64,000 nt of DNA, from positions 141,861 to 205,860 of the forward strand of contig CAZWIT010000001.1 of assembly GCA_964633905.1 (NCBI GenBank), read 5' to 3'. Source of the stretch: an uncultured Gammaproteobacteria bacterium. GTDB lineage: Bacteria; Patescibacteriota; Patescibacteriia; UBA1558; GWA2-36-10. Positions 1 to 64,000 of the stretch are shown here, one piece after another. Within the stretch, counting starts at the first letter, position 1; the number at the start of each line of letters is the position of its first letter. The notes beneath the pieces were generated by a model that was not told where the DNA came from, did no database searches, and saw nothing but the letters and a program-made list of their open reading frames with translations. The translations under genes were made by a program, and so were the position numbers.

Positions 1-87
1 ACTAAAATTAAATTTAATAATAGCATTATTAGCCTAGAACAGATAAAAGCCATTATTAAAAAGGCCGGCTACGATAGCAAGTAAGTT
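1..87 (+). CDS. 3' end of upstream CDS (C-terminal fragment, ...ISLEQIKAIIKKAGYDSK*), resembles end of a heavy-metal-associated (HMA) domain
   Basis: In-frame translation from position 1 to TAA at 85-87; HMA-like C-terminal pattern. Partial, weak. Confidence 0.3.
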
Positions 88-104
88 TGTGCTATAATTA
101 ATTA

Positions 105-1238
105 ATGGACTCCAAAGATAGTATTAAATTTAAATATTATTGGTTTTTGCTATTTTTATTAATAGTTTCAATATTTTTTTACTTTTATTTACAGCAAGAA
201 AATAGCCTTTTTTTAAAACGCGATTTAAGTTCTGGCTTTAATAAGCCTAGGTTAATAAGCAATACTCAAACAGAAAAGCTAGTAGAAACTCCGATAATCT
301 TAGAGCCTGAAAGTAAGACTTTAGATTTTTTGTTTTTTGGTGATATTATGCTAGATCGCAATGTTGGTACTAAAATTGCTAAAGATGGTTTAGATCCATT
401 ACTAGTTAATTTGGCGGGCGTAGATAAAAGTTTTTTTTCCGACTATGATTTAGTTTCAGCGAACCTTGAAGGCGCAGTAACTATTGCCGGAGCTCATTAC
501 GCGCCAGTGGCTGCTAATGATTTTGCTTTTAGTCCAGAAGTAGTAAGTGCTTTGCAAAATTATAATTTTAATTTTTTTAATATTGCCAATAACCATTTAA
601 CAGATCAAGGTCAAAAGGGTCTGCAAGAGACTAAAGATAATTTAACAGCCTTGGGTTTAAATTTTTCTGGTTGTCCAGATGCTCAAGTAGGGGAGTGTAG
701 TGCTAAAATTGTTGAAATCAATAATGCCAAAATAGCCATGCTAGGTTTTAGTATGGTTTATAACTCTTTTGATTTATTGGAAGTTAAAAAAATAATTAGT
801 GATTTTAAAAAACAAGCAGATTTAGTAATTGTTAATATTCATTGGGGAGTAGAATACGAACATCAATATAATACGACACAATCAGCAGTAGCTCATGATA
901 TTATTGATAGTGGTGCGGATCTGATTATTGGCCATCATCCTCATGTAGTGCAAGGCTTAGAAATTTATAATAATAAGCCGATTTTTTATTCTTTAGGAAA
1001 TTTTATTTTTGATCAATATTTTTCAGCTGCTACGCAACAAGGCTTAGCGCTAGGATTTAGCATTGACATACAAACTAAAAAAATTGCCATAAACTTATTT
1101 CTTTTATTGTCAAAGAGTTCCCAAGTACAATTAATGCCCAGTGATTTAAAAGATAAATTTTTGGCAGATTTTGTGACTTGGTCAAAATTAAGTCCAGAAC
1201 AAAACAAAGAAATATTAAGCGGTAAAATAAACTTATGA
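105..1238 (+). CDS. CapA-family (PGA_cap) metallophosphatase-like protein with N-terminal TM anchor
   Basis: ORF 377 aa; GHHPHVVQG...LGNFIFDQ motif typical of CapA/poly-gamma-glutamate capsule biosynthesis family. Confidence 0.6.
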   Translation: MDSKDSIKFKYYWFLLFLLIVSIFFYFYLQQENSLFLKRDLSSGFNKPRLISNTQTEKLVETPIILEPESKTLDFLFFGDIMLDRNVGTKIAKDGLDPLLVNLAGVDKSFFSDYDLVSANLEGAVTIAGAHYAPVAANDFAFSPEVVSALQNYNFNFFNIANNHLTDQGQKGLQETKDNLTALGLNFSGCPDAQVGECSAKIVEINNAKIAMLGFSMVYNSFDLLEVKKIISDFKKQADLVIVNIHWGVEYEHQYNTTQSAVAHDIIDSGADLIIGHHPHVVQGLEIYNNKPIFYSLGNFIFDQYFSAATQQGLALGFSIDIQTKKIAINLFLLLSKSSQVQLMPSDLKDKFLADFVTWSKLSPEQNKEILSGKINL

Positions 1239-1567
1239 AAAAATTTATTTTTTTGCTTGCCATTTTTGCTCTAGTTGGCTATTATGGTTTTCGTTTTTTT
1301 AATGACAACGGACTACTTGCCCAATTTAATAATAGTTTAAACACTTTTATGAATAATAAGCCGAAAATTGCCTGCATTGAAGATAGTGATTGTCATTTGA
1401 CTCGGCCAGATTGCAATCCTTGTACTTGCGGATATGCTGCTAATAAGGCTTGGCAACCATACTGCCCTTTTAAGCCCAATAAAAATATTTTTTGTGCTCC
1501 TTGTGAGAATTTTCCAGCAGCAGAAAATATCAAGTGTGTAAATACCGAGTGTAAAATCATTTATTAA
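1235..1567 (+). CDS. small secreted Cys-rich hypothetical protein
   Basis: 110 aa, N-terminal hydrophobic segment, 10 Cys; start overlaps stop of upstream gene (ATGA). Confidence 0.4.
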   Translation: MKKFIFLLAIFALVGYYGFRFFNDNGLLAQFNNSLNTFMNNKPKIACIEDSDCHLTRPDCNPCTCGYAANKAWQPYCPFKPNKNIFCAPCENFPAAENIKCVNTECKIIY

Positions 1568-1586
1568 TTTATTCTAAATAAAATAT

Positions 1587-3329
1587 ATGAAGTTATTATG
1601 GTCTTATGTTTCCCAACATAAAAAAGTGTTGGCCGGCTCTTTAGTACTGGCTAGCATTAATCAACTTTTTTCTTTACTTGACCCTCAAGTTTTTAGGTTA
1701 ATGATTGATAAGTATGCTACTAAAGCTGGAACTATTTCGGAAAGAGATTTTGTTGTTGGCATTGCCCTATTATTACTTGCTTATGTAGGCGTAGCTTTAG
1801 TTTCTCGGATTGCCAAAAATTTTCAAGATTTTTATATTAATGTCTTAACCCAAAAAGTAGGCGCTCAGATGTATGCTGATTCGTTGGCTCATTCCTTGTC
1901 TTTGCCTTATTTGAGTTTTGAAGATCAGCGTTCTGGTGAATTATTACAAAAATTAAATAAAGCTAGAAGCGATAGTCAAAATTTTATTAATAATTTTATT
2001 AATCAAATATTTTTATCTTTGATTGGCATTTTATTTGTATTGGTTTATGCTTTTGTGGTGCATTGGTTGATAGGTGTAGTTTATTTTTCCTTGATTCCAG
2101 TTTTAGGTTTTAGTACTTTTTATTTAAGCCGTAAGATTGGTAAGGCGCAAAAAGATATTGTGGCTCAGCAAGCCGATTTGATGGGTTCAACTACTGAGAC
2201 TTTGCGCAATGTGGAATTAGTAAAATCTTTAGGCTTAGAAACTCAGGAGATCAAACGTTTAAATCAAGTCAATGATGATATTTTGAAATTAGAGCTTAAA
2301 AAAGTAAAAATTATTCGCGCTTTTAGTTTTATTCAAGGTACAATTTTAAACGCTATGCGCGCTTTGCTTATTTTAGTAATGATGTGGTTAATTGGTCGGC
2401 AAGATATTACTTTAGGACAATTTTTTACTTTGTTTATCTATTCTTTTTTTATCTTTCAGCCTTTATCAAATTTTGGAGCAGTGGCTGCTCAGTATCAGGA
2501 AACCACAGCTAGTCTTGAACAATTAAATCAGATTTTACAACAAGAATCAGAATTAAAGCCAGTTAATCCTAAGGTAGTGGGAGCTTTACAAAATATAGTT
2601 TTTGATCAAGCTAGTTTTAAATATAATTCTGGTCAACAACATGCCGTTGATAATATTAGTTTAAAAATAAAAGCTGGTGATACGATTGCTTTTGTTGGTC
2701 CTTCGGGATCTGGTAAAACTACCTTAATAAAATTATTAGTTGGTCTATACAAACCAACGCAAGGGCAATTATTATTTAATAATACGGATGCCCAAATTAT
2801 TGATTTAGATGTTTTACGTCAGCGGATTGGTTTGGTTTCTCAGGATACTCAGCTTTTTGCCGGTACCATTAGAGATAATTTATTATTTGTAAATCCTAAA
2901 GCAAGTGATTTTGATTGTTTAGAAGTAATGAAGTTAGCTGCGGCTGAAAGTATTTTAGCACGTTCTGATAAGGGTTTGGATTCCAAAATTGGTGAAGGTG
3001 GTTTAAAATTATCAGGCGGTGAAAAACAAAGACTGGCTATTGCTCGAGCTTTGCTTAGAAAACCAGATTTGATTATTTTTGATGAGGCAACTTCTAGTCT
3101 TGATTCTTTGACAGAAAATGAGATTATAAATACTATTCGTGAGATTGAAAAGGCGCGCCCAGAAATAATTATGGTTATGGTGGCACATCGTTTATCAACA
3201 GTAGCGCACGCTAAAACTATTTACGTTTTAGAAAAAGGAAAGCTAATTGAACATGGTAATCATGAACAACTTTTGAAAAAGAAAGGTTTGTATGCGGCTT
3301 TATGGCGCCAGCAAGTTAATGTGCAGTAA
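1587..3329 (+). CDS. ABC transporter, fused permease/ATP-binding protein (exporter type)
   Basis: 580 aa; six-TM N-terminal half, Walker A GPSGSGKTT, signature LSGGEKQRLAIARA, Walker B IIFDEATS. Confidence 0.85.
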   Translation: MKLLWSYVSQHKKVLAGSLVLASINQLFSLLDPQVFRLMIDKYATKAGTISERDFVVGIALLLLAYVGVALVSRIAKNFQDFYINVLTQKVGAQMYADSLAHSLSLPYLSFEDQRSGELLQKLNKARSDSQNFINNFINQIFLSLIGILFVLVYAFVVHWLIGVVYFSLIPVLGFSTFYLSRKIGKAQKDIVAQQADLMGSTTETLRNVELVKSLGLETQEIKRLNQVNDDILKLELKKVKIIRAFSFIQGTILNAMRALLILVMMWLIGRQDITLGQFFTLFIYSFFIFQPLSNFGAVAAQYQETTASLEQLNQILQQESELKPVNPKVVGALQNIVFDQASFKYNSGQQHAVDNISLKIKAGDTIAFVGPSGSGKTTLIKLLVGLYKPTQGQLLFNNTDAQIIDLDVLRQRIGLVSQDTQLFAGTIRDNLLFVNPKASDFDCLEVMKLAAAESILARSDKGLDSKIGEGGLKLSGGEKQRLAIARALLRKPDLIIFDEATSSLDSLTENEIINTIREIEKARPEIIMVMVAHRLSTVAHAKTIYVLEKGKLIEHGNHEQLLKKKGLYAALWRQQVNVQ

Positions 3330-3496
3330 ATTTGACTTTTATTTAGAGCTTTGCTAAATTAAATATATGGCTAGAATAATGATTAATTTAAACAATAATA
3401 ATAACCGATTTTAAGACCGGCCAGATTTTATTTTATAAAAATATTTTAAAAAGCCGGTCAATAAAGATCGGTTTTTTAAAATATTTTTTTTGCTAT

Positions 3497-3571
3497 TCCG
3501 GGGTAGTTGAGTGGTACAACGCCGCGCTGTTAACGCGGATATCGCAGGTTCGATCCCTGCCCCCGGAGCCA
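3497..3571 (+). tRNA. tRNA-Asn (anticodon GTT)
   Basis: Cloverleaf read by eye: acceptor TCCGGGG/CCCCGGA, anticodon stem CCGCG/CGCGG with loop CTGTTAA, T-arm GCAGGTTCGATCCCTGC, 3' CCA encoded. Confidence 0.85.
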
Positions 3572-3573
3572 TT

Positions 3574-3606
3574 AAAAAAATACAAACGAAGGTTTGTATT
3601 TTTTTA
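3574..3606 (+). terminator. intrinsic terminator after tRNA-Asn
   Basis: aatacaaacGAAGgtttgtatt hairpin followed by T-run. Confidence 0.5.
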
Positions 3607-3696
3607 ATCTTGGCGGAGTGCGGAAAATTATTTTTCATTCCAAATTTTCTGCCGGAGCTAATTAATTATAAATAGTAGTTAAAGATAAAACATATC

Positions 3697-4737
3697 TTAA
3701 ATTGGCGATTTTTGTGATTGAGTAATAGCGTGTTTAATTGCCTCGTTAACTAATACCTCAGAATTATATTTGCCAGCATTTTGTTCTAACCAAGCTGCTA
3801 TGTTGCTGGCGACTAAACTAGAAAAACTTTTATCTTTTGAGTCGGCCGCAATTTTTGTTCTGCCCATTTCTCTTGGTGCCTCATGAATACCATTGTTCTG
3901 CATCCAGGTATTTAATATTTCTAAAATTCGGTTAGCATTATCTTTATTTTTAAAATGCACAACAATAGAATCATTATGCGCAAAAAATGCGCTAAAGCTT
4001 TCAGGGACTTTGACTTGAATAATGTCATCAGTTTCAAGTGATAATTGTCGGAGTTCTTGAGCTAGTTGGGGTAGATGTTGTATAAAAGAATATTCGCCAC
4101 TTGGTATGCTTACGTAGGCTTTGATATTTGTGCTTTCTTTTTTTGCTTCTTCTGGTCTTGTATTTATGCCAAACCAACCTGGGTTGCTATCCCATTTAAA
4201 TTCGCCGTCTTGGCTTAGCATTTGTTCTATATTAGCTCTAGTATTTCGGTACCATTCTACTTGTGTTTTATTATCTTCTAGTAAATCGGCGGCATTTTTG
4301 CCAGCTCCATCAGTACTGCTAATAAATTCGCTACGGCGAGTCAACATTTCATACAATACTACTTCTGCTTGAGCGGCTATATTAGTGTTATTTTGATTAT
4401 TTTCTAAAATTTTTTTTAATTTTTGTTTAGCCAAAATAACATTAGGAAGATCATCATAATTTTCCGTTTGTTCATTAGTATTAGCATCTTGGTTATCAAT
4501 AGCAGCAATATTTTGTCTAGCTGACTCTAAGTCAGCTTGGTCTTGGTTGGTCTGTTGCTGCTCTATTTCTGTCCAACTTTTTTCTCTTTCAGCTTTATAT
4601 TCATCAATTGTTTCATCAATGCGCATAGCTCGTCCAGTCATGTGCATTTCTTTTTTGAGGGCAGCTATTTCTTCAGGAGAAATATTTTGGTTAGCAGCTT
4701 CTGTATTTGCTGTTGCTTGTATTTTTTCAAAATCCAT
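3697..4737 (-). CDS. hypothetical protein (acidic, Q/N-rich N-terminal half)
   Basis: 346-aa ORF on minus strand, no recognisable domain by eye. Confidence 0.5.
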   Translation of the reverse strand: MDFEKIQATANTEAANQNISPEEIAALKKEMHMTGRAMRIDETIDEYKAEREKSWTEIEQQQTNQDQADLESARQNIAAIDNQDANTNEQTENYDDLPNVILAKQKLKKILENNQNNTNIAAQAEVVLYEMLTRRSEFISSTDGAGKNAADLLEDNKTQVEWYRNTRANIEQMLSQDGEFKWDSNPGWFGINTRPEEAKKESTNIKAYVSIPSGEYSFIQHLPQLAQELRQLSLETDDIIQVKVPESFSAFFAHNDSIVVHFKNKDNANRILEILNTWMQNNGIHEAPREMGRTKIAADSKDKSFSSLVASNIAAWLEQNAGKYNSEVLVNEAIKHAITQSQKSPI

Positions 4738-4887
4738 ATATAAAATTAATTTTTTAATAAAATAAAAATATTTATCTTATTATTGCCATTGTAATAAAAA
4801 TTACTAAAAAAGTAAACATTATCGTAGTTAATATTTATTCATAAATAAAATAATTGCTAAATATCTCTAAGTTGTTATAATAAACTA

Positions 4888-6126
4888 ATGAAAATAGCAA
4901 TTATTGGTGGTGGTGCAGCTGGTATGATGGCTGCGGCTACTATTAACGAAACTAATACTAAGATTGAAGTTTTTTTATTAGAAAAAAATGTTTCTTTAGG
5001 TAAAAAAGTAATTATCTCTGGCGGTGGGCGTTGTAATGTGACAACTGGTATTCAGGATATTAAAGTGGTTTTAACCAAATATCCGCGTGGTGCTAAATTT
5101 TTAAATTCCGCGATGTATAATTTTTCACCTAAAGCTGTTCAAGATTGGTTTACTGGTCACGGCGTGCCTTTAAAATGTGAAGCTGATGCTAGAGTATTTC
5201 CAGTTTCTAATAATGGTCAAGATATAGTAGCTGTTTTTGAAAAAATTTTTGCTAATAGTAATACTAAAGTTTTATTTAAACATTCAGTTCAGAAAATTGA
5301 ATATAAAAATCAACAATTTATTATTTATTGCCAAAATCAAAAAGTTTTAGTAGTTGATAAAGTTATTTTAACTTTAGGTGGGCAAGCTTATCGTCAGACC
5401 GGCTCTACCGGTGATGGTTACTTATTAGCAGAAAGATTAGGTCATAGTACTAGCGAGTTAGCTGCTAGTTTAAGTTCTTTGCTTACTAAAGAAAAATGGC
5501 CGGTTCAAGTGATGGGTTTGTCTTTTGCCAAAGCAAATTTTAAATTTAAGACTAATAAAAAACAGGAGTTTAGCGGACCTTTTGTTTTTACGCACTGGGG
5601 TTTAAGTGGGCCGGCGGTATTTGCTATGTCGGCATTGACGGCTTTTGAAAAAATTAGTCAAGAAAAACCACTAACTATATTTGTTGATATTATGCCAGAC
5701 TTAGCAGCTGAAAAAGTAGCAGTTCAAATTAAAAAATTTATGCAAGCTAATCCTAAAAAAACATTTAAATATGCTCTACAACCTTTGACTACTTTAGCTT
5801 TGGCTAATGTTATTTTAGAACAACTAAATATTTCTTTAGAAAAAAAGAATAGCGAACTTAGTAAGGCCGACTTAAATAAAACAGTAAATTTTTTAAAAAA
5901 CATACCTTTAACTATTGTAGGCAGAAGAGCTGGTGATGAGTTTGTAACAGCTGGTGGCATTAAATTAACAGAGGTAGATTCTAGTACTATGCAATCTAAA
6001 ATCTGCCCAAATTTATATTTTGCCGGAGAAATTTTAGATATTGATGGCTTTACGGGCGGTTTTAATTTGCAGGCAGCTTGGGCGACCGGACGACTAGCTG
6101 GCTTAAAAAGTAGTGCTATTAAATAA
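4888..6126 (+). CDS. NAD(FAD)-utilising flavoprotein, HI0933/BaiN family
   Basis: 412 aa; N-terminal GGGAAG dinucleotide fold, GGGRCNVT motif characteristic of HI0933-like proteins. Confidence 0.75.
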   Translation: MKIAIIGGGAAGMMAAATINETNTKIEVFLLEKNVSLGKKVIISGGGRCNVTTGIQDIKVVLTKYPRGAKFLNSAMYNFSPKAVQDWFTGHGVPLKCEADARVFPVSNNGQDIVAVFEKIFANSNTKVLFKHSVQKIEYKNQQFIIYCQNQKVLVVDKVILTLGGQAYRQTGSTGDGYLLAERLGHSTSELAASLSSLLTKEKWPVQVMGLSFAKANFKFKTNKKQEFSGPFVFTHWGLSGPAVFAMSALTAFEKISQEKPLTIFVDIMPDLAAEKVAVQIKKFMQANPKKTFKYALQPLTTLALANVILEQLNISLEKKNSELSKADLNKTVNFLKNIPLTIVGRRAGDEFVTAGGIKLTEVDSSTMQSKICPNLYFAGEILDIDGFTGGFNLQAAWATGRLAGLKSSAIK

Positions 6127-6154
6127 TTTATTATTTTTTAATTTTAATAAAGTT

Positions 6155-6685
6155 ATGAAAAAGGTAATTTTAGGTATTGGAATATCTGGTGCAGGTAAAA
6201 CAACTATATTAAAAGAATTTGCTCAAAAATATGATTATATTTATCTTTGCCCAGATGATATTAGGGAAGAAATATTGGGTAATGCTGCTGATCAGTCAAA
6301 AAATAAAGAAGTCTGGGCAGAAGCTAAACAAAGAATGAGTGATTATTTAGCTCAAGGTAAGACAGTTGTTTTTGATGCAACTTTTACCCAGGCTATTCAG
6401 CGTAAGGCCTTTATTGATTTTGCTAGAGAAAGTGGAGCAGATAAAATTCAAGGAATTTTGTTTGATACACCGCTTGATATTGCTATAGAGCGTAATGCAA
6501 AAAGAGAGCGTCAGGTTCCAGAATACGCTATTCAAAGAATGAATAATGATTTAAAAACGGCACAACCTAATATTAGTGAAGGACTGGATTCAATTTTTAC
6601 CCTTAACGAATATCAAGAATTAGTTGATGTTGATAGGGTAGAAAATAGAGAAGATTTTGAGCAAGGTTTTAAGAATATTCATTAA
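6155..6685 (+). CDS. P-loop kinase/ATPase (AAA_33/zeta-toxin-like fold)
   Basis: Walker A GISGAGKTT; start moved to internal ATG 6155 (MKKVILG...) because the track ORF start overlaps the upstream gene. Confidence 0.55.
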   Translation: MKKVILGIGISGAGKTTILKEFAQKYDYIYLCPDDIREEILGNAADQSKNKEVWAEAKQRMSDYLAQGKTVVFDATFTQAIQRKAFIDFARESGADKIQGILFDTPLDIAIERNAKRERQVPEYAIQRMNNDLKTAQPNISEGLDSIFTLNEYQELVDVDRVENREDFEQGFKNIH

Positions 6686-6792
6686 AGTTTATTTATTTCC
6701 AGATTTAAAATATTAGGGGCCTTATTATTTAATTATGCTTATTAGAGCTTAATGGCTTAACGTCTTGTCAAAAAGCCTTATTTCTGTTATTA

Positions 6793-8598
6793 TTGCTCCC
6801 TATGGAGATACGAAATATTGCAATTATTGCTCACGTTGATCATGGCAAAACAGCCTTGACTGACGCTATTTTAAAACAAACCGGCATGCTCACTGATGAA
6901 AGTGTGAGTATGGATTCAAATACCTTGGAAAAAGAACGTGGTATTACTATTTATTCTAAAAATGCTTCTGTTTTTTATAAAGATACCAAGATTAATATTG
7001 TTGATACTCCGGGTCACGCTGATTTTGGTTCAGAAGTAGAACGAGTTTTGCGTTCTATTGATAGCGTTTTACTAGTAGTAGATGCCCAAGAAGGGCCGAT
7101 GCCGCAAACTAGGTTTGTGCTTAAAAAATCTTTAGAGCTTGGTTTAAAGCCGATTGTAGTGATTAATAAAATTGATAAACCAGCAGCTAATCCAAATCTA
7201 ACTCATGAACAAGTTTTTGAGTTATTTATGGATTTGGGTGCTACTGACGAGCAATTAGATTTTACAGCGGTTTATGCTATTGGTAAGCTCGGTATTGCCA
7301 AGCGTTATTTAACGGATGAATCAGACAATATTAATCCTTTGCTTGATATTATCTTAGAAAAAGTGCCAGCCGCTAAAGCAGAATTAAATTTGCCAGTTCG
7401 TTTTCAAGCTTTTAATTTAGCTTACGATAATTTTTTAGGTAGACTGGCCATTGGTCGTATTTATGAAGGCACTTTGACTGATAAAGCTAATTTAGTTTTA
7501 AAGAAAATCAATGGTGAAAATAAAAGTGGGCGCTTAACCAAATTATTTACTTTTAATGGTTTGGAAAGAAAAGAAGTTTCAGAAGCTGGAGCTGGCGACA
7601 TTGTGATGGTAGCTGGTTTTCCTGATATTGATATTGGTGAAACTATCTGTCTTAATGCCGAACAAGAAGCAATGCCAGCTATTAATGTTGATGAACCGAC
7701 TATTTCTCTAGATTTTTTAGTAAATAGTTCTCCTTTTGCTGGACGCGAAGGTAAATTTGTTACTAGTAAACAATTAAAAGAGCGTTTAGAAAAAGAATTA
7801 GAAGTTAATGTTGGACTTAAAATTGATTTTTCTGGTGATACTTTTAAAGTTTATGGTCGCGGTGAATTACACGTCGCTATTTTGATTGAAACTATGCGCC
7901 GTGAAGGTTATGAGCTACAAGTTTCGCAACCACAGGTTATTATTGAAGAAAAAGACGGTAAAAAATTTGAACCATACGAAGAAGTAACTATTGATGTGCC
8001 AGAAGCACAGTCTGGTATTGTGATGGAAAAAATGGGTAAACGTAAAGGCATTGCTACTAGTATGAAAAGTGACAATAACCAGATGCGGGTAGTTTTTGAA
8101 ATGCCAACTAGAGGTTTGCTTGGTTACCGTGGAGAATTTATCATTGATACTCGTGGTGAAGGTATTTTATGTTCGCGGGTAATTGGTTATCGACTCTATG
8201 CTGGTGAAATCAAAAAACGCGATGTTGGCTCTATGGTGTCGATGGCTACTGGTAAGGCTTTGGGTTTTTCTTTGTATAATTTGCAAGATCGAGGTGTTTT
8301 GTATATTGGGCCAGGTGTTGAAGTTTATGAAGGCATGGTAATTGGCAATACTGCCAAAGGCGCCGATATGAATGTTAATCCAACCAAAGGTAAACAGCTT
8401 ACTAATATGAGAAGCAAAGCTTCTGATGAAGCGATTACTTTAGTGCCACCAAATATTTTGACTATTGAAAAAGGCTTAGAAATAATTGCTGAAGATGAAT
8501 ATTTGGAAGTTACTCCCAAAAGTGTGCGTTTACGTAAGCAAGCTTTAAGCGATAATGAAAGACGTAAAGTTAGTCGTAAAGCAGTTGAAACAGAATAA
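6793..8598 (+). CDS. typA: translational GTPase TypA/BipA
   Basis: 601 aa; G1 [20 protein letters not shown]; length and architecture of BipA. Confidence 0.9.
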
Positions 8599-8614
8599 TA
8601 AATTTTAAATTAAT

Positions 8615-8660
8615 TCAAGCCAGCTTAGTCGCATCTAGTGTGGCTAAGCTGGCTTTTTAT
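8615..8660 (+). terminator. intrinsic terminator after typA
   Basis: aagccagcttag...ctaagctggctt hairpin then TTTTTATT. Confidence 0.5.
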
Positions 8661-8734
8661 TGACAAAAACTTTAGTTTTTAGATAAAATAAAATTGCCTT
8701 TAGCTGTTTATTTATTTTTGACCAAGGAGGTCGA

Positions 8735-8878
8735 ATGATGGCGAGTAAGGCAACAAAAGAAAAAGATAGTCTGCCCACTTGGGCTATAGTAGTTATACTA
8801 GTTGGATTTATTTTGCTCTTTATTATTGGTGGCGATAATTTAGCCAATGTTTTGCGTAGATGGTTTAAATTTGCCTAA
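8735..8878 (+). CDS. small membrane protein (47 aa) with strong SD
   Basis: AAGGAGG 5 nt upstream of ATGATG; single TM helix; below the 60-aa cutoff of the ORF track. Confidence 0.4.
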   Translation: MMASKATKEKDSLPTWAIVVILVGFILLFIIGGDNLANVLRRWFKFA

Positions 8879-9001
8879 AAGATATTTTGTTGACTGCTTG
8901 ATGCCTATAGTATCGAGCAGTTTTTCAATTATGACAAATTTTGACTTTATGTTATAATAATCTTGTTTATTAACATATAATATATTTTATATTTTAAAAT
9001 T

Positions 9002-12000
9002 ATGATTAAAAAATTATTTTCTAAGGAGTATCTAAAAGGTACGGCTAAAAGAAAAGTAGTAGCAATAATTGCTATAATTATTTCTGTCGGACTGGTGCTA
9101 GCATCGGTTTTTTATTTTTCTGGCGGCTGGGATAGATTTAAAGTAAAATTTGGCAAACAGCCGAGTTTGTTTGATGGTTTTTCTAAATTGATTTTAAATG
9201 GGGCTAATGCTCAAGATAATTTTGATTTAGAAGCAGTGGGTGCTGATAGTCTAGGTATTGATGTTGATACCAGCTTTATTTTGACTAGTAAAGATGATGT
9301 TAGTACTGAAGATGTTGAGAAAATTATTAAGCTTAGCCCAGCAATAGCTTATGCTTTGGAAGAGAAGGATAAAAACAAATGGGAAATTAAGCCTAAAGAG
9401 CCGTTAAATCCTAATGACATTATTCGTATTTCTATGGCCACGGCTTATGTGGCTGAAGAAGGTAAAGAGCAGAGTCGTTATTATGATTGGGCTTTTCAGG
9501 TAAAAGATAGCTTTAAGATTTTAAATACTATTCCGCGTGATACAGGCGTGAGCGTGCCGGTAAATTCTGGTATTGAAATCACTTTTAGCCATGAAAATTT
9601 TTATGACTATGAAAAATATTTTAGTTTAGAGCCTAGTGTTGAAGGTAGATTTGAAAAACATGGTCGTACTTTAGTTTTTGTGCCTAAAGAGCCACTAGCT
9701 CTTAGTCAGATTTATCGCGTTACTCTTAAGCAGGGATTAGCCTTGTCCGATAGCCAGGAAGTGTTAGCAAGTGATTATACTTTTGCTTTTGAAACTATCC
9801 AAAAGAAATTTCAATTAAGATCAAGTGATCGTGATCCTTGGCTTTATTTGCACGAAAAATTACAGGATTTTGCTATCAATGAAGCGCCTTTATTGTTTTT
9901 ATCAGCTATGAATATTCCCCAAGATACTCTAGAAGTAAATGTTTATCCTTTAGCTGGACAGTCTGAATATATTGAAATTTTAGATAAACGTGATCAATAT
10001 CCCTGGTGGTCTTATTCTAAAGATAATCAATTGGTAGATTTACAAAATAAAAATAAATTAAATTCTTGGAAATTAAAAATTGAACAACAAAATAACAATC
10101 AATTTATTCATTTTCCTGAAGGCTTACCAAAAGGTTATTTTGTGGTAGAAATAAAAAATGGAGATATTAATGATCAGGCAATTTTACAGATTAGTAATGC
10201 TTCGGCTTACGTAAATGTTGCTAAAGATAAAACAGTAGTTTGGGTAGCAGATTTAGCTGCTAAAAAGCCAGCCAGCAATGCCCAAGTAGAGTTATTGGGA
10301 GATAGTCAAAAATATAATGGTGATGCGCAAGGAGTGGCTAGTTTTACTACACCTGGTCAACTAACTAAAGAAGCTTTTGATAAAAAAGATAATAAACGTT
10401 ATTACTTTAAGGCTAGCTTTGGCGATGAATCATTAATTATACCAGCCTCTTATCTTTCTCCTTATTATGGTTATTGGAGTAATGATATTCAAGCAAATTA
10501 TTGGCAGTATTTTTATACTGACAGGCCTTTATATCAGCCGACTGATACGATTAAATTTTGGGGCTTGCTTAAATTAAGAAATAAACAAGATAGTAGTAAT
10601 GATCAAATGAAAGTTGAGCTTTATAAAGCTGGCTATGTTGATTATTATTATCGTCCAGTAATGATTTCTGAGCAGAGTTTAAGTATAGATAGCGATGGTA
10701 TTTATAGTGGTCAAATAGATATTAAGGATTTACGTTCGGATTATTATTATTTACAAGTTAAAGTTGGCGAGCAAATAGTAGCCACTAAGTATTTACAAGT
10801 TAATCCTTATGAAAAACCAGCCTATAACTTGACTTTAACTCCAGAAAAAAAAGCTGCTTTTGCTGGTCAAGAAATTAAATTAACAGGCTTGGCTACTTAT
10901 TTTGAGGGAACGCCAGTACCAAATTTAGCTTTAGTTTTTAATACTGGTAGTGGCTCTCAAAAAGTTACAACTGATTCAGAGGGTAAGGTTAATTTAGTTT
11001 ATACGGAAAAATATAATGATTGTCAAAGTGAATATAGTTGTTGGCCAAGGAATGCTTGGTTAGAGTTAAGGCCAGAATCATCAGAACTGGCTGATATTTC
11101 AGCTAGTGCTAGCTTAACTTTTTATGGACCTAGTGTTTATGCTACTCAAAAAGTTACTTATTCAGACACTGCTAAAGGACGTTTAGAAATTAAAACTAAA
11201 AAAGTTGATTTAAATAAAGCAGAAACTCCTTATTGGTGGGGATATGATGATAAAGAAGCGCAGATTGCTCCTAATGTAAAAATAGAAGGCGAGGTTAAAC
11301 AAATTAATTATAAGCGCATAGAAACTGGCACAGCTTATGATTTTATTAATAAAGTTTCCCATAAAACTTACCGTTATGAGCGCAGTGAAAAAATAGTTGA
11401 TAATTTTGTCGGTATTAGCGATGGTAATGGTACTTATGTTTATGAACGTCAAGTCGAGCCAGAAACATCATATGAGATTAGTTTGAAATATTATGATAGT
11501 GAAGGCAGGTATGACGTCACGCGGTCTTATATGTATTATAGCGTTGGTAATAGAATATATAATTATAATGGATATAATTTTGATTATTATCATTTAAAAT
11601 TAGACAAAGAAGAATATTCTGTTAGCGATGAAGTAGTAGTTGATTTTTTGAAAAATGAAGAAAATCTACCAAGCAATGATAATAATTATTATTTGTATTT
11701 ACAGCATCAAAATGGTCTACGCGAATATGCTGTGACTCAAAATTCTAAATATGCCTTTTTCTTTACTAATGATGATATTCCCAATGTTAATTTGACTGGA
11801 GTTTATTTTAATGGCAGGGCTTTTATAAATACTTGGGGAGATTCAGTGCGCCTTAAAAAGGCCGATAAAACCATGAGTATTGATATTAAGACTGATAAAG
11901 AAAAATATCAGCCTGGTGAAGAAGTAAAATTAGATATTGTTACTAAAAATGCTAAAGGTGAGCCAGTGAGTGCAGCCGTTAATTTGAATTTAATTGACGA

Positions 12001-14419
12001 AGCATTTTATGCGGTAATGGACGACCAGGCTCATCCGATTGAATCAATTTATACTGATGTTGGCTCAGGCGTGATTTATACTAATTTTAGTCACCGTACT
12101 GCTTCTACTGATATGATGCGAGCTAATAGTATGGGTGCAGAAAAAGGTTGTTTCTTGTCAGGTACCGATATTTTGATGGCTGACGGTAGCTCAAAGAATA
12201 TCGAAGACGTGATCGTTGGTGATCAAGTTTTGACTTTAGCTGATCCGAGGGAGAGTAGGAAAACGGTCGGTACTGTCACTGAACTATATCGTCATACGGT
12301 TGGTAAATATTTGATTATTAATAATAAGCTAAAAGTAACTCCAGAGCATTTAATTTATACTAATTTTAGCTTTCGTCCAGCTTCTAGTTTAAAAATCGGT
12401 GACTGGTTGCTGACAGCTGATAATGAATTAATCTATATTAATTCTATAGAAACTAAAGACGAAATAGTGCCAGTTTATAATTTTAGAGTGGATCCGCAAC
12501 ATACTTTTTTTGCTAATGGATTTTTTGTTCATAATGAAAAAGGTGGTGGACCTAGAGAATTTTTTACCGATGCGGCCCTATTTCAAACAGTTAAAACCAG
12601 TAGTAATGGTGCAGTAAGCACTAGCTTTAAGTTGCCAGACAATATCACTTCTTGGCGGGTAACAGCTCAAGGCGTGAGTTCTAATATTGATGTTGGTTTA
12701 AATGTTTCTAAAATTCCAGTATCTTTGCCAGTTTTTGTGGATGTTACTATTGGTAAAGAATATTTAAGTGGTGATGAGCCAGTCGCTCGTTTGCGCTCTT
12801 TTGGTTCAGTTTTAAATAGTACTGATAGTTTGACTATGAGTTTATCAGCTCCTGATTTAGGCATTGAGACTCCGCAAACTAAAACTACGACTGCTTTTAA
12901 GTCCGAGTACTTTACTTTGCCTAGTTTAAGCGAGGGTAGCTACGACATTGTTTATTCTTTAGATTCAAGTAAGGGCAAAGACAGTGTTAAGTTACCATTA
13001 AAGGCTTTGAGCTCACTACTTACTGCCCAGTCTACTAATATTCAGGAGGCAACAGCCGATTTAGTAGTAGAAAATAAATCCAAGATACCATTGGCTGTTA
13101 ATTTTTCCGATCGAGAACGTAGCGCTGTCTTTAAAACTTTGGCTAAACTGACTTGGTCCGGTGGCGCTCGGATTGATCAGGGCTTAGCTAGAAAGATGAG
13201 TAGGCAGATATTAGAAGAAAAATTTGGCTGGCATAAATCTGATCCAGAATTTTCAGCTTTTAAATATCAAATGGCTAGCGGCGGTTTGACACTTTTGCCT
13301 TATAGTAGCGAAGATCTAGAATTATCAGCTCGAGTCGCAGCTTTGCATGTCAACGGTTTTGATAATATGGCTTTAACAAATTATTTTTTCAAAAAACTTG
13401 AAGATAAAAAAAGCACTCCCGAAGAAGTGACATTGGCCTTGTATGGCTTGTCAGCTATGGGTGAGCCAATTTTACCTAGACTTGAGGCTTGGGCAAAACG
13501 CGAAGATTTAAAACCAAAAGAACGTTTATATTTAGCTTTAGCTTATTATCAAGCTGGCTCTAGTGAAAAAGCGCGGGATATTTATTTTAATATTATGGAG
13601 CAATATGCCCAGGTTAAAGAGCCGCATGTTATTGTTAAAGTTAGTGATAACGAAGATGAGGTGTTAGAATTTACTACTTTAACAGCAGTGCTGGCAGCTT
13701 ATTTAAATGAAGCGCAGCAATATGGCATGATTGATTGGTTGCATTACTATCGACCTAATGATATTTTGTTATATTTAGAAGATTTAAATTATGCCATTGC
13801 TCACTTGCATAATCTAACGGACACTAACAGAAGTGTTAAATTTAGTGTTAACAATGAAGAAGTGACAGCTGAATTGAAGATGCCAAGCTTTTCTTATGCT
13901 TTTGAGTTAGCGGCGGGGCAGTCGTTAAAAGTTTTAAACGCTGATTCAGATATTATGTTGGCGACTAGTCAGCCAGTGCCGATTAGTCTTAGTGATATTA
14001 CTCCTGATGCTAGTCTGGTTTTAAAAAGAGAATATTTTGTAAATAATAAAAAAGTTAATACTTTTAAAGAAAATGATTTGATTGAAGTTAGATTATATAC
14101 TGATTTTAAAGAAGGCGCTTTAGATGGTTCTTATCAGATTACGGATGTGTTGCCAGCTGGCTTGTTGCCAATGAGCAGAGTCTATAATGGCTATAAGACT
14201 GAGGATTGTCATTATTATTACCCTTATTATTTAGAAGGACAAAAAGTAAAATTTATAGTTAGTAAAAATTGGAAGAAAAGTGTTTGCTCTGACTATATTA
14301 AATACTATGCTCGCGTCAAAACCAAAGGTAAATACAGGGCCGAGCCAGCTATTATACAATCAATGCTCAATAGTGATTATCTAAATTTTTCTAGTGAAGA
14401 TAAGGTGCAGATTGAATAA
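9002..14419 (+). CDS. giant (1805 aa) membrane-anchored extracellular multidomain protein; possibly alpha-2-macroglobulin/Ig-like-domain family, with embedded Hint/BIL domain
   Basis: Single uninterrupted ORF; N-terminal TM anchor; long beta-rich middle; helical C-terminal third; no CxEQ thioester motif, so the A2M assignment is tentative. Confidence 0.8.
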   Translation: MIKKLFSKEYLKGTAKRKVVAIIAIIISVGLVLASVFYFSGGWDRFKVKFGKQPSLFDGFSKLILNGANAQDNFDLEAVGADSLGIDVDTSFILTSKDDVSTEDVEKIIKLSPAIAYALEEKDKNKWEIKPKEPLNPNDIIRISMATAYVAEEGKEQSRYYDWAFQVKDSFKILNTIPRDTGVSVPVNSGIEITFSHENFYDYEKYFSLEPSVEGRFEKHGRTLVFVPKEPLALSQIYRVTLKQGLALSDSQEVLASDYTFAFETIQKKFQLRSSDRDPWLYLHEKLQDFAINEAPLLFLSAMNIPQDTLEVNVYPLAGQSEYIEILDKRDQYPWWSYSKDNQLVDLQNKNKLNSWKLKIEQQNNNQFIHFPEGLPKGYFVVEIKNGDINDQAILQISNASAYVNVAKDKTVVWVADLAAKKPASNAQVELLGDSQKYNGDAQGVASFTTPGQLTKEAFDKKDNKRYYFKASFGDESLIIPASYLSPYYGYWSNDIQANYWQYFYTDRPLYQPTDTIKFWGLLKLRNKQDSSNDQMKVELYKAGYVDYYYRPVMISEQSLSIDSDGIYSGQIDIKDLRSDYYYLQVKVGEQIVATKYLQVNPYEKPAYNLTLTPEKKAAFAGQEIKLTGLATYFEGTPVPNLALVFNTGSGSQKVTTDSEGKVNLVYTEKYNDCQSEYSCWPRNAWLELRPESSELADISASASLTFYGPSVYATQKVTYSDTAKGRLEIKTKKVDLNKAETPYWWGYDDKEAQIAPNVKIEGEVKQINYKRIETGTAYDFINKVSHKTYRYERSEKIVDNFVGISDGNGTYVYERQVEPETSYEISLKYYDSEGRYDVTRSYMYYSVGNRIYNYNGYNFDYYHLKLDKEEYSVSDEVVVDFLKNEENLPSNDNNYYLYLQHQNGLREYAVTQNSKYAFFFTNDDIPNVNLTGVYFNGRAFINTWGDSVRLKKADKTMSIDIKTDKEKYQPGEEVKLDIVTKNAKGEPVSAAVNLNLIDEAFYAVMDDQAHPIESIYTDVGSGVIYTNFSHRTASTDMMRANSMGAEKGCFLSGTDILMADGSSKNIEDVIVGDQVLTLADPRESRKTVGTVTELYRHTVGKYLIINNKLKVTPEHLIYTNFSFRPASSLKIGDWLLTADNELIYINSIETKDEIVPVYNFRVDPQHTFFANGFFVHNEKGGGPREFFTDAALFQTVKTSSNGAVSTSFKLPDNITSWRVTAQGVSSNIDVGLNVSKIPVSLPVFVDVTIGKEYLSGDEPVARLRSFGSVLNSTDSLTMSLSAPDLGIETPQTKTTTAFKSEYFTLPSLSEGSYDIVYSLDSSKGKDSVKLPLKALSSLLTAQSTNIQEATADLVVENKSKIPLAVNFSDRERSAVFKTLAKLTWSGGARIDQGLARKMSRQILEEKFGWHKSDPEFSAFKYQMASGGLTLLPYSSEDLELSARVAALHVNGFDNMALTNYFFKKLEDKKSTPEEVTLALYGLSAMGEPILPRLEAWAKREDLKPKERLYLALAYYQAGSSEKARDIYFNIMEQYAQVKEPHVIVKVSDNEDEVLEFTTLTAVLAAYLNEAQQYGMIDWLHYYRPNDILLYLEDLNYAIAHLHNLTDTNRSVKFSVNNEEVTAELKMPSFSYAFELAAGQSLKVLNADSDIMLATSQPVPISLSDITPDASLVLKREYFVNNKKVNTFKENDLIEVRLYTDFKEGALDGSYQITDVLPAGLLPMSRVYNGYKTEDCHYYYPYYLEGQKVKFIVSKNWKKSVCSDYIKYYARVKTKGKYRAEPAIIQSMLNSDYLNFSSEDKVQIE
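12149..12535 (+). other. Hint (intein-like / BIL) domain, about 129 aa, inside the giant CDS (C1050..N1178)
   Basis: Block A CFLSGTDILMADG, block B TPEH, block F/G VYNFRVDPQHTFFANGFFVHN; the residue after HN is Glu, not C/S/T. Confidence 0.7.
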
Positions 14420-15318
14420 TGAAGTTAGTAGTTAAAATAATAATCGTTTGTGTTATTTGTGGGGCACTAATAATTTTTAGTGCCTTTTGGCGTCGTGATT
14501 TTGATCAAGTTAACTTAGAGGATAATACAACTACTTTATTTTTAAGACCAATTGAATCACAGGCAATGTTTTATGATCCTATGAATTTTCAGCAGGCGAT
14601 ATTGTCAGCAGAAAATGTGCATTCTAAAAATAATATACAAGCGATTATGGTGCCACAGCATCTAGTAGCTTCTAGTTTAATGGCTCAAGCAATAAAGCAA
14701 GCGGCTGGCCGTGAGATTGAAACAGTCTTTATTATTGGACCTAATCATTTTAATGTTGGTACTGCGGATATTGCGACAGCTAGGGCAGTTTGGAAAACAG
14801 ACTTAGGTGATGTCGAAAGCGATACAAAATTGGTTAATAAATTTATCACAGATTTAAATTTACTCTCTGGACCGGAAATCTTTAGCAACGAGCATGCTGT
14901 TGGCGCTTTGGTGCCTTTTGTAAAATATTATCTACCGCAAGCCAGAATCGTGCCAATTGTTTTTCGTTCTTATGCTGATTTAGGCGATGTGGATCAAGTA
15001 GTAAATTGGTTAGCTGATAATTTACCCAAAAAAAGTTTAGTTATTTATTCTATTGATTTTTCCCATTATTTACCTAGGGAGCAAGCAGATGAAATGGATA
15101 AATTGACTAGAGAATATATTATCAATAATGATTTAGACCAGATCATAAAATTAGGCGATGATAATTTAGATTCACCAGCTAGTCTGGCTACGGCTTTATC
15201 TTTAGCGCAGAAAAAAAATTGGCACTTAGAAATTGTAGCCAATAAAAATTCGGATGATTTTACTAAAGTGAAGTCAAAACAAACTACTAGTTATTTTTTA
15301 ATTAATTTTTCGGATTAG
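14419..15318 (+). CDS. MEMO1 / AmmeMemoRadiSam-system protein B family (class III extradiol dioxygenase-like fold), with N-terminal TM
   Basis: 299 aa; GPNH and NEHAVGALVPF motifs; start codon overlaps stop of giant gene (TAATG). Confidence 0.5.
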   Translation: MKLVVKIIIVCVICGALIIFSAFWRRDFDQVNLEDNTTTLFLRPIESQAMFYDPMNFQQAILSAENVHSKNNIQAIMVPQHLVASSLMAQAIKQAAGREIETVFIIGPNHFNVGTADIATARAVWKTDLGDVESDTKLVNKFITDLNLLSGPEIFSNEHAVGALVPFVKYYLPQARIVPIVFRSYADLGDVDQVVNWLADNLPKKSLVIYSIDFSHYLPREQADEMDKLTREYIINNDLDQIIKLGDDNLDSPASLATALSLAQKKNWHLEIVANKNSDDFTKVKSKQTTSYFLINFSD

Positions 15319-15517
15319 TTTTTTTATTATTTTCACTATAAATAGCTCCAGTTGGGCAGAGTTCTTGTATATCTTTAGTTAAAATAGCATCAGGATTAAT
15401 TATTTGAATTTTGTTATTTTTAAATGCAAAGATATCAGGATAAAATTGCGCGCAAATACCGCAGGCAATACAGCTGCCGGTTTTTATTTTGATTGGTTGA
15501 TTTGCTTTTTCTGCCAT
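15302..15517 (-). CDS. 4Fe-4S ferredoxin
   Basis: 71 aa; CIACGICAQFYP cluster motif; 3' end overlaps convergent upstream gene. Confidence 0.7.
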   Translation of the reverse strand: MAEKANQPIKIKTGSCIACGICAQFYPDIFAFKNNKIQIINPDAILTKDIQELCPTGAIYSENNKKTNPKN

Positions 15518-15529
15518 TTTTCTAATTTT

Positions 15530-16981
15530 TTAGAGTTTACCTAAATCAAGAGTTTGAGTAAATTTTATTTCTTTTACAAAATCTGACATATGGCTAATTA
15601 AAATTATAGCGCCCTGATATTCATTAATGGCTTGGGCAATTACCGGTATGTGTCTAAAATTAATATGGTTAGTTGGCTCATCTAAAATTAATAAGCCTGG
15701 CTTCATGAGCACCAAGCGAGCAAAGGAAAGCAAGCCTTTTTGGCCTTCAGATAGATTAGAAATTTTGTGCCCCATGAGCTCACCAGTAATTAAAAAACCA
15801 GCAGCTACAGCTCGCATTTCTTGAATATCAATTTTATCAGTTAAAACAGATTGTAAAGAGTCAAAAACAGTTTGTTCATAATCCAAAGTGGCAAAGTCTT
15901 GGCTATAGTAGCCGATTTTAGTATTTTCTAAAATAATGGCACCTTCATTATGATTATCGACTAAAGAGCGTAGCAGGGTGCTTTTGCCAATGCCATTTGG
16001 TCCCGAAACAAGCAAGCGGTCTTTTTGTCTTAAAACAATTTCTACATCTTTTACTATTGGCTCGTGGTTTTTGATTATTTTTACAGCATTGATAGTAACG
16101 ATATTACCGACAATGCCTTGAGCAGGAATTGTAAATTCTCTAATGGTTTTATCTTCGCGTCTGACATCCACTTTATTTTCTTCTAGTTCTTCAATCTCTT
16201 CTTTTAATTTGCTAGCTAAGCGGCGCATTTTTCCACCTTTATTAGAGAAAAAATTTACTTTTTGTTTATTATCTTCAATTTCTTTTTCTAGTTGAGCGTT
16301 TTTCTTTCTTTCTCTTTCAATTCTTTCATTGATCTCATCAACTACGGAATAATAGTCGCCCACATAAGTCTCTATTTTTTTAGTAAAAACATCAAGGTAA
16401 ATTACGCCTTCAGTAAAACAATTTAAAAAGTCAGCGTCATGGGAAATGACAATGACAGTTTTATCATACATGACTAAAAAGGAAATTAAGTGATCAATAC
16501 CAGCTTTATCTAAATTGTTAGTGGGCTCATCTAGTAGTAAAATATCAGGATTTTGGATTAAAGCAAAAGCAAGTAGGATGCGAGCTTGTTGACCACCGGA
16601 TAATTCCGATAATTTTCTTTCTAAGGGAATATTTAAGTTAACAGCTTCTAATACTTTATTAATTTGACTTTTTAAATTACCAGGTACTTCCAAAAAAGCT
16701 TTAGCAAAGTAATCTTCAATATTCAAATCTAAGTCGTTTTTATCAATTACTTGAGCAGCGGTAGCAATAGTAGCGTTATTGGTAATAAAAACATTGCCTT
16801 TAGTTGGCTTGATGTCACCTTTGATTAATTTAAAAATAGTACTTTTGCCAGCGCCATTTTGACCCATTAAAGTTATTTTAGCACCAGTTCTGACACTAAA
16901 AGAAACATCGTCGAGTAATAATTTTTTCTCGGCGTATTCAAATTTTACATTACTAAAGCGCAAGATTACTTCTTCGGCCAT
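15530..16981 (-). CDS. ABC-F family ATPase (two tandem ABC domains, no TM)
   Basis: 483 aa; two Walker A (GQNGAGKST, GPNGIGKST) and two LSGGQ/LSEGQ signatures with charged linker. Confidence 0.85.
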   Translation of the reverse strand: MAEEVILRFSNVKFEYAEKKLLLDDVSFSVRTGAKITLMGQNGAGKSTIFKLIKGDIKPTKGNVFITNNATIATAAQVIDKNDLDLNIEDYFAKAFLEVPGNLKSQINKVLEAVNLNIPLERKLSELSGGQQARILLAFALIQNPDILLLDEPTNNLDKAGIDHLISFLVMYDKTVIVISHDADFLNCFTEGVIYLDVFTKKIETYVGDYYSVVDEINERIERERKKNAQLEKEIEDNKQKVNFFSNKGGKMRRLASKLKEEIEELEENKVDVRREDKTIREFTIPAQGIVGNIVTINAVKIIKNHEPIVKDVEIVLRQKDRLLVSGPNGIGKSTLLRSLVDNHNEGAIILENTKIGYYSQDFATLDYEQTVFDSLQSVLTDKIDIQEMRAVAAGFLITGELMGHKISNLSEGQKGLLSFARLVLMKPGLLILDEPTNHINFRHIPVIAQAINEYQGAIILISHMSDFVKEIKFTQTLDLGKL

Positions 16982-17144
16982 TTAAGTTAAATTAAACTAT
17001 AAAGAGAGTCAAGAAATTGACTCAAGATTGGTGCTTATCATCTCATAATTTTCCTAGATTGTCAACGTTTATAGACTAGTGTCTTATTTAATTTATTTTA
17101 AAAAATTGACTTTATAATTATCCAAATTATGTTATAATTTCTAT

Positions 17145-17318
17145 ATGAATAAAAGTGTGCGGATTATAAAAATAATATCTCTTATCCTATTAATATTGTT
17201 TGGCATTTTTTTATTTTTTTATGGAGGCTATGACGATAGCCCGGGCGCTCAATTATTAGGGCTAGTGCTGGCTGTAACAGCTTTTGTATTTTTATTAAAG
17301 AAAAAGAAAAATTCTTAG
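17145..17318 (+). CDS. small membrane protein (57 aa), speculative
   Basis: Intergenic ORF with two hydrophobic helices; no clear SD. Confidence 0.25.
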   Translation: MNKSVRIIKIISLILLILFGIFLFFYGGYDDSPGAQLLGLVLAVTAFVFLLKKKKNS

Positions 17319-17400
17319 TTATAATATTATTATTTTTTATTGACCGCAGGCTATAATTTGCTATAATTATAGTCCTTTTAGTATTAATTTTGTTAATCTT

Positions 17401-18681
17401 ATGAAAATAAAAAGTATTGAAGCGCTAGAGATTTTAGACTCACGTGGTAACCCGACTGTCGAAGCTAGTGTGATTTTAGAAGATGGTTCTGTGGGCAGAG
17501 CAGCGGTGCCATCTGGTGCTTCCACTGGTAGCTATGAAGCTGTCGAATTACGTGATAATGATCCCAAGCGTTATAATGGTTTAGGTGTTTTAAATACAGT
17601 TAAAAATATTGAAACTATTATTGCCCCAGCTTTAGTGGGTCTTGAAGCAGGTGAGCAAAACCAGATTGACCAAGTTATGATTGATTTAGATGCTACTGAT
17701 AATAAAGCTAAGCTTGGCGCTAATGCTATTTTAGCAGTATCTCTGGCTACTGCCCGTGCTCAAGCTGAGTCAGAAAAAAAACCACTCTATGAATATTTAA
17801 GTAAATTTAATCCTGATTTTGCTGGCGATTATTTTTTGCCTTTGCCTATGATGAATATTATGAATGGCGGTAAGCATGCTAATTGGGCAACTGATATTCA
17901 GGAATACATGATTTTACCAATTGGCGCTAAGAATATGACTGATGCTGTTAGGATGTGTGCAGAAGTATATTTTAACTTAAAGAAAATTTTAAAAGCCAAA
18001 GGCTATGAAATCAGCGTTGGTGATGAAGGTGGTTTTGCACCAGCTGTCAAATCAAACAGTGAACCATTTGAATTAATGTCAGAAGCTGTACAAATTGCAG
18101 GCTACACCTTAGGTACAGATATTATTTTTGGCATTGATGCAGCTGCTACTGAGTTTTACCAAAATGGTGTTTATGAACTTAAAAAAGAAGCTAAAAATTT
18201 AAATAGTGCCGAACTAGCTGATTTTTATTTAGAAATTATTAAAAAATACCCAATCAAAACCGTGGAAGATATTTTTAGTGAAGATGATTGGAATGGTTTT
18301 AAAGATTTTTTAAACAAAACTGAAAATAAGATCCAGATTGTTGGTGATGATTTGTATGTGACTAATATCAAACGCTTGCAGCAGGGCATAGACACTAAAG
18401 CTTCTAATTCAATTTTAATCAAATTAAATCAAATCGGCACACTTAGCGAAACTATTGAGGCTATACTTTTGGCTCGTAAAAATAACATGACAGCTGTTAT
18501 TTCCCATCGTAGTGGTGAAACTGAAGACGCTTTTATTGCCGATCTTGCAGTAGCTTTAGGTACTGGGCAAATAAAGACAGGCGCACCAGCGCGTAGTGAA
18601 CGTACAGTAAAATATAATCGTTTACTTAAGATAGAAAAAGAATTAGGCGCCAAAGCTATTTTAAAGAAATTTCCTTTTTAG
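17401..18681 (+). CDS. eno: enolase (phosphopyruvate hydratase)
   Basis: 426 aa; the whole sequence is colinear with enolase (SRGNPTVE..., SHRSGETED). Confidence 0.95.
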
Positions 18682-18682
18682 T

Positions 18683-20188
18683 ATGTCAAATAAAGTAGTT
18701 TTAGTGATTTGTGATGGCTTGGGTTATCGAGAAGCCAAAGAACACAATGCAGTGCTGGCAGCAGACACTCCTAATTTAGATAGTTTTAAAGCCAGTTTCC
18801 CTTTTGCCCTTTTGGCAGCCAGCGGTGAAGCTATTGGCTTGCCCGAAGGGCAGATGGGTACCTCCGAAGCCAATCATCTAGTAATTGGTTCAGGTCGGAT
18901 TATTTATCAAAATTTAGTTAAAATAAATCGGGCTGCTAAAAATAAAGAATTAGAAAGCAATTCAGCTATTTTGGAAGCTTTTGAGCATGTTAAAAAACAT
19001 AATAGCGCTTTACATATCAAAGGTATGGTGTCAGATGGCGGCGTCCATGGTCATATTGAGCATCTAAAAGCTTTAGTAGCAGCTGCTAAAGTGCATGGTG
19101 TTAGTAAAATATTTTTACATTTATTTACCGATGGTCGCGATGTAGCTCCGCAAAGTGCTAAAAATTATATTCAAGATTTAGAAAACTTTTTAGAAAACGC
19201 TGGTGTTGGTAAAATTGCTTCCTTGGGTGGCAGATATTGGGGTATGGATAGAGATAATAATACTGATAGAATTGAAAAACATTTTTTGGTCATGACTAGG
19301 GGTTCCGAGCAAAAATTTAAAAAGGCCTTAGATATTATCGAGCATAATTATCAGGCTGGTTTAAATGATGAATTTATTGAACCAGCTTCGATAGAGCTTG
19401 AGGAAGAAGGTGAGGGCTTAATTGCTGCTAACGATGCAGTAGTGTTTGCTAACTTTCGTTCTGATAGAGCCAGGCAGATTACTAAAAGGATCATTGATGA
19501 AAGAATTGATAATCTAAAATATGTAGCTATGACCAAATACGATGACGAATTAGATGTTCGCGTTGCTTTTGGTCCAGAAGAAATTAATAATTGTTTAGCG
19601 GAAGTTTTAGCTAAGCGCAATTTGAAACAACTAAAAGTTACCGAAACAGAAAAATTTACGCACCTGACTTTTTTCTTTAATGCGCAAAGATATGAGCCTT
19701 GGGAAAAAGAAGAGCGGATTATGATTGCCAGTAATAAAGATGTGAAAACTCATGATGAAAAACCAGTAATGAAAGCTAAAGAGATTGCTCAAGCTGTAGT
19801 GTCAGCTATTGAAAGTGATCAATATGATTTTATTGCGGTCAATCTTACTAATTGCGATATGGTGGGACATTCTGGCAATTTTCCAGCTATTGTCAAAGCA
19901 GTTGAGGCAGTGGATAGTGCCTTAGGTGAGATTGCGCAAAGTGCTTTAAAACAAGCTTATACTTTATTAATTACGGCTGATCATGGTAATGCTGAAGAAA
20001 CTTTTGATCCAAAAATAAACCAAGCCATCACTTCGCACACTCTCAATGCAGTACCGTTTTATTTGATTTCAAAAAAGTATGATAAAATAAAGCGTAGTCA
20101 AGGAAACTTGAGTGATGTAGCGCCGACTATTTTGAAATTAATGGATTTAGAAATTCCAGCGGAAATGACAGGTGAGTCATTTGTTTAA
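18683..20188 (+). CDS. gpmI: 2,3-bisphosphoglycerate-independent phosphoglycerate mutase
   Basis: 501 aa; iPGM N- and C-terminal motifs (VLVICDGLG, ADHGN). Confidence 0.9.
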   Translation: MSNKVVLVICDGLGYREAKEHNAVLAADTPNLDSFKASFPFALLAASGEAIGLPEGQMGTSEANHLVIGSGRIIYQNLVKINRAAKNKELESNSAILEAFEHVKKHNSALHIKGMVSDGGVHGHIEHLKALVAAAKVHGVSKIFLHLFTDGRDVAPQSAKNYIQDLENFLENAGVGKIASLGGRYWGMDRDNNTDRIEKHFLVMTRGSEQKFKKALDIIEHNYQAGLNDEFIEPASIELEEEGEGLIAANDAVVFANFRSDRARQITKRIIDERIDNLKYVAMTKYDDELDVRVAFGPEEINNCLAEVLAKRNLKQLKVTETEKFTHLTFFFNAQRYEPWEKEERIMIASNKDVKTHDEKPVMKAKEIAQAVVSAIESDQYDFIAVNLTNCDMVGHSGNFPAIVKAVEAVDSALGEIAQSALKQAYTLLITADHGNAEETFDPKINQAITSHTLNAVPFYLISKKYDKIKRSQGNLSDVAPTILKLMDLEIPAEMTGESFV

Positions 20189-20204
20189 AATTATTAGCAA
20201 ATAA

Positions 20205-20250
20205 AATAACCTCACTGGCATGTCGCATTTAGCACAAGTGAGGTTATACT
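20205..20250. terminator. bidirectional intrinsic terminator
   Basis: aacctcactgg...ccagtgaggtt hairpin between convergent genes. Confidence 0.5.
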
Positions 20251-20267
20251 ATTAGCTAGAAGCTTGC

Positions 20268-20453
20268 TTATTTCTTTTTTTGCTGATGATGTCGCCAGTC
20301 CAATGCAAGCATGGTTAGCAGATAGGCGCATGCTGGGCCCGTGCCATAAATATCTTTTATTATCCAGCCTAGGGCAGTGATAGCTGCCGCAATGAGAAAG
20401 CGGGTAGTTTCGCTCTTTAGGCCGTAAAACCAGTGAAAAAAACGACTGATCAT
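20268..20453 (-). CDS. small membrane protein (61 aa from internal ATG with AGGAG SD; 80 aa if from first ATG)
   Basis: Minus-strand ORF; SD AGGAGCAAGG precedes ATGATC; one TM helix; GC above local background. Confidence 0.35.
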   Translation of the reverse strand: MISRFFHWFYGLKSETTRFLIAAAITALGWIIKDIYGTGPACAYLLTMLALDWRHHQQKKK

Positions 20454-20546
20454 CCTTGCTCCTGTCGTTTGGGTTTGATGAACAAATTTAATTAATAACA
20501 TATTTTTCATTTTTTGTCAATCATAATATAAAAAATAAATATATAT

Positions 20547-21980
20547 ATGCATAAAAAACAAACCAAAATTATTGCAACTATTGGGATTAAACGCGATCCA
20601 GAATTTATTGAGGCCATGTATCGGGCTGGGACTGATGTGATGCGCTTAAATACTGCTCATCAAGATTTAAAAGGGTCTTTGGTAGTTATTAATAATATTA
20701 GGAAAGTTTCTGATCGGATTGCTATTTTGCTTGATACCAAAGGTCCAGAAGTAAGATTCACACAGCTTGCAGAAGATTTGTCTTTGCGCAAAGGGGATCT
20801 GCTCAAAATTTGCGGCACTGGTGATAATCTGCTTTCTACTAGGGATATGGTTTATGTTAATTATGCTAATTTTCATAAAGACATACCATTGCAGGCTGCT
20901 ATTTTTGTTGATGATGGTAAAATGGAACTCAAAGTAGAAAGAAAAAATAAGAATTATTTGCTTTGTCGGGTGACTAATGATGGTCTAATAAAATCAAATA
21001 AAAGCGTCAATGTTCCGGGAGTGCATTTAAATTTGCCAACCTTGAATAAAAAGGACAAAGAATTTATTAATTTTGCTATTAAACATAAAATTGATTTTAT
21101 TGCCCATTCTTTTGTGAGAAACAAAGAAGATATTATTACTATTCAGAAAATATTAGACGCTAAAAAAAGTAAAATAAAAATTATTGCCAAAATTGAAAAT
21201 CTCGAGGGAGTCGAACATATTGATGAAATTTTAGAGCATGCTCACGGTATTATGGTAGCTAGAGGCGACTTAGGCATTGAAATTGCGGCTGAAGAAATTC
21301 CGCTGATTCAAAAAGAAATTATTAGAAAATGTATTATTAGTCACAAGCCAGTAATTGTGGCTACGCAGATGCTACAATCCATGGTGCATAACCCGCGACC
21401 AACTCGAGCCGAAGTTTCTGATGTGGCTAATGCAGTGATTGATGGTGCAGATGCAGTCATGCTTTCTGAAGAAAGCGCTAGCGGCAATTATCCTTTGGCA
21501 GCAGTAGAAATCATGACTCGGATTGTCAGGCGTGTAGAGATTAGTAATGAAAAACATCATTTTAGTAATTTGCCGGAGATTAATACTAAAAATAAAGTAG
21601 CTCATTATTTGATTTCGTCAGCAGTACAGGCGACCAAAGAATTGGATATCAAAGAAATTATCATGACTTCTACTAGCGGTCATAGTGCTCAAGTAATGGC
21701 TTCGTATCGTGGTCGGACACCAGTTTATGTCAAATGTTTTGACAAAACTATTGCTAGACAATTAGCTTTGACTTATGGTATCAACGCTCACTATGTCAAA
21801 AAAGAGCAGGATCATCGTAAATTTATCACAGAATTGTTTAAATATTTAGTTAAAAAAGAAAAACTTGAACTCCAAGATCAGGTCATATTTTTGGCTCGCG
21901 ATATTGGTAAGGGCTCAGGCGCTACTTTTATGGAAATTTGCCAGGTAGCTGATTATGTTAAATTAAAATCAGGTAAATAA
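20547..21980 (+). CDS. pyk: pyruvate kinase
   Basis: 477 aa; PK barrel motifs (MVARGDLGIEI, TQMLQSM). Confidence 0.9.
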   Translation: MHKKQTKIIATIGIKRDPEFIEAMYRAGTDVMRLNTAHQDLKGSLVVINNIRKVSDRIAILLDTKGPEVRFTQLAEDLSLRKGDLLKICGTGDNLLSTRDMVYVNYANFHKDIPLQAAIFVDDGKMELKVERKNKNYLLCRVTNDGLIKSNKSVNVPGVHLNLPTLNKKDKEFINFAIKHKIDFIAHSFVRNKEDIITIQKILDAKKSKIKIIAKIENLEGVEHIDEILEHAHGIMVARGDLGIEIAAEEIPLIQKEIIRKCIISHKPVIVATQMLQSMVHNPRPTRAEVSDVANAVIDGADAVMLSEESASGNYPLAAVEIMTRIVRRVEISNEKHHFSNLPEINTKNKVAHYLISSAVQATKELDIKEIIMTSTSGHSAQVMASYRGRTPVYVKCFDKTIARQLALTYGINAHYVKKEQDHRKFITELFKYLVKKEKLELQDQVIFLARDIGKGSGATFMEICQVADYVKLKSGK

Positions 21981-22020
21981 TTTTATTCCCTCAAATTTTA
22001 AATTGTGCTATGATGAATTT

Positions 22021-23229
22021 ATGAAAAAATTTATTTTATTTATTTTTATTTTAAATATAATTTTGCCAATGCCAGTCTGGGCAGCTACTAGTCCAGCGCA
22101 AATTCAAGCAGGTAAATTTATAATTCAATCAGAAAGTTATGACCGCTTGTGGTATGTTGATCCGCAAGAACAGACTCGTTACCTACTTAAAGATGCTCAA
22201 GGCACTATGGATTTATTACGTCTTAAGGCTACTGGCATTAGTAACAAAGATTTAGCCAAAATTAAAACTACAGCCAAAGGCAGTTTTAATGCTAAATTAA
22301 CTAATCGTTTTAAGGGTAAATTTTTGTTAGCAGTCGAAAATCAAGGTCAAATTTGGTATATTGATCCAGCTTCTGGCATTCGTTATCACTTAAAAGATGG
22401 TCAAAGTGCTTATGATTTTTTTCTAAAAAGAGCCACTAAACTCAAAAATAAAGAATTAACTAAAATTCCAGTTACCAATAAACAAATAATTGCCAGCTAT
22501 ACTTTTGATCCTGTTACTTACGCTGTTTTTGAAGACGGTGAATATTTAGAAGGCAGTTATGCTGATGAGATTTTGCCAATTGCTTCTTTGTCCAAATTAA
22601 TGACAGCTTTGGTATTACTTGATCAAAAACCAGATTGGCAGAAAAAAATTACTATTACCAAAGCGCAGATAAATTATCCTAAAATATATGTTGGTAATGA
22701 CGCTACTTCAGAAGTAAATATTGCGGCTGGCCAGACTATTAGTTTTTATGACTTATGGGTGGCAATGTTGCTGGCATCTTCAAATCAATCAGCTGTAGCC
22801 TTAGCAGAATCCACTGGCATGACTAGAGGGGATTTTGTAAAATTGATGAATGTTAAAGCTAAAGAATTAGGTTTAAGTAAAACAATTTTTTATGATATTG
22901 CTGGACTTGATGAGGGCAATGTCTCAACTGCTAAAGAAATGGCTATGATTGCTAAAGCAGCTTTTGCTAAACCAGAAATAGTAGAAGCTACTGCTAAGGG
23001 ACAATATACCTTGCACATGATTAAAGAGGATGGTAGCACTACTACTTGCGAGGCAGTAAATCGTAATACTAGTTTGATGGCTTTTGGTCCGCAAGCTGCC
23101 AAAAGTGGCTTTTTAGTAGAAGCCCAACGCACTGCTGCTTTGCAAAAGGGTACAAAAATTATTACTGTTTTACATGCCAAAAGTATGGCTGAGCGCAATA
23201 AAGTTTTAGCTAAATATTTGGGTGAGTAG
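22021..23229 (+). CDS. D-alanyl-D-alanine carboxypeptidase (peptidase S11) with N-terminal tandem duplicated domain and signal peptide
   Basis: SxxK active-site motif (ASLSKLMT), SN motif; two about 100-aa N-terminal repeats; ATG at 22021 preferred over upstream TTG. Confidence 0.7.
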   Translation: MKKFILFIFILNIILPMPVWAATSPAQIQAGKFIIQSESYDRLWYVDPQEQTRYLLKDAQGTMDLLRLKATGISNKDLAKIKTTAKGSFNAKLTNRFKGKFLLAVENQGQIWYIDPASGIRYHLKDGQSAYDFFLKRATKLKNKELTKIPVTNKQIIASYTFDPVTYAVFEDGEYLEGSYADEILPIASLSKLMTALVLLDQKPDWQKKITITKAQINYPKIYVGNDATSEVNIAAGQTISFYDLWVAMLLASSNQSAVALAESTGMTRGDFVKLMNVKAKELGLSKTIFYDIAGLDEGNVSTAKEMAMIAKAAFAKPEIVEATAKGQYTLHMIKEDGSTTTCEAVNRNTSLMAFGPQAAKSGFLVEAQRTAALQKGTKIITVLHAKSMAERNKVLAKYLGE

Positions 23230-23305
23230 ATTTATTTTAAATTAAACTAGTAAGCATTTAGTTTGCTAATTAATTAATTATTTTATTATTAAGTACATAA
23301 AATAT

Positions 23306-23698
23306 ATGGCAAATAAAGTTATACACTTTGAGGTGCAGGCCGATGATGTAGCTCGCGCTAAAAAGTTTTATGAGCAAGCCTTTGGCTGGAAAGTAGAGCC
23401 ACTAATGACTAAAGAGCAGGGGGCTAATATGGATTATTGGGGTTTAGAAACTGGTCCTAAAAATGAACCGGGTATTTCCGGTGGCTTATATCAGCGTCCT
23501 CAAGCTAATGCTATTCACACTTTTGATTGCACAATTTTGGTAGAAGATATTGATAAATCGATAGCAGCAGTCAAAGCTAGTGGCGGGCAGATCACTAGAG
23601 ATAAAGAAGAGTTAAAGGGCGTGGGTTGGTTTGCTAGCGCTTTAGATACGGAGGGTAATAGATTTGCTATGATGCAGGCTACTGATTGGCAACCTTAA
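23306..23698 (+). CDS. VOC (glyoxalase/bleomycin-resistance fold) family protein
   Basis: 130 aa; typical VOC length and betaalphabetabetabeta motif pattern (VIHFEV..., FGW). Confidence 0.65.
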   Translation: MANKVIHFEVQADDVARAKKFYEQAFGWKVEPLMTKEQGANMDYWGLETGPKNEPGISGGLYQRPQANAIHTFDCTILVEDIDKSIAAVKASGGQITRDKEELKGVGWFASALDTEGNRFAMMQATDWQP

Positions 23699-23720
23699 AA
23701 TAAAAATTTAAATTTATAAA

Positions 23721-23750
23721 AAAGGACCGCGTCAAACGCGGTCTTTATAT
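23721..23750. terminator. bidirectional terminator
   Basis: ggaccgcgtcaaacgcggtc hairpin flanked by A/T runs between convergent genes. Confidence 0.5.
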
Positions 23751-23770
23751 TGGCAAAGTAAAGTTTAAGT

Positions 23771-24310
23771 CTAAACTCGACGTTCGGTTTTAAAAACCGG
23801 CTGGCCAACTTGGGGTAGCGGCAATTTCCAGGTCCAAAAAGTAGCATTGGTCAAAGAGCTTATGGTGTGGCGCAAATTAGGATCGCTGATATGCATTGAC
23901 TTAGGTATCAAAGTATCACCAATGCCAAAGAAAAATTCCGAGCGCATCATTTCATATACTTCTTCAACGGTCAGGTCAGGATGCTCAATAAAGAGCAGGC
24001 GGCCAGTATTTACTAGCGTGACTTCCAGGCAAGTGTCCTGGTGATTGTGAAATTCTTGTACTAAGCCAGCAGGCAATTCTGTAAACACAGCTTCAAATTG
24101 AGGATTGAGATGATTTTCGCCCAAACTAAATCTTTTGAAATAATAGCGGATTTCCATATTAGGTAGCTTTTTAGCTTGTTCGATTTGTTTAAGAGCGCTA
24201 CTGTCATCGGCAGTTAGGCGAATAAAACGATCGATTGATTCGATGGGGAGATTGTGATTGGTGATTGACCAGCCACTTGGTGGCTCGGTAAACAGGGTCG
24301 AATAGCCCAC
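23771..24310 (-). CDS. hypothetical protein
   Basis: 179-aa minus-strand ORF; no confident domain. Confidence 0.5.
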   Translation of the reverse strand: MGYSTLFTEPPSGWSITNHNLPIESIDRFIRLTADDSSALKQIEQAKKLPNMEIRYYFKRFSLGENHLNPQFEAVFTELPAGLVQEFHNHQDTCLEVTLVNTGRLLFIEHPDLTVEEVYEMMRSEFFFGIGDTLIPKSMHISDPNLRHTISSLTNATFWTWKLPLPQVGQPVFKTERRV

Positions 24311-24403
24311 TTTTGTCTCCTGGGTTAAGGGTGAAAGGTACGGACTTTAGTCCTTAAATTATAATAAATAAAGGCTATTGTCAATTATTGTTGTTTTTTA
24401 TCA

Positions 24404-24432
24404 TTGACAATTTATCTATTATATGCTATAAT
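24404..24432 (+). promoter_or_regulatory. consensus sigma70-type promoter TTGACA-N17-TATAAT
   Basis: TTGACA at 24404-24409, 17-nt spacer, TATAAT at 24427-24432. Confidence 0.5.
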
Positions 24433-24477
24433 AATAAGTATCAGTAGTGTTCTTCCCTCTAAACGAAGGAGCTAGTC

Positions 24478-24684
24478 ATGTCGCGTTTGACTTATGTCCT
24501 GACCGAGCCCTTGTGCCTGGTTTGCCGGACGGCGGCTCTGACCATCTACACACGCGAGGCCTACGCCCAGGAGATGGAGCGGTGTAGCTCGCTTGAGCGT
24601 CGCCGTTTCGAAGAGAGCATGGTCGGCGGCACCATCATTGGCCTGCTGGCCATCGCGGTCCATACCATCGTCAAGACTTTCTAG
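24478..24684 (+). CDS. small protein (68 aa) with C-terminal TM helix, GC-rich (about 58%)
   Basis: AAGGAG SD 7 nt upstream of ATG; own promoter and terminator; composition strongly deviates from flanks. Confidence 0.4.
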   Translation: MSRLTYVLTEPLCLVCRTAALTIYTREAYAQEMERCSSLERRRFEESMVGGTIIGLLAIAVHTIVKTF

Positions 24685-24714
24685 TTGCCCACGTGGCAAC
24701 AGAAGTCGCAAGTA

Positions 24715-24763
24715 AGCCCCGGGTTTTTCCGCAAGGAGATCCTGGGGCTGATTTTTTTATTTT
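24715..24763 (+). terminator. intrinsic terminator
   Basis: agccccgggtttttccgcaaggagatcctggggct hairpin followed by TTTTTTTATTTT. Confidence 0.6.
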
Positions 24764-24866
24764 AAAATTGCTTAGGCAAGTTGACAAATATTATTTTATC
24801 AGGCTAAATTAATTAGCTCTTTTCGTTTTAATTTGATCAATCAATTCCCCGCCAAAGGAGAAGCTT

Positions 24867-25157
24867 GTGCAACAAGCAGAAATCAAGAGTCTCTTAATTG
24901 AGTTAGCTCAAGATGACTGTTCTTTTGCGCGTCATCAAGAAGTTTCTCAGTTGTTTTATGCTGCTGCTCAGCGTCGGCCAGCACCTGACTCTACTACTGA
25001 TGATACTAGTATGTTATTTACAGCCATGCTCAATAAACTTTTGCGGATTGTGAATAAGAAACATTTGCCGGGCTTATTTCCGGTTTTTGCTATGTTGTGT
25101 GGCGATCGTTATGATTTTATTGGTTTTGCTGAAATTGACTGGGATTTGATGTCTTAG
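24867..25157 (+). CDS. hypothetical small protein (96 aa, GTG start)
   Basis: AAGGAGA SD before GTG; upstream TTGACA-N17-CTAAAT promoter (24781-24809); followed by terminator. Confidence 0.4.
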   Translation: MQQAEIKSLLIELAQDDCSFARHQEVSQLFYAAAQRRPAPDSTTDDTSMLFTAMLNKLLRIVNKKHLPGLFPVFAMLCGDRYDFIGFAEIDWDLMS

Positions 25158-25183
25158 TTTGATATTGATTGAATCAATTTTTG

Positions 25184-25215
25184 AACCGCTCTCTCGCAGG
25201 GCGGTTTTTATTTTG
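25184..25215 (+). terminator. intrinsic terminator
   Basis: aaccgctctctcgcagggcggtt hairpin plus T-run. Confidence 0.5.
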
Positions 25216-25305
25216 TGAATAAACAACCATTGACTTTGGGTGTAACTATAGTATACTTATATGTTTTAGGTCCAAGTTCTTCACATCAAACTTTAAGGGG
25301 GCTCA

Positions 25306-25938
25306 ATGAACGCTGCCTTTTTTGGAGTTTTAATGCTTCTTTTAATTGCGGTAGTATTTTACGTATGGGTTTCTAATATAAATTATAAAACTCGTAAAGA
25401 ACAAGATAGGCTGGAAGCACTTGATGCTATTGAGAGAGTAGAGACAGAGAGTCCTGAATATATATTGACTCATAAGCCAAGTCCTTATCAGATTGAAGTT
25501 ATTCTTAGTTCTAATCCAAATTACCACATTGAACAGATGGCTATTAAAGCAGCTTTGGCTAGCAGAAATATTATTTCTTTATCTTTAGTAGATAAGTATG
25601 CGCCACGGTATAGCGAGCAAGCAAGTCGTGCTCACTGGGATATTATATTTGCTAAAGCCAATACTATTGCTGAATGCGAGCAGTTACTTAGAGAACATAG
25701 GCATGATTGTAGTGATTGGTGTTTAGCTTGGAAAGCTAAACTTGAACAGAAAATTAAGCAAGCTAGACAGCTTGAGAAGAAAGTAGCTTTCTTGAATCAA
25801 GCGAGGGCAGCTGGTATAGAAGTGTGTTCTATTTGTGACACAGTAGATCCCACAAGATGCGATGATTGTAACTGTTGTATTTCAGGCAAAAGAGGTTGTT
25901 CGCATAGCTTTGGTGGGCTATGTGAGGACTGTAAATAG
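25306..25938 (+). CDS. membrane-anchored protein with C-terminal 8-Cys domain (paralog A)
   Basis: 210 aa; AAGGGGG SD; N-terminal TM; C-terminus CSICDTVDPTRCDDCNCCISGKRGCSHSFGGLCEDCK. Confidence 0.6.
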   Translation: MNAAFFGVLMLLLIAVVFYVWVSNINYKTRKEQDRLEALDAIERVETESPEYILTHKPSPYQIEVILSSNPNYHIEQMAIKAALASRNIISLSLVDKYAPRYSEQASRAHWDIIFAKANTIAECEQLLREHRHDCSDWCLAWKAKLEQKIKQARQLEKKVAFLNQARAAGIEVCSICDTVDPTRCDDCNCCISGKRGCSHSFGGLCEDCK

Positions 25939-25957
25939 ATGCTCCTATAAGTGTTTG

Positions 25958-26030
25958 AGCCTCACAGCTTTGTGTAAGCATTGTGGGGCTTTTTTATTTT
26001 AAAAAAAGCCCTACGATAGGTAGGGCTTAA
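25958..26030. terminator. back-to-back terminators between convergent paralogs
   Basis: gcctcaca...tgtggggcttttttatttt (plus strand) and aaaaaaagccctacgataggtagggctt (minus strand). Confidence 0.5.
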
Positions 26031-26070
26031 GATTTTTAGCTTATAATTTTGTTTACTAAATTTTATGAAA

Positions 26071-26769
26071 TTAATCATAATAAAGATAGTAACAACTATA
26101 ACATTCCCCATCATAATCAGAACAGTCGCCATTACCAGAAATACAAGTATGATCACTGCATTTACATCTTCTAGGTTCAATGGTCTTACATTTCCAACAA
26201 ACATCTTGTCCAGCGGCTTCAGCTTGTTCTAGTTGGGCTTGACGTATTGCATTGGCAGCTTGTCTTTCGCGCGCTTCAATAATTGGTAAAGCTCTAGCTT
26301 CCAATTTAGGCTTCCAAGTGTGCCACCATTTACCATGGCTAGATGTAGTATCATTATCCCAAACACTATTTTTCCTTAGAGTAACTTCACACTCTTCATC
26401 TGGGATTTTGCTCATTATTATATCCATGATAGCAAAGTAAGCGCGTTCCTTATCTATTGTGCTAATAAAATTAAACCTATCAAGTACAGATATAGTATAA
26501 ATGCTACCGCTTTTTAGTGCAGCGTCAATAGCCATTTGTCTGATTTTTGGATCATGATTTTCATTTAAAATATTTGCTATTTGTCCATAACCAGGATCAT
26601 GACTAAGGATATATTCAGGGGTTTGGCGCCTAGCTCTTTCTTCATCTCTGGCTTTTTGTTCAGCTTCGATTTTACGATATTCTGCATCTTTTTTTTCATT
26701 TTCTTCTAAATTTTGTATAAAAAATATACATAACAATACTACTATCAAAATGATTCCTAGGCCTATCAT
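26071..26769 (-). CDS. membrane-anchored protein with C-terminal 8-Cys domain (paralog B)
   Basis: 232 aa; AAAGGAGG SD; shares PEYIL(S/T)H, QMAI.AAL and the CxxCxT.xPxRCxxC...CISGxxxCS Cys pattern with paralog A. Confidence 0.6.
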   Translation of the reverse strand: MIGLGIILIVVLLCIFFIQNLEENEKKDAEYRKIEAEQKARDEERARRQTPEYILSHDPGYGQIANILNENHDPKIRQMAIDAALKSGSIYTISVLDRFNFISTIDKERAYFAIMDIIMSKIPDEECEVTLRKNSVWDNDTTSSHGKWWHTWKPKLEARALPIIEARERQAANAIRQAQLEQAEAAGQDVCWKCKTIEPRRCKCSDHTCISGNGDCSDYDGECYSCYYLYYD

Positions 26770-26825
26770 CTCATCCTCCTTTTGTGGGGTTTTTAGGTTG
26801 TCTAAGAACTAAGAGTGAACAATTT

Positions 26826-26854
26826 AATATATGCTAAAAAAGCTCAGGTGTCAA
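26826..26854 (-). promoter_or_regulatory. sigma70-like promoter for paralog B (TTGACA-N17-TATATT on minus strand)
   Basis: Read from reverse complement of 26826-26854. Confidence 0.4.
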
Positions 26855-26907
26855 TTGATATTATGGTTATTAATTTAAAAACCGCCTTAAGTTTGGCGGT
26901 TTTTATT

Positions 26908-27954
26908 TTATAAATTTTCTTGATAAAATTTAATACTGCGCTCAAAAGCTTTATTAACATTATTACTAATATTATGATTATCGCCAAGGTATTCGTAATA
27001 ATCAAGCGTTTTATTATTTTGTTCTAAAGCTTGTTTTAAGCTGCGCGATAATTCAACTGGCACACTGTCATCTTTAGTGCCGTGTTGTAATTCAATTTTA
27101 GCACTAATGTCAGTTAAATAATTATAAGGATCAAGTTGGCTCCAAAATTTAATATTTTTACTAGGCAGATCATTGGCTATGATAAGCGGACTACTGGTAG
27201 CGTTATGTAAAAAATCAATTTTGGCATTGTAGGTTTCAAACATATCTTGATAACTACCAACTACGCCAGCCCAGAGCGAAGCCGCTTTTATATCTTTGGA
27301 TATGACTAGTATTCGTAAACCAATTTCACCGCCATTAGAGTGGCCCCAGTAGCCCAGGCGTTCAGGATTGACATCTTTGTATTGTTTTAGATAATTAATA
27401 GCATAAAGAGTATCAACTACATATTTTTCTGAATAATGAGCCATTACTGCTTCGCCTTCAGATTTACCATGACCGCGTAAGTCAGGTTTAAAAGTAATAA
27501 AGCCAGCGCGAGCAAGTTTAGCTTGGTAAGTAGGATAATTACCAGTAGTAGAATATTCTTTAGGCGGGATGTAGCCGTGAATAAAAATAATAGCTGGCCA
27601 ACCACCCGCAGGCATTTGTGCTAGAGGCACAGTTAGGAGACCATATATTTTTAAACCTTCTGATAAATAAGAAACAATATATTGAGAGTAGTTTGTACCA
27701 TTATTTAACTTTTGTTCAATCACAAAATCTCCTCCTGGATAAGAGTCAGCGCGTAAATTAGCAATAGCCATAGGGTGATCAGTTTTATTATCAAGAATAG
27801 TCTTATTTTGATCACTTGTTAAATTACTGACAAACGATTTGATGAAATTGTCTGCTTGCTTGTTTGATTTTTTGTTTGTTAAATTAAGACTAATGATTAT
27901 TAGTAGCGCAGTTAGCATTAATAACAAACTTATATATAATTTATTTATTTTCAT
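26908..27954 (-). CDS. secreted alpha/beta-hydrolase (S9 peptidase / dienelactone-hydrolase-like)
   Basis: 348 aa; signal anchor; nucleophile elbow GHSNGG. Confidence 0.65.
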   Translation of the reverse strand: MKINKLYISLLLMLTALLIIISLNLTNKKSNKQADNFIKSFVSNLTSDQNKTILDNKTDHPMAIANLRADSYPGGDFVIEQKLNNGTNYSQYIVSYLSEGLKIYGLLTVPLAQMPAGGWPAIIFIHGYIPPKEYSTTGNYPTYQAKLARAGFITFKPDLRGHGKSEGEAVMAHYSEKYVVDTLYAINYLKQYKDVNPERLGYWGHSNGGEIGLRILVISKDIKAASLWAGVVGSYQDMFETYNAKIDFLHNATSSPLIIANDLPSKNIKFWSQLDPYNYLTDISAKIELQHGTKDDSVPVELSRSLKQALEQNNKTLDYYEYLGDNHNISNNVNKAFERSIKFYQENL

Positions 27955-28094
27955 ATTTTTATAAATTTAAATGCTTAGAGCTTTATTAATTTTAGTTTAG
28001 CATAATTTTAAGATTAGAAAAAATTTTTTTAATTGGTTTGACTTTTAAAGTTTAAAATAGGATAATAAAGACAGTTTTTGTCTAGAAAAGCATT

Positions 28095-28637
28095 ATGGAT
28101 AGCTCAAATTTAGTCATAGAATCACCAAATCTAGTAATTAAAGCTATTGGTCTTGATTATGCTCCTGATATTTTCAAAGAGTTTACTCCAGAGATTACAC
28201 GTTATATGTCCCCCAAGCCAGCGGAAAATATTGAAGAAACTAGAGCTTTTATCGAAAGTTCAATTAAATCTAATCAAGCTGGTACAGATTTTCAAGCTGT
28301 AATTATTAGTAAAGACACTAAAGAGTTTATCGGTCTTACTGGTTTGCATCATATTGACATTCCTCATCCTGAGTTTGGAGTTTGGGTCAAAAAGTCTGCT
28401 CATGGTCACGGCTATGGTAAAGAAGCGATTCTAGCTATGAAGACCTGGGCTGATCAAAATCTTGATTATGAATATTTAGTTTATCCAGTTGATAAAGCTA
28501 ATATTGCTAGTTGCCGTATTCCAGAAGCTATGGGCGGTAAAGTATTTAAAGAGCGCAATGATGTTGGGATGGGTGGCAATAAATTAAATATTGTGGAGTA
28601 TAGGGTGTATAAAAAAAGTTATAAGTTAAAAGTGTAA
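28095..28637 (+). CDS. GNAT family N-acetyltransferase
   Basis: 180 aa; acetyl-CoA binding motif region (HGHGYGKEA). Confidence 0.65.
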   Translation: MDSSNLVIESPNLVIKAIGLDYAPDIFKEFTPEITRYMSPKPAENIEETRAFIESSIKSNQAGTDFQAVIISKDTKEFIGLTGLHHIDIPHPEFGVWVKKSAHGHGYGKEAILAMKTWADQNLDYEYLVYPVDKANIASCRIPEAMGGKVFKERNDVGMGGNKLNIVEYRVYKKSYKLKV

Positions 28638-28655
28638 AGTTAAAAGAAATAAAAT

Positions 28656-30233
28656 ATGTCTGAAGAACAAAAAAGATTATTAGAAAAACAGCTTTGGAAG
28701 GTTGCTGATGTTTTACGTGGCAAAATGCATGCCGATGAATATAAAAACTATATTCTCGGTTTTATTTTTTATAAATATCTTTCTGAAAAATTAGAGCTTT
28801 TTGTAAACGATAAATTATTAGCTAGTGAAAAATTTATTTTTTCTGAGATTAAAGAAGATACTAAGCTTGGTAAAGAAAATCTCAGGCATATCGAAATTGC
28901 TTGTACTGATCAGCTAGGATTTTTTCTAAGACCAACGGAGCTTTTTTCTTATTTAGTTAAAAAGGGTAAAGGTGAGATTAAAGGCGAAGAATCTTTTATT
29001 TTGGAAGATCTTAAAAATGTTTTAAACGATATAGAAAAGACTTCGGATGGTACAGCTAGCGAGGATGATTTTAAGGGTTTATTTGATGATATGGACCTTA
29101 CTTCTTCTAAACTCGGTTCTCGTGAAAGTGATAAAAATGAAGTTGTAGTTGAGATACTCAGTTTACTCAGTGGTATCGATTTTAAACTTAAGGATTCAAA
29201 AAGCGATTTACTTGGCGATGCTTATGAATATTTGATCGGTGAATTTGCGGCTGGTGCTGGTAAAAAGGGTGGTGAATTTTATACACCTGCTCAAGTATCA
29301 CGCTTACTAGCTCAAATTGTTTCTGTAGATAAAAAACGTATCAAATCAGTCTATGATGCCGCTTGTGGTTCTGGTTCGCTTTTGTTGCGTCTAGGTGAGT
29401 TTACTGATGTAGTCAATTATTATGGGCAAGAGCTCAATCCAACTACTTATAACTTGGCTCGTATGAATATGATCTTGCATGGCGTGCACTTTGATCATTT
29501 TTCCATCCGCCAAGGTGATACACTCCGAGAGGATATGCACCCTGATTTGAAGGCTGAAGCTATAGTCGCTAATCCACCATTTGCTGCTCAATGGAAAGGA
29601 GATACGGATCCAGCTTTAGCGCATGATGATCGTTTTTCTCAATATGGTCGGTTAGCGCCAAAGAGCGCGGCTGATTATGCTTTTGTTACTCACATGCTTT
29701 ATCATCTGGCTGACAATGGTACTATGGCAATTGTCTTACCTCATGGTGCACTTTTCCGTTCTGGTGCTGAGGGACATATCCGTAAGTATATTATAGAAAA
29801 ACAAAATTATCTTGATGCGGTGATAGGATTGCCGGCCAATTTGTTTTATGGCACTTCTATTCCAGCTACTGTTTTAGTGTTTAAGAAATGCCGTCGTGAG
29901 GATGAAGATATTTTATTTATTGATGCTTCCAAAGAATTTGAAAAAGTAGGTAATCAAAATAATCTTAGTGACGAAAATATTGCCAAGATTTTTGATACTT
30001 ATAAAAATCGTAAAGAAATAGCCAAATATTCCCACAAAGCTTCTTTAGCTGAAATCAAGGAAAATGAATATAATCTCAATATTCCACGTTATGTAGATAC
30101 TTTTGAAGAAGAGGAATTGGTAGACATTGGTCAAGTTGCAAAAGATTTGAAAGATTTATCTAAGCAAGAAGTAGATTTGCAAAATAAAATAGCAGAATTT
30201 TGTGAAGAATTAAAAATAGATAAGCCTTTTTAG
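28656..30233 (+). CDS. hsdM: type I restriction-modification system, methyltransferase subunit
   Basis: 525 aa; HsdM N-terminal domain, motif I DAACGSGS, motif IV NPPF. Confidence 0.9.
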   Translation: MSEEQKRLLEKQLWKVADVLRGKMHADEYKNYILGFIFYKYLSEKLELFVNDKLLASEKFIFSEIKEDTKLGKENLRHIEIACTDQLGFFLRPTELFSYLVKKGKGEIKGEESFILEDLKNVLNDIEKTSDGTASEDDFKGLFDDMDLTSSKLGSRESDKNEVVVEILSLLSGIDFKLKDSKSDLLGDAYEYLIGEFAAGAGKKGGEFYTPAQVSRLLAQIVSVDKKRIKSVYDAACGSGSLLLRLGEFTDVVNYYGQELNPTTYNLARMNMILHGVHFDHFSIRQGDTLREDMHPDLKAEAIVANPPFAAQWKGDTDPALAHDDRFSQYGRLAPKSAADYAFVTHMLYHLADNGTMAIVLPHGALFRSGAEGHIRKYIIEKQNYLDAVIGLPANLFYGTSIPATVLVFKKCRREDEDILFIDASKEFEKVGNQNNLSDENIAKIFDTYKNRKEIAKYSHKASLAEIKENEYNLNIPRYVDTFEEEELVDIGQVAKDLKDLSKQEVDLQNKIAEFCEELKIDKPF

Positions 30234-30238
30234 CTACT

Positions 30239-30868
30239 ATGTCTTATATATTTTTGGATGAAAGTGGAGATTTAGGGTTTAAGCCGACGTCAAGCAAGTG
30301 GTTTATTTTTACTATTGTTTTGGCTAGCCACCACAAAAAGATAGAAAAAGTTATTAAAAATATTAGAAAGAGCTTAAAAAAGAAATATAAAATAAAAGAA
30401 TTACACGCTTATCATGCAGATCCGCTTACTAGGCATAGGATGCTAAAAAATTTAGCCGAGCTGGAAGATTTGAAAGTACTTTGTGTTATTTTGAATAAGA
30501 AAAAAGTTTATACTGATTTACAGAATCAAAAAAATTATTTATACAATTATACGGCTAATATTTTGTTAGATCGTTTGCATAATAAAAAATTAATTAAAAC
30601 AGATGAGCCAATAAATTTGTATATTGATAAAAAAGATACTAACAAATTTATTAGGAATAATTTTCAAAAATATTTAGAAGATAATCTTTTAAAAAGAGGT
30701 AATAGTGGTAAGATTGAAATAAAAATAAAAGCCTCGCATACAGAAAAGTGTTTGCAAGCAGTTGATTTTGTAAGCTGGGCTATTTTTAGAAAATACGAAA
30801 AAAACGATTATGAATATTATAATGATATCAAAGATAAGATTATAGAAGAAAATTTATTGTTTTCTTAA
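30239..30868 (+). CDS. DUF3800-family protein embedded in R-M operon
   Basis: 209 aa; N-terminus MSYIFLDESGDLGF characteristic of DUF3800. Confidence 0.55.
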   Translation: MSYIFLDESGDLGFKPTSSKWFIFTIVLASHHKKIEKVIKNIRKSLKKKYKIKELHAYHADPLTRHRMLKNLAELEDLKVLCVILNKKKVYTDLQNQKNYLYNYTANILLDRLHNKKLIKTDEPINLYIDKKDTNKFIRNNFQKYLEDNLLKRGNSGKIEIKIKASHTEKCLQAVDFVSWAIFRKYEKNDYEYYNDIKDKIIEENLLFS

Positions 30869-31045
30869 AAAGAAAACCCCCTGCTTTGACGAGACGCCTT
30901 ACGGTATCTCAACGCAGGAGGAATTACATCTATTTATAATATACATAAATTGTTTAATCTTGTCAACATAAGATTATAAGATTATAAATTTATAACTAAT
31001 ATAAGATAAAATTAATATATAGTCTGGGAATAATAGTGTTAAAAT

Positions 31046-32221
31046 ATGTTAAATAAGCATAATAAAATAAATATTAAAAACAACGTCCCCAAACTCCGTT
31101 TTCCGGGTTTTTCTGGTGAGTGGGGTGAGAAAAGATTAGGCGATTGTTTAGATTATGAACAACCAACAAATTATATTGTTCATAGTACAGAATATAATGA
31201 TTCTTATAAAACTCCCGTATTGACAGCTGGTAAAAGCTTCATTCTTGGCTACACAAATGAAGAGGATGATATTTTTGATAATTTACCAGTTATTATATTT
31301 GATGATTTTACAACTGCCTCTCAATTTGTTGATTTTCCATTTAAGGTTAAATCTTCAGCTATGAAAATTTTAAAACCAAAAGATAGATTGGACATTAGAT
31401 TTATTTTTGGTGCAATGAGTCAAATAAAATATAAAATTGGTGGTCATGGTCGACATTGGATTTCAAAATATTCAAATATAAAATTTTTTATACCAAATAA
31501 TAACAAAGAACAACAGAAAATCGCTGAATTTTTAGGGTCAATTGATGAATGGATAGAAAATCTAAAAAATCAAAAAAAATCTTTTGAAGCTTATAAAAAA
31601 GGCTTGATGCAAAAAATATTCTCACAAGAAATAAGATTTAAAGATGATAGCGGCAAGGATTTTCCGAAGTGGGAGGAAAAGAGGTTGGGAGATACAGGGG
31701 AAGTAATTACTGGCTCTACACCGCCAACAGCTAATAAAGAGTATTATAATGGTACTTTTCCATGGATAACACCTACGGATATAAATCATTCTAAAAATAT
31801 TTATTCGTCAGCAAAACTTTTGACGAAAAAGGGGTTAAGTGTAGCTCGTTTAATCCCTAAAAATAGTTTATTAGTCACCTGTATTGCGAGTATTGGTAAA
31901 AATGTAATTTTAAGATTAGATGGAAGTTGTAATCAGCAGATTAATGCTATTTATCCTAATAAAAATAATGACGTAGATTTTTTATATTATCTTGTAGAGA
32001 AGAATAAAAATATTTTAATAAGGTTCGCTGGTGCTGGTGGGATGCAAATGTTAAACAAGAAGGATTTTTCTAATTTAACTTTTAAAATTCCCACTATTGG
32101 TGAACAACAAAAAATTGCTGAATTTTTAGGCTCAGTTGATAATTTAATAGAGTCAAAAGAGAAACAGGTTAGTCAGGCTGAACAATGGAAAAAGGGGTTG
32201 ATGCAGAGATTGTTTGTATAA
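31046..32221 (+). CDS. hsdS: type I R-M specificity subunit
   Basis: 391 aa; two target-recognition domains each followed by conserved QQKIAEFLGS...L.. KKGLMQ repeat. Confidence 0.85.
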   Translation: MLNKHNKINIKNNVPKLRFPGFSGEWGEKRLGDCLDYEQPTNYIVHSTEYNDSYKTPVLTAGKSFILGYTNEEDDIFDNLPVIIFDDFTTASQFVDFPFKVKSSAMKILKPKDRLDIRFIFGAMSQIKYKIGGHGRHWISKYSNIKFFIPNNNKEQQKIAEFLGSIDEWIENLKNQKKSFEAYKKGLMQKIFSQEIRFKDDSGKDFPKWEEKRLGDTGEVITGSTPPTANKEYYNGTFPWITPTDINHSKNIYSSAKLLTKKGLSVARLIPKNSLLVTCIASIGKNVILRLDGSCNQQINAIYPNKNNDVDFLYYLVEKNKNILIRFAGAGGMQMLNKKDFSNLTFKIPTIGEQQKIAEFLGSVDNLIESKEKQVSQAEQWKKGLMQRLFV

Positions 32222-32227
32222 AAAATT

Positions 32228-33055
32228 ATGACAGAAGAAATTAGACAAAATGAAACTGGTATTTTATTTGATGGATCAAAATTTGAGATAACTCATGACA
32301 TCTTGCCTATTTTTTATTTTTTGAAAGGGATAGAAATCGAGATTGAAAATATTTTGGGGTTTGACAATAAATTAGAAAAATTGAGATCTGGTTATTTAGA
32401 AATTTTTAATTTTACTAAATTTCTTGCAGAAAAATTAAAAGAAAACAACATTAATTTTGAGTACAATTTGAATCACAATTTATTTTCGTTAATGGATGAG
32501 TTTCATTTTAATTCACCGGACAGATCACAGATGATATCTTTATTTGCTAGTTTAGAAGTATTATATTTTTTATATATTTCATATGAGCAAGAGACTAGTA
32601 ATGACGATATTTTAAGAAAAATAGCGATGAGTGAAAAAAAATTTTATAGTAGATTTATCAGGACTTTTCTTTTCACAGATCAAAATCAATATTACTTAGA
32701 AAATAAAGAAAGATTGAATAAGATAGACCCGATAAAGATAAGGAAATTAAGAAACTCATTAACACATTTTTTTTCTTTAGCACCAGGAGGATTATCTATA
32801 GCTCCGAGCAATGAGTATGAAAAAGCAAGGCGTTTAGAAAAAAAATTACAACAGGATAAAAAAGGTTATATAGTTTTTATTTCAACAAAAGATTTGTTTG
32901 AATTAATTAAATTTGCAAACATTTTAATGTTTAAAAAATGGAGCGATGATTTTTTGTTGTCTCCAAATGATTTTCGTAGAAAAATTCAGTATGTTATTAC
33001 TGTAGTTAGGGATAATGGTGCAGTTATTATAATGAATAAAGATTTAAAAATTTAG
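32228..33055 (+). CDS. hypothetical protein, possible HEPN/Abi-like (Rx4H motif RNSLTH) between hsdS and hsdR
   Basis: 275 aa; RKLRNSLTHF matches Rx4-6H HEPN signature; position typical of embedded defence genes. Confidence 0.4.
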   Translation: MTEEIRQNETGILFDGSKFEITHDILPIFYFLKGIEIEIENILGFDNKLEKLRSGYLEIFNFTKFLAEKLKENNINFEYNLNHNLFSLMDEFHFNSPDRSQMISLFASLEVLYFLYISYEQETSNDDILRKIAMSEKKFYSRFIRTFLFTDQNQYYLENKERLNKIDPIKIRKLRNSLTHFFSLAPGGLSIAPSNEYEKARRLEKKLQQDKKGYIVFISTKDLFELIKFANILMFKKWSDDFLLSPNDFRRKIQYVITVVRDNGAVIIMNKDLKI

Positions 33056-33058
33056 TTT

Positions 33059-35860
33059 ATGACACATCAATCAGAACAACAGCTAGAAAAAACATTAATC
33101 GAACAGCTTAAGCGCTTAGGCTTTGCTTCTATTATTTTAGTAGACGAAACTGATTTGATTAGAAATTTACATCAGCAATTAGAGAAATTTAATCAAACTA
33201 AATTTTCAGCTCAAGAGTTTATAAAAATTTTAAATCATATCAATAAAGGTGATCGTTTTTATAAGGCCAAAACTTTACGTGATAGATTTGCTTTGAAACG
33301 GGATGATGATAGTACTTTTTTTGTGCGATTTTTCAATATGGATTATTGGTGTAAAAATGAATATCAAGTTGCTCAACAAATTGTTCAGACTGGTCGCTAT
33401 AAAAATCGTTATGATGTAACTTTGCTAGTCAATGGCCTGCCTTTGGTGCAGGTTGAGCTCAAGCGTCGTGGTATGGAGCTCAAAGAGGCCTTTAATCAAA
33501 TTCAGCGTTATCACAAGCATTCCTTTGCGGGGACTTTTTTTGACTATATTCAGATATTTGTCATCTCTAACGGAGTCAATACAAAATATTTTGCCAACAA
33601 TCCCAAACAAACTTTTGAACAAACATTTTATTGGACCGATATCAATAATAGAAAAATCACCAAGTTAGATGAATTCGCGGAAGTATTTTTGGAAAAATGC
33701 GCAGTATCAGAAATGATTGCTGAATACATAGTATTGGCCGAAGCGACTAAAATTCCCATGGTACTGCGCCCATACCAGTATTATGCAGTCAAAGCTATAG
33801 CTGAGCAAGTGCGTAAATCTGATAGTAATAGCTATATTTGGCATACTACTGGCTCAGGCAAGACACTGACCTCATATAAAACCAGTCAAATATTATCGCG
33901 TATACCAGAAGTAAAAAAAGTACTTTTTGTAGTAGATAGAAAAGATTTGGATATTCAGACCACCAAAGAGTTTAATTCATTTTCCGAAGGATCTGTAGAT
34001 GGCACCAACAATACCAGAAGTTTAGTCAATCAACTCCAAGACAAAAATAGAAAATTGATTGTTACTACCATCCAAAAATTGGATATTGCTATTGGCCGAG
34101 AAATATATTTAAAGAAATTTGAGTATTTGGCTGACGAAAAAGTAGTGATTATTTTTGATGAATGTCATCGTAGTCAATTTGGTCAGACACATGCACGTAT
34201 TAAGGGATTTTTTAGAAAAGCACAGTTATTTGGTTTTACTGGCACACCTATTTTTGCCGATAATAATATTGGTGGGGTAACGACTATGGATGTTTTTGGT
34301 AAATGCCTACATAAGTATGTCATCACCAATGCTATCGCTGATAACAATGTTTTGGGATTTGCTGTTGAATATGTCGGTAAATACAAACAAAAAGATCTAG
34401 ATACTTTGGATGCTGATATTTTTGCCGATGCTATGGTAGAGGGTATTGATACCAAAGAAGTATTAGAAAGCGATGGTCGTTTGCATAAAATTACGGATTA
34501 TATTTTGGCTGATTGGAAGCGGAAAACTAAACAAGGTAAATTCAATGCTTTATTTGCGGTTTCATCTATTGAAGTTTTAAAAAAATATTATACTTTACTC
34601 AAAGCTAAGAAAGCAGATGATTTTTCTATTGCTACTATTTTTACCTATCAAGTAAATGAAAACGAAAGCTCGGATATGCTTGATGTCGATGTTTTTGCTG
34701 ATGAGGGAGCGGCTATCAATAAGCACTCCAGGGACTTTTTAGAGGAATGTATTAAAGACTATAATAAAAAATATCTGACTAATTTTTCTACTGATCGTTT
34801 TTATGATTATTATCGGGATTTACAAAAAAGGATAAAGAACAAAGAAGTTGATCTGACTTTGGTAGTGAATATGTTTTTGACTGGTTTTGACAGTCCTAGA
34901 TTAAATACACTCTACGTAGATAAAAATTTACGCTATCATGGACTTGTTCAGGCTTATTCCAGAACTAATAGGCTATTAAATTCGGATAAACCTCATGGCA
35001 ATATTGTTTCTTTTAGGAATTTAAAAGAAGCTACTGATAGGGCTTTAGCATTGTTTGGCGATGAAAATGCCAAAGAGGTAGTATTTAAGAAGCCGTACGA
35101 AGCACAGAAAAAAGAATTTGATGAAAAGCTATCGGAATTGCGAGATAAAGTGCCGACTGTTGCATCAGTGGACGATCTTCAAGGTGAAGAAAAAAAGGCG
35201 GAATTTGTTAAATCTTTCCGTGATTTATTACGTATTAAATCATCTTTGGAGACCTTTGCTGAATTTTCTTTTAAGGATCTCGGCATAACAGAGCAAGAAT
35301 TTTATGATTATCAGAGCAAATATTTGGATGTTTATGAGGATCGTAAAAATAATAATAGTGATGTTGAATCAATTTTAGATCAGATTGATTTTGAGATAGA
35401 TCTTACTGTACGAGATATTATTAATTTTGATTATATAATTCAACTTATTGCTGGTTTAAAAAATATTAGTTCAGCTGTAGTGCGCAAAAAGAAGACGGAT
35501 GAGATTTTGCAATTATTTGATAGAGATGCTCAAATGCGTAAAAAGAAAGATTTGATCCAGAAATTTATTGAAAAAAATTTACCAAAAATTAGTAAGTCAG
35601 ATGATGTGGAAAAAGCTTTTAGTGAATTTTGGACAAGTGAGCGTTCTGCTAGCTTGAAAAAGATCGCTCAAAAAGAAAAAATTCCTGTAGAGAAATTTGA
35701 ATATCTAATTGGAGAATATTTATATAGTCAGAAATTACCAAATGGACAGGATATTATTGATTTATTACCCGGAGGAATTCCTAGAATTAGAGATAGACAG
35801 GGGATTATCGACAGAATTAAGAGCGCTTTACAAAATATAGTTGATATATTTGAGTGGTAG
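33059..35860 (+). CDS. hsdR: type I restriction enzyme R subunit (SF2 helicase-nuclease)
   Basis: 933 aa; HsdR N-terminal nuclease, Walker A TGSGKT, DECH box (IFDECHRSQ). Confidence 0.9.
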   Translation: MTHQSEQQLEKTLIEQLKRLGFASIILVDETDLIRNLHQQLEKFNQTKFSAQEFIKILNHINKGDRFYKAKTLRDRFALKRDDDSTFFVRFFNMDYWCKNEYQVAQQIVQTGRYKNRYDVTLLVNGLPLVQVELKRRGMELKEAFNQIQRYHKHSFAGTFFDYIQIFVISNGVNTKYFANNPKQTFEQTFYWTDINNRKITKLDEFAEVFLEKCAVSEMIAEYIVLAEATKIPMVLRPYQYYAVKAIAEQVRKSDSNSYIWHTTGSGKTLTSYKTSQILSRIPEVKKVLFVVDRKDLDIQTTKEFNSFSEGSVDGTNNTRSLVNQLQDKNRKLIVTTIQKLDIAIGREIYLKKFEYLADEKVVIIFDECHRSQFGQTHARIKGFFRKAQLFGFTGTPIFADNNIGGVTTMDVFGKCLHKYVITNAIADNNVLGFAVEYVGKYKQKDLDTLDADIFADAMVEGIDTKEVLESDGRLHKITDYILADWKRKTKQGKFNALFAVSSIEVLKKYYTLLKAKKADDFSIATIFTYQVNENESSDMLDVDVFADEGAAINKHSRDFLEECIKDYNKKYLTNFSTDRFYDYYRDLQKRIKNKEVDLTLVVNMFLTGFDSPRLNTLYVDKNLRYHGLVQAYSRTNRLLNSDKPHGNIVSFRNLKEATDRALALFGDENAKEVVFKKPYEAQKKEFDEKLSELRDKVPTVASVDDLQGEEKKAEFVKSFRDLLRIKSSLETFAEFSFKDLGITEQEFYDYQSKYLDVYEDRKNNNSDVESILDQIDFEIDLTVRDIINFDYIIQLIAGLKNISSAVVRKKKTDEILQLFDRDAQMRKKKDLIQKFIEKNLPKISKSDDVEKAFSEFWTSERSASLKKIAQKEKIPVEKFEYLIGEYLYSQKLPNGQDIIDLLPGGIPRIRDRQGIIDRIKSALQNIVDIFEW

Positions 35861-36428
35861 ATTAAAATATAATATTATGAATAAACTTTGGAGTATACCA
35901 TTAATATCACTTTTTTTCTACTTGGTGACCACAATCACTCAATATGGCTTTAATTCCTATTTTAATATTCCGCCTAGTTTTATTGAAGTTTCTCTTAGGT
36001 ATAATATAGTCTATTTTTATAGACTATTTAATACAGGCATATATCTCGCCGGTATAATGAAATGGTGGATTTGGGTAGTTATTGTTTTTTCAATACTTAT
36101 AGTAGTATTTTTGTATAATTTTAGTTCCTTGCTTTCTAAATTTTTGAGATATATTTTTGTATTTATTTTATTAATTATCGTAATAATATCCTATAATTTT
36201 GGTATAGAATTAGCAAAAAATACTAGTGAATTTTATATAGTACCTTCAAGCTGTATTTCCGGAAATGAAAATAATTTGTATATAGCCCCAATATTTTATG
36301 ATAAACACATAATATTTATTTCTATTGATAAAAGTACGAATAGAATAAAGGAAGGTTTAGTTATTAAAGATATTTCAGATTTAAATTGTCCAATAGAATA
36401 TCATAAGATTGAGAAAATAATAAAATAA
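35841..36428 (+). CDS. hypothetical polytopic membrane protein
   Basis: 195 aa; several hydrophobic helices; overlaps hsdR 3' end. Confidence 0.45.
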   Translation: MIYLSGRLKYNIMNKLWSIPLISLFFYLVTTITQYGFNSYFNIPPSFIEVSLRYNIVYFYRLFNTGIYLAGIMKWWIWVVIVFSILIVVFLYNFSSLLSKFLRYIFVFILLIIVIISYNFGIELAKNTSEFYIVPSSCISGNENNLYIAPIFYDKHIIFISIDKSTNRIKEGLVIKDISDLNCPIEYHKIEKIIK

Positions 36429-36434
36429 AATCCC

Positions 36435-36605
36435 ATGCCTTCAAAAATCAACGCCCCCTGGCATCTTAAAAATAAAATGCCTAAAAATCCCACACTTGAT
36501 CAAAGAATAGAGTGGCATTTAGCTCATGCTAAAAATTGTCAGTGCCGGCCCTTGGGTGGTAAAATTTTAGAAGAAATAAAGAAAAGAGGAATAAAATATC
36601 AATAA
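36435..36605 (+). CDS. small ORF (56 aa), speculative
   Basis: ATG just after upstream stop; no SD; contains HLAHAKNCQC. Confidence 0.2.
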   Translation: MPSKINAPWHLKNKMPKNPTLDQRIEWHLAHAKNCQCRPLGGKILEEIKKRGIKYQ

Positions 36606-36615
36606 AAGAATTATA

Positions 36616-36700
36616 TTTGTCATTCCGATCCGCCAGTTGGCGGATTCGAAATCTTCAATTAGTCAAAGTGATTTGTAGATCCTGAACTAAATTCAGGATG
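36616..36700 (+). other. twin perfect hairpins (tccgccaGTtggcgga; atcctgaaCTAAAttcaggat) flanked by TGTCAT(T/C)C inverted ends
   Basis: Direct reading; followed by T-rich run 36720-36740. Confidence 0.3.
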
Positions 36701-36824
36701 ACAGTTTGAAGTTCATTTTGGGGCTTTGTTTTTTTCAATATTATTTATTGACAAATTATTATTCCTATGGCATAAGTAATTTACTGGAATAAATAAAGCC
36801 CCACTTTTCAAGGAGGAGGGTCTA

Positions 36825-37166
36825 ATGAGTCATCTTTCCGATGACGATCTTAGGGACTTGCTTGGTATGAGTCCTAAACCTAAAAAGGAAAGGCTATTTG
36901 ACCTGGGGCGCTGCACTTGTGGCGGTAGGGTTAGTAGCCAGGGTATTTGTTATCGTTGTCAGACTGATCATAGCGCGGCTATGAAAATTCAGGCTCAAAA
37001 GTCTTGCAAACAGATCAAGTCACAACTGTCGGCAGAAGAATTTCGAGCTAAGCTAGCTTGTTTGCGTGGCACTAGCTGCCACAGCTGTTTTCATGGACAG
37101 CTTGATGAACATGGTAATTGCGATTTTTGTGAATATCGTTATACGGATTATCACAACATTATCTAG
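36825..37166 (+). CDS. Cys-rich small protein (113 aa, several CxxC pairs)
   Basis: AAGGAGGAGGG SD; TTGACA at 36748; terminator downstream; GC about 45%. Confidence 0.5.
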   Translation: MSHLSDDDLRDLLGMSPKPKKERLFDLGRCTCGGRVSSQGICYRCQTDHSAAMKIQAQKSCKQIKSQLSAEEFRAKLACLRGTSCHSCFHGQLDEHGNCDFCEYRYTDYHNII

Positions 37167-37191
37167 GATCTTATCACTTAATAGGATTTTC

Positions 37192-37232
37192 CAGTCCGAG
37201 CCAGATACTAAAGTTCTGGCTCTCTTTTTTAT
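37192..37232 (+). terminator. intrinsic terminator
   Basis: gagccagatactaaagttctggctc hairpin then TCTTTTTTATTT. Confidence 0.5.
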
Positions 37233-37290
37233 TTAAAATATGTTAGAATATAGCTAAGAATTAGTTTTTATAAAATATAAAAATAATCTT

Positions 37291-37656
37291 ATGGCAAACA
37301 ACAAGTTTAAAATTTTATTAAACACTATTTTTTGGGGCGTGTTACTTTGGCTGATTGGCTATATTTTAGGGTTTATTTTCTTTGCCTTTGTCCCCCAAGA
37401 GCAAATTGGCTGGTACGTCATGCCATTTGGTATTTTGATTACTCTTTGGGTACTATGGAAAAAGATCAAAAGAGATTCTTTTACTTGTTACATTGGCTTG
37501 GGTGTGATCTGGACAATACTAGCAGTTTTGTTAGATTATTTGTTTTTAGTAAAAATGTTAAAAGCAACAGATTATTATAAGCTAGATGTTTATATTTATT
37601 ATGTTGTCACTTTTATTTTGCCAATTTTATTTGGCTGGAGAAAATTTAAAAAATAA
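37291..37656 (+). CDS. small membrane protein (4 TM)
   Basis: 121-aa hydrophobic ORF. Confidence 0.5.
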   Translation: MANNKFKILLNTIFWGVLLWLIGYILGFIFFAFVPQEQIGWYVMPFGILITLWVLWKKIKRDSFTCYIGLGVIWTILAVLLDYLFLVKMLKATDYYKLDVYIYYVVTFILPILFGWRKFKK

Positions 37657-37659
37657 ATT

Positions 37660-38367
37660 ATGAAAAAGAACATTATTTTATTAGCTATTATTTTATTTTT
37701 GTTTTTGGCTTTGGTTTATTATTTATTTTTTATCCAACAAAAAAAGCAAGCGCCATTAATAACTAATAATAGTCAAACGGTGGAAGTGGTGGAGGGTATT
37801 AAGACCACTTTTAATTGTCCTGACGGCAAGAGTATCGAAGCTGAATTTGTCAATCAAGGCGATAGTTATGTGAATTTAGTTTTGAGTGATGGAAGAGCAA
37901 TGAAACTGGCTCGGGCTGTTTCGGCTGATGGCGCGCGCTATGCTAATCAAGATGAGAGCTTTGTTTTTTGGAACAAAGGAGACAATGCTTTTATTCTAGA
38001 AAATGATAGTAATAGTTATGCGGATTGTTTGGATAGCAAAAGCCAAGTTAATTTGGCTAATCCAGCTAGTGTCTATTGCCAAAGTCAAGGCGGCCGTTTA
38101 GTAATTATGAATAAGCCAGATAATAGCCAATATAGCTTGTGTTATTTTGATGATAACCGCGCTTGTGAAGAGTGGGCAATGCTTAGGGGGATTTGTCCAA
38201 TTGGCGGTGTTAAAACAACCGGTTATGACACTGAAGCACAAAAATTTTGTGCTTGGTCAGGTGGGTCCACTTTAGCAGTAGAAGCTGCAATTTGTACTTT
38301 TAAAAATGGCTCCACTTGTTTAGCTGAAGATTTTTATAATGGTAAGTGTCCGGTGCAGTCAGAATAA
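37660..38367 (+). CDS. MliC-like lysozyme-inhibitor domain fused to DUF333 domain, secreted
   Basis: N-terminal signal; C..G...SADGARY...W.KG motif (MliC) then NPASVYC...GG (DUF333). Confidence 0.6.
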   Translation: MKKNIILLAIILFLFLALVYYLFFIQQKKQAPLITNNSQTVEVVEGIKTTFNCPDGKSIEAEFVNQGDSYVNLVLSDGRAMKLARAVSADGARYANQDESFVFWNKGDNAFILENDSNSYADCLDSKSQVNLANPASVYCQSQGGRLVIMNKPDNSQYSLCYFDDNRACEEWAMLRGICPIGGVKTTGYDTEAQKFCAWSGGSTLAVEAAICTFKNGSTCLAEDFYNGKCPVQSE

Positions 38368-38393
38368 TTAAATAAAAAAAGGGGTTCTTTGTC

Positions 38394-38897
38394 TTGAATC
38401 CCAAATATAAATTGGATTATTCCTCAAAATTTATTATGCTAAAAGAAGAATTACAAAGAATGTTATTGGAGTTTATTGATGAAATAAGAAATGAAAAATG
38501 GTTTGGTAAGGAAAGGGAATTAGTAAGTAGATTTACATTTTCTAAACTAGTAAAAAATATAGACTGTTGTGCGGAGTTGTATGATACTAGACAAATTGGT
38601 ATAGAAGTTAGAGTTGAGCAAGTTGTTGATGGCAAAAAAGAAGTATGTAAAGATATGGTTATCTGGAAAGAGCCAAATCAAAACGCTTGGACAGAGAATA
38701 ATGTGCCGTATTGTATTATTGAATGGAAACACAGGCATAAAATTCCTTATCAATATGATATAGATTGGCTAAAAGAATATACTAAAAAGAACCATAGTTG
38801 TTTTGGTATAGCTTTAAATGTTGAAAATGAAAAAGAATATTCACTTAAAGCCTGCCTAATTGAAAATGGTGAGGTAGTAGATAATAATTGGATTTAA
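38394..38897 (+). CDS. hypothetical protein
   Basis: 167-aa ORF. Confidence 0.45.
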   Translation: MNPKYKLDYSSKFIMLKEELQRMLLEFIDEIRNEKWFGKERELVSRFTFSKLVKNIDCCAELYDTRQIGIEVRVEQVVDGKKEVCKDMVIWKEPNQNAWTENNVPYCIIEWKHRHKIPYQYDIDWLKEYTKKNHSCFGIALNVENEKEYSLKACLIENGEVVDNNWI

Positions 38898-39994
38898 AAT
38901 ATTTTCTAAAAAATAAATATATGAATTTAAGAAAATTTTATTTAGGGCGAGCCATTGGTTTTATTGTTGTTGTATTGTTAGCTTTAATTTATTTTGTTTT
39001 TTTTAAATCTAAACCAATTGCAATAACGCCAACTAATAATTCATCTGATATGGATGTTAAAAATATTTCTTACACTATTAATAATGAGACTTTTAGTATT
39101 ACTTTTGATCTCCAAGATGGCAAGGCAGAATCACCAATACCAGAGTCTGCTAGTAAAAATATTTTAACTATGTTTGGTGAACCAACTTTTGGTGATGTTG
39201 ACGCTGATGGTGATCAAGATGCGGCTGTGCTTTTGGTAAATGAAACTGGTGGCAGCGGCTTATTTTATTACGCTGCTTTAGCTATCAAAAATAGTGATGG
39301 TAGTTATCAAGCAACAAATTCTTTGTTATTAGGCGATCGGATTGCGCCGCAAACAGTAGAAATCAGAGATGGTCAAATAATTTATAATTATGCTGATCGC
39401 AAGCCAGATGAGTCAATGACAGCTCAGCCTTCGATTGGGCAGAGTTTGTATGTGCAGTACAACAAAGATTCTAAGCAGATTAGTATTAAGCCTAGTGAAG
39501 CGGTTTTTTGTACTATGGAAGCCAAGGAGTGTCCCGATGGGTCTTGGGTTGGTCGCAGTGGTCCAAATTGTGAGTTTGCCCCTTGCCCTAGTGCAATCGG
39601 TGGGAAAATTACTGTTGGTAAAAGTTTAGATTTGAGTAGTCAAAATTTAAATGAATTACCAAAATACGTAGTTAATCAAATTGATTTAGAAAGTCTTGAT
39701 ATATCTAATAATAATTTGAGTGGTGCTTTACCTGCTGAAATCAGACAATTAAAAAATTTAAAAGTTTTGAATATTAGTCATAATCAATTTACTGGCTTGC
39801 CAGCCGAAGTTGGTCAGCTCAATAATTTAGAGGTTTTAGATTTATCTTATAATAAATTAACAGGCTTGCCTTATGAGCTAGGTAATCTAACTAAGTTAAA
39901 AACTCTGATTTTGATAGGCAATAATTATTCGGAAGTTGATTTAAAAATTATTAAAGACAAATTAAATCAGTCAGTGCAGATAGTAGAAAATTAA
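38888..39994 (+). CDS. leucine-rich-repeat protein with N-terminal TM anchor
   Basis: Five LxxLxLxxNxL repeats in C-terminal 130 aa. Confidence 0.7.
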   Translation: MDLKYFLKNKYMNLRKFYLGRAIGFIVVVLLALIYFVFFKSKPIAITPTNNSSDMDVKNISYTINNETFSITFDLQDGKAESPIPESASKNILTMFGEPTFGDVDADGDQDAAVLLVNETGGSGLFYYAALAIKNSDGSYQATNSLLLGDRIAPQTVEIRDGQIIYNYADRKPDESMTAQPSIGQSLYVQYNKDSKQISIKPSEAVFCTMEAKECPDGSWVGRSGPNCEFAPCPSAIGGKITVGKSLDLSSQNLNELPKYVVNQIDLESLDISNNNLSGALPAEIRQLKNLKVLNISHNQFTGLPAEVGQLNNLEVLDLSYNKLTGLPYELGNLTKLKTLILIGNNYSEVDLKIIKDKLNQSVQIVEN

Positions 39995-40129
39995 CAATTA
40001 TTGTATTACTAAAATATTTTTTAGAGATTAATTACTTTGAGCTTTGATTCTTTAGCTAATTGTTTATGTTTAGAGTTTTTTAAATTAAAATAAAAAATAT
40101 TAACAGTTTAATAATTATTAAGTAAAAAT

Positions 40130-40645
40130 ATGTATATATTAAAAAATAAAAAAGGTAATAATATTTTAGTAATATTAATTATTATAGCTTTATTAATCTT
40201 ATTTGTTTTGGGCTTTTATTTTTTTAGTAAAAATAAATCCGTTGATTTAGTGGCTAATAATCAGATTGCAACTAATATTAATTTTAAAACAAAAGATTTG
40301 GAACCGGGTTTGATTTTAGATCAAAAATCTTCAACTACTGCCGTTTATATTGATTATAGTCAAGAATTATATGAAGCATCAAAAAATAAGCGCAGAGTTT
40401 TATTTTTCTTTGCCAACTGGTGTCCAACTTGTCAAGCGGCTAATGCCGATTTTAATAATAATTTATCGCAATTACCATCGGATGTAGTTTTGTTAAAAAC
40501 TAATTATGACACAGAAAGCGTTCTTAAAGAAAAGTATACTATTACTTATCAACATACTTTTGTTCAGGTTGACGAGCAGGGTAATGAGATTAAAAAATGG
40601 AATGGCGGCGCTAGTCAAGAGCTTGTTCAGAATATTTTACCTTAA
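40130..40645 (+). CDS. membrane-anchored thioredoxin-like protein
   Basis: WCPTC active site. Confidence 0.65.
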   Translation: MYILKNKKGNNILVILIIIALLILFVLGFYFFSKNKSVDLVANNQIATNINFKTKDLEPGLILDQKSSTTAVYIDYSQELYEASKNKRRVLFFFANWCPTCQAANADFNNNLSQLPSDVVLLKTNYDTESVLKEKYTITYQHTFVQVDEQGNEIKKWNGGASQELVQNILP

Positions 40646-40650
40646 ATTTT

Positions 40651-42330
40651 ATGATCATTTTAATATTATTTGCCTTTTTAGGAGGCTTAGTTACTATTTT
40701 ATCTCCTTGCATTTTACCGATTCTGCCAATTATTTTGGCTGGATCTTTAACAGGTGGTAAGCGTAAACCTTATGGTATTATTTTAGGTTTTGTTTTTAGT
40801 TTTACTTTTTTTACTTTATTTTTATCTAGTTTGGTAAAACTATTTAATATTTCCGCTGATAATTTACGCTACTTGTCTATTGTGATTTTAATAATTTTTG
40901 CTTTAACATTATTAATACCTCAAATTCAATTATTTTTAGAAAAAATAATTAGTCGTTTTTCTTCGTTGTTAGGGAGTAGTAGTAAGCGGCAGGGTTTTAG
41001 TGGCGGTTTACTAATTGGTTTTAGTTTGGGTTTATTGTGGACGCCTTGTGTTGGTCCGATTTTAGCATCAGTAATAACTCTGGCTTTAACTGGTTCGGTT
41101 AGTGGTGGAGCATTTTTAATTACTTTAGCTTATTCTTTAGGTACGGCCTTACCGATGTTAGCGATTATGTACGGCGGTCGGAATTTACTTAATAAAGCGC
41201 CTGGTTTATTAAAAAATAGTGTAGCTATCCAAAAAGTTTTTGCTGTTATTATGATCATTACGGCAGTTTTGATTTATTTTAATCTTGATCGTAAATTCCA
41301 AGTTTATATTTTAGAAAAATTTCCCAGCTATGGTACTGGTCTTACTAGTTTAGAAAATAATAATTTAATTAAAAAACAATTAAATAAGCTTATGGCTAAT
41401 TCAGAAGATAGCCTAATTGGCAAAACAGCGCCAGCTTTGCAAGTTGGTGGTGTTTGGCTTAACTCACCAGCTTTGAATTTAGAGCAGCTTAAAGGGCATG
41501 TAGTTTTATTAGATTTTATGACTTATTCTTGTATCAATTGTATTCGGACCTTTCCGTACTTGGAGGCTTGGCATCAGGCTTATCAAGCTGATGGTTTGGT
41601 AATTATTGGCATTCATTCGCCGGAATTTGAGTTTGAAAAAAATCCTGACAATGTTAGGCAAGCTTTGAGTGATTTTGGTTTAAGTTTCCCAGTGATGCAA
41701 GATAATGATTTTAAAACTTGGCAAGCTTATAGTAATCAATATTGGCCTCATACTTTTTTGATAAATTATCAAGGACAAATAGTTTATGATCATATTGGTG
41801 AAGGTGCTTATGATGCTACTGAAGCCAAAATTCAAGACTTATTAAAAGAGCGTCAACTAGCCTTAGGTTTGTCTCAGGATTTAGATAAAGATGTTAGTAA
41901 AAATGTTGTAGTTGATACTAAAGGCTTGATTCAAAGTCCAGAAATATATTTTGGTTCTCGTCGTAATAGTCTTTTGGCTAACGGTAAACAGGGTTTTTCT
42001 GGTCAACAAACTTTGCTTAAGCCAGCTAAAATTAAAATTAATAATTTATATTTAGTTGGCACTTGGGATATCCAAAGTGAATATGCTCAAAACGTTGAAA
42101 AAGAGGCAAGTATTATTTTTAAATATAATGCTAGGCAGATTTTTATGGTTGCTGGAGCTGAAGGTGAGATTAGTGTGCGGATAAAGCAAGATGGTCAAGA
42201 TTTAGGAGTTATTAAAATTAATGAAGAAAAATTATATAATTTAGTAGATAATAATAAAGCGGGTGAGCATACTATTGAATTGATCCCAGAAAGTAGTGGT
42301 TTACAAATATTTACCTTTACTTTTGGTTAA
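40651..42330 (+). CDS. CcdA/DsbD-like membrane domain fused to TlpA/ResA-like thioredoxin domain
   Basis: 559 aa; N-terminal polytopic domain with conserved Cys pair, periplasmic CxxC (YSCINC). Confidence 0.7.
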   Translation: MIILILFAFLGGLVTILSPCILPILPIILAGSLTGGKRKPYGIILGFVFSFTFFTLFLSSLVKLFNISADNLRYLSIVILIIFALTLLIPQIQLFLEKIISRFSSLLGSSSKRQGFSGGLLIGFSLGLLWTPCVGPILASVITLALTGSVSGGAFLITLAYSLGTALPMLAIMYGGRNLLNKAPGLLKNSVAIQKVFAVIMIITAVLIYFNLDRKFQVYILEKFPSYGTGLTSLENNNLIKKQLNKLMANSEDSLIGKTAPALQVGGVWLNSPALNLEQLKGHVVLLDFMTYSCINCIRTFPYLEAWHQAYQADGLVIIGIHSPEFEFEKNPDNVRQALSDFGLSFPVMQDNDFKTWQAYSNQYWPHTFLINYQGQIVYDHIGEGAYDATEAKIQDLLKERQLALGLSQDLDKDVSKNVVVDTKGLIQSPEIYFGSRRNSLLANGKQGFSGQQTLLKPAKIKINNLYLVGTWDIQSEYAQNVEKEASIIFKYNARQIFMVAGAEGEISVRIKQDGQDLGVIKINEEKLYNLVDNNKAGEHTIELIPESSGLQIFTFTFG

Positions 42331-42419
42331 TTTATACTATTGACAAAAATATAAAAAAATAGTAATCTAGCTTGTTTTTGCTGCCAGATTTGGTCATTAG
42401 CCAGGGGAGGAGTGGCATT

Positions 42420-42650
42420 ATGTTCTCTCGTAGCCTAGAAGGCAAGACTGCTATTTTGTTAAGCGATATGACTACAATCAGTGGCGAAGTATTAGAAGAA
42501 GATTCACCTTTGATTTTAAGTGGTAATTATCAGATTTGTATTGATAAAAAAACTAGAAAAGCTTTTCTTCGTTTGGGCGCACGTCCCTTGTCAGCAACTC
42601 TAGATTCACAAGATATTTTGATTCATCAAAATGATTTGGAAATATTATAG
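42420..42650 (+). CDS. small hypothetical protein (76 aa)
   Basis: GGGGAGGAG SD 7 nt upstream of internal ATG; TTGACA at 42340; terminator follows. Confidence 0.45.
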   Translation: MFSRSLEGKTAILLSDMTTISGEVLEEDSPLILSGNYQICIDKKTRKAFLRLGARPLSATLDSQDILIHQNDLEIL

Positions 42651-42653
42651 ACT

Positions 42654-42700
42654 AGCAGTCTTTTGTAAAGACGCTCCTTGCGAGCGTCTTTTTCATTTTT
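42654..42700 (+). terminator. intrinsic terminator
   Basis: aagacgctccttgcgagcgtctt hairpin then TTTTCATTTTTTT. Confidence 0.5.
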
Positions 42701-42754
42701 TTAGTCAAAAAAGCTTTACAAAGAAAAAAAACTTTTGTATCATTAAGTGAGTTA

Positions 42755-44161
42755 ATGCTTATAATGAAATCGAAAAAAAATAAAGTAAAAAATGTTTTAC
42801 CTCAAACTATAAAAATTTCTTCGCTAGTTACAAGTAATGGTTTTAGGATTGGCTTTGGCAAAAATAAAAAATACGGTGTTAAATATCAGTCAAAAATATT
42901 TTCAAGTTTGAGTCCAGCTCAAGCTAAAATATTGGCTGATAATTTTGTTTATGCGCGTACACGCCAATTGACTTTTAGATTGGATAGTGGTTTGGCTTAT
43001 GATTTTTCTAAGCCACTAATGGCTGCTTTTACTGACTATGGTATTAATACTGATTTAGGTAAAATTGCTGATTTAAATAAGCTAAGCACTAAAGCTTTGC
43101 TAGCTGATTTTAAAAAGGCTAAGATTAGCTTTAATTTAGCTAAAAAATCAGCTTATTTGGCTCCGCTAAAAAGAAGTCAGTCTAATCAATTTATTTTGGC
43201 TATGTCTTTTGGTAAAGATAGTCTATTATCCTATGGTCTAGCTCGAGAATTGGGTCTAAATTTGCATTTGGTTTTTGTTAAAGAAATGGAAAATTTAAAT
43301 AGTGAAGAGGCTAGGCACAAAAATCAAATTATCAAAGAATTTACTAAACAAGAAAAATTAAAGCTTGATTATTTGTATGATAATGCTGACGAGATTTTTT
43401 TGGCTAAAGAATTAAGCAAAGATATTCACGAGTTTGATAATACTAATGGTATGCTGGCTTTTATGTTGGAGCTTTTGCCCTTGGCTTATTATCATCGGGC
43501 TAAATATGTAATTTTGGGCAATGAAGCTAATTTTATGGATAGCTTTATCAATCACGATGGTCATCGGGCTTATCCTTCCTTTGATCAATCTATTGTTTAC
43601 GCTAAAAAACACAATCAACATTTAGCCAGATTAACTAAAAATAATTTGCAGTCTGTCAGCTTAGTAGAACCGATTTATAATTTGGCAGAAATGCATCTTT
43701 TGTATCATTGTTATCCTGATCTATTAAAATTTGTTATGTCCTGTTCACCGGAAAAGCCCAATAGTGAACGTTGGTGTTATGATTGTCCAATGTGTGCTAA
43801 GGCCTTTTTGTATTCTTGGGCAGTAGGGGGTGATCCTAAACTGATAAAATTTAGTAAAGATTTTTTTGCTCAAGAATATCAAGGACTTTATCCTTTATTT
43901 GCTAAAAAAATTACTCGTGCTTATGAAAAACCCAAAGCAGTGCGTGATGAGCAATTACTGGCTTTTCTACTGGCTTATCAAAACGGCGCCCAAGGCTATT
44001 TGATTGATTTATTTGTACGTGATTATTTGTCAGAAGCTAAAAAAAGAGCCAAATCATTACGCGCTAAATTTTTTGGTATTCATCCTAGCACAACTATTCC
44101 TACAGAATTTAAAACTAAGTTATTAAATATTTACAAGCAAGAACTTAAAGGACTCTTATGA
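42755..44161 (+). CDS. PP-loop-like ATPase superfamily protein (SFGKDS variant of SGGxDS; C-terminal CxxCxxC), divergent
   Basis: 468 aa; motif MSFGKDSLLS; CYDCPMCAKAF near C-terminus as in QueC-like enzymes. Tentative. Confidence 0.4.
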   Translation: MLIMKSKKNKVKNVLPQTIKISSLVTSNGFRIGFGKNKKYGVKYQSKIFSSLSPAQAKILADNFVYARTRQLTFRLDSGLAYDFSKPLMAAFTDYGINTDLGKIADLNKLSTKALLADFKKAKISFNLAKKSAYLAPLKRSQSNQFILAMSFGKDSLLSYGLARELGLNLHLVFVKEMENLNSEEARHKNQIIKEFTKQEKLKLDYLYDNADEIFLAKELSKDIHEFDNTNGMLAFMLELLPLAYYHRAKYVILGNEANFMDSFINHDGHRAYPSFDQSIVYAKKHNQHLARLTKNNLQSVSLVEPIYNLAEMHLLYHCYPDLLKFVMSCSPEKPNSERWCYDCPMCAKAFLYSWAVGGDPKLIKFSKDFFAQEYQGLYPLFAKKITRAYEKPKAVRDEQLLAFLLAYQNGAQGYLIDLFVRDYLSEAKKRAKSLRAKFFGIHPSTTIPTEFKTKLLNIYKQELKGLL

Positions 44162-46578
44162 AAAACGGAAATGATTTTAGCAATAAGACTATCTTATTGG
44201 TTAATACTGGCTCGCTTAAAAAAAGATTTATTTTACAACGCCTAAAAAAATTAGGTTTAAAAATCGTTTGTTTAAACAGTGAAAAAAACTGGGCACAGGC
44301 CTATGTTGATCATTGGATTATTGCTGATAATACCAATTATCGCGAAGCTATTGCTGCTGTTAAAGATTTTATCAACTCTAATCCCGAAGTGCATATCGAC
44401 GGTGTTTTGACTTTTTGGGAAGACGATGTGTTGCTTACAGCTAAGATTGTTGATAAATTCAATTTTATTGGCACGCCCTATGGTATTGCCAAGCGGATTA
44501 GAAATAAATTTGCTTTTCGTGATTTTTGTCAAAACAATGGCTTACCTTCACCCAAACACGCTTTACTCAAGAGTTTGAGTGACGTTCAAAATTTGCCGGC
44601 AGATTTTACTTTTCCTTTGGTGATTAAACCAGCCTATGGTGCTTTGAGTGCTTATGTTATTAAAGTAGATAATAAAGAGGAATTAATTGATACCTATAAT
44701 TATGTTCGTAAAAATATTTCCGTAAAAATTGAAAGTGCCTTAACTGAAGGTTTGGATATTTTTGTAGAAGAATATATTGCTGGTGATGAAGTGGATGTGG
44801 ATATTGTTTTGCAAAACGGTAAGATTAAATTTCATTCTATTACCGATAATCATCAAACTAAAGAGCCTTTTTTTGTGGAAACTGGTGATTCTTTGCCATC
44901 TAGTCTTTCTACTAAAATTCAAGCTGATTTGCTGGCTTTAGCTGAGGAAACTTTAGAAAAATTAGGTGTGCAAAATGGCATTATTCATTTTGAGGCTAAA
45001 TCTACCAAAAATGGGCCAGTGCCGATTGAGGTTAATTTGCGTATGGGTGGTGATCAGGTGCATTCTTTTATCAAGACAGCTTGGGGGGTTGATTTAGTCG
45101 AGTGTGCTGTGCGCATTGCCTTAGGTGATCATTTGCCCAAGATTGAGCGTCCAGAAATACCAAAAAAATATATTACCGGTATTTACTTTTTATCTGATCA
45201 TTCTGGTGTTTTGTCAAAACTTGATATTGATCATGATATTTATAAAAAAGAATATCTAGAAGAAATTTATTTTTTCAAAAAAATTGGCGATGCTATTTTG
45301 GTGCCGCCCGAAGGTTATGAATTTTTAGGTTGGATTACGGTTTCTGGTTTTAGTATGCCGGATGCGCAAGAAAATTTAAGAGATGCTCTAAAGCATATTA
45401 ACTATGAGGTAGCTAAATTTGCCCCTGAGTCATCGATTGGTAAAACTTCTCGTAAAAATAGTTTTTCGCACGCCGCTTTGAATACTAGCTTGTTGATCCA
45501 TAGTGCTAAAATTGAAAAAATTAGGGTCTTAAAAAAAGAAGATCAGCGTAATTTACATGTTGGCATTGCCTGCAATATTTACGAAGGTGGCAGTAGCGTC
45601 GAACAGGATTTAATGTCGGTTGGTCGTAATATTGAAAAAACTTTAAAAGATCGTGGTTATCGGGTTACGTTTTTTAATTTTAATGAAATCGAAAAAGCTT
45701 TTAATGATTTAAAACATAGCGATGTTGATATTGTTTTTAATGTTTGTGAACGTATCAACGATTCTAGTTTATTAGAACCGCACGCGGCTGCTTTACTAGA
45801 TATTTTAGGTGTTCCTTATACTGGCTCTAATCCGCTGACTTTAGGTCTTTGTATTGATAAAATCAGAGTTAAAAAATTACTAGCTCATCATAATATTCCG
45901 ACTCCGCGTTGGGATTATGCCTATACTTTAGATGATGATATTGATGAAAGCTTAAAGTATCCTTTGATTGTCAAGCCAGCTAACACGGATAATTCTATTG
46001 GTATTGGCAATGATTCGGTGGTTACTAATCGGGAAGAGCTAAATCGTCAGCTTAAAAAAATTATTGATGATATTGGCAGTCCCGCTTTAATCGAAGAATT
46101 TATTGACGGTGATGAATATGATGTTTCTATTGTTGGCAGTGAAGAAGATGATTTGAAGGTTTTGCCATTATCACGTTCAGTTTTTAAAGATATGAAAGAA
46201 GGTAATTGGCATATTTATACTCATGAAATGAAATTCGGACCCAAACACGTTGAAGATTATGGTGTGGTAGTGCAAGCTCCGCCAAAAAATATTAGTAAGA
46301 AATTAGAAACTTTGATGACCGAAATTGCCTTGGATACTTATAATATTTTAGATTGTCATGATTATGGTCGAGTAGAGATTAGGGTTGATAAAGATGATAA
46401 TCCTTATGTTTTGGAACTTAATCCAAATCCATCTATTAATATTGGTGATTGCGTGCCAGACATGGCTGGCCTTACTGGTCTTGATTACGGTGATTTTTTG
46501 GAGAGCATTATTAGTATGGCTATTAGCCGTTATCGTAATCGTCCGCCTTACAATCATCTCAAAACTAATTCGATGTAA
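44158..46578 (+). CDS. fusion protein with two ATP-grasp ligase modules (L-amino-acid-ligase-like plus D-Ala-D-Ala-ligase-like)
   Basis: 806 aa; two copies of the ATP-grasp central/C-terminal motifs (VIKPAYGALS...E.N.R; IVKPANTDNSIGI...ELNPNP). Confidence 0.7.
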   Translation: MKNGNDFSNKTILLVNTGSLKKRFILQRLKKLGLKIVCLNSEKNWAQAYVDHWIIADNTNYREAIAAVKDFINSNPEVHIDGVLTFWEDDVLLTAKIVDKFNFIGTPYGIAKRIRNKFAFRDFCQNNGLPSPKHALLKSLSDVQNLPADFTFPLVIKPAYGALSAYVIKVDNKEELIDTYNYVRKNISVKIESALTEGLDIFVEEYIAGDEVDVDIVLQNGKIKFHSITDNHQTKEPFFVETGDSLPSSLSTKIQADLLALAEETLEKLGVQNGIIHFEAKSTKNGPVPIEVNLRMGGDQVHSFIKTAWGVDLVECAVRIALGDHLPKIERPEIPKKYITGIYFLSDHSGVLSKLDIDHDIYKKEYLEEIYFFKKIGDAILVPPEGYEFLGWITVSGFSMPDAQENLRDALKHINYEVAKFAPESSIGKTSRKNSFSHAALNTSLLIHSAKIEKIRVLKKEDQRNLHVGIACNIYEGGSSVEQDLMSVGRNIEKTLKDRGYRVTFFNFNEIEKAFNDLKHSDVDIVFNVCERINDSSLLEPHAAALLDILGVPYTGSNPLTLGLCIDKIRVKKLLAHHNIPTPRWDYAYTLDDDIDESLKYPLIVKPANTDNSIGIGNDSVVTNREELNRQLKKIIDDIGSPALIEEFIDGDEYDVSIVGSEEDDLKVLPLSRSVFKDMKEGNWHIYTHEMKFGPKHVEDYGVVVQAPPKNISKKLETLMTEIALDTYNILDCHDYGRVEIRVDKDDNPYVLELNPNPSINIGDCVPDMAGLTGLDYGDFLESIISMAISRYRNRPPYNHLKTNSM

Positions 46579-46583
46579 AATTT

Positions 46584-47921
46584 GTGATTACTAAAAATAG
46601 AGAATATCGAGTTGGCATTATGGCTAGCGGCATTGACGCTTTGTTTTTGGCTGACCATAATTTATCTAAAGATATAAAGCTTTTTTATTTAGTGCCTTAT
46701 GATATGTCTGAAGAGATTTGGGCGCGTCAATTTTTGCCTTTAAAAAACATTATTTTTTACCGTTTAAAAAATAAAAAAATATCAATGACCATGATTGACT
46801 TTGAAGGTATGGTTCATAATTCGGATATTGCCAGTCTGCTTAAGCAAAATAAAGTAGATTATCTACTAGTTGATCACGGCGTTGATAAGAGTTTGTATTT
46901 GTGGGCAAAAAAGCACAAAGTTAAATTAATTGCCACTGATTTTAAGTTAAGTGAAAAATTAGAGCATAAAATTTATTTTGATCAGTTTTTGAGTAAATAT
47001 AATTTACCAAAACCGGCTAGTCAGGTTATTAGCCCAGCTTCTCAGCTAGAGCTAAAAGGAAAATTAGTTTTACAGGATCCAGTTTCTTGTGGTGGCGACG
47101 GTACTTATTTTGTTGAAAATACCAGTGATATTAAAAAGTTATTGCTCAAGAAAAAAATCAAAGCCAGCCAAAAATATTTATTGCGTCAGTTTATCAAAGG
47201 TGAGACTTATGGTATTACGATTTTTATTACTCCTAGCCAGATTGCCTTGTCGGCTTTGCGAGTGCAGTGTTATGATGGTCTTAGTGATTTGGGGCAAAAG
47301 ATTTTTGCTGGCATTGAGTGGTTGCCGAGCAGATTATTTAAAACAAAATTACAAGCTAATCTTAATTCAGTTTTTTTAAGACTAGCTAAAGCTTTGGAGC
47401 AAAACAGTTTTTTTGGCTATGCTAATATTGATTTTATCGTTGATGATAAGAACCAAATTTATATTATCGAGTGTAATCCGCGTTTTGCCGCCTCTACTAC
47501 GCAGTTATTAAAATTTACTGAAACTATTGGCCATATTAAGACTGATAAAATTTTTGTGGAAGATTTTATCTTCAAGCCAAAAAATTCTAAGCAAAAGATT
47601 TCTTATTTCCCTCAATCTAATTTTCGTGGGTCTTTACTTTATATCCAGACAGCTTTAGATGTAAAAAAGTTTTTGGTTAAAAAAGAATATCCAGGTGGCG
47701 TTTATCGTTTGCAAAATAATAAAATAAAATTTATTACACCAGATGTAAGGCAGATTGGTTTAAAAGCCAAAGAATTTATTTTTTATTCTGATACTAGAAA
47801 GGGCGAATACCACGAGGCTAATACAGTTTTAGCATCGGTAGTTTCTAATTTTTCTTTATATAATAGCAAAGGTCAAGCTAATTCAGCTGCAAAAATTATT
47901 TTAAAGTATTTTAAGTATTAA
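46584..47921 (+). CDS. ATP-grasp domain protein
   Basis: 445 aa; IIECNPRFAAS motif typical of ATP-grasp C-terminal lobe. Confidence 0.55.
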   Translation: MITKNREYRVGIMASGIDALFLADHNLSKDIKLFYLVPYDMSEEIWARQFLPLKNIIFYRLKNKKISMTMIDFEGMVHNSDIASLLKQNKVDYLLVDHGVDKSLYLWAKKHKVKLIATDFKLSEKLEHKIYFDQFLSKYNLPKPASQVISPASQLELKGKLVLQDPVSCGGDGTYFVENTSDIKKLLLKKKIKASQKYLLRQFIKGETYGITIFITPSQIALSALRVQCYDGLSDLGQKIFAGIEWLPSRLFKTKLQANLNSVFLRLAKALEQNSFFGYANIDFIVDDKNQIYIIECNPRFAASTTQLLKFTETIGHIKTDKIFVEDFIFKPKNSKQKISYFPQSNFRGSLLYIQTALDVKKFLVKKEYPGGVYRLQNNKIKFITPDVRQIGLKAKEFIFYSDTRKGEYHEANTVLASVVSNFSLYNSKGQANSAAKIILKYFKY

Positions 47922-47931
47922 ATATTTTTTA

Positions 47932-49248
47932 ATGTCAAAAATTTCTGAAGCGCAAGCCAAAAAATTAGTTAATAAGTTTTTAAAAGAACGCACTCGGCAT
48001 CTACAGGGCGATTTAGCTAATGTCTTAGAAGATAATTTGCCAAAAAGAAAAGCTATTTTAGCTTTAGCTAAAAAACATCCTACTCCTTTTTACGCTTTTG
48101 ATAATAAGGCAGCCAGTAAGGCTATTCAAGAATTTAAAACAATTTTTACTAAAGTAATACCAAATTTAGAAATATATTATGCTGTCAAATCTAATCCTTG
48201 TTCTTATTTATTAGATATAGTAGTAAAAAATGGTTTAGGCCTTGATGTTTCTTCTGGTCGGGAGTTAAAACTGGCTTTAGAAGCAAAAGCTAAAAAAATG
48301 GTTTTTTCAGGACCAGGTAAAACTGAGTCAGAATTAAAATTAGCTCTTGCTAATACTGATAAGCTTATTATTCATTTAGATAGTTTTGGTGAGTTAAAGC
48401 GTTTGGGAGAATTACTAACTAATAGTAAAAAGACCATTAGAGCCGGTGTGCGTGTTTATACTAAATACCATGATGCTTGGACTAAGTTTGGTATTTCCCT
48501 GACAGAATTGCCAGAGTTTTTTAAATTAGCCAAAAAATATCCAAAGCTAGATTTAAGGGGTATTCAATGTCACATGAGTTGGAATCAAGGCCTTGAACCT
48601 TATGAAAAAATGTTGGCAGAAATTGCCAAAGCTATAAAAAATCTGTCTCCAGAGCAAAGACAGCAAATAAAATTTATTGATTTTGGGGGAGGCTACGAAG
48701 CTCATCGTTATGAAGGGCAGTTTCCTTGGGCGACAGCTCAGGGTGAAGTTTTAAAAACGGCAGCTGATTACTTTGGTAAGGATATTAATTTTAAAACTAG
48801 ATATTATTTAAATCAGGCGCCAAAATTATCAGTTTATGCTCAAGGCATAGCCCAAGCTATTAAAAAATATTTAGAGCCTTTAGTTGCTTGCCAGTATTTT
48901 TGTGAGCCAGGCAGAATTATTTCTTATCAAGCCATGCATTTGATTTTGGGAGTGGTTGATGTCAAAAAGCCAGGCATGGTTATTTTAGATGGTGGTAATA
49001 ATATGTTGGGTTATGAATTATTTGAAGAATACTATTATCCAACAATTAATTTAAGTCAGCCAGACAAAAAAGAAATTGCTTGCCGTTTATTTGGTTCTTT
49101 ATGTACGCCTTATGATTTATTTGGTTATTATTGTTATGCCAAGTCTATCAAAGAGGGTGATGTTATTATGATTCCTAATCAAGGTGCTTATACTTTTACT
49201 TTAGCGCAAAGTTTTATTAAAGGCATTCCACCGGTTTATCGTTTTTAA
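47932..49248 (+). CDS. PLP-dependent decarboxylase, Orn/DAP/Arg (fold III, alanine-racemase-like) family
   Basis: 438 aa; PLP-lysine motif YYAVKSN, GGG...E.GR motifs. Confidence 0.75.
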   Translation: MSKISEAQAKKLVNKFLKERTRHLQGDLANVLEDNLPKRKAILALAKKHPTPFYAFDNKAASKAIQEFKTIFTKVIPNLEIYYAVKSNPCSYLLDIVVKNGLGLDVSSGRELKLALEAKAKKMVFSGPGKTESELKLALANTDKLIIHLDSFGELKRLGELLTNSKKTIRAGVRVYTKYHDAWTKFGISLTELPEFFKLAKKYPKLDLRGIQCHMSWNQGLEPYEKMLAEIAKAIKNLSPEQRQQIKFIDFGGGYEAHRYEGQFPWATAQGEVLKTAADYFGKDINFKTRYYLNQAPKLSVYAQGIAQAIKKYLEPLVACQYFCEPGRIISYQAMHLILGVVDVKKPGMVILDGGNNMLGYELFEEYYYPTINLSQPDKKEIACRLFGSLCTPYDLFGYYCYAKSIKEGDVIMIPNQGAYTFTLAQSFIKGIPPVYRF

Positions 49249-49334
49249 TTAATTTTGCTTGCACCGTAAAATAAGTTGTGTAGTAATATTTTACGGTGTG
49301 GATAACTTAGGCTTGACCAAGCTAATAGATGTGA

Positions 49335-49547
49335 TATCATATATATGAAGACTAAGAGTCGAAATTGATTTGATAGGAAAAGTATGATCGTTGGCGAACG
49401 ATTTTCTGCAGCTTAAAGTTTAAGCAATAGAAATTCGTTCACCACGTTATCTCTTTTCCCCAATCAAACATATTTCTAAGACACTTAGTCTTCTTCCTTT
49501 TATATAAGTTTATTAAAAATCGCCACAATGGCGATTTTTTATTTTAG
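49335..49547 (+). ncRNA. candidate rod-shaped small RNA (long imperfect hairpin) ending in a bidirectional terminator
   Basis: TTGACC-N16-TATCAT at 49303-49330; 5' gaagactaagagtcgaaattgatttgatagg pairs imperfectly with 3' ccaatcaaac...cttagtcttc; terminator aaaaatcgccacaatggcgatttttt. Confidence 0.25.
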
Positions 49548-49835
49548 TTTAACAATTAAAACTCCTTGCCCGCCTTGGGCATATTTACCAGGGCTAATAT
49601 TTTTAACTAAAGGGTGATGTTTTAAATAATCAGTCAGTAGAGGCTTAATTATTGGTCCATGAGCAGAGTGTAAGCCTTGGCCAACGATAAAAGAAATTGT
49701 TTTTAGATTTTGCTCTAAACATTCAGTTATAAAATCTTCGCTTAGTTCTATAATTTGATCAGCACTTAAAGGGCCGCGATTATGAAAATCAAAGCTAGCT
49801 TGGGCTAAGTTTAAATGTTGGTATTTATTGGCCAT
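49539..49835 (-). CDS. Smr-domain protein
   Basis: 98 aa; FDFHNRG...FIVGQGLHS pattern of Smr (MutS2 C-terminal-like) domains. Confidence 0.6.
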   Translation of the reverse strand: MANKYQHLNLAQASFDFHNRGPLSADQIIELSEDFITECLEQNLKTISFIVGQGLHSAHGPIIKPLLTDYLKHHPLVKNISPGKYAQGGQGVLIVKLK

Positions 49836-49906
49836 ACATTGATCATAGCACTATCTTAAAAATAAAAAAATATTGTTATTATTGGTATGTTTGTTATAAT
49901 ATTGAT

Positions 49907-50416
49907 ATGAAAAAGAAATTGGTAATAGTTAATGATTCTTTTCAGAAAAACTACCGTTATTATTTGACTGAAAGTCCAGGTAAAAATTTTCAGGCAGATT
50001 TTAAACCAGAATTAACTCCTAAAGAAATGTTAGCTTTAGGTATTTTTGGTGGTAAATATTTAACTGATTGTCAAAAGGAGTTTCCTAAAAGCTGGTTTGT
50101 CAAAGCAAAATTAGCTAGTGATAAAAAAGACCCGCAGTTAAATTATTTTAAAGTAAATGCCAGCCAGTCTTTAGCTGAATGGCGTAAAAAAGGTTGGATC
50201 TACTCAGAGGATCCGCGCGGATGGTTTCAGTGGTATTGTCGTTATTATATGGGCAGGAGAATTCCAGGTGAAGATCAAAGGCAAATTAAGCGTTGGTTAA
50301 ATGTGCGCCGACATCTTTATCAAATCATTAGACATTGTAAAGCTGGCGATATTAAGTGTCGTCCCAGACAAAGACAAGCTTTGTTGCACTGGGCTTATGA
50401 CACTAGAAAACTCTAA
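49907..50416 (+). CDS. hypothetical protein (basic, W/R-rich C-terminal half)
   Basis: 169-aa ORF. Confidence 0.45.
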   Translation: MKKKLVIVNDSFQKNYRYYLTESPGKNFQADFKPELTPKEMLALGIFGGKYLTDCQKEFPKSWFVKAKLASDKKDPQLNYFKVNASQSLAEWRKKGWIYSEDPRGWFQWYCRYYMGRRIPGEDQRQIKRWLNVRRHLYQIIRHCKAGDIKCRPRQRQALLHWAYDTRKL

Positions 50417-50521
50417 AAATAAATAAGAAGTTTGTTTTTTAATAATAGCTTGCTTGACCAGTGGCTATTTTTTGTTAAACTTATTTTAGTGTTCTTTTCC
50501 TTATTCAAGGAGGTCTGCAAC

Positions 50522-50635
50522 ATGAGGCGTTTGCGATTGGTTTGGGAGTGGATCTGGGGACTTAGTTTATTATTGCTTATTGTTCTAGTTGTTTTGTCAG
50601 TTTATGTGCCTTGGTGGCAGATTTTTAAGCATTGA
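50522..50635 (+). CDS. small membrane peptide (37 aa)
   Basis: AAGGAGG 7 nt upstream of ATG 50522; single TM. Confidence 0.35.
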   Translation: MRRLRLVWEWIWGLSLLLLIVLVVLSVYVPWWQIFKH

Positions 50636-50730
50636 TCCCAAGAGTCATAGAACTTTTGGGATTTTTTATTCTTGTCTAAAACTTTAAAATTTGCTAAAAT
50701 ATTCCTGCTTTTATTATTAAAATATAGTTT

Positions 50731-52032
50731 ATGACCCGAAAATTAAAGTCATTTATTTTTTTTCTTTTAGAAATAGCGATTTTATCTATTATTTTACATT
50801 ATACGCGTGAGCAATTAATACATAGTCATAATCATGAAGTTTCCGTTTTTTTACCAATGTTGATTGATATTGCCTTTTTGGCTTTATTTGCTTCTTTTGG
50901 TGGTCGTTTGGCCAGCATGCTGCACATTGCTCCTATGGCTGGCAAAATTATTATGGGCATTGTAGCTGGGCCAGCTATTATTGGTGTTATTGATCCTTAT
51001 GCTGAAGGTGTAGAATTAGCGCGCTTGGCTGGTGTTTTGTTTATTTTATTTGAAGCTGGTTTGCATTTTGACATGGCCTTACTTAAGAAAAATATTGTAT
51101 TGGCTACTTTAGTTGCTTGCGTGGGCGTATTAATACCTTTAGTTAGTTTTACAATATTGGGTTATTATGTAATGCACTTAGCTTTGATTCCTAGTATATT
51201 TTTAGGGGGAGTTTTTACTGCTACTTCGGTTGGTTTATCAGTTGAGGCTTTAAAACGAGCTGGTAAATTAGAAACTAATGTTGGCAATATTATTGTTGGC
51301 GCAGCTGTCTTGGATGATATTTTGGGTGTGGTAATATTAACAGTCTTGGCTAAGTTAGCGGCTACTGGCGAAGCGGCTAGCAGTCCTTTTGGTTTAAATC
51401 CTTTTGCGTGGTTGACTATAGCTGTTATTGTTTTTATGGCCGCAACTTATATGTTATGGAGCTGGGGGTTAGCTCATAAAATTGCTACTTATTTAAATAA
51501 TAATTATACACACAATAGCACCGGCATTTTTACTAGATTCTTTTTTGCTATGCTTATGATTGGTGCAGCACTAGCTGCTATGATTGGTTTAGAACCGGTT
51601 TTAGGAGCTTTTGGCATTGGCGTTGTTTTATCTAAAGTAGATAATGAAATTAAGCATGAAGCTTGGGCAAAGTTAGAAGGTTATATGCATATTTTTGTGG
51701 GTGCATTTTTGGTTAGTATTGGCACGATGTTGCCTCGCAGTTCTTTGGTGGAATTAAAAGTTTGGTTATGGGCTTTATTATTCACTGCACTTGCTTTTGT
51801 AGGAAAATATTTAACTAAATATTTTATTAAAGATAAGGAAGAAGGTTTATTAGTTGGCTTGGCAATGACAATTCGAGGTGAAGTCGGCTTAGTATTCGTA
51901 GCAGTAGCTTTAGCAAGTCGTGCTTTGTCGGACACCTTGGCTTCCTCAGCTTTACTAGCAGTAATACTAGTTACAGTGGTAGGGGCAATTTTATTTGAAA
52001 AGGCTGTGCAGACTAAAAAAGTTTCAGCTTAG
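50731..52032 (+). CDS. cation:proton antiporter (CPA/Kef-type membrane domain)
   Basis: 433 aa; about 12 TM; Na+/H+ exchanger family pattern. Confidence 0.7.
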   Translation: MTRKLKSFIFFLLEIAILSIILHYTREQLIHSHNHEVSVFLPMLIDIAFLALFASFGGRLASMLHIAPMAGKIIMGIVAGPAIIGVIDPYAEGVELARLAGVLFILFEAGLHFDMALLKKNIVLATLVACVGVLIPLVSFTILGYYVMHLALIPSIFLGGVFTATSVGLSVEALKRAGKLETNVGNIIVGAAVLDDILGVVILTVLAKLAATGEAASSPFGLNPFAWLTIAVIVFMAATYMLWSWGLAHKIATYLNNNYTHNSTGIFTRFFFAMLMIGAALAAMIGLEPVLGAFGIGVVLSKVDNEIKHEAWAKLEGYMHIFVGAFLVSIGTMLPRSSLVELKVWLWALLFTALAFVGKYLTKYFIKDKEEGLLVGLAMTIRGEVGLVFVAVALASRALSDTLASSALLAVILVTVVGAILFEKAVQTKKVSA

Positions 52033-52135
52033 TTATATTTTAAAAACCAGTCATTTTAAGGTGATTGGTTTTTTATTTAGCTCAAAAATATGCTATACTA
52101 AAAAATAATAAGCTAATTATTAATTTTATTAAAAT

Positions 52136-52873
52136 ATGCTTTTAGATAATAAAATAGCAATTGTGACAGGCGCTGCTGCTGGGATTGGCTTGGCAATTGC
52201 CGAAAAGTTTTTAAGCGAAGGAGCCAAGGTGGTTTTATCAGATATTAATGAAAATAAAGAAATTATTGCTAAATATCCAGAGCAAGCCATTTTTGTTAAG
52301 TGTGATGTTTCTCAGTCTGCAGAAGTAGACGCTTTACTAGCTGAGGCGCTTAAAAAATTTGGTCGTTTGGATATTATGGTCAACAACGCTGGTATTGCCA
52401 CTGCTGGCACGGCTAGTGATACTAGTGATGAAATTTGGCACAAGACTATTGAGGTTAATTTATCTGGTGTTTTTTATGGTGTGCGCGCAGCCGCTAAAAC
52501 AATGTTAGCTCAAAAGAGTGCTGGTGTTATTATTAATACTACTTCAATTGCAGGTTCAGTTGGTTTTGCCGGCTCTTTAGCTTATTGCAGTTCTAAGGGC
52601 GGTATTACTCAACTTACTAGAGCAGCGGCAGTTGATTTAGCACCAGCTGGTATTAGGGTCAATGCCATTGCTCCAGGCGTGATTGATACTAATATGACTA
52701 AATCATATTTAGCTGATCCAGGCTTTCAACAATTAGTAAGCAGCATGACGCCACTAGGTCATGTAGGCAAAGCAGTTGATATTGCTAATGCCGCTTTATA
52801 TTTAGCTAGTGATTTATCCAGCTATGTCACTGGTCAGATTTTGCATGTTGATGGTGGTTGGACAACTAAATAA
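52136..52873 (+). CDS. SDR-family oxidoreductase (FabG-like)
   Basis: TGAAAGIG cofactor motif; catalytic YxxxK (YCSSK). Confidence 0.85.
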   Translation: MLLDNKIAIVTGAAAGIGLAIAEKFLSEGAKVVLSDINENKEIIAKYPEQAIFVKCDVSQSAEVDALLAEALKKFGRLDIMVNNAGIATAGTASDTSDEIWHKTIEVNLSGVFYGVRAAAKTMLAQKSAGVIINTTSIAGSVGFAGSLAYCSSKGGITQLTRAAAVDLAPAGIRVNAIAPGVIDTNMTKSYLADPGFQQLVSSMTPLGHVGKAVDIANAALYLASDLSSYVTGQILHVDGGWTTK

Positions 52874-52905
52874 TTTTAAAATAATTTATAATTAATTATA
52901 AAATT

Positions 52906-53370
52906 ATGAAAAAAATATCATTATTTATTAGTATCTTTATATTTACTAGTTTTTTGACTGGGCCTGTTTATGCAGAAACCAGCTTTAAAGACAAATGGCA
53001 AGATATACAATGGTTAAGCTTTAAAAAAGCCACTACTACCCAATCTGTTAATCTAAGTTGTGTGCAAACAGCCGTTGGTGTAAGGGAAAAAGCTATTTTA
53101 GATAGTTATGAAGTTATATCTAGTGGCATTAAAAATGCTCTTAGTATTCGTCAGACAGAACTTTTAGCTGCTTGGGGTATTAGTAATGATAAAGAAAGAC
53201 GGACAGCTAGAAAAGTCGCTTGGGATAAGTTTAATAAGCAGGTTAAAGATTTGCGTAAAAATTATAAAAATTCGGTTAATGCTGTTTGGAAAAAATATAA
53301 TGCTGATACTAAAAGTTGTAGCGTAAATACTCAAGGCGTTGAATCTTCAAGTAGCGATTTATCTTTATAA
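52906..53370 (+). CDS. secreted hypothetical protein
   Basis: Signal peptide; 154 aa. Confidence 0.5.
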   Translation: MKKISLFISIFIFTSFLTGPVYAETSFKDKWQDIQWLSFKKATTTQSVNLSCVQTAVGVREKAILDSYEVISSGIKNALSIRQTELLAAWGISNDKERRTARKVAWDKFNKQVKDLRKNYKNSVNAVWKKYNADTKSCSVNTQGVESSSSDLSL

Positions 53371-53449
53371 AATAACCAAATAGCTCAGCTAATTGGCTGA
53401 GCTATTTAAATATGCTAAAATTATAATATAAATTTTTAAGTATAAAAAT

Positions 53450-54115
53450 ATGTCAAATTTTGAAACAGCTAGCTCTACTCAAAATCAAGAATTTGGAGCT
53501 GATGTCTTATTAGACCAGTATGCGGAATTACTGGCTGGTAGAGAAGAAAAAGATATTGAGGACAAGGCAACTTTAGCAGAGTTATCAAGGCTTAAGGCTG
53601 CTATACTTTTGGCTCAATCAACGGCTAAAAAAATTGACAAAGAATTAAGTTGGGCCGGAACCAGGGCCAAGGAGGGCATTGCTTTAACACAAGAATCAGT
53701 AAAAGCTACAAAAGTAGATGATGTTAAATTAGCTTGGGAAAAATCTGATCCAGATGCTAACATTAACGCCATGATGGATCATTTAGAGAATCGAGAGCGA
53801 GCAAGACAAAGAGAAATGAATGATGTTCGTATAAAAATTAATTCAATTTTTCGCGAGATTACAGAAACAAGGCGTAAGATTTTAGAAGAGATTTTGCCAT
53901 ACTGTAAAAATGAATATAAACTGGGCATTGAAAATAGCTTGTCTAGATTAATGGATGAAATAGTTCAGCTTAATGAAGATTTAAACCATGACTCATGGGA
54001 AAGTAGTTTTGGCATAGAACAAGCTCAAGAATATGCTCAAGAATTTGGAGTCTTAAGCAGCCAAATGAAGACTTTGTATGAAGACAGTTTGGATGATTTA
54101 ACAGATTTAGACTAA
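53450..54115 (+). CDS. hypothetical acidic coiled-coil protein
   Basis: 221-aa ORF. Confidence 0.5.
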   Translation: MSNFETASSTQNQEFGADVLLDQYAELLAGREEKDIEDKATLAELSRLKAAILLAQSTAKKIDKELSWAGTRAKEGIALTQESVKATKVDDVKLAWEKSDPDANINAMMDHLENRERARQREMNDVRIKINSIFREITETRRKILEEILPYCKNEYKLGIENSLSRLMDEIVQLNEDLNHDSWESSFGIEQAQEYAQEFGVLSSQMKTLYEDSLDDLTDLD

Positions 54116-54164
54116 AGTAAGCCCCGTACTTGTTACGGGGTTTTTGTTATTAAGATTTAATATA

Positions 54165-54193
54165 TTGACATTTTATCATTTTTTTGTTATAGT
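54165..54193 (+). promoter_or_regulatory. consensus promoter TTGACA-N17-TATAGT driving element R1
   Basis: TTGACA 54165-54170, TATAGT 54188-54193. Confidence 0.5.
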
Positions 54194-54199
54194 CCTATA

Positions 54200-54550
54200 T
54201 CAGTACATTAAATCGGAGGGCTCCCTATGGGACCATGGAATAAAGGGCAGCCTTCTGCTCAATATGTCCTGGCTCTAATGAGCCCTCCTGCAAGCGCGGC
54301 CTAGAGAAGCATATCGCTTTTCGGCCGCAAGAGGCGACGCATCGTCGCCTGTGGCACTCTGCCACCGCTTCTTCGGTAAGCGAGAGACTGAAGCGTATAG
54401 CACCCCGTAGGAGAAGTTCCTGGTGAGGATTACCAGGACTGACCGCGTGCGGTGAGGTAGCCAACGATAAGGGCCGAAGGTGGGGACATGACTAAGGTTG
54501 AAGTAAGGACTAACACTTACTAGACTAAAAGTTTCTCCCCACTTTTTTAT
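54200..54550 (+). ncRNA. unclassified GC-rich structured RNA R1 (about 350 nt)
   Basis: At least 7 perfect hairpins (for example GGCGACGcatCGTCGCC, GTGGCActcTGCCAC, CCTGGTgaggattACCAGG); long-range GGAGGGCTC/GAGCCCTCC pairing; promoter plus terminal GGGGA...TCCCC-TTTTTT; GC far above flanks. Confidence 0.45.
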
Positions 54551-54575
54551 TTTGTTTAAAAATATGGTAAAATAT

Positions 54576-54598
54576 ACCCATAAAAATTTTTTATGGGT
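54576..54598 (+). promoter_or_regulatory. perfect 11-bp inverted repeat ACCCATAAAAA-t-TTTTTATGGGT spanning the hydB start codon
   Basis: Direct reading; ATG 54593 lies in the 3' arm. Confidence 0.35.
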
Positions 54599-55567
54599 AT
54601 TGATATTATTAATCAATTAAAAAGTGCTAATTTGTTGGGTAGAGGTGGAGCAGCCTTTCCTACTTGGCAAAAATGGGAATTGGTTAAAAATTTTAAATCT
54701 GATAAAAAATACATTGTAGCCAATGGTTCTGAGGGTGAACCTGGTACTTTGAAAGATGGCTATATTTTAGCTAACTATCCAGAACAATTAATTACTGGTA
54801 TCAAGATTGCTTTAGAAACAATTGATCATTCAGAAGCCTTTATTTTTTTGAATAAACAATATTTTCGCCAACATAAAGAACGTTTAACTAAATTAATTGG
54901 AAAATTACCAATTACTATTTTTGAAGAGCAGGGCGGCTATTTGTCTGGCGAAGAAACTATGATTTGCCAGGAAATTGAAAAGTCATTATTAAGGCCAAGG
55001 CAAAAACCACCTTTTACTGCTCAAGTTGGAATTTGGGGAAAGCCGACTTTAATTAATAATATTGAAACTTTTTACTATGTAGCTAAAATTGCAACTGCTG
55101 AGTACAAGCAAACTAGATTTTATTCTATTTCTGGTGATATTCCTTATGCTGGTGTTTATGAATTTCCACTTGCTTGGGATATAAACAAAGTGTTACTGGA
55201 AAGTAATAATTGGCCGCAAGGAGATTTTTTTGTTAGTGTTGGCGGTGGTGCTAGCGGTGAGATTTTGCTGGCGCATGAATTGCATCGACCTACGCCTGGC
55301 GGTGGAGTGATTGTGGTTTATGATAAAAAACACACTGATCCTTATCAGCTTTTAGTAAAGTGGGCTGATTTTTTTATTGCGGAAAATTGTGATAAATGTA
55401 CGCCTTGTCGGGAGGGTATTTATCGTTTGCGTGAAATGTTTAAAACACGCAATCTTGATAAAAAAACTATGGCTGAGTTGATTTTTATTTTAGAAAATAC
55501 TAGTTTTTGCCCTTTGGGTAAGATGGCGGCTTTGCCTTTTAAAACTTTAGTTAGTAAATTATTATGA
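54593..55567 (+). CDS. hydB: [FeFe]-hydrogenase-associated flavoprotein subunit (NuoF/HydB-like, NADH- and FMN-binding, 4Fe-4S)
   Basis: 324 aa; GRGGAAFPT, CDKCTPCREG motifs of NuoF family; translationally coupled to hydA. Confidence 0.75.
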   Translation: MGIDIINQLKSANLLGRGGAAFPTWQKWELVKNFKSDKKYIVANGSEGEPGTLKDGYILANYPEQLITGIKIALETIDHSEAFIFLNKQYFRQHKERLTKLIGKLPITIFEEQGGYLSGEETMICQEIEKSLLRPRQKPPFTAQVGIWGKPTLINNIETFYYVAKIATAEYKQTRFYSISGDIPYAGVYEFPLAWDINKVLLESNNWPQGDFFVSVGGGASGEILLAHELHRPTPGGGVIVVYDKKHTDPYQLLVKWADFFIAENCDKCTPCREGIYRLREMFKTRNLDKKTMAELIFILENTSFCPLGKMAALPFKTLVSKLL

Positions 55568-57282
55568 CTAGTTTTCATATAAAAATTAATGGTAAAGATT
55601 GCCTAGCTCAAGAAGGGCAAACAATTTTAGCAGTAGCAAAAATAAATAATATTAATATTCCAACTCTTTGCTATCATCCAGATATCAAGGTTCAAGCTAG
55701 CTGTCGTTTATGTGTGGTGGAGATCAAAGGCAAAAACGGTATGTTTACTGCTTGTTCTACCCAAATAGCAGACGGCATGGAAATTCAAACAGATACACCG
55801 TCTATTAGACTAGCACGTTTAAATAATTTACAACTTATTTTTTCTGAACATTGCGAAGAATGTAATGATTGTATTTTAAAACAAAAATGTTTAATCAAGA
55901 GTTTAGCTAAAGAATACCGGGTGCCAATTACTAAATTTCCCGATCGTAAAAAAGGTTTTCCAGTGCACCAATTTGGGCCAGCTCTACAATTTGATAGCTC
56001 TAAATGTGTTGATTGTGGTTTATGCGTTGATATGTGTAATCAACAAGTCGGATTTTTGGAATACAAAAAAAGAGGGGATTTTTGGGAAGTATGTCCGTCT
56101 GACAAAAAAGATAAAGATTGCATTTATTGTGGACAGTGCTTAACGCATTGCCCAGTTGGTGCTTTTGAAGCAATTGGCGAGTTTGAAGACGTAGATTTGC
56201 CCTTACGTGATAAAACTAAGACAGTTGTTTTTCAATTTGCGCCTTCAATTCGAGCAGCTATTGGTGAAGAATTTGATTTGCCATATGGTTCAGTGGTTAC
56301 TGGGCAGTTAGTAGCCGCTATTAAACAATTAGGCATAAAGCATGTTTTTGATGTTAGTGTTGGCGCTGATGTGACTACTATGGAAGAAGCTGAAGAGTTA
56401 GTTGAGCGGATTAAAACCGGTGGGAAACTGCCAATGTTTACTGCCTGTTGCCCTTCTTGGGTAAAATACATGGAATTTTTTGAACCTAAATTAGTACCGT
56501 ATTTAACAACAGTGCGTTCACCACAAATTATTATGGGTGGTCTGATCAAAACTTATTGGGCGCAAAAACAAGGTATTAATCCAAAAAATATTACTGTTGT
56601 TTCAGTTATGCCTTGTGTGGCCAAAAAATACGAAATTGAAAGACCAGAATTTAAAATTAAAGGTATCAAGCCAGTTGATTATGTAATGACAACTAGAGAA
56701 TTGGCTTGGTTATTTAAGAAAAATAACATTGATTTAAAAGATATTAAGCCAGCAGAGCTTGATCCAGCTTTGGGTATTCCAACTGGGGCCGGTGTGATTT
56801 ATGGTGCTTCTGGCGGCGTGATGGAATCAGCTTTGCGTACTGCTTATTTTAAATTAACTGGAGAAAGATTGGCTAATGTTGAATTTAAAGCAGTGCGCGG
56901 CTTAGAAGGTTTTAAAGAGGCAGAGGTAAAAATTGGCGAGCGAACAATTAAAGTGGCAGTTGTTAACCAAATGTCCAATGGCAAAAAGATTTTAGAAGAG
57001 CTAGCTAAAGATCCTCATAAATATGATTATATTGAAGTAATGTCTTGTCCGGGTGGTTGTATTGGTGGAGGCGGGCAACCAGTGCCAGTAAATGCTGAAA
57101 TTAGAAAAAAACGGGCGCAGGCTTTGTATGATATTGATGCTAGTAAAGATATTCGTCGCGCTGAAGATAGTGTGATTGTCAAGACCTTGTATCAAGAATT
57201 TTTAGCTGATCATAAAAATGTTCACCAGATAGCTCACACTAAATACAGTCCTAAGAAAAAAGAGGTTTACCCCGTCAAATAA
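55564..57282 (+). CDS. hydA: [FeFe] hydrogenase catalytic subunit with N-terminal 2Fe-2S and 4Fe-4S domains
   Basis: 572 aa; H-cluster motifs TACCPSW, MPCVAKKYE, EVMSCPGGCIGGGGQP. Confidence 0.9.
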   Translation: MTSFHIKINGKDCLAQEGQTILAVAKINNINIPTLCYHPDIKVQASCRLCVVEIKGKNGMFTACSTQIADGMEIQTDTPSIRLARLNNLQLIFSEHCEECNDCILKQKCLIKSLAKEYRVPITKFPDRKKGFPVHQFGPALQFDSSKCVDCGLCVDMCNQQVGFLEYKKRGDFWEVCPSDKKDKDCIYCGQCLTHCPVGAFEAIGEFEDVDLPLRDKTKTVVFQFAPSIRAAIGEEFDLPYGSVVTGQLVAAIKQLGIKHVFDVSVGADVTTMEEAEELVERIKTGGKLPMFTACCPSWVKYMEFFEPKLVPYLTTVRSPQIIMGGLIKTYWAQKQGINPKNITVVSVMPCVAKKYEIERPEFKIKGIKPVDYVMTTRELAWLFKKNNIDLKDIKPAELDPALGIPTGAGVIYGASGGVMESALRTAYFKLTGERLANVEFKAVRGLEGFKEAEVKIGERTIKVAVVNQMSNGKKILEELAKDPHKYDYIEVMSCPGGCIGGGGQPVPVNAEIRKKRAQALYDIDASKDIRRAEDSVIVKTLYQEFLADHKNVHQIAHTKYSPKKKEVYPVK

Positions 57283-57299
57283 AAATTAATAAATTTTTT

Positions 57300-57815
57300 A
57301 TGGATAATATTAGAGCCATAGCTGTAGATAAAGTTAAAACTAATTCTTTAGCTACTTGGGTTTCGATTTTAGGCATTGCTTTAGTGGCGCCACTTTTTCC
57401 TTTGCAACAAGTAACTGGGCCAATTATTAATGCCTTGTTATTTATTGCTGTAGTTATGTTGGGTTTAAAACAAAGCTTACCAATTTGTTTTATACCAAGC
57501 GTGATGGCATTACTAGCAGGCTTATTATTGCCGGTAATGATACCGATTGTGCCTTTTATAATGCTGTCGAATGTTGTTTTAGTAGTAAGTTTTTCTTATT
57601 TTTATCAGAAAAATTTTTGGCTAGGTATTGCTATAGCAAGCGCTGTTAAATTTATTTTTATTTGGAGCACTACTTCGGCCATTGCTAATTTATTTATAAA
57701 AACACCGGCGATTGTAAATAAAGTAGCGCAATTGATGAGCTGGCCACAGTTATTTAGTGCTTTACTAGGAGGCTTGCTTGCTTATGCTTTTTTAAAGTTT
57801 ATTAAACGCATTTAA
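57300..57815 (+). CDS. hypothetical polytopic membrane protein
   Basis: 171 aa, 5-6 TM. Confidence 0.5.
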   Translation: MDNIRAIAVDKVKTNSLATWVSILGIALVAPLFPLQQVTGPIINALLFIAVVMLGLKQSLPICFIPSVMALLAGLLLPVMIPIVPFIMLSNVVLVVSFSYFYQKNFWLGIAIASAVKFIFIWSTTSAIANLFIKTPAIVNKVAQLMSWPQLFSALLGGLLAYAFLKFIKRI

Positions 57816-57929
57816 TTTTGATATTTTATTATTTTTTTAAATAGCCTTTACAAAAGGCTATTTTGTTGTTTATAATTATTCTTTATTGTTATTTCCCAGT
57901 TTGAGTTGGACCCTTACAAGGAGGTTGTG

Positions 57930-58253
57930 ATGGATACTAGGCGCAGGACTGATTTTTTTCATGTTTGCCATCTTATGTTACCCGGTCAGGGCTTGCGTTT
58001 GTATTTTTATCGTGATGCTATTGATGGCATTTGTATTTTGTTTAATGATTTGAACAGGCAGTGCTTAGTTGATGAAGATACTCAGCAAAGATTATCGCGC
58101 TTAGTGGAAGCGCGTAACTGGTCGTCAGCTGGTGACCAGATTGTCGACATTTGGCCTTTGCCGAATGATTATATGTTTAATGCTAAATGGTTAGCTGATC
58201 GGATCGGTAAATTTTTGATAGCAGTTGATATTTTGATAAAAACACCTTCTTAA
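57930..58253 (+). CDS. small hypothetical protein (107 aa)
   Basis: AAGGAGG SD before ATG 57930 (the track ORF starts at an upstream TTG); TATAAT at 57871; terminator 58282-58316. Confidence 0.45.
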   Translation: MDTRRRTDFFHVCHLMLPGQGLRLYFYRDAIDGICILFNDLNRQCLVDEDTQQRLSRLVEARNWSSAGDQIVDIWPLPNDYMFNAKWLADRIGKFLIAVDILIKTPS

Positions 58254-58281
58254 AATCGTGAGATAACTCAAACATTTTTTA

Positions 58282-58316
58282 ACCTTCAAGGTCATTCGGC
58301 TTTGAAGGTTGTTTTA
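58282..58316 (+). terminator. intrinsic terminator
   Basis: aaccttcaaggtcattcggctttgaaggtt then GTTTTAT. Confidence 0.5.
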
Positions 58317-58368
58317 TATAAAAAAACCGCTTAATTGGTCACTGCTTGGGCAGGGTAAATTAAGCGGA

Positions 58369-58572
58369 TCAGGGAGCATGTTTTTTTAAAAAAATAGTAA
58401 TAGCAAGTTTTTGTTCATTTTGTGAAAGGATTTCGTATTCGCCTAAAGGTAAGTAGTCAATAACTAACTCAACTTGACCGTTTTGTTCTAGCTGTTGAAG
58501 AATATGGCGAATTACATTGGGGTGAAAATGTAGTTTTTCAAGGGCTTGAGCCAAGGCGTCAACATTACTCAT
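58369..58572 (-). CDS. small hypothetical protein (67 aa)
   Basis: AGGAGCAAGAAG SD; minus-strand promoter TTGACC-N17-TTAAAT upstream; terminator downstream at about 58322-58362. Confidence 0.45.
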   Translation of the reverse strand: MSNVDALAQALEKLHFHPNVIRHILQQLEQNGQVELVIDYLPLGEYEILSQNEQKLAITIFLKKHAP

Positions 58573-58654
58573 CTTCTTGCTCCTATGCTTAGTGAAAAAG
58601 TACTAATGACCATCATAATTTAATCAGGATTTTTTTACTTGGTCAAATTTTTTT

Positions 58655-59085
58655 CAAAAAGAAAAAGCCTCACCAATGGTAAGGCTTTCCGGGCTGGCTT
58701 ATACCTGTGTGGGACCATGTTGTCATAGTCCACAAAAAATTACACAAGTTGGGGAGCCCGTTCTGCGCTAGCGCGTCTGTACCCCGTAGGACGCTCTAGT
58801 TCTGAGGTCTGACCTCAGAAGTGGTGGAGGTTGCCAGGATAAGTCCTGTGTAAGCTGCAGTTTGCAGGTAGCGTTCAACGCTTGTGGCGGAACGACCAGT
58901 CCCTACGAACCAGCGGCTGCTAGCCAAGTTAACTCGAGGCCTTCGAGTCACTTGAGATACCTTTGTTTTGGGTATCCGCAATGTCCAGGTTAGCGCTAAC
59001 CTGAATATCGCAACAAGCAGTTGTCCACAGAGCTTATTAAGCCCCAGCAACCCCCGTCTATTCGATGAACTTTTACGATTTTGTA
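58655..59085. ncRNA. unclassified GC-rich structured RNA R2 (about 400 nt), homologous to R1; strand unresolved
   Basis: Shares TGGGACCATG, ACCCCGTAGGA, GTGGTGGAGG/GGTGAGG and GCCA..GATAAG with R1 in plus orientation; the intervening hairpin covaries. Yet promoter TTGACA-N18-TAGAAT and terminator are on the minus strand. Confidence 0.4.
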
Positions 59086-59192
59086 TTCTAGCATATAATA
59101 AAAAATTTGTCAAGGGTATGGTTATGAGTTTATTTTTAGGCTTGAAATATATAGTTTTTTTAGGTATCATTAAATCATGATTTTTTAATTTT

Positions 59193-60482
59193 ATGGAAAA
59201 AGTTTTAATAACAGATTTAGCAAAAAATATTGGTAAAGAAGTGACTATCCAGGCTTGGGTAGCCAATTTTCGTTCTTCTGGTAAAATTGCTTTTTGGCTC
59301 TTACGTGATGGTTCTGGTTTTGTCCAGGCAATTTTAAATAGTGAGACTCTTGATTCTAAGAAGTGGGAAAGAGTAAAGGATGTTACTTTAGAAACTTCAG
59401 TAGCTATTAGCGGTAAGGTTAGTAAGCATCCTAAAAAAGAAGAATACGAAATTCAAGTCAGTGATTTTGATTTTATTTCGATTGCTCAGGAATATCCGAT
59501 TGCCAAAAAAGATCACGGCATAGATTTTTTAATGGATAATAGACACTTGTGGTTAAGATCTAGTCGGCAGTGGGCTATTCAAAGGGTACGTAATACTTTG
59601 ATTAAAGCCAATTATGATTTTATGGCGGCTAATAATTTTATCAAAATTGATTCGCCAATTTTGACACCTAATGCTTGCGAAGGCACAACCGAACTTTTTG
59701 CTATCAAGTATTTTGATGAAACTGCTTATTTATCGCAAAGTGGTCAATTATATTTAGAAGCAGCTATTTTTGCGCATGGCAGAGTATTTGATTTTGGTCC
59801 TGTTTTTCGAGCGGAAAAATCCAAGACCAGACGTCATTTGACTGAATTTTGGATGATGGATGCAGAAATGGCTTTTACTGACTTATCGCAAAATTTAAAG
59901 ATACAAGAAGAGTTGATCCGTTTTATGGTCAAAGCGGTTTTAGAAAACAATAAAATAGAACTAGCTCTTTTAGAAAGAGATACTAAGATGCTAGAAAATA
60001 TTACTAAACCATTTCACCGTATTACGCACGCTGAAGCTGTTAAAAAATTACAGGCCTTAGGTAGTGATATTAAAGCTGGCGAAGACTTAGGGGCTGACGA
60101 TGAAACAATTTTAACTAAAGAATTTGATAATCCTTTATTTGTGACCAACTATCCGGCTGAGATTAAGGCTTTTTATATGAAACGTAATGCCCAAGATGAT
60201 AGTTTAGCCGAATGTGCTGATTTACTAGCTCCTGAGGGCTACGGTGAGATTATTGGTGGTTCGCAAAGAGAAGACGATTATGAAACTTTGCTGCAGCGTA
60301 TTAAAGAGCATAAATTGCCAGTCAAAGAGTTTGAATGGTATTTAGATTTACGAAAATATGGTTCAGTTCCTCACGGCGGTTTTGGCTTTGGTTTAGAGCG
60401 TATTGTAGCTTGGGTTTGCGGACTTGATCATGTTCGAGAAACTATTCCTTTTCCACGGACGATCTATCGTTTAAGGCCTTAA
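59193..60482 (+). CDS. asnS: asparaginyl-tRNA synthetase
   Basis: 429 aa; class IIb motifs FRAEKSKTRRHLTEFWMMDAE, GGSQRE, GFGFGLERIVAWV. Confidence 0.85.
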   Translation: MEKVLITDLAKNIGKEVTIQAWVANFRSSGKIAFWLLRDGSGFVQAILNSETLDSKKWERVKDVTLETSVAISGKVSKHPKKEEYEIQVSDFDFISIAQEYPIAKKDHGIDFLMDNRHLWLRSSRQWAIQRVRNTLIKANYDFMAANNFIKIDSPILTPNACEGTTELFAIKYFDETAYLSQSGQLYLEAAIFAHGRVFDFGPVFRAEKSKTRRHLTEFWMMDAEMAFTDLSQNLKIQEELIRFMVKAVLENNKIELALLERDTKMLENITKPFHRITHAEAVKKLQALGSDIKAGEDLGADDETILTKEFDNPLFVTNYPAEIKAFYMKRNAQDDSLAECADLLAPEGYGEIIGGSQREDDYETLLQRIKEHKLPVKEFEWYLDLRKYGSVPHGGFGFGLERIVAWVCGLDHVRETIPFPRTIYRLRP

Positions 60483-60495
60483 GTTTGGCCTTGTT

Positions 60496-60571
60496 GCCAC
60501 CCTAGCTCAGTTGGTAGAGCAACGGTATCGTAAACCGTGGGTCGTCGGTTCAATTCCGACGGGTGGCTCCA
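60496..60571 (+). tRNA. tRNA-Thr (anticodon CGT)
   Basis: Acceptor GCCACCC/GGGTGGC, D-arm AGCTCAGTTGGTAGAGC, anticodon loop ATCGTAA, T-arm GTCGGTTCAATTCCGAC, CCA encoded. Confidence 0.85.
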
Positions 60572-60585
60572 TTATTTAATAAATT

Positions 60586-60882
60586 ATGACTTACGAGAAA
60601 TTTTTACAAACACCAGAGACTAAAGACGCAATAGAAAGTAAGTTTTTGATCTGGCAAGATTTGATAAAAGATGCAGATGTTAGCGAGGAAACTAAACAAG
60701 AATTTATTGAAGCTTTACTTAAAATCAAAAATTGGCCAGAGTCTTATAGTAATTTAGAAGATGCAATTTATGGCATAGTTGGTTATTTGATCAATGTTTA
60801 TAAAAAAGATCCTAATCAGGCAGAAGCCAAAGCTTTGTTTGAAAATATTAGAGATGATCTTTGGCCTTTGGTTAGGGGCTAG
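60586..60882 (+). CDS. hypothetical protein
   Basis: 98-aa ORF. Confidence 0.45.
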   Translation: MTYEKFLQTPETKDAIESKFLIWQDLIKDADVSEETKQEFIEALLKIKNWPESYSNLEDAIYGIVGYLINVYKKDPNQAEAKALFENIRDDLWPLVRG

Positions 60883-60915
60883 CCTAAGTTTTAATTTTAG
60901 CTATATAATATAAAT

Positions 60916-62328
60916 ATGAATAGAATAAAAACAATCGAAACTGCAAATAAAGTTGGGGAAACAGTTTTACTCAAAGGTTGGGTAAATGTTCGTCGCAATA
61001 TGGGCAAGATCGCTTTTTTGGATTTACGTGATCGCTGGGGAATTGTGCAAGTGGTGGCAGTGCCAGCGGAACTTGATGAAGCTTCGCAAGCAATCTTAAA
61101 AGATATTAGGCCAGAATTTGTTTTAGCAATTACTGGATTGGTGCAAGCACGGGGAGCTAAACAAATTAATGTTGAAATGCCAACTGGTAAAGTAGAGATT
61201 TTAGCTAAACAAATCCAGATTTTAGCTACAGCTGAAACTCCACCATTTGAAATTGATAACGAAGAGCGACAAGCTAATGAAGAATTACGTTTAAAATATC
61301 GCTATTTAGATTTGCGCCATGAACGTATGACCAAAAATATAGTAATGCGTGATAAAGTAATGGCTTACTTAGGAAATTACCTTAGACAGCATGATTTTGT
61401 GTCAGTACAAACTCCAATATTATCCAAATCAACTCCTGAAGGAGCACGTGATTATTTAGTACCATCGCGCTTGCATCCAGGTAAATTTTTTGCTTTACCA
61501 CAAGCTCCACAACAATATAAACAGCTTTTAATGGTGGCTGGTATTGATCGTTATTTCCAAATTGCGCCTTGTTTTCGTGATGAAGATGCGCGTGCTGATC
61601 GAAGTCCGGGAGAATTTTATCAACTTGATATGGAAATGTCTTTTATTAAACAAGAAGATATTTTGGATTTAGTTGAGGATATGATGACTAAAATGGTACA
61701 AGAGCTTTTTCCGGAAAAGCATTTTACCCAAACTCCTTGGCCTCGTTTAAATTATGAAGAAGTGATGAAAAAATATAATTCTGATAAACCAGATTTACGT
61801 AAAGACAAAAATGATCCTAATGAACTTGCTTTTGCTTGGGTAATTAATTTTCCTTTATTTATGCCTCAAACTGACGAGGATAGATTTGTAGGGGCTGGTG
61901 ATACTTGGGGGCCAGCTCATAATATGTTTACTGCTCCTAAAGAAGAAGACATTGCTTTACTTGATACAGATCCAGGCAAAGTAAGATCTTATCAACACGA
62001 TATGGTTTTAAACGGTTTTGAAGTTGGCGGTGGGGCAGTGCGCATTCATGATATGAAGATTCAGGAAAAAGTTTGGGATTTGATTGGTTTTAAACCAGAA
62101 CAAAAAGAACAATTTAAGCATTATTTTGAAGCTTTTAAATATGGCGTACCGCCACACGGCGGAATTGCTCCTGGTTTAGATCGTTTACTAATGGTGCTGT
62201 TAAAAGAAAAAAATTTAAGAGAGGTAACAGCTTTTCCACTTACTTCTGATGGACGTGATCCAATGATGGAGTCTCCTTCAGAAGTTTCTAAAGATCAATT
62301 AGCAGAATTAAAGATAAAAACTACATAA
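60916..62328 (+). CDS. aspS: aspartyl-tRNA synthetase, short form lacking the bacterial GAD insertion
   Basis: 470 aa; QIAPCFRDEDARADRSPGEFYQLDME motif 2, GGGAVRIHD, GIAPGLDRLLM motif 3. Confidence 0.85.
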   Translation: MNRIKTIETANKVGETVLLKGWVNVRRNMGKIAFLDLRDRWGIVQVVAVPAELDEASQAILKDIRPEFVLAITGLVQARGAKQINVEMPTGKVEILAKQIQILATAETPPFEIDNEERQANEELRLKYRYLDLRHERMTKNIVMRDKVMAYLGNYLRQHDFVSVQTPILSKSTPEGARDYLVPSRLHPGKFFALPQAPQQYKQLLMVAGIDRYFQIAPCFRDEDARADRSPGEFYQLDMEMSFIKQEDILDLVEDMMTKMVQELFPEKHFTQTPWPRLNYEEVMKKYNSDKPDLRKDKNDPNELAFAWVINFPLFMPQTDEDRFVGAGDTWGPAHNMFTAPKEEDIALLDTDPGKVRSYQHDMVLNGFEVGGGAVRIHDMKIQEKVWDLIGFKPEQKEQFKHYFEAFKYGVPPHGGIAPGLDRLLMVLLKEKNLREVTAFPLTSDGRDPMMESPSEVSKDQLAELKIKTT

Positions 62329-62339
62329 TTTTTCACTGT

Positions 62340-62475
62340 ACTTACATATATTGGCATCGTGCCTGACTTGTTTTGTTGGTGTCTAACGGGCTCATAACCC
62401 TTGACCCTCCAAGGATGTGGCAAGCAGGCCGATGGAGCCCCATGCATGGCACATGGGGCTTCTTTATTTCATATA
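62340..62475 (+). other. GC-rich hairpin cluster R3 downstream of aspS (GGGCTC...GAGCCC long-range pair plus terminator-like gagccccatgcatggcacatggggcttc-TTTATTT)
   Basis: Direct reading. Confidence 0.3.
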
Positions 62476-62504
62476 TTGACATAATAGTGTATTTCTGATA
62501 TAAA
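62476..62504 (+). promoter_or_regulatory. consensus promoter TTGACA-N17-TATAAA
   Basis: TTGACA 62476-62481, TATAAA 62499-62504; leader contains perfect hairpin aacaacaaacaTGCtgtttgttgtt. Confidence 0.5.
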
Positions 62505-62621
62505 AATATATTGTTCTTCACAATTTTTTACCAACAACAAACATGCTGTTTGTTGTTAAACCTGGACAAGTTGAGAAAGGGTGGTGTTCTCGTGTTGTTT
62601 GAAGAAAACAAAAGGTTTGCA

Positions 62622-62984
62622 ATGTCCGACTTTATTGTGGTGCTTGTGATTATTGGTATTTTGGCAGCTATTGCTATTCCGCATCAAATTGCTAAACAAA
62701 ATCGTGAAAAAGTAGAATATAATATTAATTATTTGCAGATCAAGATAAACGATTATTATCGGGATAAGGGAATGTATCCGTATTCTGTTATTGAAATGGT
62801 TAGGTATGGTTATTTGGATAAAAAAGGTTTTGAAAACCCATATAGTAATACTTGGCAGCAGCCAATCGATGGCCAAGCTGTAAGTATTGGCCAAATTGGT
62901 TATGAATTTCTTGATAGCAATGATATCAAATATCGTATTACGACTCGTATTGGTAATGACTTGATTACTAGGATTGGTAAATAA
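62622..62984 (+). CDS. type IV pilin-like (pseudopilin-like) protein with atypical prepilin leader
   Basis: N-terminal helix FIVVLVIIGILAAIAIP matches pilin alpha1-N; the Gly(-1) is replaced (KRFAMSD versus canonical KGFTLIE); an alternative GTG start at 62592 is possible. Confidence 0.5.
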   Translation: MSDFIVVLVIIGILAAIAIPHQIAKQNREKVEYNINYLQIKINDYYRDKGMYPYSVIEMVRYGYLDKKGFENPYSNTWQQPIDGQAVSIGQIGYEFLDSNDIKYRITTRIGNDLITRIGK

Positions 62985-63056
62985 ATTTTAATGACTCGTC
63001 GAAAAGCCCAATGGGGTAATGGCGGGTCATTTTTTTTGACAGGTTTTTATATAGTA

Positions 63057-63085
63057 TTGACAGTTTTATTATTTTAGTTTATAAT
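63057..63085 (+). promoter_or_regulatory. perfect consensus promoter TTGACA-N17-TATAAT
   Basis: TTGACA 63057-63062, TATAAT 63080-63085. Confidence 0.55.
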
Positions 63086-63091
63086 AGCAAT

Positions 63092-63309
63092 TAATATTTG
63101 TTCTATAAGCTTGTCCCTTTGGCAGGTAGAATTGGACCTCCACCTGTCTAGGGGCGAGGCTGACTGCGGGCATTCGTAACATTATGCTCAAGGTCAGCTG
63201 AAGGCCGTACGCAAGAGAATAGGGTTGTGGCTCTCTCCTCCCAACCCAATCTCCGCACCAAAGCTTACGGTTCTTCGGGAGCTCTCGCCAAGAGAGCTCT
63301 TTTTATTTG
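63092..63309 (+). ncRNA. candidate small RNA R4 (about 215 nt), GC-rich, 5'/3' ends pair (rod-like), intrinsic terminator
   Basis: CTTTGG...AGAATTGG pairs with CCAATCT...CCAAAG; internal GCTGAC...GTCAGC hairpin; terminator gagctctcgccaagagagctc-TTTTTATTT. Confidence 0.4.
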
Positions 63310-63354
63310 GAAAAAAATTACTAAAATGCTATAATAGCAGTAGCTTTTTTGTTT

Positions 63355-64000
63355 ATGCAACATATTTCTTTAGAAAAATTTGAGGGTCCTTTGGACTTAT
63401 TATTGCAGTTAATAGAAAAAGATAAACTCAATATTACCGAGATATCTTTAGCTAAAATTACTGATCAATATTTAGACTATATTCATGACAAAGTTATTGC
63501 TTCTGAAGAAATGGCTGACTTTTTATTGATTGCTGCCAAGCTTATCTATTTAAAATCAAAATATCTTTTACCTAATGTAGTTGTCAACGAAGAAGAAGAT
63601 GGTTTATCATTGGCTAAGCAATTAAAGATTTATCGACAATATTATGAGGCTAGTAAGTTGATTAATAAAATGTGGTTAGATAAAAGTCGTTTAGCTTACC
63701 AACGTAATGTAGATTTAAAAGCTTACTTAGAGTTTGGTTTTTTACCGCCTAAAAATCTTAAATTAGAGCACTTGGGCGTTTATTTTCAGGCAGTCTTAGC
63801 TAGGATAGAAACTATTGTTAATCTACCCAAAGTGGTCATGGCTCGAGCTATTTCCATTGGTGAAAAAATTAAGCAAATTAAAGATTTAATTAATCAAAAA
63901 CAAGAACTGCTTTTTAGTCATTTACGTTCATCAAATAATAAAACGGAAGTAATTGTAAATTTTTTAGCTATTCTAGAATTAGTAAAACAAAAAGAAATTA
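63355..64000 (+). CDS. scpA: segregation and condensation protein A (partial, continues past window end)
   Basis: N-terminus FEGPLDLLLQLIEKDKLNITEISLAKITDQYL is the ScpA signature; TTGGAA-N17-TATAAT upstream. Confidence 0.75.
   Translation, partial: MQHISLEKFEGPLDLLLQLIEKDKLNITEISLAKITDQYLDYIHDKVIASEEMADFLLIAAKLIYLKSKYLLPNVVVNEEEDGLSLAKQLKIYRQYYEASKLINKMWLDKSRLAYQRNVDLKAYLEFGFLPPKNLKLEHLGVYFQAVLARIETIVNLPKVVMARAISIGEKIKQIKDLINQKQELLFSHLRSSNNKTEVIVNFLAILELVKQKEI

Follow-up and report, generated by a model that had tools for sequence, protein, structure and literature searches.

GC-rich intergenic regions in AT-rich bacteria mark structured non-coding RNA genes, as used in the GC-IGR/DIMPL searches (PMC6429828, PMC8632094, PMC8723152, PMC11109978). 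A second described system is that of stable-RNA promoters and boxA/Nus-factor antitermination leaders, present at rRNA operons, suhB and CRISPR arrays (PMC5725501, PMC7665894, PMC8632103). The DNA analysed here (64,000 nt, hereafter the window) is from an uncultured ultra-small bacterium with an AT-rich genome (34% GC). Four of its elements, named R1 to R4, resemble the regions found by GC-IGR/DIMPL: in an otherwise AT-rich genome, each forms an extended GC-rich island between genes and is predicted to fold very stably, which is the signature used there. The classes found there came from many representatives with covariation, whereas one to three relatives of each element are known here; in addition, none of R1-R4 is in Rfam 15, and the host belongs to a Patescibacteria/CPR lineage close to Komeilibacteria. 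As in the stable-RNA systems, near-consensus promoters are predicted in front of untranslated structured RNAs.

A sequence-only reading of the window had reported eight perfect or near-perfect sigma-70 boxes. All eight were found (8/8): the match to consensus is 12/12 in two, 11/12 in four and 10/12 in two. The minus-strand coordinates originally given (26826 and 59085) are the ends of the -10 hexamers. The boxes are as follows:

24404-24432, plus strand: TTGACA-17-TATAAT, 12/12, TG-extended; predicted promoter of R0
24781-24810, plus strand: TTGACA-18-TAAATT, 10/12; unit of a 96-aa ORF
25230-25257, plus strand: TTGACT-16-TATACT, 10/12; unit of a 210-aa ORF
26854-26826, minus strand: TTGACA-17-TATATT, 11/12; unit of a 232-aa ORF
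54165-54193, plus strand: TTGACA-17-TATAGT, 11/12, TG-extended; predicted promoter of R1
59113-59085, minus strand: TTGACA-17-TAGAAT, 11/12, TG-extended; predicted promoter of R2
62476-62504, plus strand: TTGACA-17-TATAAA, 11/12; pilin-like unit
63057-63085, plus strand: TTGACA-17-TATAAT, 12/12; predicted promoter of R3

Boxes matching at least 11/12 positions were about 3.4 times more frequent than expected by chance (11 observed vs 3.2 +/- 1.65 in 100 first-order Markov simulations, maximum 10), and exact 12/12 boxes were observed twice, vs 0.08 expected. If the pattern were a by-product of AT-rich composition, with its placement before GC-rich islands coincidental, an excess of this size would not be expected; the modest excess of boxes matching at least 9/12 over the shuffled expectation (99 vs 72.7, 100 vs 85.9) and the one 11/12 box that is intragenic (27368) would fit such an origin. 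However, ten of the 11 boxes matching at least 11/12 are intergenic (intergenic DNA makes up ~9.3 kb, 15% of the window) and correctly oriented, the predicted promoters of R0-R3 all combine a perfect -35 hexamer (TTGACA) with a 17-nt spacer, and the orthologous R0 and R2 promoters are kept in the relatives L097, L096 and L083. The by-product explanation is largely refuted by the counts, and we give it hardly any weight. The near-consensus boxes are read here as genuine sigma-70-type promoters.

Four of the eight boxes precede GC-rich units (R0-R3), each consisting of promoter, GC-rich body (49-53% vs 34% for the genome) and terminator. Their bodies coincide with the four longest runs of sequence in the window that exceed 50% GC, the only long ones of that kind, and each unit lies exactly between its box, of at least 11/12, and its intrinsic terminator. 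The four units are listed with R4, which has no strong promoter of its own:

24439-24758, plus strand: R0 transcript (GC 0.53, fold z = -3.0), with GTTCT leader (24449-24453), AAGGAG Shine-Dalgarno, ORF (24478-24684), 3' hairpin, and terminator stem (24715-24749) followed by a U run
54200-54548, plus strand: R1, putative structured non-coding RNA of ~350 nt, a string of hairpins, GC 0.52
54480-54542, plus strand: R1 terminator, long-range stem and U run
58655-59078, minus strand: R2, putative structured non-coding RNA of ~420 nt, z = -7.3
59070-59066, minus strand: R2 leader, GTTCA
59055-58823, minus strand: R2 module A, 13-bp closing stem around a multi-hairpin junction, ending in ACCA; z = -5.8 alone
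58822-58691, minus strand: R2 module B
58690-58662, minus strand: R2 terminator
62345-62470, plus strand: R4, putative hairpin RNA of ~125 nt downstream of AspRS, terminator at 62434-62462
63092-63306, plus strand: R3, putative structured non-coding RNA of ~215 nt (z = -4.8 and -6.0), with GTTCT leader (63100-63104), three hairpins, two of them with CCUCC loops, and terminator (63277-63301)

The other four boxes precede genes of near-ordinary composition, two of which (the 210-aa and 232-aa ORFs) are paralogs. These units are given below, followed by one unit absent from the sequence-only reading and three further boxes:

24781-25157, plus strand: 96-aa ORF (24867-25157, GC 0.40), GCTCT leader (24816-24820), terminator; an ortholog with the same layout is present in L097
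25230-25938, plus strand: 210-aa membrane-anchored Cys-rich ORF (25306-25938, GC 0.38), GTTCT leader (25276-25280)
26071-26854, minus strand: 232-aa ORF (26769-26071, GC 0.35), two GTTC leader motifs
62476-62984, plus strand: pilin-like ORF ending at 62984, leader TTGTTCTTCACAA (62511-62523); weak PHROG pilin match
20268-20520, minus strand: additional unit, 10/12 promoter (20520-20492), GTTCA (20483-20479), membrane micro-ORF of ~60 aa, 49%-GC island
17340-17367, plus strand: TTGACC-16-TATAAT with TG, 11/12, before enolase (17401-18681)
8931-8958, plus strand: 11/12, before a 1805-aa A2M-like gene
8660-8689, plus strand: 11/12, before a 47-aa AT-rich micro-ORF (8735-8878)

With half of the eight boxes in front of near-ordinary genes, and 11/12 boxes before enolase and the A2M-like gene, the proposal that such boxes stand almost exclusively before small GC-rich genes and RNAs does not hold. 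Its companion, that housekeeping operons have weak matches, is right for pyk and typA (9/12 only) and wrong for eno. The best box scores 12 for R0 and R3 and 11 for R1 and R2, with none for R4, against a median of 9-10 for 27 protein genes (one-sided Mann-Whitney p = 0.027, n = 5 vs 27); the association of promoter strength with GC-rich units is a modest trend and is not exclusive. The best promoter matches mark short self-contained genes, and the promoters of ordinary genes, enolase for example, are just as good. What survives of the suggested class of highly expressed short transcripts is that the strongest boxes probably mark a set of short autonomous transcripts with high expression. As to its make-up (micro-proteins with AAGGAGG Shine-Dalgarno sequences plus structured RNAs), R0, with AAGGAG, and R1-R3 agree, but most of the micro-proteins behind the eight boxes are not GC-rich.

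R0 is coding, as the mRNA of a conserved 68-aa membrane micro-protein with a C-terminal hydrophobic helix, because homologs exist (P0121, 69% identity, 68 aa; P0122, 51%, 71 aa), because GC3 is 0.80 in R0 and 0.75 in its L097 ortholog vs 0.21-0.27 in host genes, and because the two orthologs differ by 17 synonymous changes. The L097 ortholog has an identical 12/12 promoter box. Very few members of the protein family exist: two more cluster representatives were found in 1.84 billion. GC-rich composition is kept at the synonymous sites of R0, and thus selection would act on the RNA itself, through structure or stability. Like type I toxin-antitoxin mRNAs, R0 is a strongly folded mRNA that encodes a small hydrophobic protein; unlike them, its helix is C-terminal, and 68 aa exceeds most type I toxins. 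A predicted 10/12 promoter on the opposite strand (24787-24759) is directed into the 3' end of R0.

We interpret R1-R3 and R4, the last of them weakly promoted, as unannotated non-coding RNAs: none of the four was matched by Rfam 15 families or by ARAGORN. Their GC-richness may result from selection for stable secondary structure, the same reason for which the tRNAs of the window have 58-62% GC, and R1-R3 would have strong promoters because they are made in large amounts, like other stable RNAs.

R1 (MFE -145 kcal/mol, z = -5.55; unmatched in Rfam at a threshold as loose as E<=10) immediately precedes a nuoF-like/[FeFe]-hydrogenase operon. R1, R3 and also R4 could instead be cis-acting leaders (riboswitches or attenuators) of the nuoF-like/hydrogenase, scpAB and pilin operons: each is directly 5' of a gene on the same strand, the terminators could serve as attenuators, and in four genomes, L083, L091, L095 and that of the window, the nuoF-like gene is preceded by a structured RNA. 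Nevertheless, the downstream genes have promoter-like boxes of their own past the terminators: the extended -10 TGGTAAAAT at ~54565 follows the R1 terminator and is also found in L091/L095, and scpA, downstream of R3, has TTGGAA-17-TATAAT at 63307. The RNA in the hydrogenase slot of L083/L091/L095 belongs to a different family from R1 (22 pairs with compensatory changes, covariation being tested on two or three sequences per RNA family), and in L088 the same operon is preceded by a 64-nt gap only. Furthermore, R2 is oriented away from AsnRS, and no Rfam riboswitch or leader was matched. We consider cis-acting leaders very improbable and retain the interpretation of R1, R3 and R4 as separate non-coding RNAs.

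R2 has homologs in L096 and L083. Compared with L096, 97/97 consensus pairs are retained, with 15 one-sided and 3 two-sided changes, a covariation score reached by 61/500 column shuffles; in the single-sequence structure, 19/31 substituted pairs are still paired and 12/31 are broken. Module A terminates in an extended helix with ACCA/ACCC behind it, in the manner of tmRNA and 4.5S RNA ends, and this, together with a loose fit in size (R1 ~350 nt, R2 ~235-420 nt, R3 ~215 nt), would suit R1-R3 being divergent housekeeping RNAs (RNase P RNA, tmRNA, SRP RNA or 6S RNA), whose genes typically have strong promoters. Divergent Patescibacteria RNAs can escape standard models (PMC13011429). Against such identities, no match to these families was obtained at E<=10, with the 450-1050-nt regions alone searched, nor in relatives, and the RNase P CR-I/CR-V (P4) strands and the SRP domain-IV motif with GGAA-loop were looked for and not found. 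Against tmRNA, R2 lacks D and T arms as well as a tag ORF; the sole candidate tag frame does not survive the comparison with L096, where a 2-nt indel relative to the window breaks it. Against 6S RNA, R3 forms three separate hairpins and no 6S-type rod. Essential RNAs would be expected to be conserved, yet the slots differ in relatives with 82-83% identical AsnRS, and chance would be needed to bring four housekeeping RNAs together within 10 kb. Housekeeping identities are quite improbable in our judgement.

No Rfam match and, read from the sequence, no ORF with a Shine-Dalgarno were found in R3. Its CCUCC motifs, exposed in two predicted loops while the Shine-Dalgarno sequences of the genome are strong (AAGGAGG), recall the RsaE/RoxS-type C-rich-loop sRNAs of low-GC bacteria, but neither RsaE nor any Rfam sRNA matches R3 by sequence or covariance. 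The apical 17-nt core of R4, ACGGGCUCAUAACCCUU at 62386-62402, is identical in L083, with diverged flanks (nhmmer E = 0.013). The core looks like the anticodon arm of initiator tRNA, and the apical hairpin of R4, GGGCUCAUAACCC, matches that arm of bacterial initiator tRNA exactly. tRNA-like elements occur in other RNAs, such as tmRNA and the 4.5S RNA terminus, and the thrS operator is an anticodon-arm mimic. By contrast, R4 lacks a cloverleaf, and it does not obviously regulate any gene for an aminoacyl-tRNA synthetase or initiation factor.

A strand-specific GTTCW motif lies ~14 nt past the -10 of the strongest promoters. GTTC is found downstream of 14/38 sites of at least 11/12 in this lineage, vs a 5% background (top of 256 4-mers, p = 1.6e-9), including all four 12/12 sites; its reverse complement GAAC is found at 1/38, and at sites of exactly 10/12 GTTC is at background level. 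The motif is confined to this lineage, with no enrichment in Bacillales (1/18) or the other taxa tested; R1 does not carry it. In many strongly promoted units the element, GTTCW/GYTCTT, falls at about +7 to +12 of the transcript. GYTCTTT is fitted by GTTCTTT in the 50454 unit, by GCTCTTT in the 24781 unit and in the L091 RNA of the R1 slot, and by the pilin leader given above.

As a short linear strand-specific U/C-rich element early in transcripts, it tentatively resembles the boxA antitermination element and is a candidate boxA-like NusB/NusE site or another nascent-RNA element. The comparison is with the gamma-proteobacterial consensus GYTCTTTAANA (PMC5725501); only the first 6-7 positions of E. 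coli boxA are fitted, and the 3' half (TAANA) fits poorly. boxA occurs on non-coding transcripts such as CRISPR arrays, and its consensus drifts between phyla (PMC7665894). Unlike boxA-led transcripts, the units here are 0.2-0.7 kb long, end at intrinsic terminators and include protein genes; antitermination would make little obvious sense for units of 200-400 nt ending in this way.

The units are not a fixed set, and relatives have different GC-rich cassettes in the same intergenic slots. Upstream of AsnRS, R2 occupies the slot in L083, L096 and the window. In L091/L095 it is taken by an opposite-strand, GC-rich ORF of 61 aa, whose frame is kept across ~10 synonymous and 11 non-synonymous codon changes; L085 has two GC-rich units there, L089/L094 have a tRNA, and L087 has no element. 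Between AspRS and scpA, relatives carry from zero to two cassettes, which differ, and relatives with AsnRS 82-83% identical have unalignable or different elements in the same slots. Unrelated cassettes in the same slots are therefore evidence against one conserved functional set. Of the suggestion that the transcripts are functionally linked, a connection through the shared GTTCW leader, at the level of transcription or RNA handling, may stand.

Phage morons, described in lambdoid phages by Hendrix and colleagues, are reportedly self-contained modules of promoter, gene and terminator that lie between conserved genes and deviate in composition. The GC-rich units could likewise be cassettes that came in horizontally, at intergenic hot spots, from a phage, plasmid or host bacterium of higher GC content, which would make their composition a relic and not a product of selection on RNA. 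They share the classical moron layout, with sigma-70 promoter, short gene, intrinsic terminator and a place between conserved genes, are modular, GC-deviant and variably present in syntenic slots, and include small genes without assigned function; the rarity of the R0 family also agrees. In contrast to morons, they lie in a bacterial chromosome without nearby phage genes, and several cargoes appear to be non-coding RNAs. The anomaly is limited to the transcript, promoters, leaders and terminator tails being AT-rich with a lineage-specific leader motif, and it persists between orthologs: GC3 is high in both R0 orthologs, and thus there has been no decay toward the host value. R0 resembles neither phage nor plasmid DNA, the small proteins gave no significant PHROG or PADLOC matches save the weak pilin hit, and the direct repeats flanking R2, R3 and R4 are within chance for AT-rich DNA. 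We regard a moron-like origin as rather unlikely.

From their sequences and surroundings, R0-R3 and R4 appear to be real unannotated RNA and micro-protein genes behind real promoters. With moderate confidence, we favour the reading that the boxes are sigma-70 promoters of short monocistronic units with terminators of their own; many of these units share a leader element, and they do not form a fixed set. Among them, R1-R4 would be structure-selected non-coding RNAs, and R0 is the mRNA of a micro-protein.

Sigma-70-type promoters were defined as TTGACA and TATAAT hexamers 17 +/- 1 bp apart upstream of a transcribed feature, and boxes were scored by their matches to the twelve bases of the two hexamers. 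All eight boxes cited in the sequence-only reading were found at their positions: two scored 12/12 (24404, 63057), four scored 11/12 (54165; 59113-59085, minus strand; 26854-26826, minus strand; 62476) and two scored 10/12 (24781, 25230). Exact 12/12 matches occurred twice against 0.08 expected, and 11 sites scored at least 11/12 against 3.2 +/- 1.65 in Markov simulations; ten of these 11 were intergenic, in a window of which intergenic DNA makes up about 15%. As judged from these counts, the promoters are real.

The window (33.9% GC) carries genes for enolase, phosphoglycerate mutase, pyruvate kinase, TypA, AsnRS, AspRS and ScpA, a type I restriction-modification operon and a [FeFe]-hydrogenase pair, and its AsnRS shares 79-83% identity with the AsnRS of Candidatus Komeilibacteria and Patescibacteria metagenome-assembled genomes (MAGs). 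Independent assemblies (L081, L082) carry identical DNA, so the features described here are not assembly artefacts. The organism is present in the Logan assemblies SRR13355620 and DRR784968, and relatives of it in SRR13355621 and SRR23702522. An alpha-2-macroglobulin (A2M)-like protein of 1805 aa (9002-14419) contains a Hint/intein-like insert at about residues 1046-1178 (matches: PT-HINT, Hom_end_hint, Intein_splicing). In the restriction-modification operon (hsdM, hsdS, hsdR; 28656-35860), a DUF3800 gene is inserted after hsdM, and a minus-strand 11/12 promoter (30966-30938) precedes an RNA of a hairpin of about 60 nt and a U run (30869-30966), convergent with the DUF3800 gene; this hairpin RNA had no match among the Rfam DUF3800 motifs.

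A GC scan (120-nt sliding window, threshold above 50% GC) returned four long stretches and a shorter one, corresponding to the following units:

R0, 24439-24758, plus strand: GC-rich mRNA; promoter 24404-24432; GC stretch 24424-24766; terminator stem 24715-24749; fold z -3.0
R1, 54200-54548, plus strand: candidate structured RNA; GC stretch 54185-54545; terminator stem 54480-54542; fold z -5.6
R2, 58655-59078, minus strand: candidate structured RNA; GC stretch 58658-59059; terminator 58690-58662; fold z -7.3
R3, 63092-63306, plus strand: candidate structured RNA; GC stretch 63092-63318; terminator 63277-63301; fold z -4.8
R4, 62345-62470, plus strand: hairpin RNA downstream of the AspRS gene, without a strong promoter; shorter GC stretch 62330-62482; terminator 62434-62462; fold z -4.3

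Fold z scores are relative to shuffled controls. The R0-R3 stretches start a few bases past a box that faces the unit and combines a perfect -35 with a 17-bp spacer, and end in a hairpin and U run; the R0 and R3 boxes are 12/12 matches, and those of R1 and R2 are 11/12 matches with a TG extension. The R2, R3 and R4 terminators were called by a terminator scan; the stems of R0 and R1, both with a T run after them, were recognised by reading the sequence, as their loops exceed the loop length of the scanner. The two tRNAs of the window are 58-62% GC, so composition sets structured RNAs apart in this genome, a contrast that is the principle of published searches of GC-rich intergenic regions (PMC6429828, PMC8632094). 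Going by composition, folding and reading frames, the GC-rich bodies behind the strongest boxes are unannotated structured RNAs and one micro-protein mRNA with anomalous codons.

Strong boxes are not, as had been proposed, almost exclusive to small GC-rich genes and RNAs: four of the eight boxes stand ahead of genes whose composition is near-ordinary, and further 11/12 boxes stand at ordinary genes, namely the A2M-like gene (8931) and an AT-rich 47-aa ORF (8660). Enolase, said to have only a weak match, has a TG-extended 11/12 box at 17340. The best box scores of the GC-rich units (12, 12, 11 and 11) were nonetheless the highest among 41 transcription-unit starts, protein genes having a median of 9-10 with four at 11 (p = 0.027); the proposed association of the strongest boxes with small GC-rich cargo therefore stands as a trend and not as a rule. 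The same boxes had been taken to single out a class of short transcripts. They do mark short autonomous units. For annotation the lesson is more modest: strong promoters here point to such genes whatever their kind and do not define a class apart.

R0 is, from its reading frame and homologs, the mRNA of a protein-coding micro-gene. Its ORF (24478-24684) has 68 codons, AAGGAG 8 nt before the ATG and a hydrophobic C-terminal helix. Two homologs were found in 1.84 billion representative proteins (P0121, 69% identity, 68 aa; P0122, 51%, 71 aa), and all three proteins have the C-terminal motif LLAIAVHTIV. The promoter of the R0 ortholog in the related locus L097 (69% identical) is the same 12/12 box; its leader is similar, its ORF is also GC-rich, and its terminator has a loop conserved with the window. 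More single-gene units lie 3' of it, each with its own TTGACA box and terminator, and these include the ortholog of a 96-aa ORF of the window.

In the window the R0 ORF has a GC content at third codon positions (GC3) of 0.80; the L097 ortholog (799-1005), which differs from it at 17 synonymous codons, has 0.75. Enolase, TypA, AsnRS and hydrogenase have GC3 of 0.21-0.27. A basic, Cys-rich 61-aa ORF in the related loci L091 and L095 (L091 6955-7140) has GC3 of 0.87 and a reading frame that is kept through about 10 synonymous and 11 non-synonymous codon changes. Since high GC3 persists despite synonymous divergence, the GC-richness of both ORFs has been maintained and not freshly imported, and we infer selection at the RNA level behind it. 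GC3 of 0.75-0.87 in micro-ORFs of genomes with 34-42% GC would offer a clean case for protein-independent selection on mRNA sequence.

A minus-strand promoter-like box (10/12, 24787-24759) is aimed at the 3' end of the R0 mRNA and could drive an antisense RNA, as at type I toxin-antitoxin loci. Such loci combine an ORF for a small hydrophobic toxin with an overlapping antisense RNA gene; the R0 protein has a hydrophobic C-terminal helix, no antisense terminator was found at R0, and PADLOC gave no R0 match.

Many further short monocistronic units occur in the window. Two convergent paralogs, 25306-25938 (plus strand) and 26071-26769 (minus strand), are 34% identical (E = 9e-31); each has an N-terminal anchor, a Cys-rich C-terminus, its own strong promoter and a GTTC leader (described below), and neither matched a Pfam, PHROG or PADLOC family. 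Further micro-ORFs of about 38-80 aa, mostly hydrophobic (8735-8878; 20268-20510, minus strand; and those starting at 42419, 50522 and 17145), each have an AAGGAGG-type Shine-Dalgarno sequence, their own promoter and their own terminator, and to judge from these, unannotated genes for micro-proteins seem abundant in the genome. One unit (49313-49545), about 200 nt long and not rich in GC, looks like an sRNA: it has a TG-extended TTGACC-16-TATCAT promoter, U/C-rich stretches and a terminator (49515-49539), and its ORFs do not exceed 10 codons.

By the following searches, R1-R4 appear to be non-coding and to belong to no known class. None contains a conserved ORF with a Shine-Dalgarno sequence; a 26-codon ORF of R1 behind GGAGGG was rejected, being unconserved in relatives with the same slot and having its GGAGGG within a predicted stem. 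Rfam 15, searched with gathering thresholds and with permissive E values over the full window, on three of its sub-regions and on four related loci, returned only the two tRNAs, and R1-R4 had no family at E<=10 even as isolated regions. ARAGORN found no tmRNA and no extra tRNA in the window. With the window RNAs as queries, nhmmer gave no match in 80 AsnRS-anchored genome loci and, among close relatives, matched only the same strain, L096 (R2), L097 (R0) and, weakly, L083 (R4). A GC island in L001 (16340-16651) was discarded as an RNA candidate, as it lies inside a coding gene.

R2 has a 5' module of five or six hairpins enclosed by a 13-bp terminal helix with ACCA at its end, followed by about 170 nt more and the terminator. 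In its homolog in L096 (AsnRS 95% identical), 97 of 97 consensus pairs are kept, with 15 one-sided and 3 two-sided changes; in the single-sequence structure prediction 19 of 31 substituted pairs are still paired, and 61 of 500 shuffles reach the observed covariation score for these two sequences. The conserved pairing is thus supportive of a structured RNA, not conclusive. In L083 (AsnRS 83% identical) the leader, terminal helix and ACCA are kept and the RNA ends there.

The acceptor-like helix and ACCA recall tmRNA, for which a tRNA-like domain (acceptor stem of 7 bp with G3:U70, T arm whose loop is of the GUUCRANYC type, 3' ACCA) and a conserved tag frame with stop were taken as diagnostic. 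The third-pair G:U is present in the window only (G:C in L083), the L096 tail is ACCC, R2 has no T arm, neither ARAGORN nor the Rfam tmRNA models matched, and the sole plausible tag frame does not survive in L096, where a 2-nt indel and an early UAA interrupt it; tmRNA was rejected. RNase P RNA, defined by pairing of CR-I (GGAAAGUCC-like) with CR-V (ACAGAANCCGGCUUA-like) as helix P4, was not supported for R1 or R2: the Rfam RNase P models gave no match at E<=10 on the isolated regions, and no GAAAGUCC-like strand was seen by inspection. SRP (4.5S/scRNA) RNA requires a domain IV hairpin with a GNAR tetraloop and conserved AGCA/GGAA internal loops; R2, R3 and R4 matched no Rfam SRP model and contain only isolated AGCAGCC- and AAGCAGG-like strings, placed wrongly for that structure. 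R3, with a predicted fold of three independent hairpins (CCUCC in the loops of two) and a terminator, does not resemble 6S RNA, in which one long, irregular hairpin of about 180-200 nt opens into a large bubble at its centre, and no Rfam 6S model matched, which argues against 6S without strongly excluding it. Since tRNA genes interrupted by group I introns are reported in Patescibacteria (PMC13011429), this origin was considered for R2 and R4, and rejected: D and T arms and group I intron matches were absent.

R4 consists of a hairpin of about 80 nt and a terminator. Its apical 17 nt, ACGGGCUCAUAACCCUU (62386-62402), are identical in L083 (about 12985-13005), where the flanks diverge. In E. 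coli tRNA-fMet, GGGCUCAUAACCC forms the anticodon arm of the bacterial initiator tRNA; the R4 core is identical to this stem-loop and may be a mimic of it.

The gene order hydrogenase, AsnRS, AspRS, ScpA is conserved in relatives, and the same intergenic slots hold different GC-rich cassettes, each behind a strong promoter. In the slot before the nuoF-like gene, L083, L091 and L095 have one RNA family in common (nhmmer E = 1e-8; 22 compensatory pairs), and L088 has no RNA. A covariance model of the 5' domain of this family gave no match to the window R1, so membership of R1 is not demonstrated. Past the terminator of the R1 slot and ahead of the nuoF-like/hydrogenase operon there is an extended -10, ATATGGTAAAAT (window 54555-54575; also L091 and L095); from its conservation after the terminator, the operon has its own promoter.

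In the window, L096 and L083 the slot upstream of AsnRS is occupied by R2; L091 and L095 have the 61-aa ORF there, on the opposite strand, L085 has two GC-rich units, L089 and L094 have a tRNA, and L087 has nothing. In L085 (8547-9889; also in L086) the units form a 1.3-kb GC-rich island: both lie on the minus strand behind 11/12 TTGACA promoters, one with a GTTC leader, and the probable product of one is a membrane protein of about 200 aa; the ORFs called on the plus strand seem to be spurious. The AspRS-ScpA gap has zero, one or two unrelated RNAs. Such turnover argues against R1-R3 as universal housekeeping RNAs.

The slot pattern resembles moron-style modular gain and loss, with promoter-gene-terminator modules of deviant composition variably present between conserved genes. 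Decay toward host composition, a further mark of morons, was not seen, GC3 being maintained between orthologs. No foreign donor was found either: R0 DNA, the one unit compared with phage and plasmid collections, had no match there, and the small proteins gave nothing significant against PHROG and PADLOC. Imperfect direct repeats flank three units:

R2: 58615-58640 / 59166-59191, 26 nt, 81%
R3: 63080-63106 / 63330-63356, 27 nt, 70%
R4: 62342-62357 / 62467-62482, 16 nt, 88%

The right-hand copy always lies within the promoter of the next gene. These repeats could be insertion scars or promoter duplications; as target-site duplications they were rejected, being by a rough estimate no better than chance in AT-rich promoter DNA.

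Alignment of unit starts revealed GTTC(T/A) about 13-16 nt after the -10. Examples are as follows:

R0: GTGTTCTTCCC
R2: AAGTTCATCGAA
R3: TTGTTCTATAA
pilin-like gene: TTGTTCTTCACAA
210-aa ORF: AAGTTCTTCACAT
96-aa ORF: GCTCTTTTCG
50454 unit: GTTCTTTTCC

R1 lacks the motif. In the window and nine related loci, GTTC followed 14 of the 38 boxes with scores of 11/12 or more, against a 5% background, a count that orthologous copies inflate (about 11 units are independent). It ranked first of 256 4-mers (p = 1.6e-9), GTTCT was the top 5-mer, and all four 12/12 boxes were followed by GTTC; after boxes scoring exactly 10/12 it was at background. The reverse complement GAAC was not enriched (1/38), and readings of GTTC as a LexA (GAAC-N4-GTTC), Rex or CRP half-site were rejected, the motif having no inverted partner and being strand-specific. 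GTTC was not enriched after consensus promoters in Bacillales (1/18) or the other taxa compared, and is therefore lineage-specific.

The gamma-proteobacterial boxA consensus is GYTCTTTAANA (PMC5725501); boxA is known on non-coding transcripts, and its consensus drifts between phyla (PMC7665894). The 5' half, GYTCTT, was present at 7 of 38 sites against a 1.9% background, by a consensus that is gamma-proteobacterial and varies by phylum. The GTTC leader fits boxA in this 5' half, in leader position and in sense-strand specificity, but poorly in the 3' half. 16S primer sites were absent from all 99 sequences analysed, and no rRNA operon lies in the window or in any locus retrieved. From the sequence match we regard it as possible, though rather unlikely, that the leader is boxA, the NusB/NusE-binding element.

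A wider scheme is offered as a long shot. In this Komeilibacteria-like CPR clade, a consensus promoter and a boxA-like GTTCW leader would form an 'rRNA-style' module, from which a Nus-modified polymerase would transcribe, and help to fold, a changing GC-rich cargo whose cassettes turn over in fixed intergenic hot spots. The cargo would be orphan structured RNAs, two with tRNA-like parts (the acceptor helix and ACCA of R2; the initiator-tRNA anticodon arm of R4), and micro-protein mRNAs with synonymous sites held GC-rich for RNA-level reasons. Such cassettes may target the machinery of translation, either in the symbiont itself or in its host.

Much of bacterial diversity belongs to the CPR/Patescibacteria, in which hardly any of the non-coding RNAs have been charted. 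The present 64 kb alone would add four structured RNAs outside Rfam and one or more conserved families of micro-proteins. Their signature is simple (perfect promoter, GC island, terminator), and thousands of metagenome-assembled genomes could be scanned for it. Should the lineage-specific leader prove to be boxA, the reach of Nus-factor control in a reduced genome would include genes for micro-proteins and small RNAs.

Follow-up and report, generated by a model that had tools for sequence, protein, structure and literature searches.

A convergent pair of paralogues from a rare membrane-protein family with a predicted cytoplasmic cysteine module resembling half of a DHHC finger

Two convergent genes and their surroundings

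The window, i.e. the whole 64,000-nucleotide stretch of DNA that was analysed, carries two genes, here called A and B, that face each other from opposite strands. The features of the locus are given below, where L002 denotes a related locus on a 3.2-kb metagenome contig.

24478..24684, plus strand: 68-aa ORF containing CxxC, its C-terminal tail hydrophobic; conserved together with the pair in L002
24867..25157, plus strand: 96-aa orphan ORF 5' of A, with a homologue in L002 that is co-conserved with the pair (dN/dS 0.19)
25230..25257, plus strand: promoter-like site of A, TTGACT-16-TATACT (10/12 in a consensus scan; a consensus match only)
25306..25938, plus strand: gene A, 210 aa (ORF list)
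25801..25935, plus strand: cysteine module of A, AAGIEVC174-x2-C177-DTVDPTR-C185-x2-C188-x-C190-C191-ISGKRG-C198-x7-C206-x2-C209 (alignments; module profile, independent E 2e-11)
25957..26001, plus strand: intrinsic terminator of A, a hairpin at about 25957-25991 followed by U6AU4 (RNA fold -21.1 kcal/mol, z -2.67)
26000..26028, minus strand: intrinsic terminator of B, a 9-bp GC-rich hairpin (26028-26006) followed by U7 (terminator scan; RNA fold z -3.34)
26071..26769, minus strand: gene B, 232 aa (ORF list)
26074..26223, minus strand: cysteine module and tail of B, AAGQDVC191-x2-C194-KTIEPRR-C202-x-C204-x4-C209-ISGNGD-C216-x6-C223-x2-C226-YYLYYD (alignments; module profile, independent E 4e-22)
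26826..26854, minus strand: promoter-like site of B, TTGACA-17-TATATT (11/12 in a consensus scan)

The initial annotation had described A and B as diverged, convergent paralogues with an N-terminal transmembrane segment and a C-terminal cysteine module in common. This description was borne out by BLASTP (34% identity over 225 columns, E 9e-31), by hydropathy and by the motifs PEYIL(T/S)H, QMAI.AA and AAGxxVCxxCxTxxPxRC...CISG...C...CxxC, all of which were found in a four-sequence alignment. One close relative was found for comparison; its orthologues of A (P0004) and B (P0002) showed 81% and 77% identity with dN/dS values of 0.19 and 0.22, respectively. A and B are paralogous and, with dN/dS at about 0.2 against this one relative, under purifying selection. 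In L002, A, B and the two small upstream ORFs are all kept in identical order, with A and B convergent (dN/dS 0.19-0.22).

Both genes are preceded by a Shine-Dalgarno sequence (AAGGGGG for A and AGGAGG for B), and the promoter-like sites listed above agree with the earlier proposal that each gene has its own promoter. The scanned region contained 28 promoter-like sites, vs 16.0 +/- 3.9 in shuffles, and 9 terminator-like sites, vs 3.4 +/- 1.8. The proposed back-to-back terminators were recovered as two separate hairpins between the stop codons, one per strand, and none of 200 shuffles of the B terminator folded equally well.

The pair does lie among small genes, as first noted; these are lineage-specific orphans, and a Pfam search with the 96-aa ORF returned no match. 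The 68-aa ORF lies inside a patch of 45-49% GC. A horizontally acquired island was rejected as the origin of A and B: at 33-41% GC they differ little from the flanks, and GC-rich DNA is confined to 24.2-25.0 kb. An S11 carboxypeptidase and glycolysis genes were found near the family gene in several lineages, and its position on the chromosome is loosely conserved. Given the GC content of A and B and the recurrent S11 peptidase, vertical inheritance plus local duplication is favoured for the two genes. The convergent pair probably derives from an old duplication within the window's lineage, after which the copies diverged, B keeping and A losing an aromatic end with a C-terminal Asp.

Pairing itself does not extend to the family. 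Profile searches of six-frame ORFs from all loci gave one copy per locus except in the window (locus L001) and L002, so that the pair is confined to the window's lineage and single copies were seen at all other loci examined. The paralogues can be called unlinked in relatives only insofar as these show one copy in the available DNA. No conserved gene neighbourhood was found across the family among the loci examined. A membrane-anchored TPR protein adjoins the module gene at four loci (L003, L004, L005 and L007) and was not found at the window, L012, L015 or L016; it was therefore rejected as a conserved partner and remains a lead only. A Radical_SAM gene was observed 3.8 kb from the family gene in L015.

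The pair might also be read as an anti-phage or conflict module, made of a membrane effector and a sensor within a defence island. A type I restriction-modification operon with an inserted DUF3800 gene begins 1.9 kb away, lineage-specific orphans surround the pair, and genes for a DEAD-box helicase, a PIF1 helicase, an Eco57I-type methylase and small GIY-YIG proteins occur near relatives. However, PADLOC returned nothing for A or the neighbouring orphan ORFs and for B only ZorB, over the membrane helix (E 0.022). The family has no constant partner gene, its loose chromosomal linkage to S11 carboxypeptidase and glycolysis genes in several lineages argues for vertical inheritance, and there was no viral fold match. 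No family homologue was found among viral contigs, on which ground a phage origin was also rejected. Overall, we consider a defence role improbable.

A rare family and its architecture

Scans of A and B against Pfam, NCBIfam, PHROGs and PADLOC gave nothing above threshold and only noise, mostly across the membrane helix, in agreement with the absence of a curated family match reported initially. Word-indexed homology searches retrieved one relative per paralogue, and with a 41-sequence profile only 3 proteins; an exhaustive profile search was needed to recover the family, and yielded 39 clusters at E <= 1e-3, 11 of them at E <= 1e-10, from 1.84 billion representatives. A first scan of genome contigs using the helical-domain motifs gave no match, and a metagenome scan gave two loci only, one of them known already. 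The labelled relatives come mostly from Candidatus Parcubacteria / Patescibacteria metagenome-assembled genomes, and a 1.18 Mb contig carries one of them. The window contains no rRNA gene, and its Patescibacteria origin is suggested by these relatives. The family so delimited is very rare and absent from the curated protein libraries searched.

Its members share a domain order of an N-terminal membrane helix, a charged helical stalk, a compact all-helical domain, a helix of ~40 residues, a cysteine module of ~40 residues and, usually, a tail. The helical domain (PEYIL...IRQMAIDAAL) is weakly HEAT-repeat-like. In A, the membrane helix (aa 4-22; Kyte-Doolittle, 19-residue windows) is followed by the charged stalk, the helical domain from PEYIL at aa 50-54, the long helix and the module at aa 166-210. 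The corresponding helix of B (aa 1-19, same method) runs into a charged helix to aa 48, after which come the helical domain (aa 51-133), the long helix (aa 144-185), the module (aa 186-226) and the aromatic/acidic end YYLYYD. An AlphaFold2 (AF2) model of B built on the 41-sequence alignment reached a mean pLDDT of 96.3; it is helical over aa 2-48, 51-133 and 144-185 and has beta bridges within the cysteine knot. A and B may form a heterodimer via their long helices. The tail is usually Asp-rich and aromatic; the near-universal C-terminal Asp (30/41 members) in this acidic-aromatic context suggests a short linear motif with a reader. A, which ends in EDCK, is without the acidic tail.

The cysteine module, its compartment and its metal

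The consensus of the module is AxAxG-x-D-V-C1-x2-C2-x-T-I-x-P-x-R-C3-x(1-4)-C4-x2-C5-x(2-5)-C6-x(6-8)-C7-x2-C8/H, with C-x2-C-x7-C-x2-C-x2-C-x2-C-x7-C as the commonest spacing. Five of the Cys never vary across 43 modules and another two hardly do, and several members have His instead of Cys as the last ligand (e.g. the tails CFIHD, CWFHW, CYIHDD and CYYHDD). The module of B has eight Cys (C191, 194, 202, 204, 209, 216, 223 and 226) and that of A nine (C174, 177, 185, 188, 190, 191, 198, 206 and 209), the difference being due to the CC doublet in A. Modules are found alone or in tandem, in membrane-anchored as well as soluble proteins, and the two-module tandem members hold 16-21 Cys.

Prediction of the membrane topology drew on three types of member. 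In members with one helix, 0-1 Lys/Arg residues precede it (none in most cases), and mostly 3-7 follow. Two-helix members (P0009 and P0012, among others) have a basic N-terminus, which places both of their ends inside. Lastly, 10 of the 41 members lack a hydrophobic helix altogether, and the short ones, e.g. the 86-aa P0017 (MGQSDDPDD...), are clearly without a signal peptide. From this charge distribution and these variants, we infer that the N-terminus lies outside and the bulk of the protein inside, so that the cysteine module would be cytoplasmic. An export signal, either a signal peptide or an anchor with its N-terminus inside, was not predicted across the 41 members.

These observations bear on the suggestion that the module is exported and forms an extracytoplasmic knot of four disulfides on a membrane anchor. 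The eight Cys, an even number, packed into a short stretch, a DsbD/CcdA-thioredoxin fusion encoded at 40651-42330 and a weak match to a disulfide-rich carboxypeptidase inhibitor (E 0.18) would all fit such a knot. It would nevertheless require the translocation of 150-190 highly charged residues without a signal peptide, against a charge pattern in which the basic residues, several in number, all follow the hydrophobic helix, and it accommodates neither the two-helix variants with both ends inside nor the quarter of members that have no such helix. Moreover, a change from Cys to His at the last position is typical of metal ligands and not of disulfides. We therefore hold the disulfide knot to be very unlikely. 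The cytoplasmic placement and the last-ligand His point instead to a two-metal, most likely two-zinc, finger: in the module, eight ligands would bind two metal ions, probably two structural Zn(II), possibly through the sets C1, C2, C3, C6 and C4, C5, C7, C8. The initial annotation had left the choice between a zinc-ribbon pair and an extracytoplasmic disulfide module; flank charges, helix-less members and the last ligand favour its zinc-binding half and disfavour the other.

Zinc and Fe-S are indistinguishable from sequence, and four modules gave weak matches to 4Fe-4S families. Fe-S clusters would make A and B membrane-tethered redox or oxygen/redox-sensing proteins. The C4-x2-C5-x2-C6 stretch resembles the CxxCxxC of ferredoxins, Fer4_6 was matched by 4/43 modules (best E 0.002) and Fer4 by 3/43, and in L019 a 517-aa multi-Fer4 protein precedes the family gene. 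On the other hand, CxxCxxCxxxCP occurs in none of the 41 proteins and CxxCxxCxxxC in three, the last ligand is His in several members, and the beta-hairpin motif C-x2-C...I-x-P-x-R is of the zinc-ribbon type and matches the L40e ribosomal zinc ribbon at E 0.15. The likeness to DHHC domains described below is also more frequent and better supported, and we judge Fe-S clusters unlikely.

The Cys/Asp-rich C-terminus could finally be a substrate, i.e. a ribosomal peptide precursor given thioether cross-links by a radical SAM/SPASM enzyme, or else a metallothionein-like metal buffer. Asp-rich tails are common in the family, tandem members reach the Cys numbers given above, and the module gene of L007 has, 0.5-1.7 kb upstream, a radical SAM/SPASM gene plus a small ORF that ends in DCDGDCGQDDCDCADYDDC. 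The SPASM enzyme was nonetheless found at this locus only (none in the window, L005, L008, L012 or L016), and a peptide precursor was rejected as a general explanation for this reason. The consensus of the module is also ordered and position-specific, its fold is confidently predicted, and its fusion to a structured membrane protein of 180 residues sets it apart from leader-core precursors. A substrate role of either kind is thus extremely unlikely, and a finger with two metal ions remains the preferred reading.

Likeness to DHHC cysteine-rich domains and other known systems

The cysteine spacing had initially been considered unlike that of any known family. This did not hold, as the first half of the DHHC cysteine-rich domain agrees with the module in both its commonest spacing (2/7/2/2/2/7, as in DHHC15) and the I-x-P-x-R motif. 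PF01529 was the family most frequently matched by isolated modules (11/43, all sub-threshold, best E 0.0063), while the Pfam scan of the window proteins gave no PF01529 match in A or B. Among solved structures, a profile search found zebrafish DHHC15 aligned with the module over C-x2-C-x-x-I-x-P-x-R-C, again sub-threshold (E 0.2-1.7). Direct hhalign comparison with five DHHC domains from solved structures gave a probability of 89.7% (P 1.8e-6) over 27 columns, with a score of 30.9 vs 9.2 +/- 2.0 (maximum 18.5) in 200 column shuffles (z about 11); the global probability was 14.5%, the likeness being limited to the first half of the module. Foldseek placed no DHHC enzyme among the best 50 of 279 matches (E <= 10), the knot on long helices being a poor query. 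The match of the module to a well-known domain with assigned function is hence a partial, sub-threshold likeness and nothing beyond it.

In fold, we infer a likeness between the first halves of the module and of the DHHC zinc finger. A palmitoyltransferase or S-acyltransferase identity was rejected, given the lack of the DHHC tetrapeptide, of conserved His ligands and of the four-helix membrane core. A regular-expression search found neither DHHC nor D[HY][HY]C in the 41 family proteins, and the near-variants DHTC (B), DHLC (P0019) and DHEC (P0037) are unconserved. By spacing, C7 lies opposite the DHHC catalytic Cys, and an acyl-accepting role for it would be testable. The likeness may be a convergence on zinc-knuckle geometry; true homology, with the module as a prokaryotic relative of the zinc-binding scaffold in the eukaryotic DHHC cysteine-rich domain, seems to us rather doubtful.

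Taken together, A and B are paralogues of a rare single-pass membrane family, probably transcribed separately, with a predicted cytoplasmic two-metal cysteine module that resembles half of a DHHC finger. With low confidence, the most likely role for the family would be that of a membrane-tethered adaptor, in which the helical domain, zinc knot and acidic C-terminus may tether a partner, either protein or nucleic acid, to the membrane's inner face. At the level of the genome the gain is modest, two orphan genes being placed in a defined family whose topology and cofactor are predicted. The module itself is new and cleanly delimited, with eight predicted metal ligands (G-x-D-V-C-x2-C-x-T-I-x-P-x-R-C...), and its family, missing from the curated libraries searched, is mostly labelled Patescibacteria, whose membrane biology is largely uncharted.

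In topology the proteins recall ZipA-type bitopic membrane tethers, which have the N-terminus out and a cytoplasmic C-terminal domain. Likeness to these would lie in a lone N-terminal helix without a basic flank, a charged linker and a cytoplasmic interaction domain; the analogy is one of topology only, with no sequence or fold similarity and no evidence for a link to FtsZ or cell division. Zinc ribbons (L40e, DZR / Zn_Ribbon_1) share with the module a CxxC, about 10 residues, CxxC arrangement and a beta-hairpin knuckle. L40e (2AYJ) aligned over VC-x2-C-x2-x-N-P-x-R...C-x2-C and four modules matched DZR, all below threshold. In contrast to the module, zinc ribbons have four ligands and not eight, and lack its conserved G-x-D-V and T-I-x-P-x-R-C signature.

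The DHHC domain itself is exemplified by human zDHHC20 (6BML) and zebrafish DHHC15 (6BMS). The ligand pattern of this domain is Cx2Cx9HCx2Cx4DHHCx5C, with two Zn each held by 3 Cys and 1 His. The module, by contrast, has no conserved His ligands, being all-Cys with an optional His in last position, and its second half (C7-x2-C8) is unlike DHHC-x5-C-x4-N-x3-F. In zDHHC enzymes the domain binds two Zn ions and lies in a cytoplasmic loop between helices 2 and 3 of at least four transmembrane helices (PMC8059564). The family differs in having 0-2 N-terminal membrane helices, no four-helix core and a C-terminal module; TTxE and PaCCT were not found in it, and DPG occurs in one member only, away from the module. 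Common to both are a Cys-rich knot of ~40-50 residues at the cytoplasmic face of a membrane protein (as predicted for the module), the [IF]-x-P-x-R hairpin motif after the first CxxC and, with the module's eight ligands, enough for two Zn. As zDHHC enzymes are reported to be missing from prokaryotes (PMC8059564), a homologous module would be a candidate evolutionary precursor of the DHHC finger. If the likeness reflects common descent, the module would open a prokaryotic route to how the eukaryotic S-acylation machinery arose; otherwise it would be a compact case of convergence on an identical two-metal knuckle.

The convergent gene pair and its chromosomal position

Genes A and B, which face each other in the window, were confirmed as paralogues by BLASTP (E 9e-31, 225 columns, 34% identity), and the motifs quoted for them in the initial annotation were all found in the alignment. 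The assignment of a separate promoter to each gene and of terminators between the two was likewise borne out by the following features.

25230-25257 (+), sigma-70-like site of A, 10/12
25306-25938 (+), ORF A, 210 aa
25957-26001 (+), terminator hairpin and U-tract of A, folding z -2.7
26028-26000 (-), terminator hairpin and U-tract of B, folding z -3.3
26071-26769 (-), ORF B, 232 aa, convergent with A
26854-26826 (-), sigma-70-like site of B, 11/12

With Shine-Dalgarno sequences AAGGGGG (A) and AGGAGG (B), each gene shows the hallmarks of a separate transcription unit. The same convergent pair was found on L002, a 3.2 kb metagenome contig, where the proteins are 81% (A) and 77% (B) identical to those of the window and homologues of the upstream 96-aa and 68-aa ORFs are also present. 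Since dN/dS against this contig was close to 0.2 throughout (A 0.19, B 0.22, 96-aa ORF 0.19, 68-aa ORF 0.19), all four were taken to be real, constrained genes. The 68-aa ORF (24478-24684, +), which has a CxxC motif, a C-terminal hydrophobic tail and no family match, sits in the one patch of the region that is rich in GC (45-49% vs about 35%); it could serve the A/B pair as a tail-anchored partner or be an orphan with no relation to it.

Pairing did not prove to be a general trait when six-frame ORFs of the family loci were searched with full-length family profiles and with profiles of the Cys-rich C-terminal module. Two copies were found only in the window, L001 (the same sequence) and L002, and one copy each in L003, L005, L006, L007, L008, L011, L012-14, L015 and L016-18. 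An S11 D-Ala-D-Ala carboxypeptidase gene and glycolysis genes often lie a few kb from the family gene (window, L005, L012, L016); between the window and L012 the S11 proteins share 36% identity. In GC content A and B resemble their flanks, the GC-rich stretch being confined to 24.2-25.0 kb. Because of this composition and the recurring, loosely conserved position, the pair was read as an old local duplication rather than an imported cassette.

Elsewhere in the window, an 1805-aa alpha-2-macroglobulin-like protein with MG2, A2M bait region and A2M domains (9002-14419, +) contains a HINT/intein-like segment at aa 1050-1178, just ahead of the A2M domain (PT-HINT E 4e-9, Hom_end_hint E 6e-7); an intein or pretoxin-HINT within a bacterial A2M is unusual. 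A 559-aa protein (40651-42330, +) joins a DsbD/CcdA transmembrane domain to Redoxin and a thioredoxin-like C-terminal domain, a fusion which indicates that the organism has extracytoplasmic thiol-redox machinery; its gene is unlinked to the A/B pair. A type I restriction-modification operon interrupted by additional genes occupies 28656-35860 (+).

28656-30233 (+), hsdM
30239-30868 (+), DUF3800 gene
31046-32221 (+), hsdS
32228-33055 (+), 275-aa ORF, no Pfam match
33059-35860 (+), hsdR

Family distribution and protein architecture

Scans of A and B against Pfam, NCBIfam, PHROGs and PADLOC gave no meaningful match, and word-indexed searches recovered only the L002 orthologues. When 1.84 billion cluster representatives were searched exhaustively by HMMER with a four-sequence profile (E <= 1e-3), 39 proteins in two groups were recovered. 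About ten (P0006-P0014) covered much or all of the profile, while the remaining proteins had the C-terminal module alone in common with it, in many cases duplicated in tandem on short proteins that combine a membrane helix with one rich in Lys/Glu. JGI metagenomes yielded two family loci, IMG/VR viral contigs no family copy, and the species-representative genome set four members (two Candidatus Parcubacteria, one Patescibacteria and one Gammaproteobacteria-labelled bin); one orthologue sits on a 1.18 Mb contig. The representative set does not include the window's genome, and the window contains no rRNA gene; a Patescibacteria origin for it is suggested by the family's relatives. The genes around the two-module member P0029 (locus L019), for an RND efflux adaptor, an outer-membrane factor and TetR, are of Gram-negative type, so the module extends beyond the Patescibacteria radiation. 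The family is unannotated and very rare, and its Cys8 module, predicted to hold two metals, is new.

AlphaFold2 modelled B with a mean pLDDT of 96.3 from a 41-sequence alignment, vs 79.4 and a disordered Cys region from four sequences. The predicted architecture is as follows.

aa 2-48, single long helix comprising membrane segment and charged stalk
aa 51-133, compact six-helix bundle, beginning at PEYIL
aa 144-185, 42-residue helix
aa 186-223, knot with short beta bridges
aa 224-231, short terminal helix

The syntenic orthologues P0008 and P0011 each lie between a DEAD-box helicase gene and a DUF2196 gene. The helical domain and Cys module were judged separable units because P0011, like P0014, carries an acidic tail ending DYWEPExxDWSSG where P0008 has the module.

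The cysteine module: ligands, topology and possible partners

Eight cysteines had been ascribed to the module of both proteins; this holds for B (C191, 194, 202, 204, 209, 216, 223, 226), but A has nine (C174, 177, 185, 188, 190, 191, 198, 206, 209). Across 43 modules the consensus is A-x-A-x-G-x-D-V-C1-x2-C2-x-T-I-x-P-x-R-C3-x(1-4)-C4-x2-C5-x(2-5)-C6-x(6-8)-C7-x2-C8, most frequently spaced 2/7/2/2/2/7/2, with C1, C2, C5, C6 and C7 invariant and C3 and C4 nearly so. His is the last ligand in several members (tails CFIHD, CWFHW, CYIHDD, CYYHDD, CSVHYDDD), and an interchange of Cys and His at one constant site is the mark of a metal ligand rather than of a disulfide partner. The C-terminal residue is Asp in 30/41 family proteins, at least three Asp/Glu occur within the last eight residues in 18/41, and DDDDD runs mixed with Tyr/Trp are found in many; B ends YYLYYD, whereas A ends EDCK and has lost the acidic/Asp end. 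Asp-ended tails and the DYWEPExxDWSSG replacement tail suggest that a short linear motif lies at the C-terminus.

In members with one helix, Lys/Arg number 0-1 ahead of it (none in most of them) and mostly 3-7 over the following 15 residues, a distribution from which the positive-inside rule predicts a cytoplasmic module. Two-helix members have a basic N-terminus and a loop of about 10 residues, so both ends are predicted inside. A hydrophobic segment is absent in 10/41 members, the short helix-free ones being clearly cytosolic (e.g. P0017, 86 aa, beginning MGQSDDPDD), and neither A nor B has a lipobox. Eight thiol/imidazole ligands in the cytoplasm would predict two metal ions, and we propose with fair confidence a cytoplasmic location and the binding of two metals, probably zinc rather than Fe-S. 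Of the two readings first offered, a Zn-ribbon pair or an extracytoplasmic disulfide module, zinc is thus favoured by the Cys/His swap and the cytoplasmic prediction; an exported disulfide module is disfavoured by that swap, the topology and the members without a membrane helix. An Fe-S site could be envisaged from L019 5297-7587, where the P0029 gene immediately follows that of a 517-aa multi-Fer4 membrane protein, but is less likely than zinc, the ferredoxin motif being missing from the family proteins.

A and B are conserved, constrained, predicted membrane-anchored proteins with a delimited eight-ligand module. We propose, with low confidence, that the protein would act as a membrane-tethered adaptor, keeping a partner at the inner membrane face by means of its helical domain, zinc knot and acidic C-terminus, and that A and B, differing in tail, may cooperate via their long helices. 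Family neighbourhoods contain no constant partner gene; DEAD and PIF1 helicases, NUDIX, methylase, small GIY-YIG and type I restriction-modification genes recur loosely. A defence role for the pair is unlikely: gene context speaks loosely for it, and PADLOC yielded no matching model. Homologues of a TPR protein are convergent to the Cys-module gene at four distinct loci.

L005 2311-3198, full-length, membrane helix at start
L007 11629-12513, full-length, membrane helix at start
L004 1020-1841
L003 1745-1993

In three of these a small GIY-YIG gene separates the TPR gene from the Cys-module gene, and no TPR homologue was found in the window, L012, L015 or L016. TPR carboxylate clamps bind acidic C-termini; the Asp conserved at the end of the family proteins would suit such a clamp, and the TPR protein may act as reader of the acidic tail. 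L007 also carries a radical SAM/SPASM gene (8018-9037, -), then a 73-aa ORF (7842-8063, -) ending DCDGDCGQDDCDCADYDDC, and a 65-aa ORF with DnaJ-type CxxCxGxG repeats (9244-9441, +) directly upstream of module protein P0042. L007 7842-9441 may be a small peptide-modification cluster, seen at one locus only, and the view of the module as a ribosomal peptide or metal buffer draws on the SPASM enzyme of this single locus.

Comparison with the DHHC finger and zinc ribbons

When the 43 isolated modules were scanned against Pfam, all matches were sub-threshold yet non-random, led in number by DHHC, the cysteine-rich zinc finger of eukaryotic palmitoyltransferases (zDHHC).

DHHC (PF01529), 11/43 modules, best E 0.006
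Fer4_6, 4/43 modules, best E 0.002
Double zinc ribbon (DZR), 4/43 modules, best E 0.032
Fer4, 3/43 modules, best E 0.007

Among solved structures, a profile search paired the module with the zinc ribbon of L40e (VC-x2-C-x3-N-P-x-R...C-x2-C, E 0.15) and with zebrafish DHHC15 (C-x2-C-x2-I-K-P-D-R-C-H-H-C-x2-C-x2-C, E 1.7). Using hhalign, the module was matched to five DHHC domains from solved-structure alignments (zDHHC20, DHHC15, zDHHC9, zDHHC5, Erf2) with 89.7% probability (P 1.8e-6) over 27 columns spanning C1-C6 and I-x-P-x-R. The score of 30.9 compares with 9.2 +/- 2.0 (maximum 18.5) in 200 DHHC column shuffles, so Cys content alone is insufficient for the match. Through seven Cys, the spacing of DHHC15 is identical to the commonest module spacing; the initial view that the spacing resembles no known family is therefore not quite right. 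Extending the alignment placed C7 opposite the DHHC catalytic Cys without confidence (global-alignment probability 14.5%).

The defining features of zDHHC enzymes used for comparison come from PMC8059564, according to which prokaryotes have no zDHHC enzymes and the domain, on the cytoplasmic face, binds two Zn ions with 3 Cys and 1 His for each. The DHHC tetrapeptide and TTxE motif occur in no family member, the only DPG is that of B, well away from the module, and the PaCCT motif was not found in family proteins; the module lacks the conserved His ligands of zDHHC, and family members have 0-2 membrane helices whereas at least four flank the zDHHC domain. Mapping onto the zDHHC20 ligands, which we take to be C128, C131, H141, C148 and C142, C145, H154 or H155, C162, we infer that C1, C2, C3 and C6 would hold one metal and C4, C5, C7 and C8 the other. 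Overall, the family was classed among membrane-associated zinc fingers, and the first half of the DHHC finger is suggested, from spacing and the shared I-x-P-x-R, as the closest known relative or analogue of the module.

What the first reader, a model, noticed from the sequence alone, without database searches (positions are those of the whole stretch)
28656..35860. Type I R-M operon carrying two embedded passenger genes (DUF3800 and an Rx4H HEPN-like protein)
The hsdM, hsdS and hsdR genes are intact. A DUF3800 gene sits between hsdM and hsdS, and a 275-aa protein with an RKLRNSLTHF (Rx4H) motif sits between hsdS and hsdR. The start and stop spacing is tight (6-7 nt), so all five genes are likely cotranscribed. 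Such insertions are typical of defence islands (Abi-like or toxin modules hitch-hiking in R-M loci). The HEPN-like protein is a candidate RNase-based abortive-infection effector.
Basis: partly seen in the sequence, partly recalled or inferred. Interest (0 to 1): 0.6.

Follow-up and report, generated by a model that had tools for sequence, protein, structure and literature searches.

The report
Restriction operon with nuclease passengers and RNA
A bacterial DNA-restriction gene cluster carries two extra, independently acquired modules, a predicted HEPN-type RNA-cutting enzyme and an RNase H-like (DUF3800) gene paired with a previously overlooked small structured RNA; the arrangement is a known kind, but both modules are uncharacterised.

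Summary
hsdM, DUF3800, hsdS, a 275-aa ORF and hsdR lie on one strand at the stated coordinates, and the three hsd genes have full domain sets.

One detail is wrong. The DUF3800-hsdS gap is 177 nt, not 6-7 nt. It holds a convergent small RNA gene (30867-30931, minus strand) with its own near-consensus promoter and a U-tail.

- **The small RNA.** It sits directly after the stop codon of this DUF3800 subfamily in 78 of 80 related loci; the other two are cut by a contig end. Covariation is strong (99.7% of cells paired, 7 pairs with compensatory changes). It matches no Rfam family.
- **Its context.** The family sits beside Type I, II, III and IIG restriction systems. In Type I loci it occupies the slot prrC holds in the prr locus.

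Verdict: two independent accessory modules in a Type IC-like locus. The principle is known; the HEPN-like family and the RNA motif are undescribed members.

The parts
28656..30233 (+). hsdM, the Type I methyltransferase subunit (525 aa)
   Evidence: Pfam HsdM_N + N6_Mtase, E 4e-111. PADLOC MTase_I, E 2e-165. 78-82% identical to HsdM of other loci that carry ORF275.
30239..30868 (+). DUF3800 gene (209 aa), an RNase H2-like predicted nuclease. It has no promoter of its own and starts 5 nt after the hsdM stop.
30867..30931 (-). Small structured RNA gene (about 65 nt), convergent with DUF3800. Its U-tail overlaps the DUF3800 stop codon. Rod-like hairpin with conserved internal loops.
   Evidence: Covariance model hit, 82.9 bits, E 3e-21, the only copy in the window. 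Present directly after the stop codon in 78 of 80 DUF3800 loci; the 2 misses are contig ends. 39 distinct sequences: 99.7% of cells paired against 44-55% in slid controls; 7 pairs and 73 cells with compensatory change. About 14% of cells are G-U, which would be A-C on the + strand. MFE -24.2 kcal/mol, z -3.8. No Rfam family even at E 10.
30938..30966 (-). Promoter of the small RNA (TTGACA, 17 nt, TATATT)
   Evidence: Best promoter match in 28000-36600, 11 of 12. A match of 9 of 12 or better at the same distance (5-8 nt before the RNA 5' end) in 55 of 61 distinct loci, while the spacer sequence varies.
30960..30988 (+). Possible promoter for hsdS-ORF275-hsdR (TTGTCA, 17 nt, TATAAA). Read by eye, inferred only.
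   Evidence: Sequence. Not reported by the scan because the second hexamer ends in A. Not conserved in other loci.
31046..32221 (+). hsdS, the specificity subunit (391 aa, two target-recognition domains)
   Evidence: Pfam Methylase_S, two stretches, E 8e-36. PADLOC Specificity_I, E 7e-75. Internal 50-nt repeat 31508/32102. Only about 33% identical to HsdS of sister loci.
32228..33055 (+). ORF275, an unannotated all-helical protein with an invariant Rx4H motif; a predicted HEPN-type RNase in the same slot prrC holds in the prr locus
32750..32767 (+). RNSLTH, the Rx4H motif (R175 to H180)
   Evidence: Translation. R175 and H180 are the only invariant columns among 31 sequences down to 18-26% identity. 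R175 lies at the end of helix 168-177 and H180 in the following loop.
33059..35860 (+). hsdR, the restriction/translocase subunit (933 aa), Type IC-like
   Evidence: Pfam HSDR_N, SWI2_SNF2, ResIII, T1R_D3-like and EcoR124_C. PADLOC REase_I, E 2e-294.

Best explanation
This is a Type IC-like restriction-modification locus, probably of a Patescibacteria (CPR)-type genome; the organism was not identified. Its two inter-subunit junctions act as slots for accessory defence cargo. Two unrelated modules sit there.

(1) ORF275, between hsdS and hsdR, is a stand-alone, divergent HEPN-type metal-independent RNase. R175 and H180 would be the catalytic pair (inferred). It is expressed with the restriction subunit. 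It most likely acts as a second-line, abortive-infection effector, as PrrC does in the E. coli prr locus: kept latent while the restriction complex is intact, and released when a phage disables restriction (inferred by analogy).

(2) Between hsdM and hsdS sits a cassette of about 730 nt. It comprises a promoterless RNase H2-like DUF3800 gene and a convergent 65-nt structured RNA with its own promoter. The two most likely work as a protein-RNA pair. The RNA would restrain or license the nuclease, like an RNA antitoxin or the msDNA of DUF3800-bearing type VII retrons (inferred).

The RNA hairpin probably also terminates hsdM-DUF3800 transcription, so hsdS-ORF275-hsdR would form a separate unit.

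Shown: gene content, motif conservation, fold of DUF3800, RNA structure and covariation, RNA-gene linkage, promoter conservation, and context statistics.

Inferred: all activities, triggers and regulation.
For: - Domain content of the hsd genes.
- ORF275: R175 and H180 are the only invariant residues across distant homologues, with R99, F106, N153 and F181 at 90% or more.
- ORF275: the residue after the arginine is polar (N176, invariant in the close set), as PMC3710099 describes for HEPN domains in general.
- ORF275: the motif lies at a helix end and loop start in a confident model, as PMC3710099 describes.
- ORF275: the only recurring theme among sub-threshold Pfam hits of members is HEPN families (Cthe2314 0.006, Apea 0.013, Swt1 0.16).
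- ORF275 context: Type I in 6 distinct loci, always between hsdS and hsdR. Also Type III (L014, L022), Type II (L017), Type IIG/ISP-like (L008, L023, L024), a methyltransferase pair (L021), and RhuM neighbours (L011, L018).
- ORF275 identity (37-53%) roughly tracks HsdR identity (73-81%) across sister loci, which suggests long co-residence.
- PMC3710099 documents HEPN genes embedded in R-M operons and the hsdMS-prrC-hsdR model.
- DUF3800: Pfam match, DE/QxxD motifs and RNase HII-like fold.
- RNA.
- DUF3800 genes are known to associate with structured RNAs (PMC5737381) and with retron type VII (PMC7736814).
Against: - No sequence profile links ORF275 to any HEPN family. Foldseek against PDB finds nothing.
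- ORF275 lacks the ABC ATPase that regulates PrrC. It also occurs beside non-Type I systems and in 6 of 20 loci without visible R-M genes (L013, L015, L016, L018, L019, L020), so dependence on the Type I complex is unproven.
- No conserved antitoxin-like partner was found.
- For the cassette: a conserved hairpin after a gene could be mainly a bidirectional terminator.
- ORF275 and the DUF3800 cassette co-occur only in this window, so they are not one system.
Confidence: 0.6

Rival explanations
1. ORF275 is an autonomous abortive-infection or toxin RNase. It merely travels with R-M genes in defence islands and has no functional coupling to the Type I enzyme.
For: The family occurs next to Type II, III and IIG systems, and in 6 of 20 loci without visible R-M genes. 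It has no ATPase or other recognisable sensor domain. Distant members swap the N-terminal region for a SEC-C zinc motif.
Against: In Type I loci it always sits between hsdS and hsdR, abutting hsdR in 4 of 6, with 3-nt spacing or 4-nt overlap. Its divergence roughly tracks that of HsdR. No cognate antitoxin gene is conserved next to it, and an unregulated toxin would need one.
Confidence: 0.3
2. ORF275 is not a nuclease. It is a helical regulatory or adaptor subunit of R-M systems, for example controlling restriction alleviation or assembly. The conserved R and H would serve binding or structure.
For: No profile match to any nuclease family. Fold matches are generic four-helix bundles, including non-catalytic ones. 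PMC3710099 notes non-catalytic HEPN domains such as MtlR.
Against: Across about 20% identity the only invariant residues are exactly an Rx4H dyad with a polar residue after R in the close set. This is the HEPN catalytic signature, not a typical binding interface. Association with mechanistically unrelated R-M types argues against a subunit-specific adaptor.
Confidence: 0.1
3. The conserved element after DUF3800 is only a bidirectional intrinsic terminator plus an outward promoter for the downstream gene. It is not a functional small RNA partner.
For: The hairpin is flanked by an A-run and a U-run, so it could terminate both strands. It sits exactly at the gene's 3' end. TTGTCAA reads as a -35 box in both directions.
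Against: Unpaired positions are invariant across loci whose proteins are only 57-85% identical (the GUUG and AAA internal-loop bases and the 5' UAA), which terminators do not need. The -10 and -35 boxes are conserved, at a fixed distance, for the minus strand only. G-U pairs fit the minus strand only. Linkage is 78 of 78. Two viral contigs carry the RNA without the gene. DUF3800 genes are independently known to pair with structured RNAs (PMC5737381).
Confidence: 0.15

Closest known systems
prr locus of E. coli (EcoprrI hsdM-hsdS-prrC-hsdR with the PrrC anticodon nuclease)
   Same: Type IC-like hsd genes (the EcoR124_C domain in HsdR). An extra gene sits between hsdS and hsdR and carries an Rx4H HEPN-type motif. 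The expected role is second-line defence (PMC3710099).
   Different: ORF275 is 275 aa, with no ABC-ATPase domain and no detectable sequence similarity to PrrC or RloC. The family also sits beside Type II, III and IIG systems. Latency and the activating trigger are untested.
HEPN families embedded in R-M operons (Abi2/AbiD/AbiF, ApeA, AbiU2, Swt1-like, EC042_2821; Anantharaman et al. 2013)
   Same: A small, mostly helical protein with a conserved Rx4-6H motif and a polar residue after R. It is embedded in R-M operons, with RhuM, Fic or PIN genes as co-passengers.
   Different: It matches none of the Pfam models for these families at or above threshold. It has a long N-terminal helix or a SEC-C extension. 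It was found almost only in MAGs, mostly labelled Patescibacteria/CPR.
DUF3800-associated RNA motifs (DUF3800-I to -XI, drum, skipping-rope; Weinberg et al. 2017)
   Same: A structured RNA is strictly linked to a DUF3800 gene. It has a terminator-like 3' end, a conserved UAA, and a function that is still unknown.
   Different: It matches no Rfam 15 model, and Rfam holds at least DUF3800-I and DUF3800-IX. The orientation is fixed and convergent, abutting the stop codon. A conserved promoter is documented. I could not inspect motifs II-XI outside Rfam, so identity with one of them is not excluded.
Type VII retrons (RT + msr/msd + DUF3800 effector) and CRISPR-linked DUF3800 proteins (TPR-DUF3800 with Cas12a2/a3; Csx32 with Cas13)
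   Same: A DUF3800 RNase H2-like protein is paired with a structured nucleic acid or an RNA-guided system in a defence context.
   Different: There is no reverse transcriptase, no CRISPR array and no TPR domain here. The partner is a 65-nt plain RNA.
   Same: A nuclease gene with an adjacent structured RNA that could neutralise it. The possible phage-borne RNA-only copies recall pseudo-ToxI escape.
   Different: The RNA is a single copy, not tandem repeats. It is convergent and downstream rather than upstream on the same strand. The protein fold is RNase H-like, not ToxN-like.

Membership tests
Type I restriction-modification system (Type IC-like) | HsdM with an HsdM_N domain and an N6-adenine methyltransferase domain | tested here: met
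   PF12161 and PF02384, E 1e-20 and 4e-111.
Type I restriction-modification system (Type IC-like) | HsdS with two target-recognition domains and conserved repeats | tested here: met
   Two Methylase_S stretches. 50-nt internal repeat.
Type I restriction-modification system (Type IC-like) | HsdR with an N-terminal nuclease, an SF2 motor and an EcoR124-type C-terminal domain | tested here: met
   HSDR_N, SWI2_SNF2/ResIII, T1R_D3-like and EcoR124_C, all with E below 1e-35.
HEPN superfamily | Conserved Rx4-6H motif with a polar residue after R | tested here: met
   R175-N-S-L-T-H180. R and H are invariant in A1 and A2; N176 is invariant in A1.
HEPN superfamily | Motif at the end of a core helix and the start of the following loop (PMC3710099) | tested here: met
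   Helix 168-177, then coil, in a model with pLDDT 86. Description quoted.
HEPN superfamily | Four-helix up-down bundle superposable on solved HEPN domains | tested here: inconclusive
HEPN superfamily | Significant profile match to a described HEPN family | tested here: not met
   No Pfam hit at E 10 for the window protein. Only sub-threshold single-member hits among relatives. No PDB sequence hit.
HEPN superfamily | Metal-independent endoribonuclease activity | not testable with these tools
   Needs biochemistry.
PrrC/RloC anticodon nucleases | N-terminal ABC/Rad50-like ATPase fused to the HEPN domain | tested here: not met
   275 aa, with no ATPase domain in Pfam, NCBIfam or PADLOC.
PrrC/RloC anticodon nucleases | Gene located between hsdS and hsdR of a Type IC system (PrrC) | tested here: met
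   the same holds in sister loci.
PrrC/RloC anticodon nucleases | Latency through binding to the R-M complex, and activation by a phage anti-restriction factor | not testable with these tools
   Needs experiments.
DUF3800 (PF12686) | Pfam match above the gathering score, with N-terminal DE and C-terminal QxxD | tested here: met
   68 bits against a cut-off of 21. E8, Q173 and D176 invariant; D7 at 90% or more.
DUF3800 (PF12686) | RNase H (type 2)-like fold | tested here: met
DUF3800-associated RNA motifs (Weinberg 2017 / Rfam) | Structured RNA, supported by covariation, adjacent to DUF3800 genes | tested here: met
DUF3800-associated RNA motifs (Weinberg 2017 / Rfam) | Match to one of the published models | tested here: not met
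   No Rfam 15 hit at E 10 on the window element or at E 5 on five other loci. Motifs not deposited in Rfam could not be checked.
Type III toxin-antitoxin | Tandem RNA repeats upstream of the toxin on the same strand | tested here: not met
   A single convergent copy downstream.

The most novel reading that the evidence does not exclude
The DUF3800 gene and its 65-nt convergent RNA form a minimal, self-contained two-part system: an RNase H2-like nuclease gated or guided by a dedicated structured RNA. It spreads as a promoterless cassette of about 730 nt through Patescibacteria-type genomes, often into R-M loci. Phage-borne RNA-only copies would act as decoys. This would give the first mechanistic handle on the whole class of DUF3800-associated RNAs, whose function has been unexplained since 2017. 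ORF275 would separately define a new HEPN clade that senses failure of restriction across Types I-III.
Probability: 0.3. Interest if true: 0.75.

Novelty: new member of a known kind. Interest (0 to 1): 0.5.

Why it matters
HEPN RNases embedded in restriction operons, and DUF3800 genes paired with structured RNAs, are both established themes. Neither specific module here is described in the libraries searched.

ORF275 is a compact, ATPase-less occupant of the same slot prrC holds in the prr locus. It recurs beside four classes of restriction system. It is therefore a clean test case for how a latent RNase is coupled to restriction failure.

The DUF3800-RNA cassette is unusually tractable. It pairs a 209-aa protein with a 65-nt RNA whose promoter, ends and base pairs are defined by comparative data. 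It could answer what DUF3800-associated RNAs do, which also bears on type VII retrons and on Cas12a2/a3- and Cas13-linked DUF3800 proteins.

It also corrects the operon model: the locus is probably two transcription units with an antisense-oriented RNA gene between them.

Tried and rejected
- **Profile scans of ORF275.** Pfam, PADLOC and NCBIfam gave nothing, even at E 10. Profile searches of A1 and A2 against PDB sequences gave only chance-level hits: PP2A activator at E 0.7, and a DpdA segment 'RLRYFRNGMKHFFRLP' at E 1.1.
- **Fold searches of ORF275.** Foldseek against PDB gave only BAR-domain or coiled-coil noise. The afdb50 library was unavailable.
- **DinB-like metalloenzyme reading.** Rejected: the family has a single invariant His, not the conserved His triad I recall as typical of DinB-like proteins (from memory, not checked here).
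- **A conserved partner or antitoxin for ORF275.** None found. Embedded neighbours are unrelated to one another, apart from one homologous pair (L019/L020).
- **Phage origin of ORF275.** No relative in IMG/VR with the patterns used.
- **Rfam identity of the RNA.** None. The supplement of PMC5737381 is not held.
- **Positive control.** Viral loci with distant DUF3800 genes yielded no DUF3800 Rfam motif and no R1 hit, so they gave no positive control.
- **Cassette mobility.** The two copies on one contig (L072/L073) lie in a duplication of at least 7.3 kb at 100% identity, which is uninformative for cassette ends. No flanking repeats surround either insert in the window.
- **Source organism.** The cluster look-up gave no name, and the contig look-up gave only a run accession.


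Full report
**1. Observation**

The six-frame ORF list reproduces the five genes at the stated coordinates, all on the + strand.

- HsdM (28656-30233) has HsdM_N and N6_Mtase domains.
- HsdS (31046-32221) has two Methylase_S stretches.
- HsdR (33059-35860) has HSDR_N, SWI2_SNF2/ResIII, T1R_D3-like and EcoR124_C domains.
- The 209-aa ORF (30239-30868) is a clear DUF3800 member (PF12686, 68 bits against a cut-off of 21).

The EcoR124_C domain places the enzyme with Type IC-like systems.

Spacers are 5, 177, 6 and 3 nt. G+C falls to 0.27-0.29 across 30-33 kb, against 0.31-0.38 for the rest of hsdM and hsdR.

**2. The 177-nt gap holds a small RNA gene**

I fetched 80 metagenomic loci that encode close relatives of this DUF3800 protein (56-85% identity). 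Every one with sequence after the stop codon shows the same G+C-rich element of about 60 nt.

On the minus strand the region reads as follows:
- a -35/-10 promoter, TTGACA-17-TATATT in the window;
- 5-8 nt further on, AGAAGUAAR;
- then a long hairpin;
- then a U-run that overlaps the DUF3800 stop codon.

The promoter is the best sigma-70 match in 28000-36600 (11 of 12). A match of 9 of 12 or better lies at the same place in 55 of 61 distinct loci, while the spacer sequence drifts. In at least three of the exceptions (L036, L037, L039) an insertion lies between promoter and RNA.

The structure was tested on 39 distinct sequences:
- 99.7% of cells form standard pairs, against 44-55% when partners are slid.
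- 7 of 15 pairs show compensatory changes, in 73 cells.
- 0 of 500 shuffles reach the observed covariation score.

RNAalifold adds a covarying closing pair (G-C in 21 sequences, A-U in 13). It also pairs the 5' leader with the 3' tail.

About 14% of cells are G-U. On the + strand these would be A-C mismatches, so the minus strand is the functional one. Unpaired bases (GUUG, AAA, UAA) are invariant, which argues for more than a terminator. The window RNA alone folds at -24.2 kcal/mol, z -3.8.

A covariance model (R1) gave these results:
- one copy in the window, at 30867-30931 on the minus strand, 82.9 bits;
- none in 19 loci that carry ORF275 but no DUF3800;
- one copy directly after the stop codon in 78 of 80 DUF3800 loci; the two misses are contig ends.

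No Rfam 15 family matches, even at E 10. Rfam does hold DUF3800-I and DUF3800-IX. Weinberg et al. reported 11 structurally unrelated RNA motifs linked to DUF3800 genes, function unknown (PMC5737381). This element belongs to that class. It is either a twelfth motif or one of II-XI that is not in Rfam; I could not check.

**3. The DUF3800 cassette**

- **Its boundaries.** Nucleotide conservation starts exactly at the ATG, with nothing conserved upstream. It ends at the RNA's -35 box. The unit is therefore a promoterless cassette of about 730 nt.
- **Where it sits.** It lies 1-5 nt behind an upstream gene in many loci and 100-470 nt behind in others. In the 96 flanking proteins scanned, the families matched by most members are restriction-modification ones: HsdM 7, HsdS 5, N6_N4 methyltransferase 3 and DpnI 2; Fic (3) and RhuM (1) also occur. 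It also sits among housekeeping genes. Within hsd loci it occupies different positions: after hsdM, after hsdR or before hsdM.
- **Possible RNA-only copies.** Two IMG/VR contigs carry weaker copies of the RNA (53-56 bits) without a detectable DUF3800 gene. One begins about 10 nt after a tRNA 3' end. This is a lead for phage decoys or for integration remnants; I did not resolve it.

**4. ORF275**

It has no hit in Pfam, PADLOC or NCBIfam. The word-indexed search found 37 relatives, and the exhaustive profile search found 224 cluster representatives.

- **Conservation.** Among close relatives 19 columns are invariant, including R172, R175, N176, L178, T179, H180 and F181. Among 31 sequences reaching 18-26% identity, only R175 and H180 stay invariant; R99, F106, N153 and F181 are at 90% or more.
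- **Variable N-terminus.** Distant members match only positions about 90-265, which is the core domain. Nine of 31 replace the N-terminus with a SEC-C zinc motif.
- **Model.** The AF2 model is confident (pLDDT 86, pTM 0.82) and mostly helical. R175 ends helix 168-177 and H180 lies in the following loop. Anantharaman et al. place the Rx4-6H motif exactly there (PMC3710099).

I therefore rate the HEPN assignment as probable (about 0.75) but not proven. Membership in any named HEPN family is not met.

**5. Context of ORF275**

I examined 20 distinct loci.

- **Type I (six loci).** Window, L001, L003, L006, L010 and L011 are Type IC-like hsd loci of one lineage (HsdM 78-82% and HsdR 73-81% identical). 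The gene always lies between hsdS and hsdR. In four of the six it abuts hsdR; in L006 and L011 a further gene lies between them.
- **Other R-M types.** Two loci are Type III (L014 Mod-Res-X; L022 X-Res). One is Type II (L017: TdeIII endonuclease plus two methyltransferases). Three are Type IIG/ISP-like (L008, L023, L024; the last also has an AbiU2 HEPN neighbour).
- **Looser links.** L021 has a methyltransferase pair. L005 is a Type II island.
- **No visible R-M gene.** Six loci, though L018 has RhuM and a TOTE-type helicase nearby.

ORF275 identity (37-53%) falls roughly in step with HsdR identity. This suggests long co-residence with faster evolution.

The same two slots of this hsd lineage hold other cargo elsewhere: a 115-aa ORF, DUF6680, PIN_12, RhuM and several unknowns. 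Related hsd loci lack ORF275 altogether (L056, L097). ORF275 and the DUF3800 cassette co-occur only here, so they are independent modules.

**6. Mechanism**

Shown:
- a Type IC-like R-M system whose three subunits have full domain sets;
- an Rx4H protein sitting where prrC sits in the prr locus;
- an RNase H2-like gene with an obligate convergent RNA.

Inferred:
- ORF275 is a metal-independent RNase that acts as a back-up abortive-infection effector. It may be held in check by the R-M complex, as in the PrrC/EcoprrI model summarised in PMC3710099. I put RNase at about 0.7 and R-M-coupled latency at about 0.35.
- The small RNA binds DUF3800 and restrains or licenses it, about 0.4. This is by analogy with RNA antitoxins and with msDNA in DUF3800-bearing type VII retrons.
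- The hairpin ends hsdM-DUF3800 transcription, and a weak TTGTCA-17-TATAAA promoter (30960-30988, read by eye) restarts hsdS-ORF275-hsdR.

**7. Novelty and verdict**

The principle, nuclease passengers inside R-M operons, has been known since 2011-2013. DUF3800-RNA pairing has been known since 2017.

New here:
- an unannotated HEPN-like family, found in MAGs that are mostly labelled Patescibacteria/CPR and linked to four R-M types;
- an RNA motif absent from Rfam, with its strand, promoter, ends and structure defined;
- the corrected operon architecture.

I class it as a new member of a known kind, of moderate interest (0.5). The main upside is the experimental tractability of the DUF3800-RNA pair.

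Noticed in passing
window 30867-30966 (minus strand): A convergent small RNA gene with its own promoter lies in the DUF3800-hsdS gap. It is strictly linked to this DUF3800 subfamily (78 of 78 loci with sequence after the stop codon) and is absent from Rfam.
   Followed up: yes
L106 826-890 and L107 598-662 (IMG/VR contigs): Weaker copies of the same RNA (53-56 bits) lie in viral contigs with no detectable DUF3800 gene. The L106 copy starts about 10 nt after a tRNA 3' end. They could be phage decoys or integration remnants.
   Followed up: partly
L072 and L073 (contig JGI1356J14229_10000004, 126-139 kb and 332-345 kb): Two segments at least 7.3 kb long and 100% identical lie 206 kb apart on one 621-kb contig. 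Each contains the DUF3800-RNA cassette. This is either a large duplication or an assembly artefact.
   Followed up: partly
P0159, P0167, P0171, P0174, P0175 and others (distant ORF275 homologues): Nine of 31 distant family members carry an N-terminal SEC-C zinc-binding motif in place of the long N-terminal helix of the window protein.
   Followed up: partly
L001, L003, L006, L011 (sister hsd loci): The same hsd lineage carries different cargo in the same two junctions. The M/S slot holds a 115-aa ORF, DUF6680 or a 321-aa ORF. The S/R slot holds PIN_12, a 269-aa ORF, RhuM or a 338-aa ORF. The junctions behave as cargo hotspots.
   Followed up: partly
window 31508-31557 and 32102-32151: A 50-nt direct repeat (84% identical) inside hsdS matches the two conserved HsdS regions (EQQKIAEFLGS). 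This is the usual substrate for target-recognition-domain shuffling.
   Followed up: no
window 35841-36428 (called as 35877-36428 in L105): A hydrophobic ORF of 183-195 aa with no family match lies directly after, or overlaps, the end of hsdR. It is not conserved after hsdR in sister loci.
   Followed up: no
window 28095-28637: A GNAT acetyltransferase gene ends 18 nt before hsdM and is preceded by a good promoter match (28038-28066). It may be cotranscribed with hsdM-DUF3800.
   Followed up: no
L024 9220-9870: In one Type IIG locus, ORF275's relative sits directly after a second HEPN-type gene (AbiU2-like, E 5e-5, below the Pfam cut-off).
   Followed up: no
L019 1061-1939 and L020 8490-9314: The gene just upstream of the ORF275 relative in L019 and the gene two upstream of it in L020 (a DUF4760 gene lies between) are homologous to each other (78% identity) and have no Pfam match. 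This may be a partner specific to a sub-clade.
   Followed up: no
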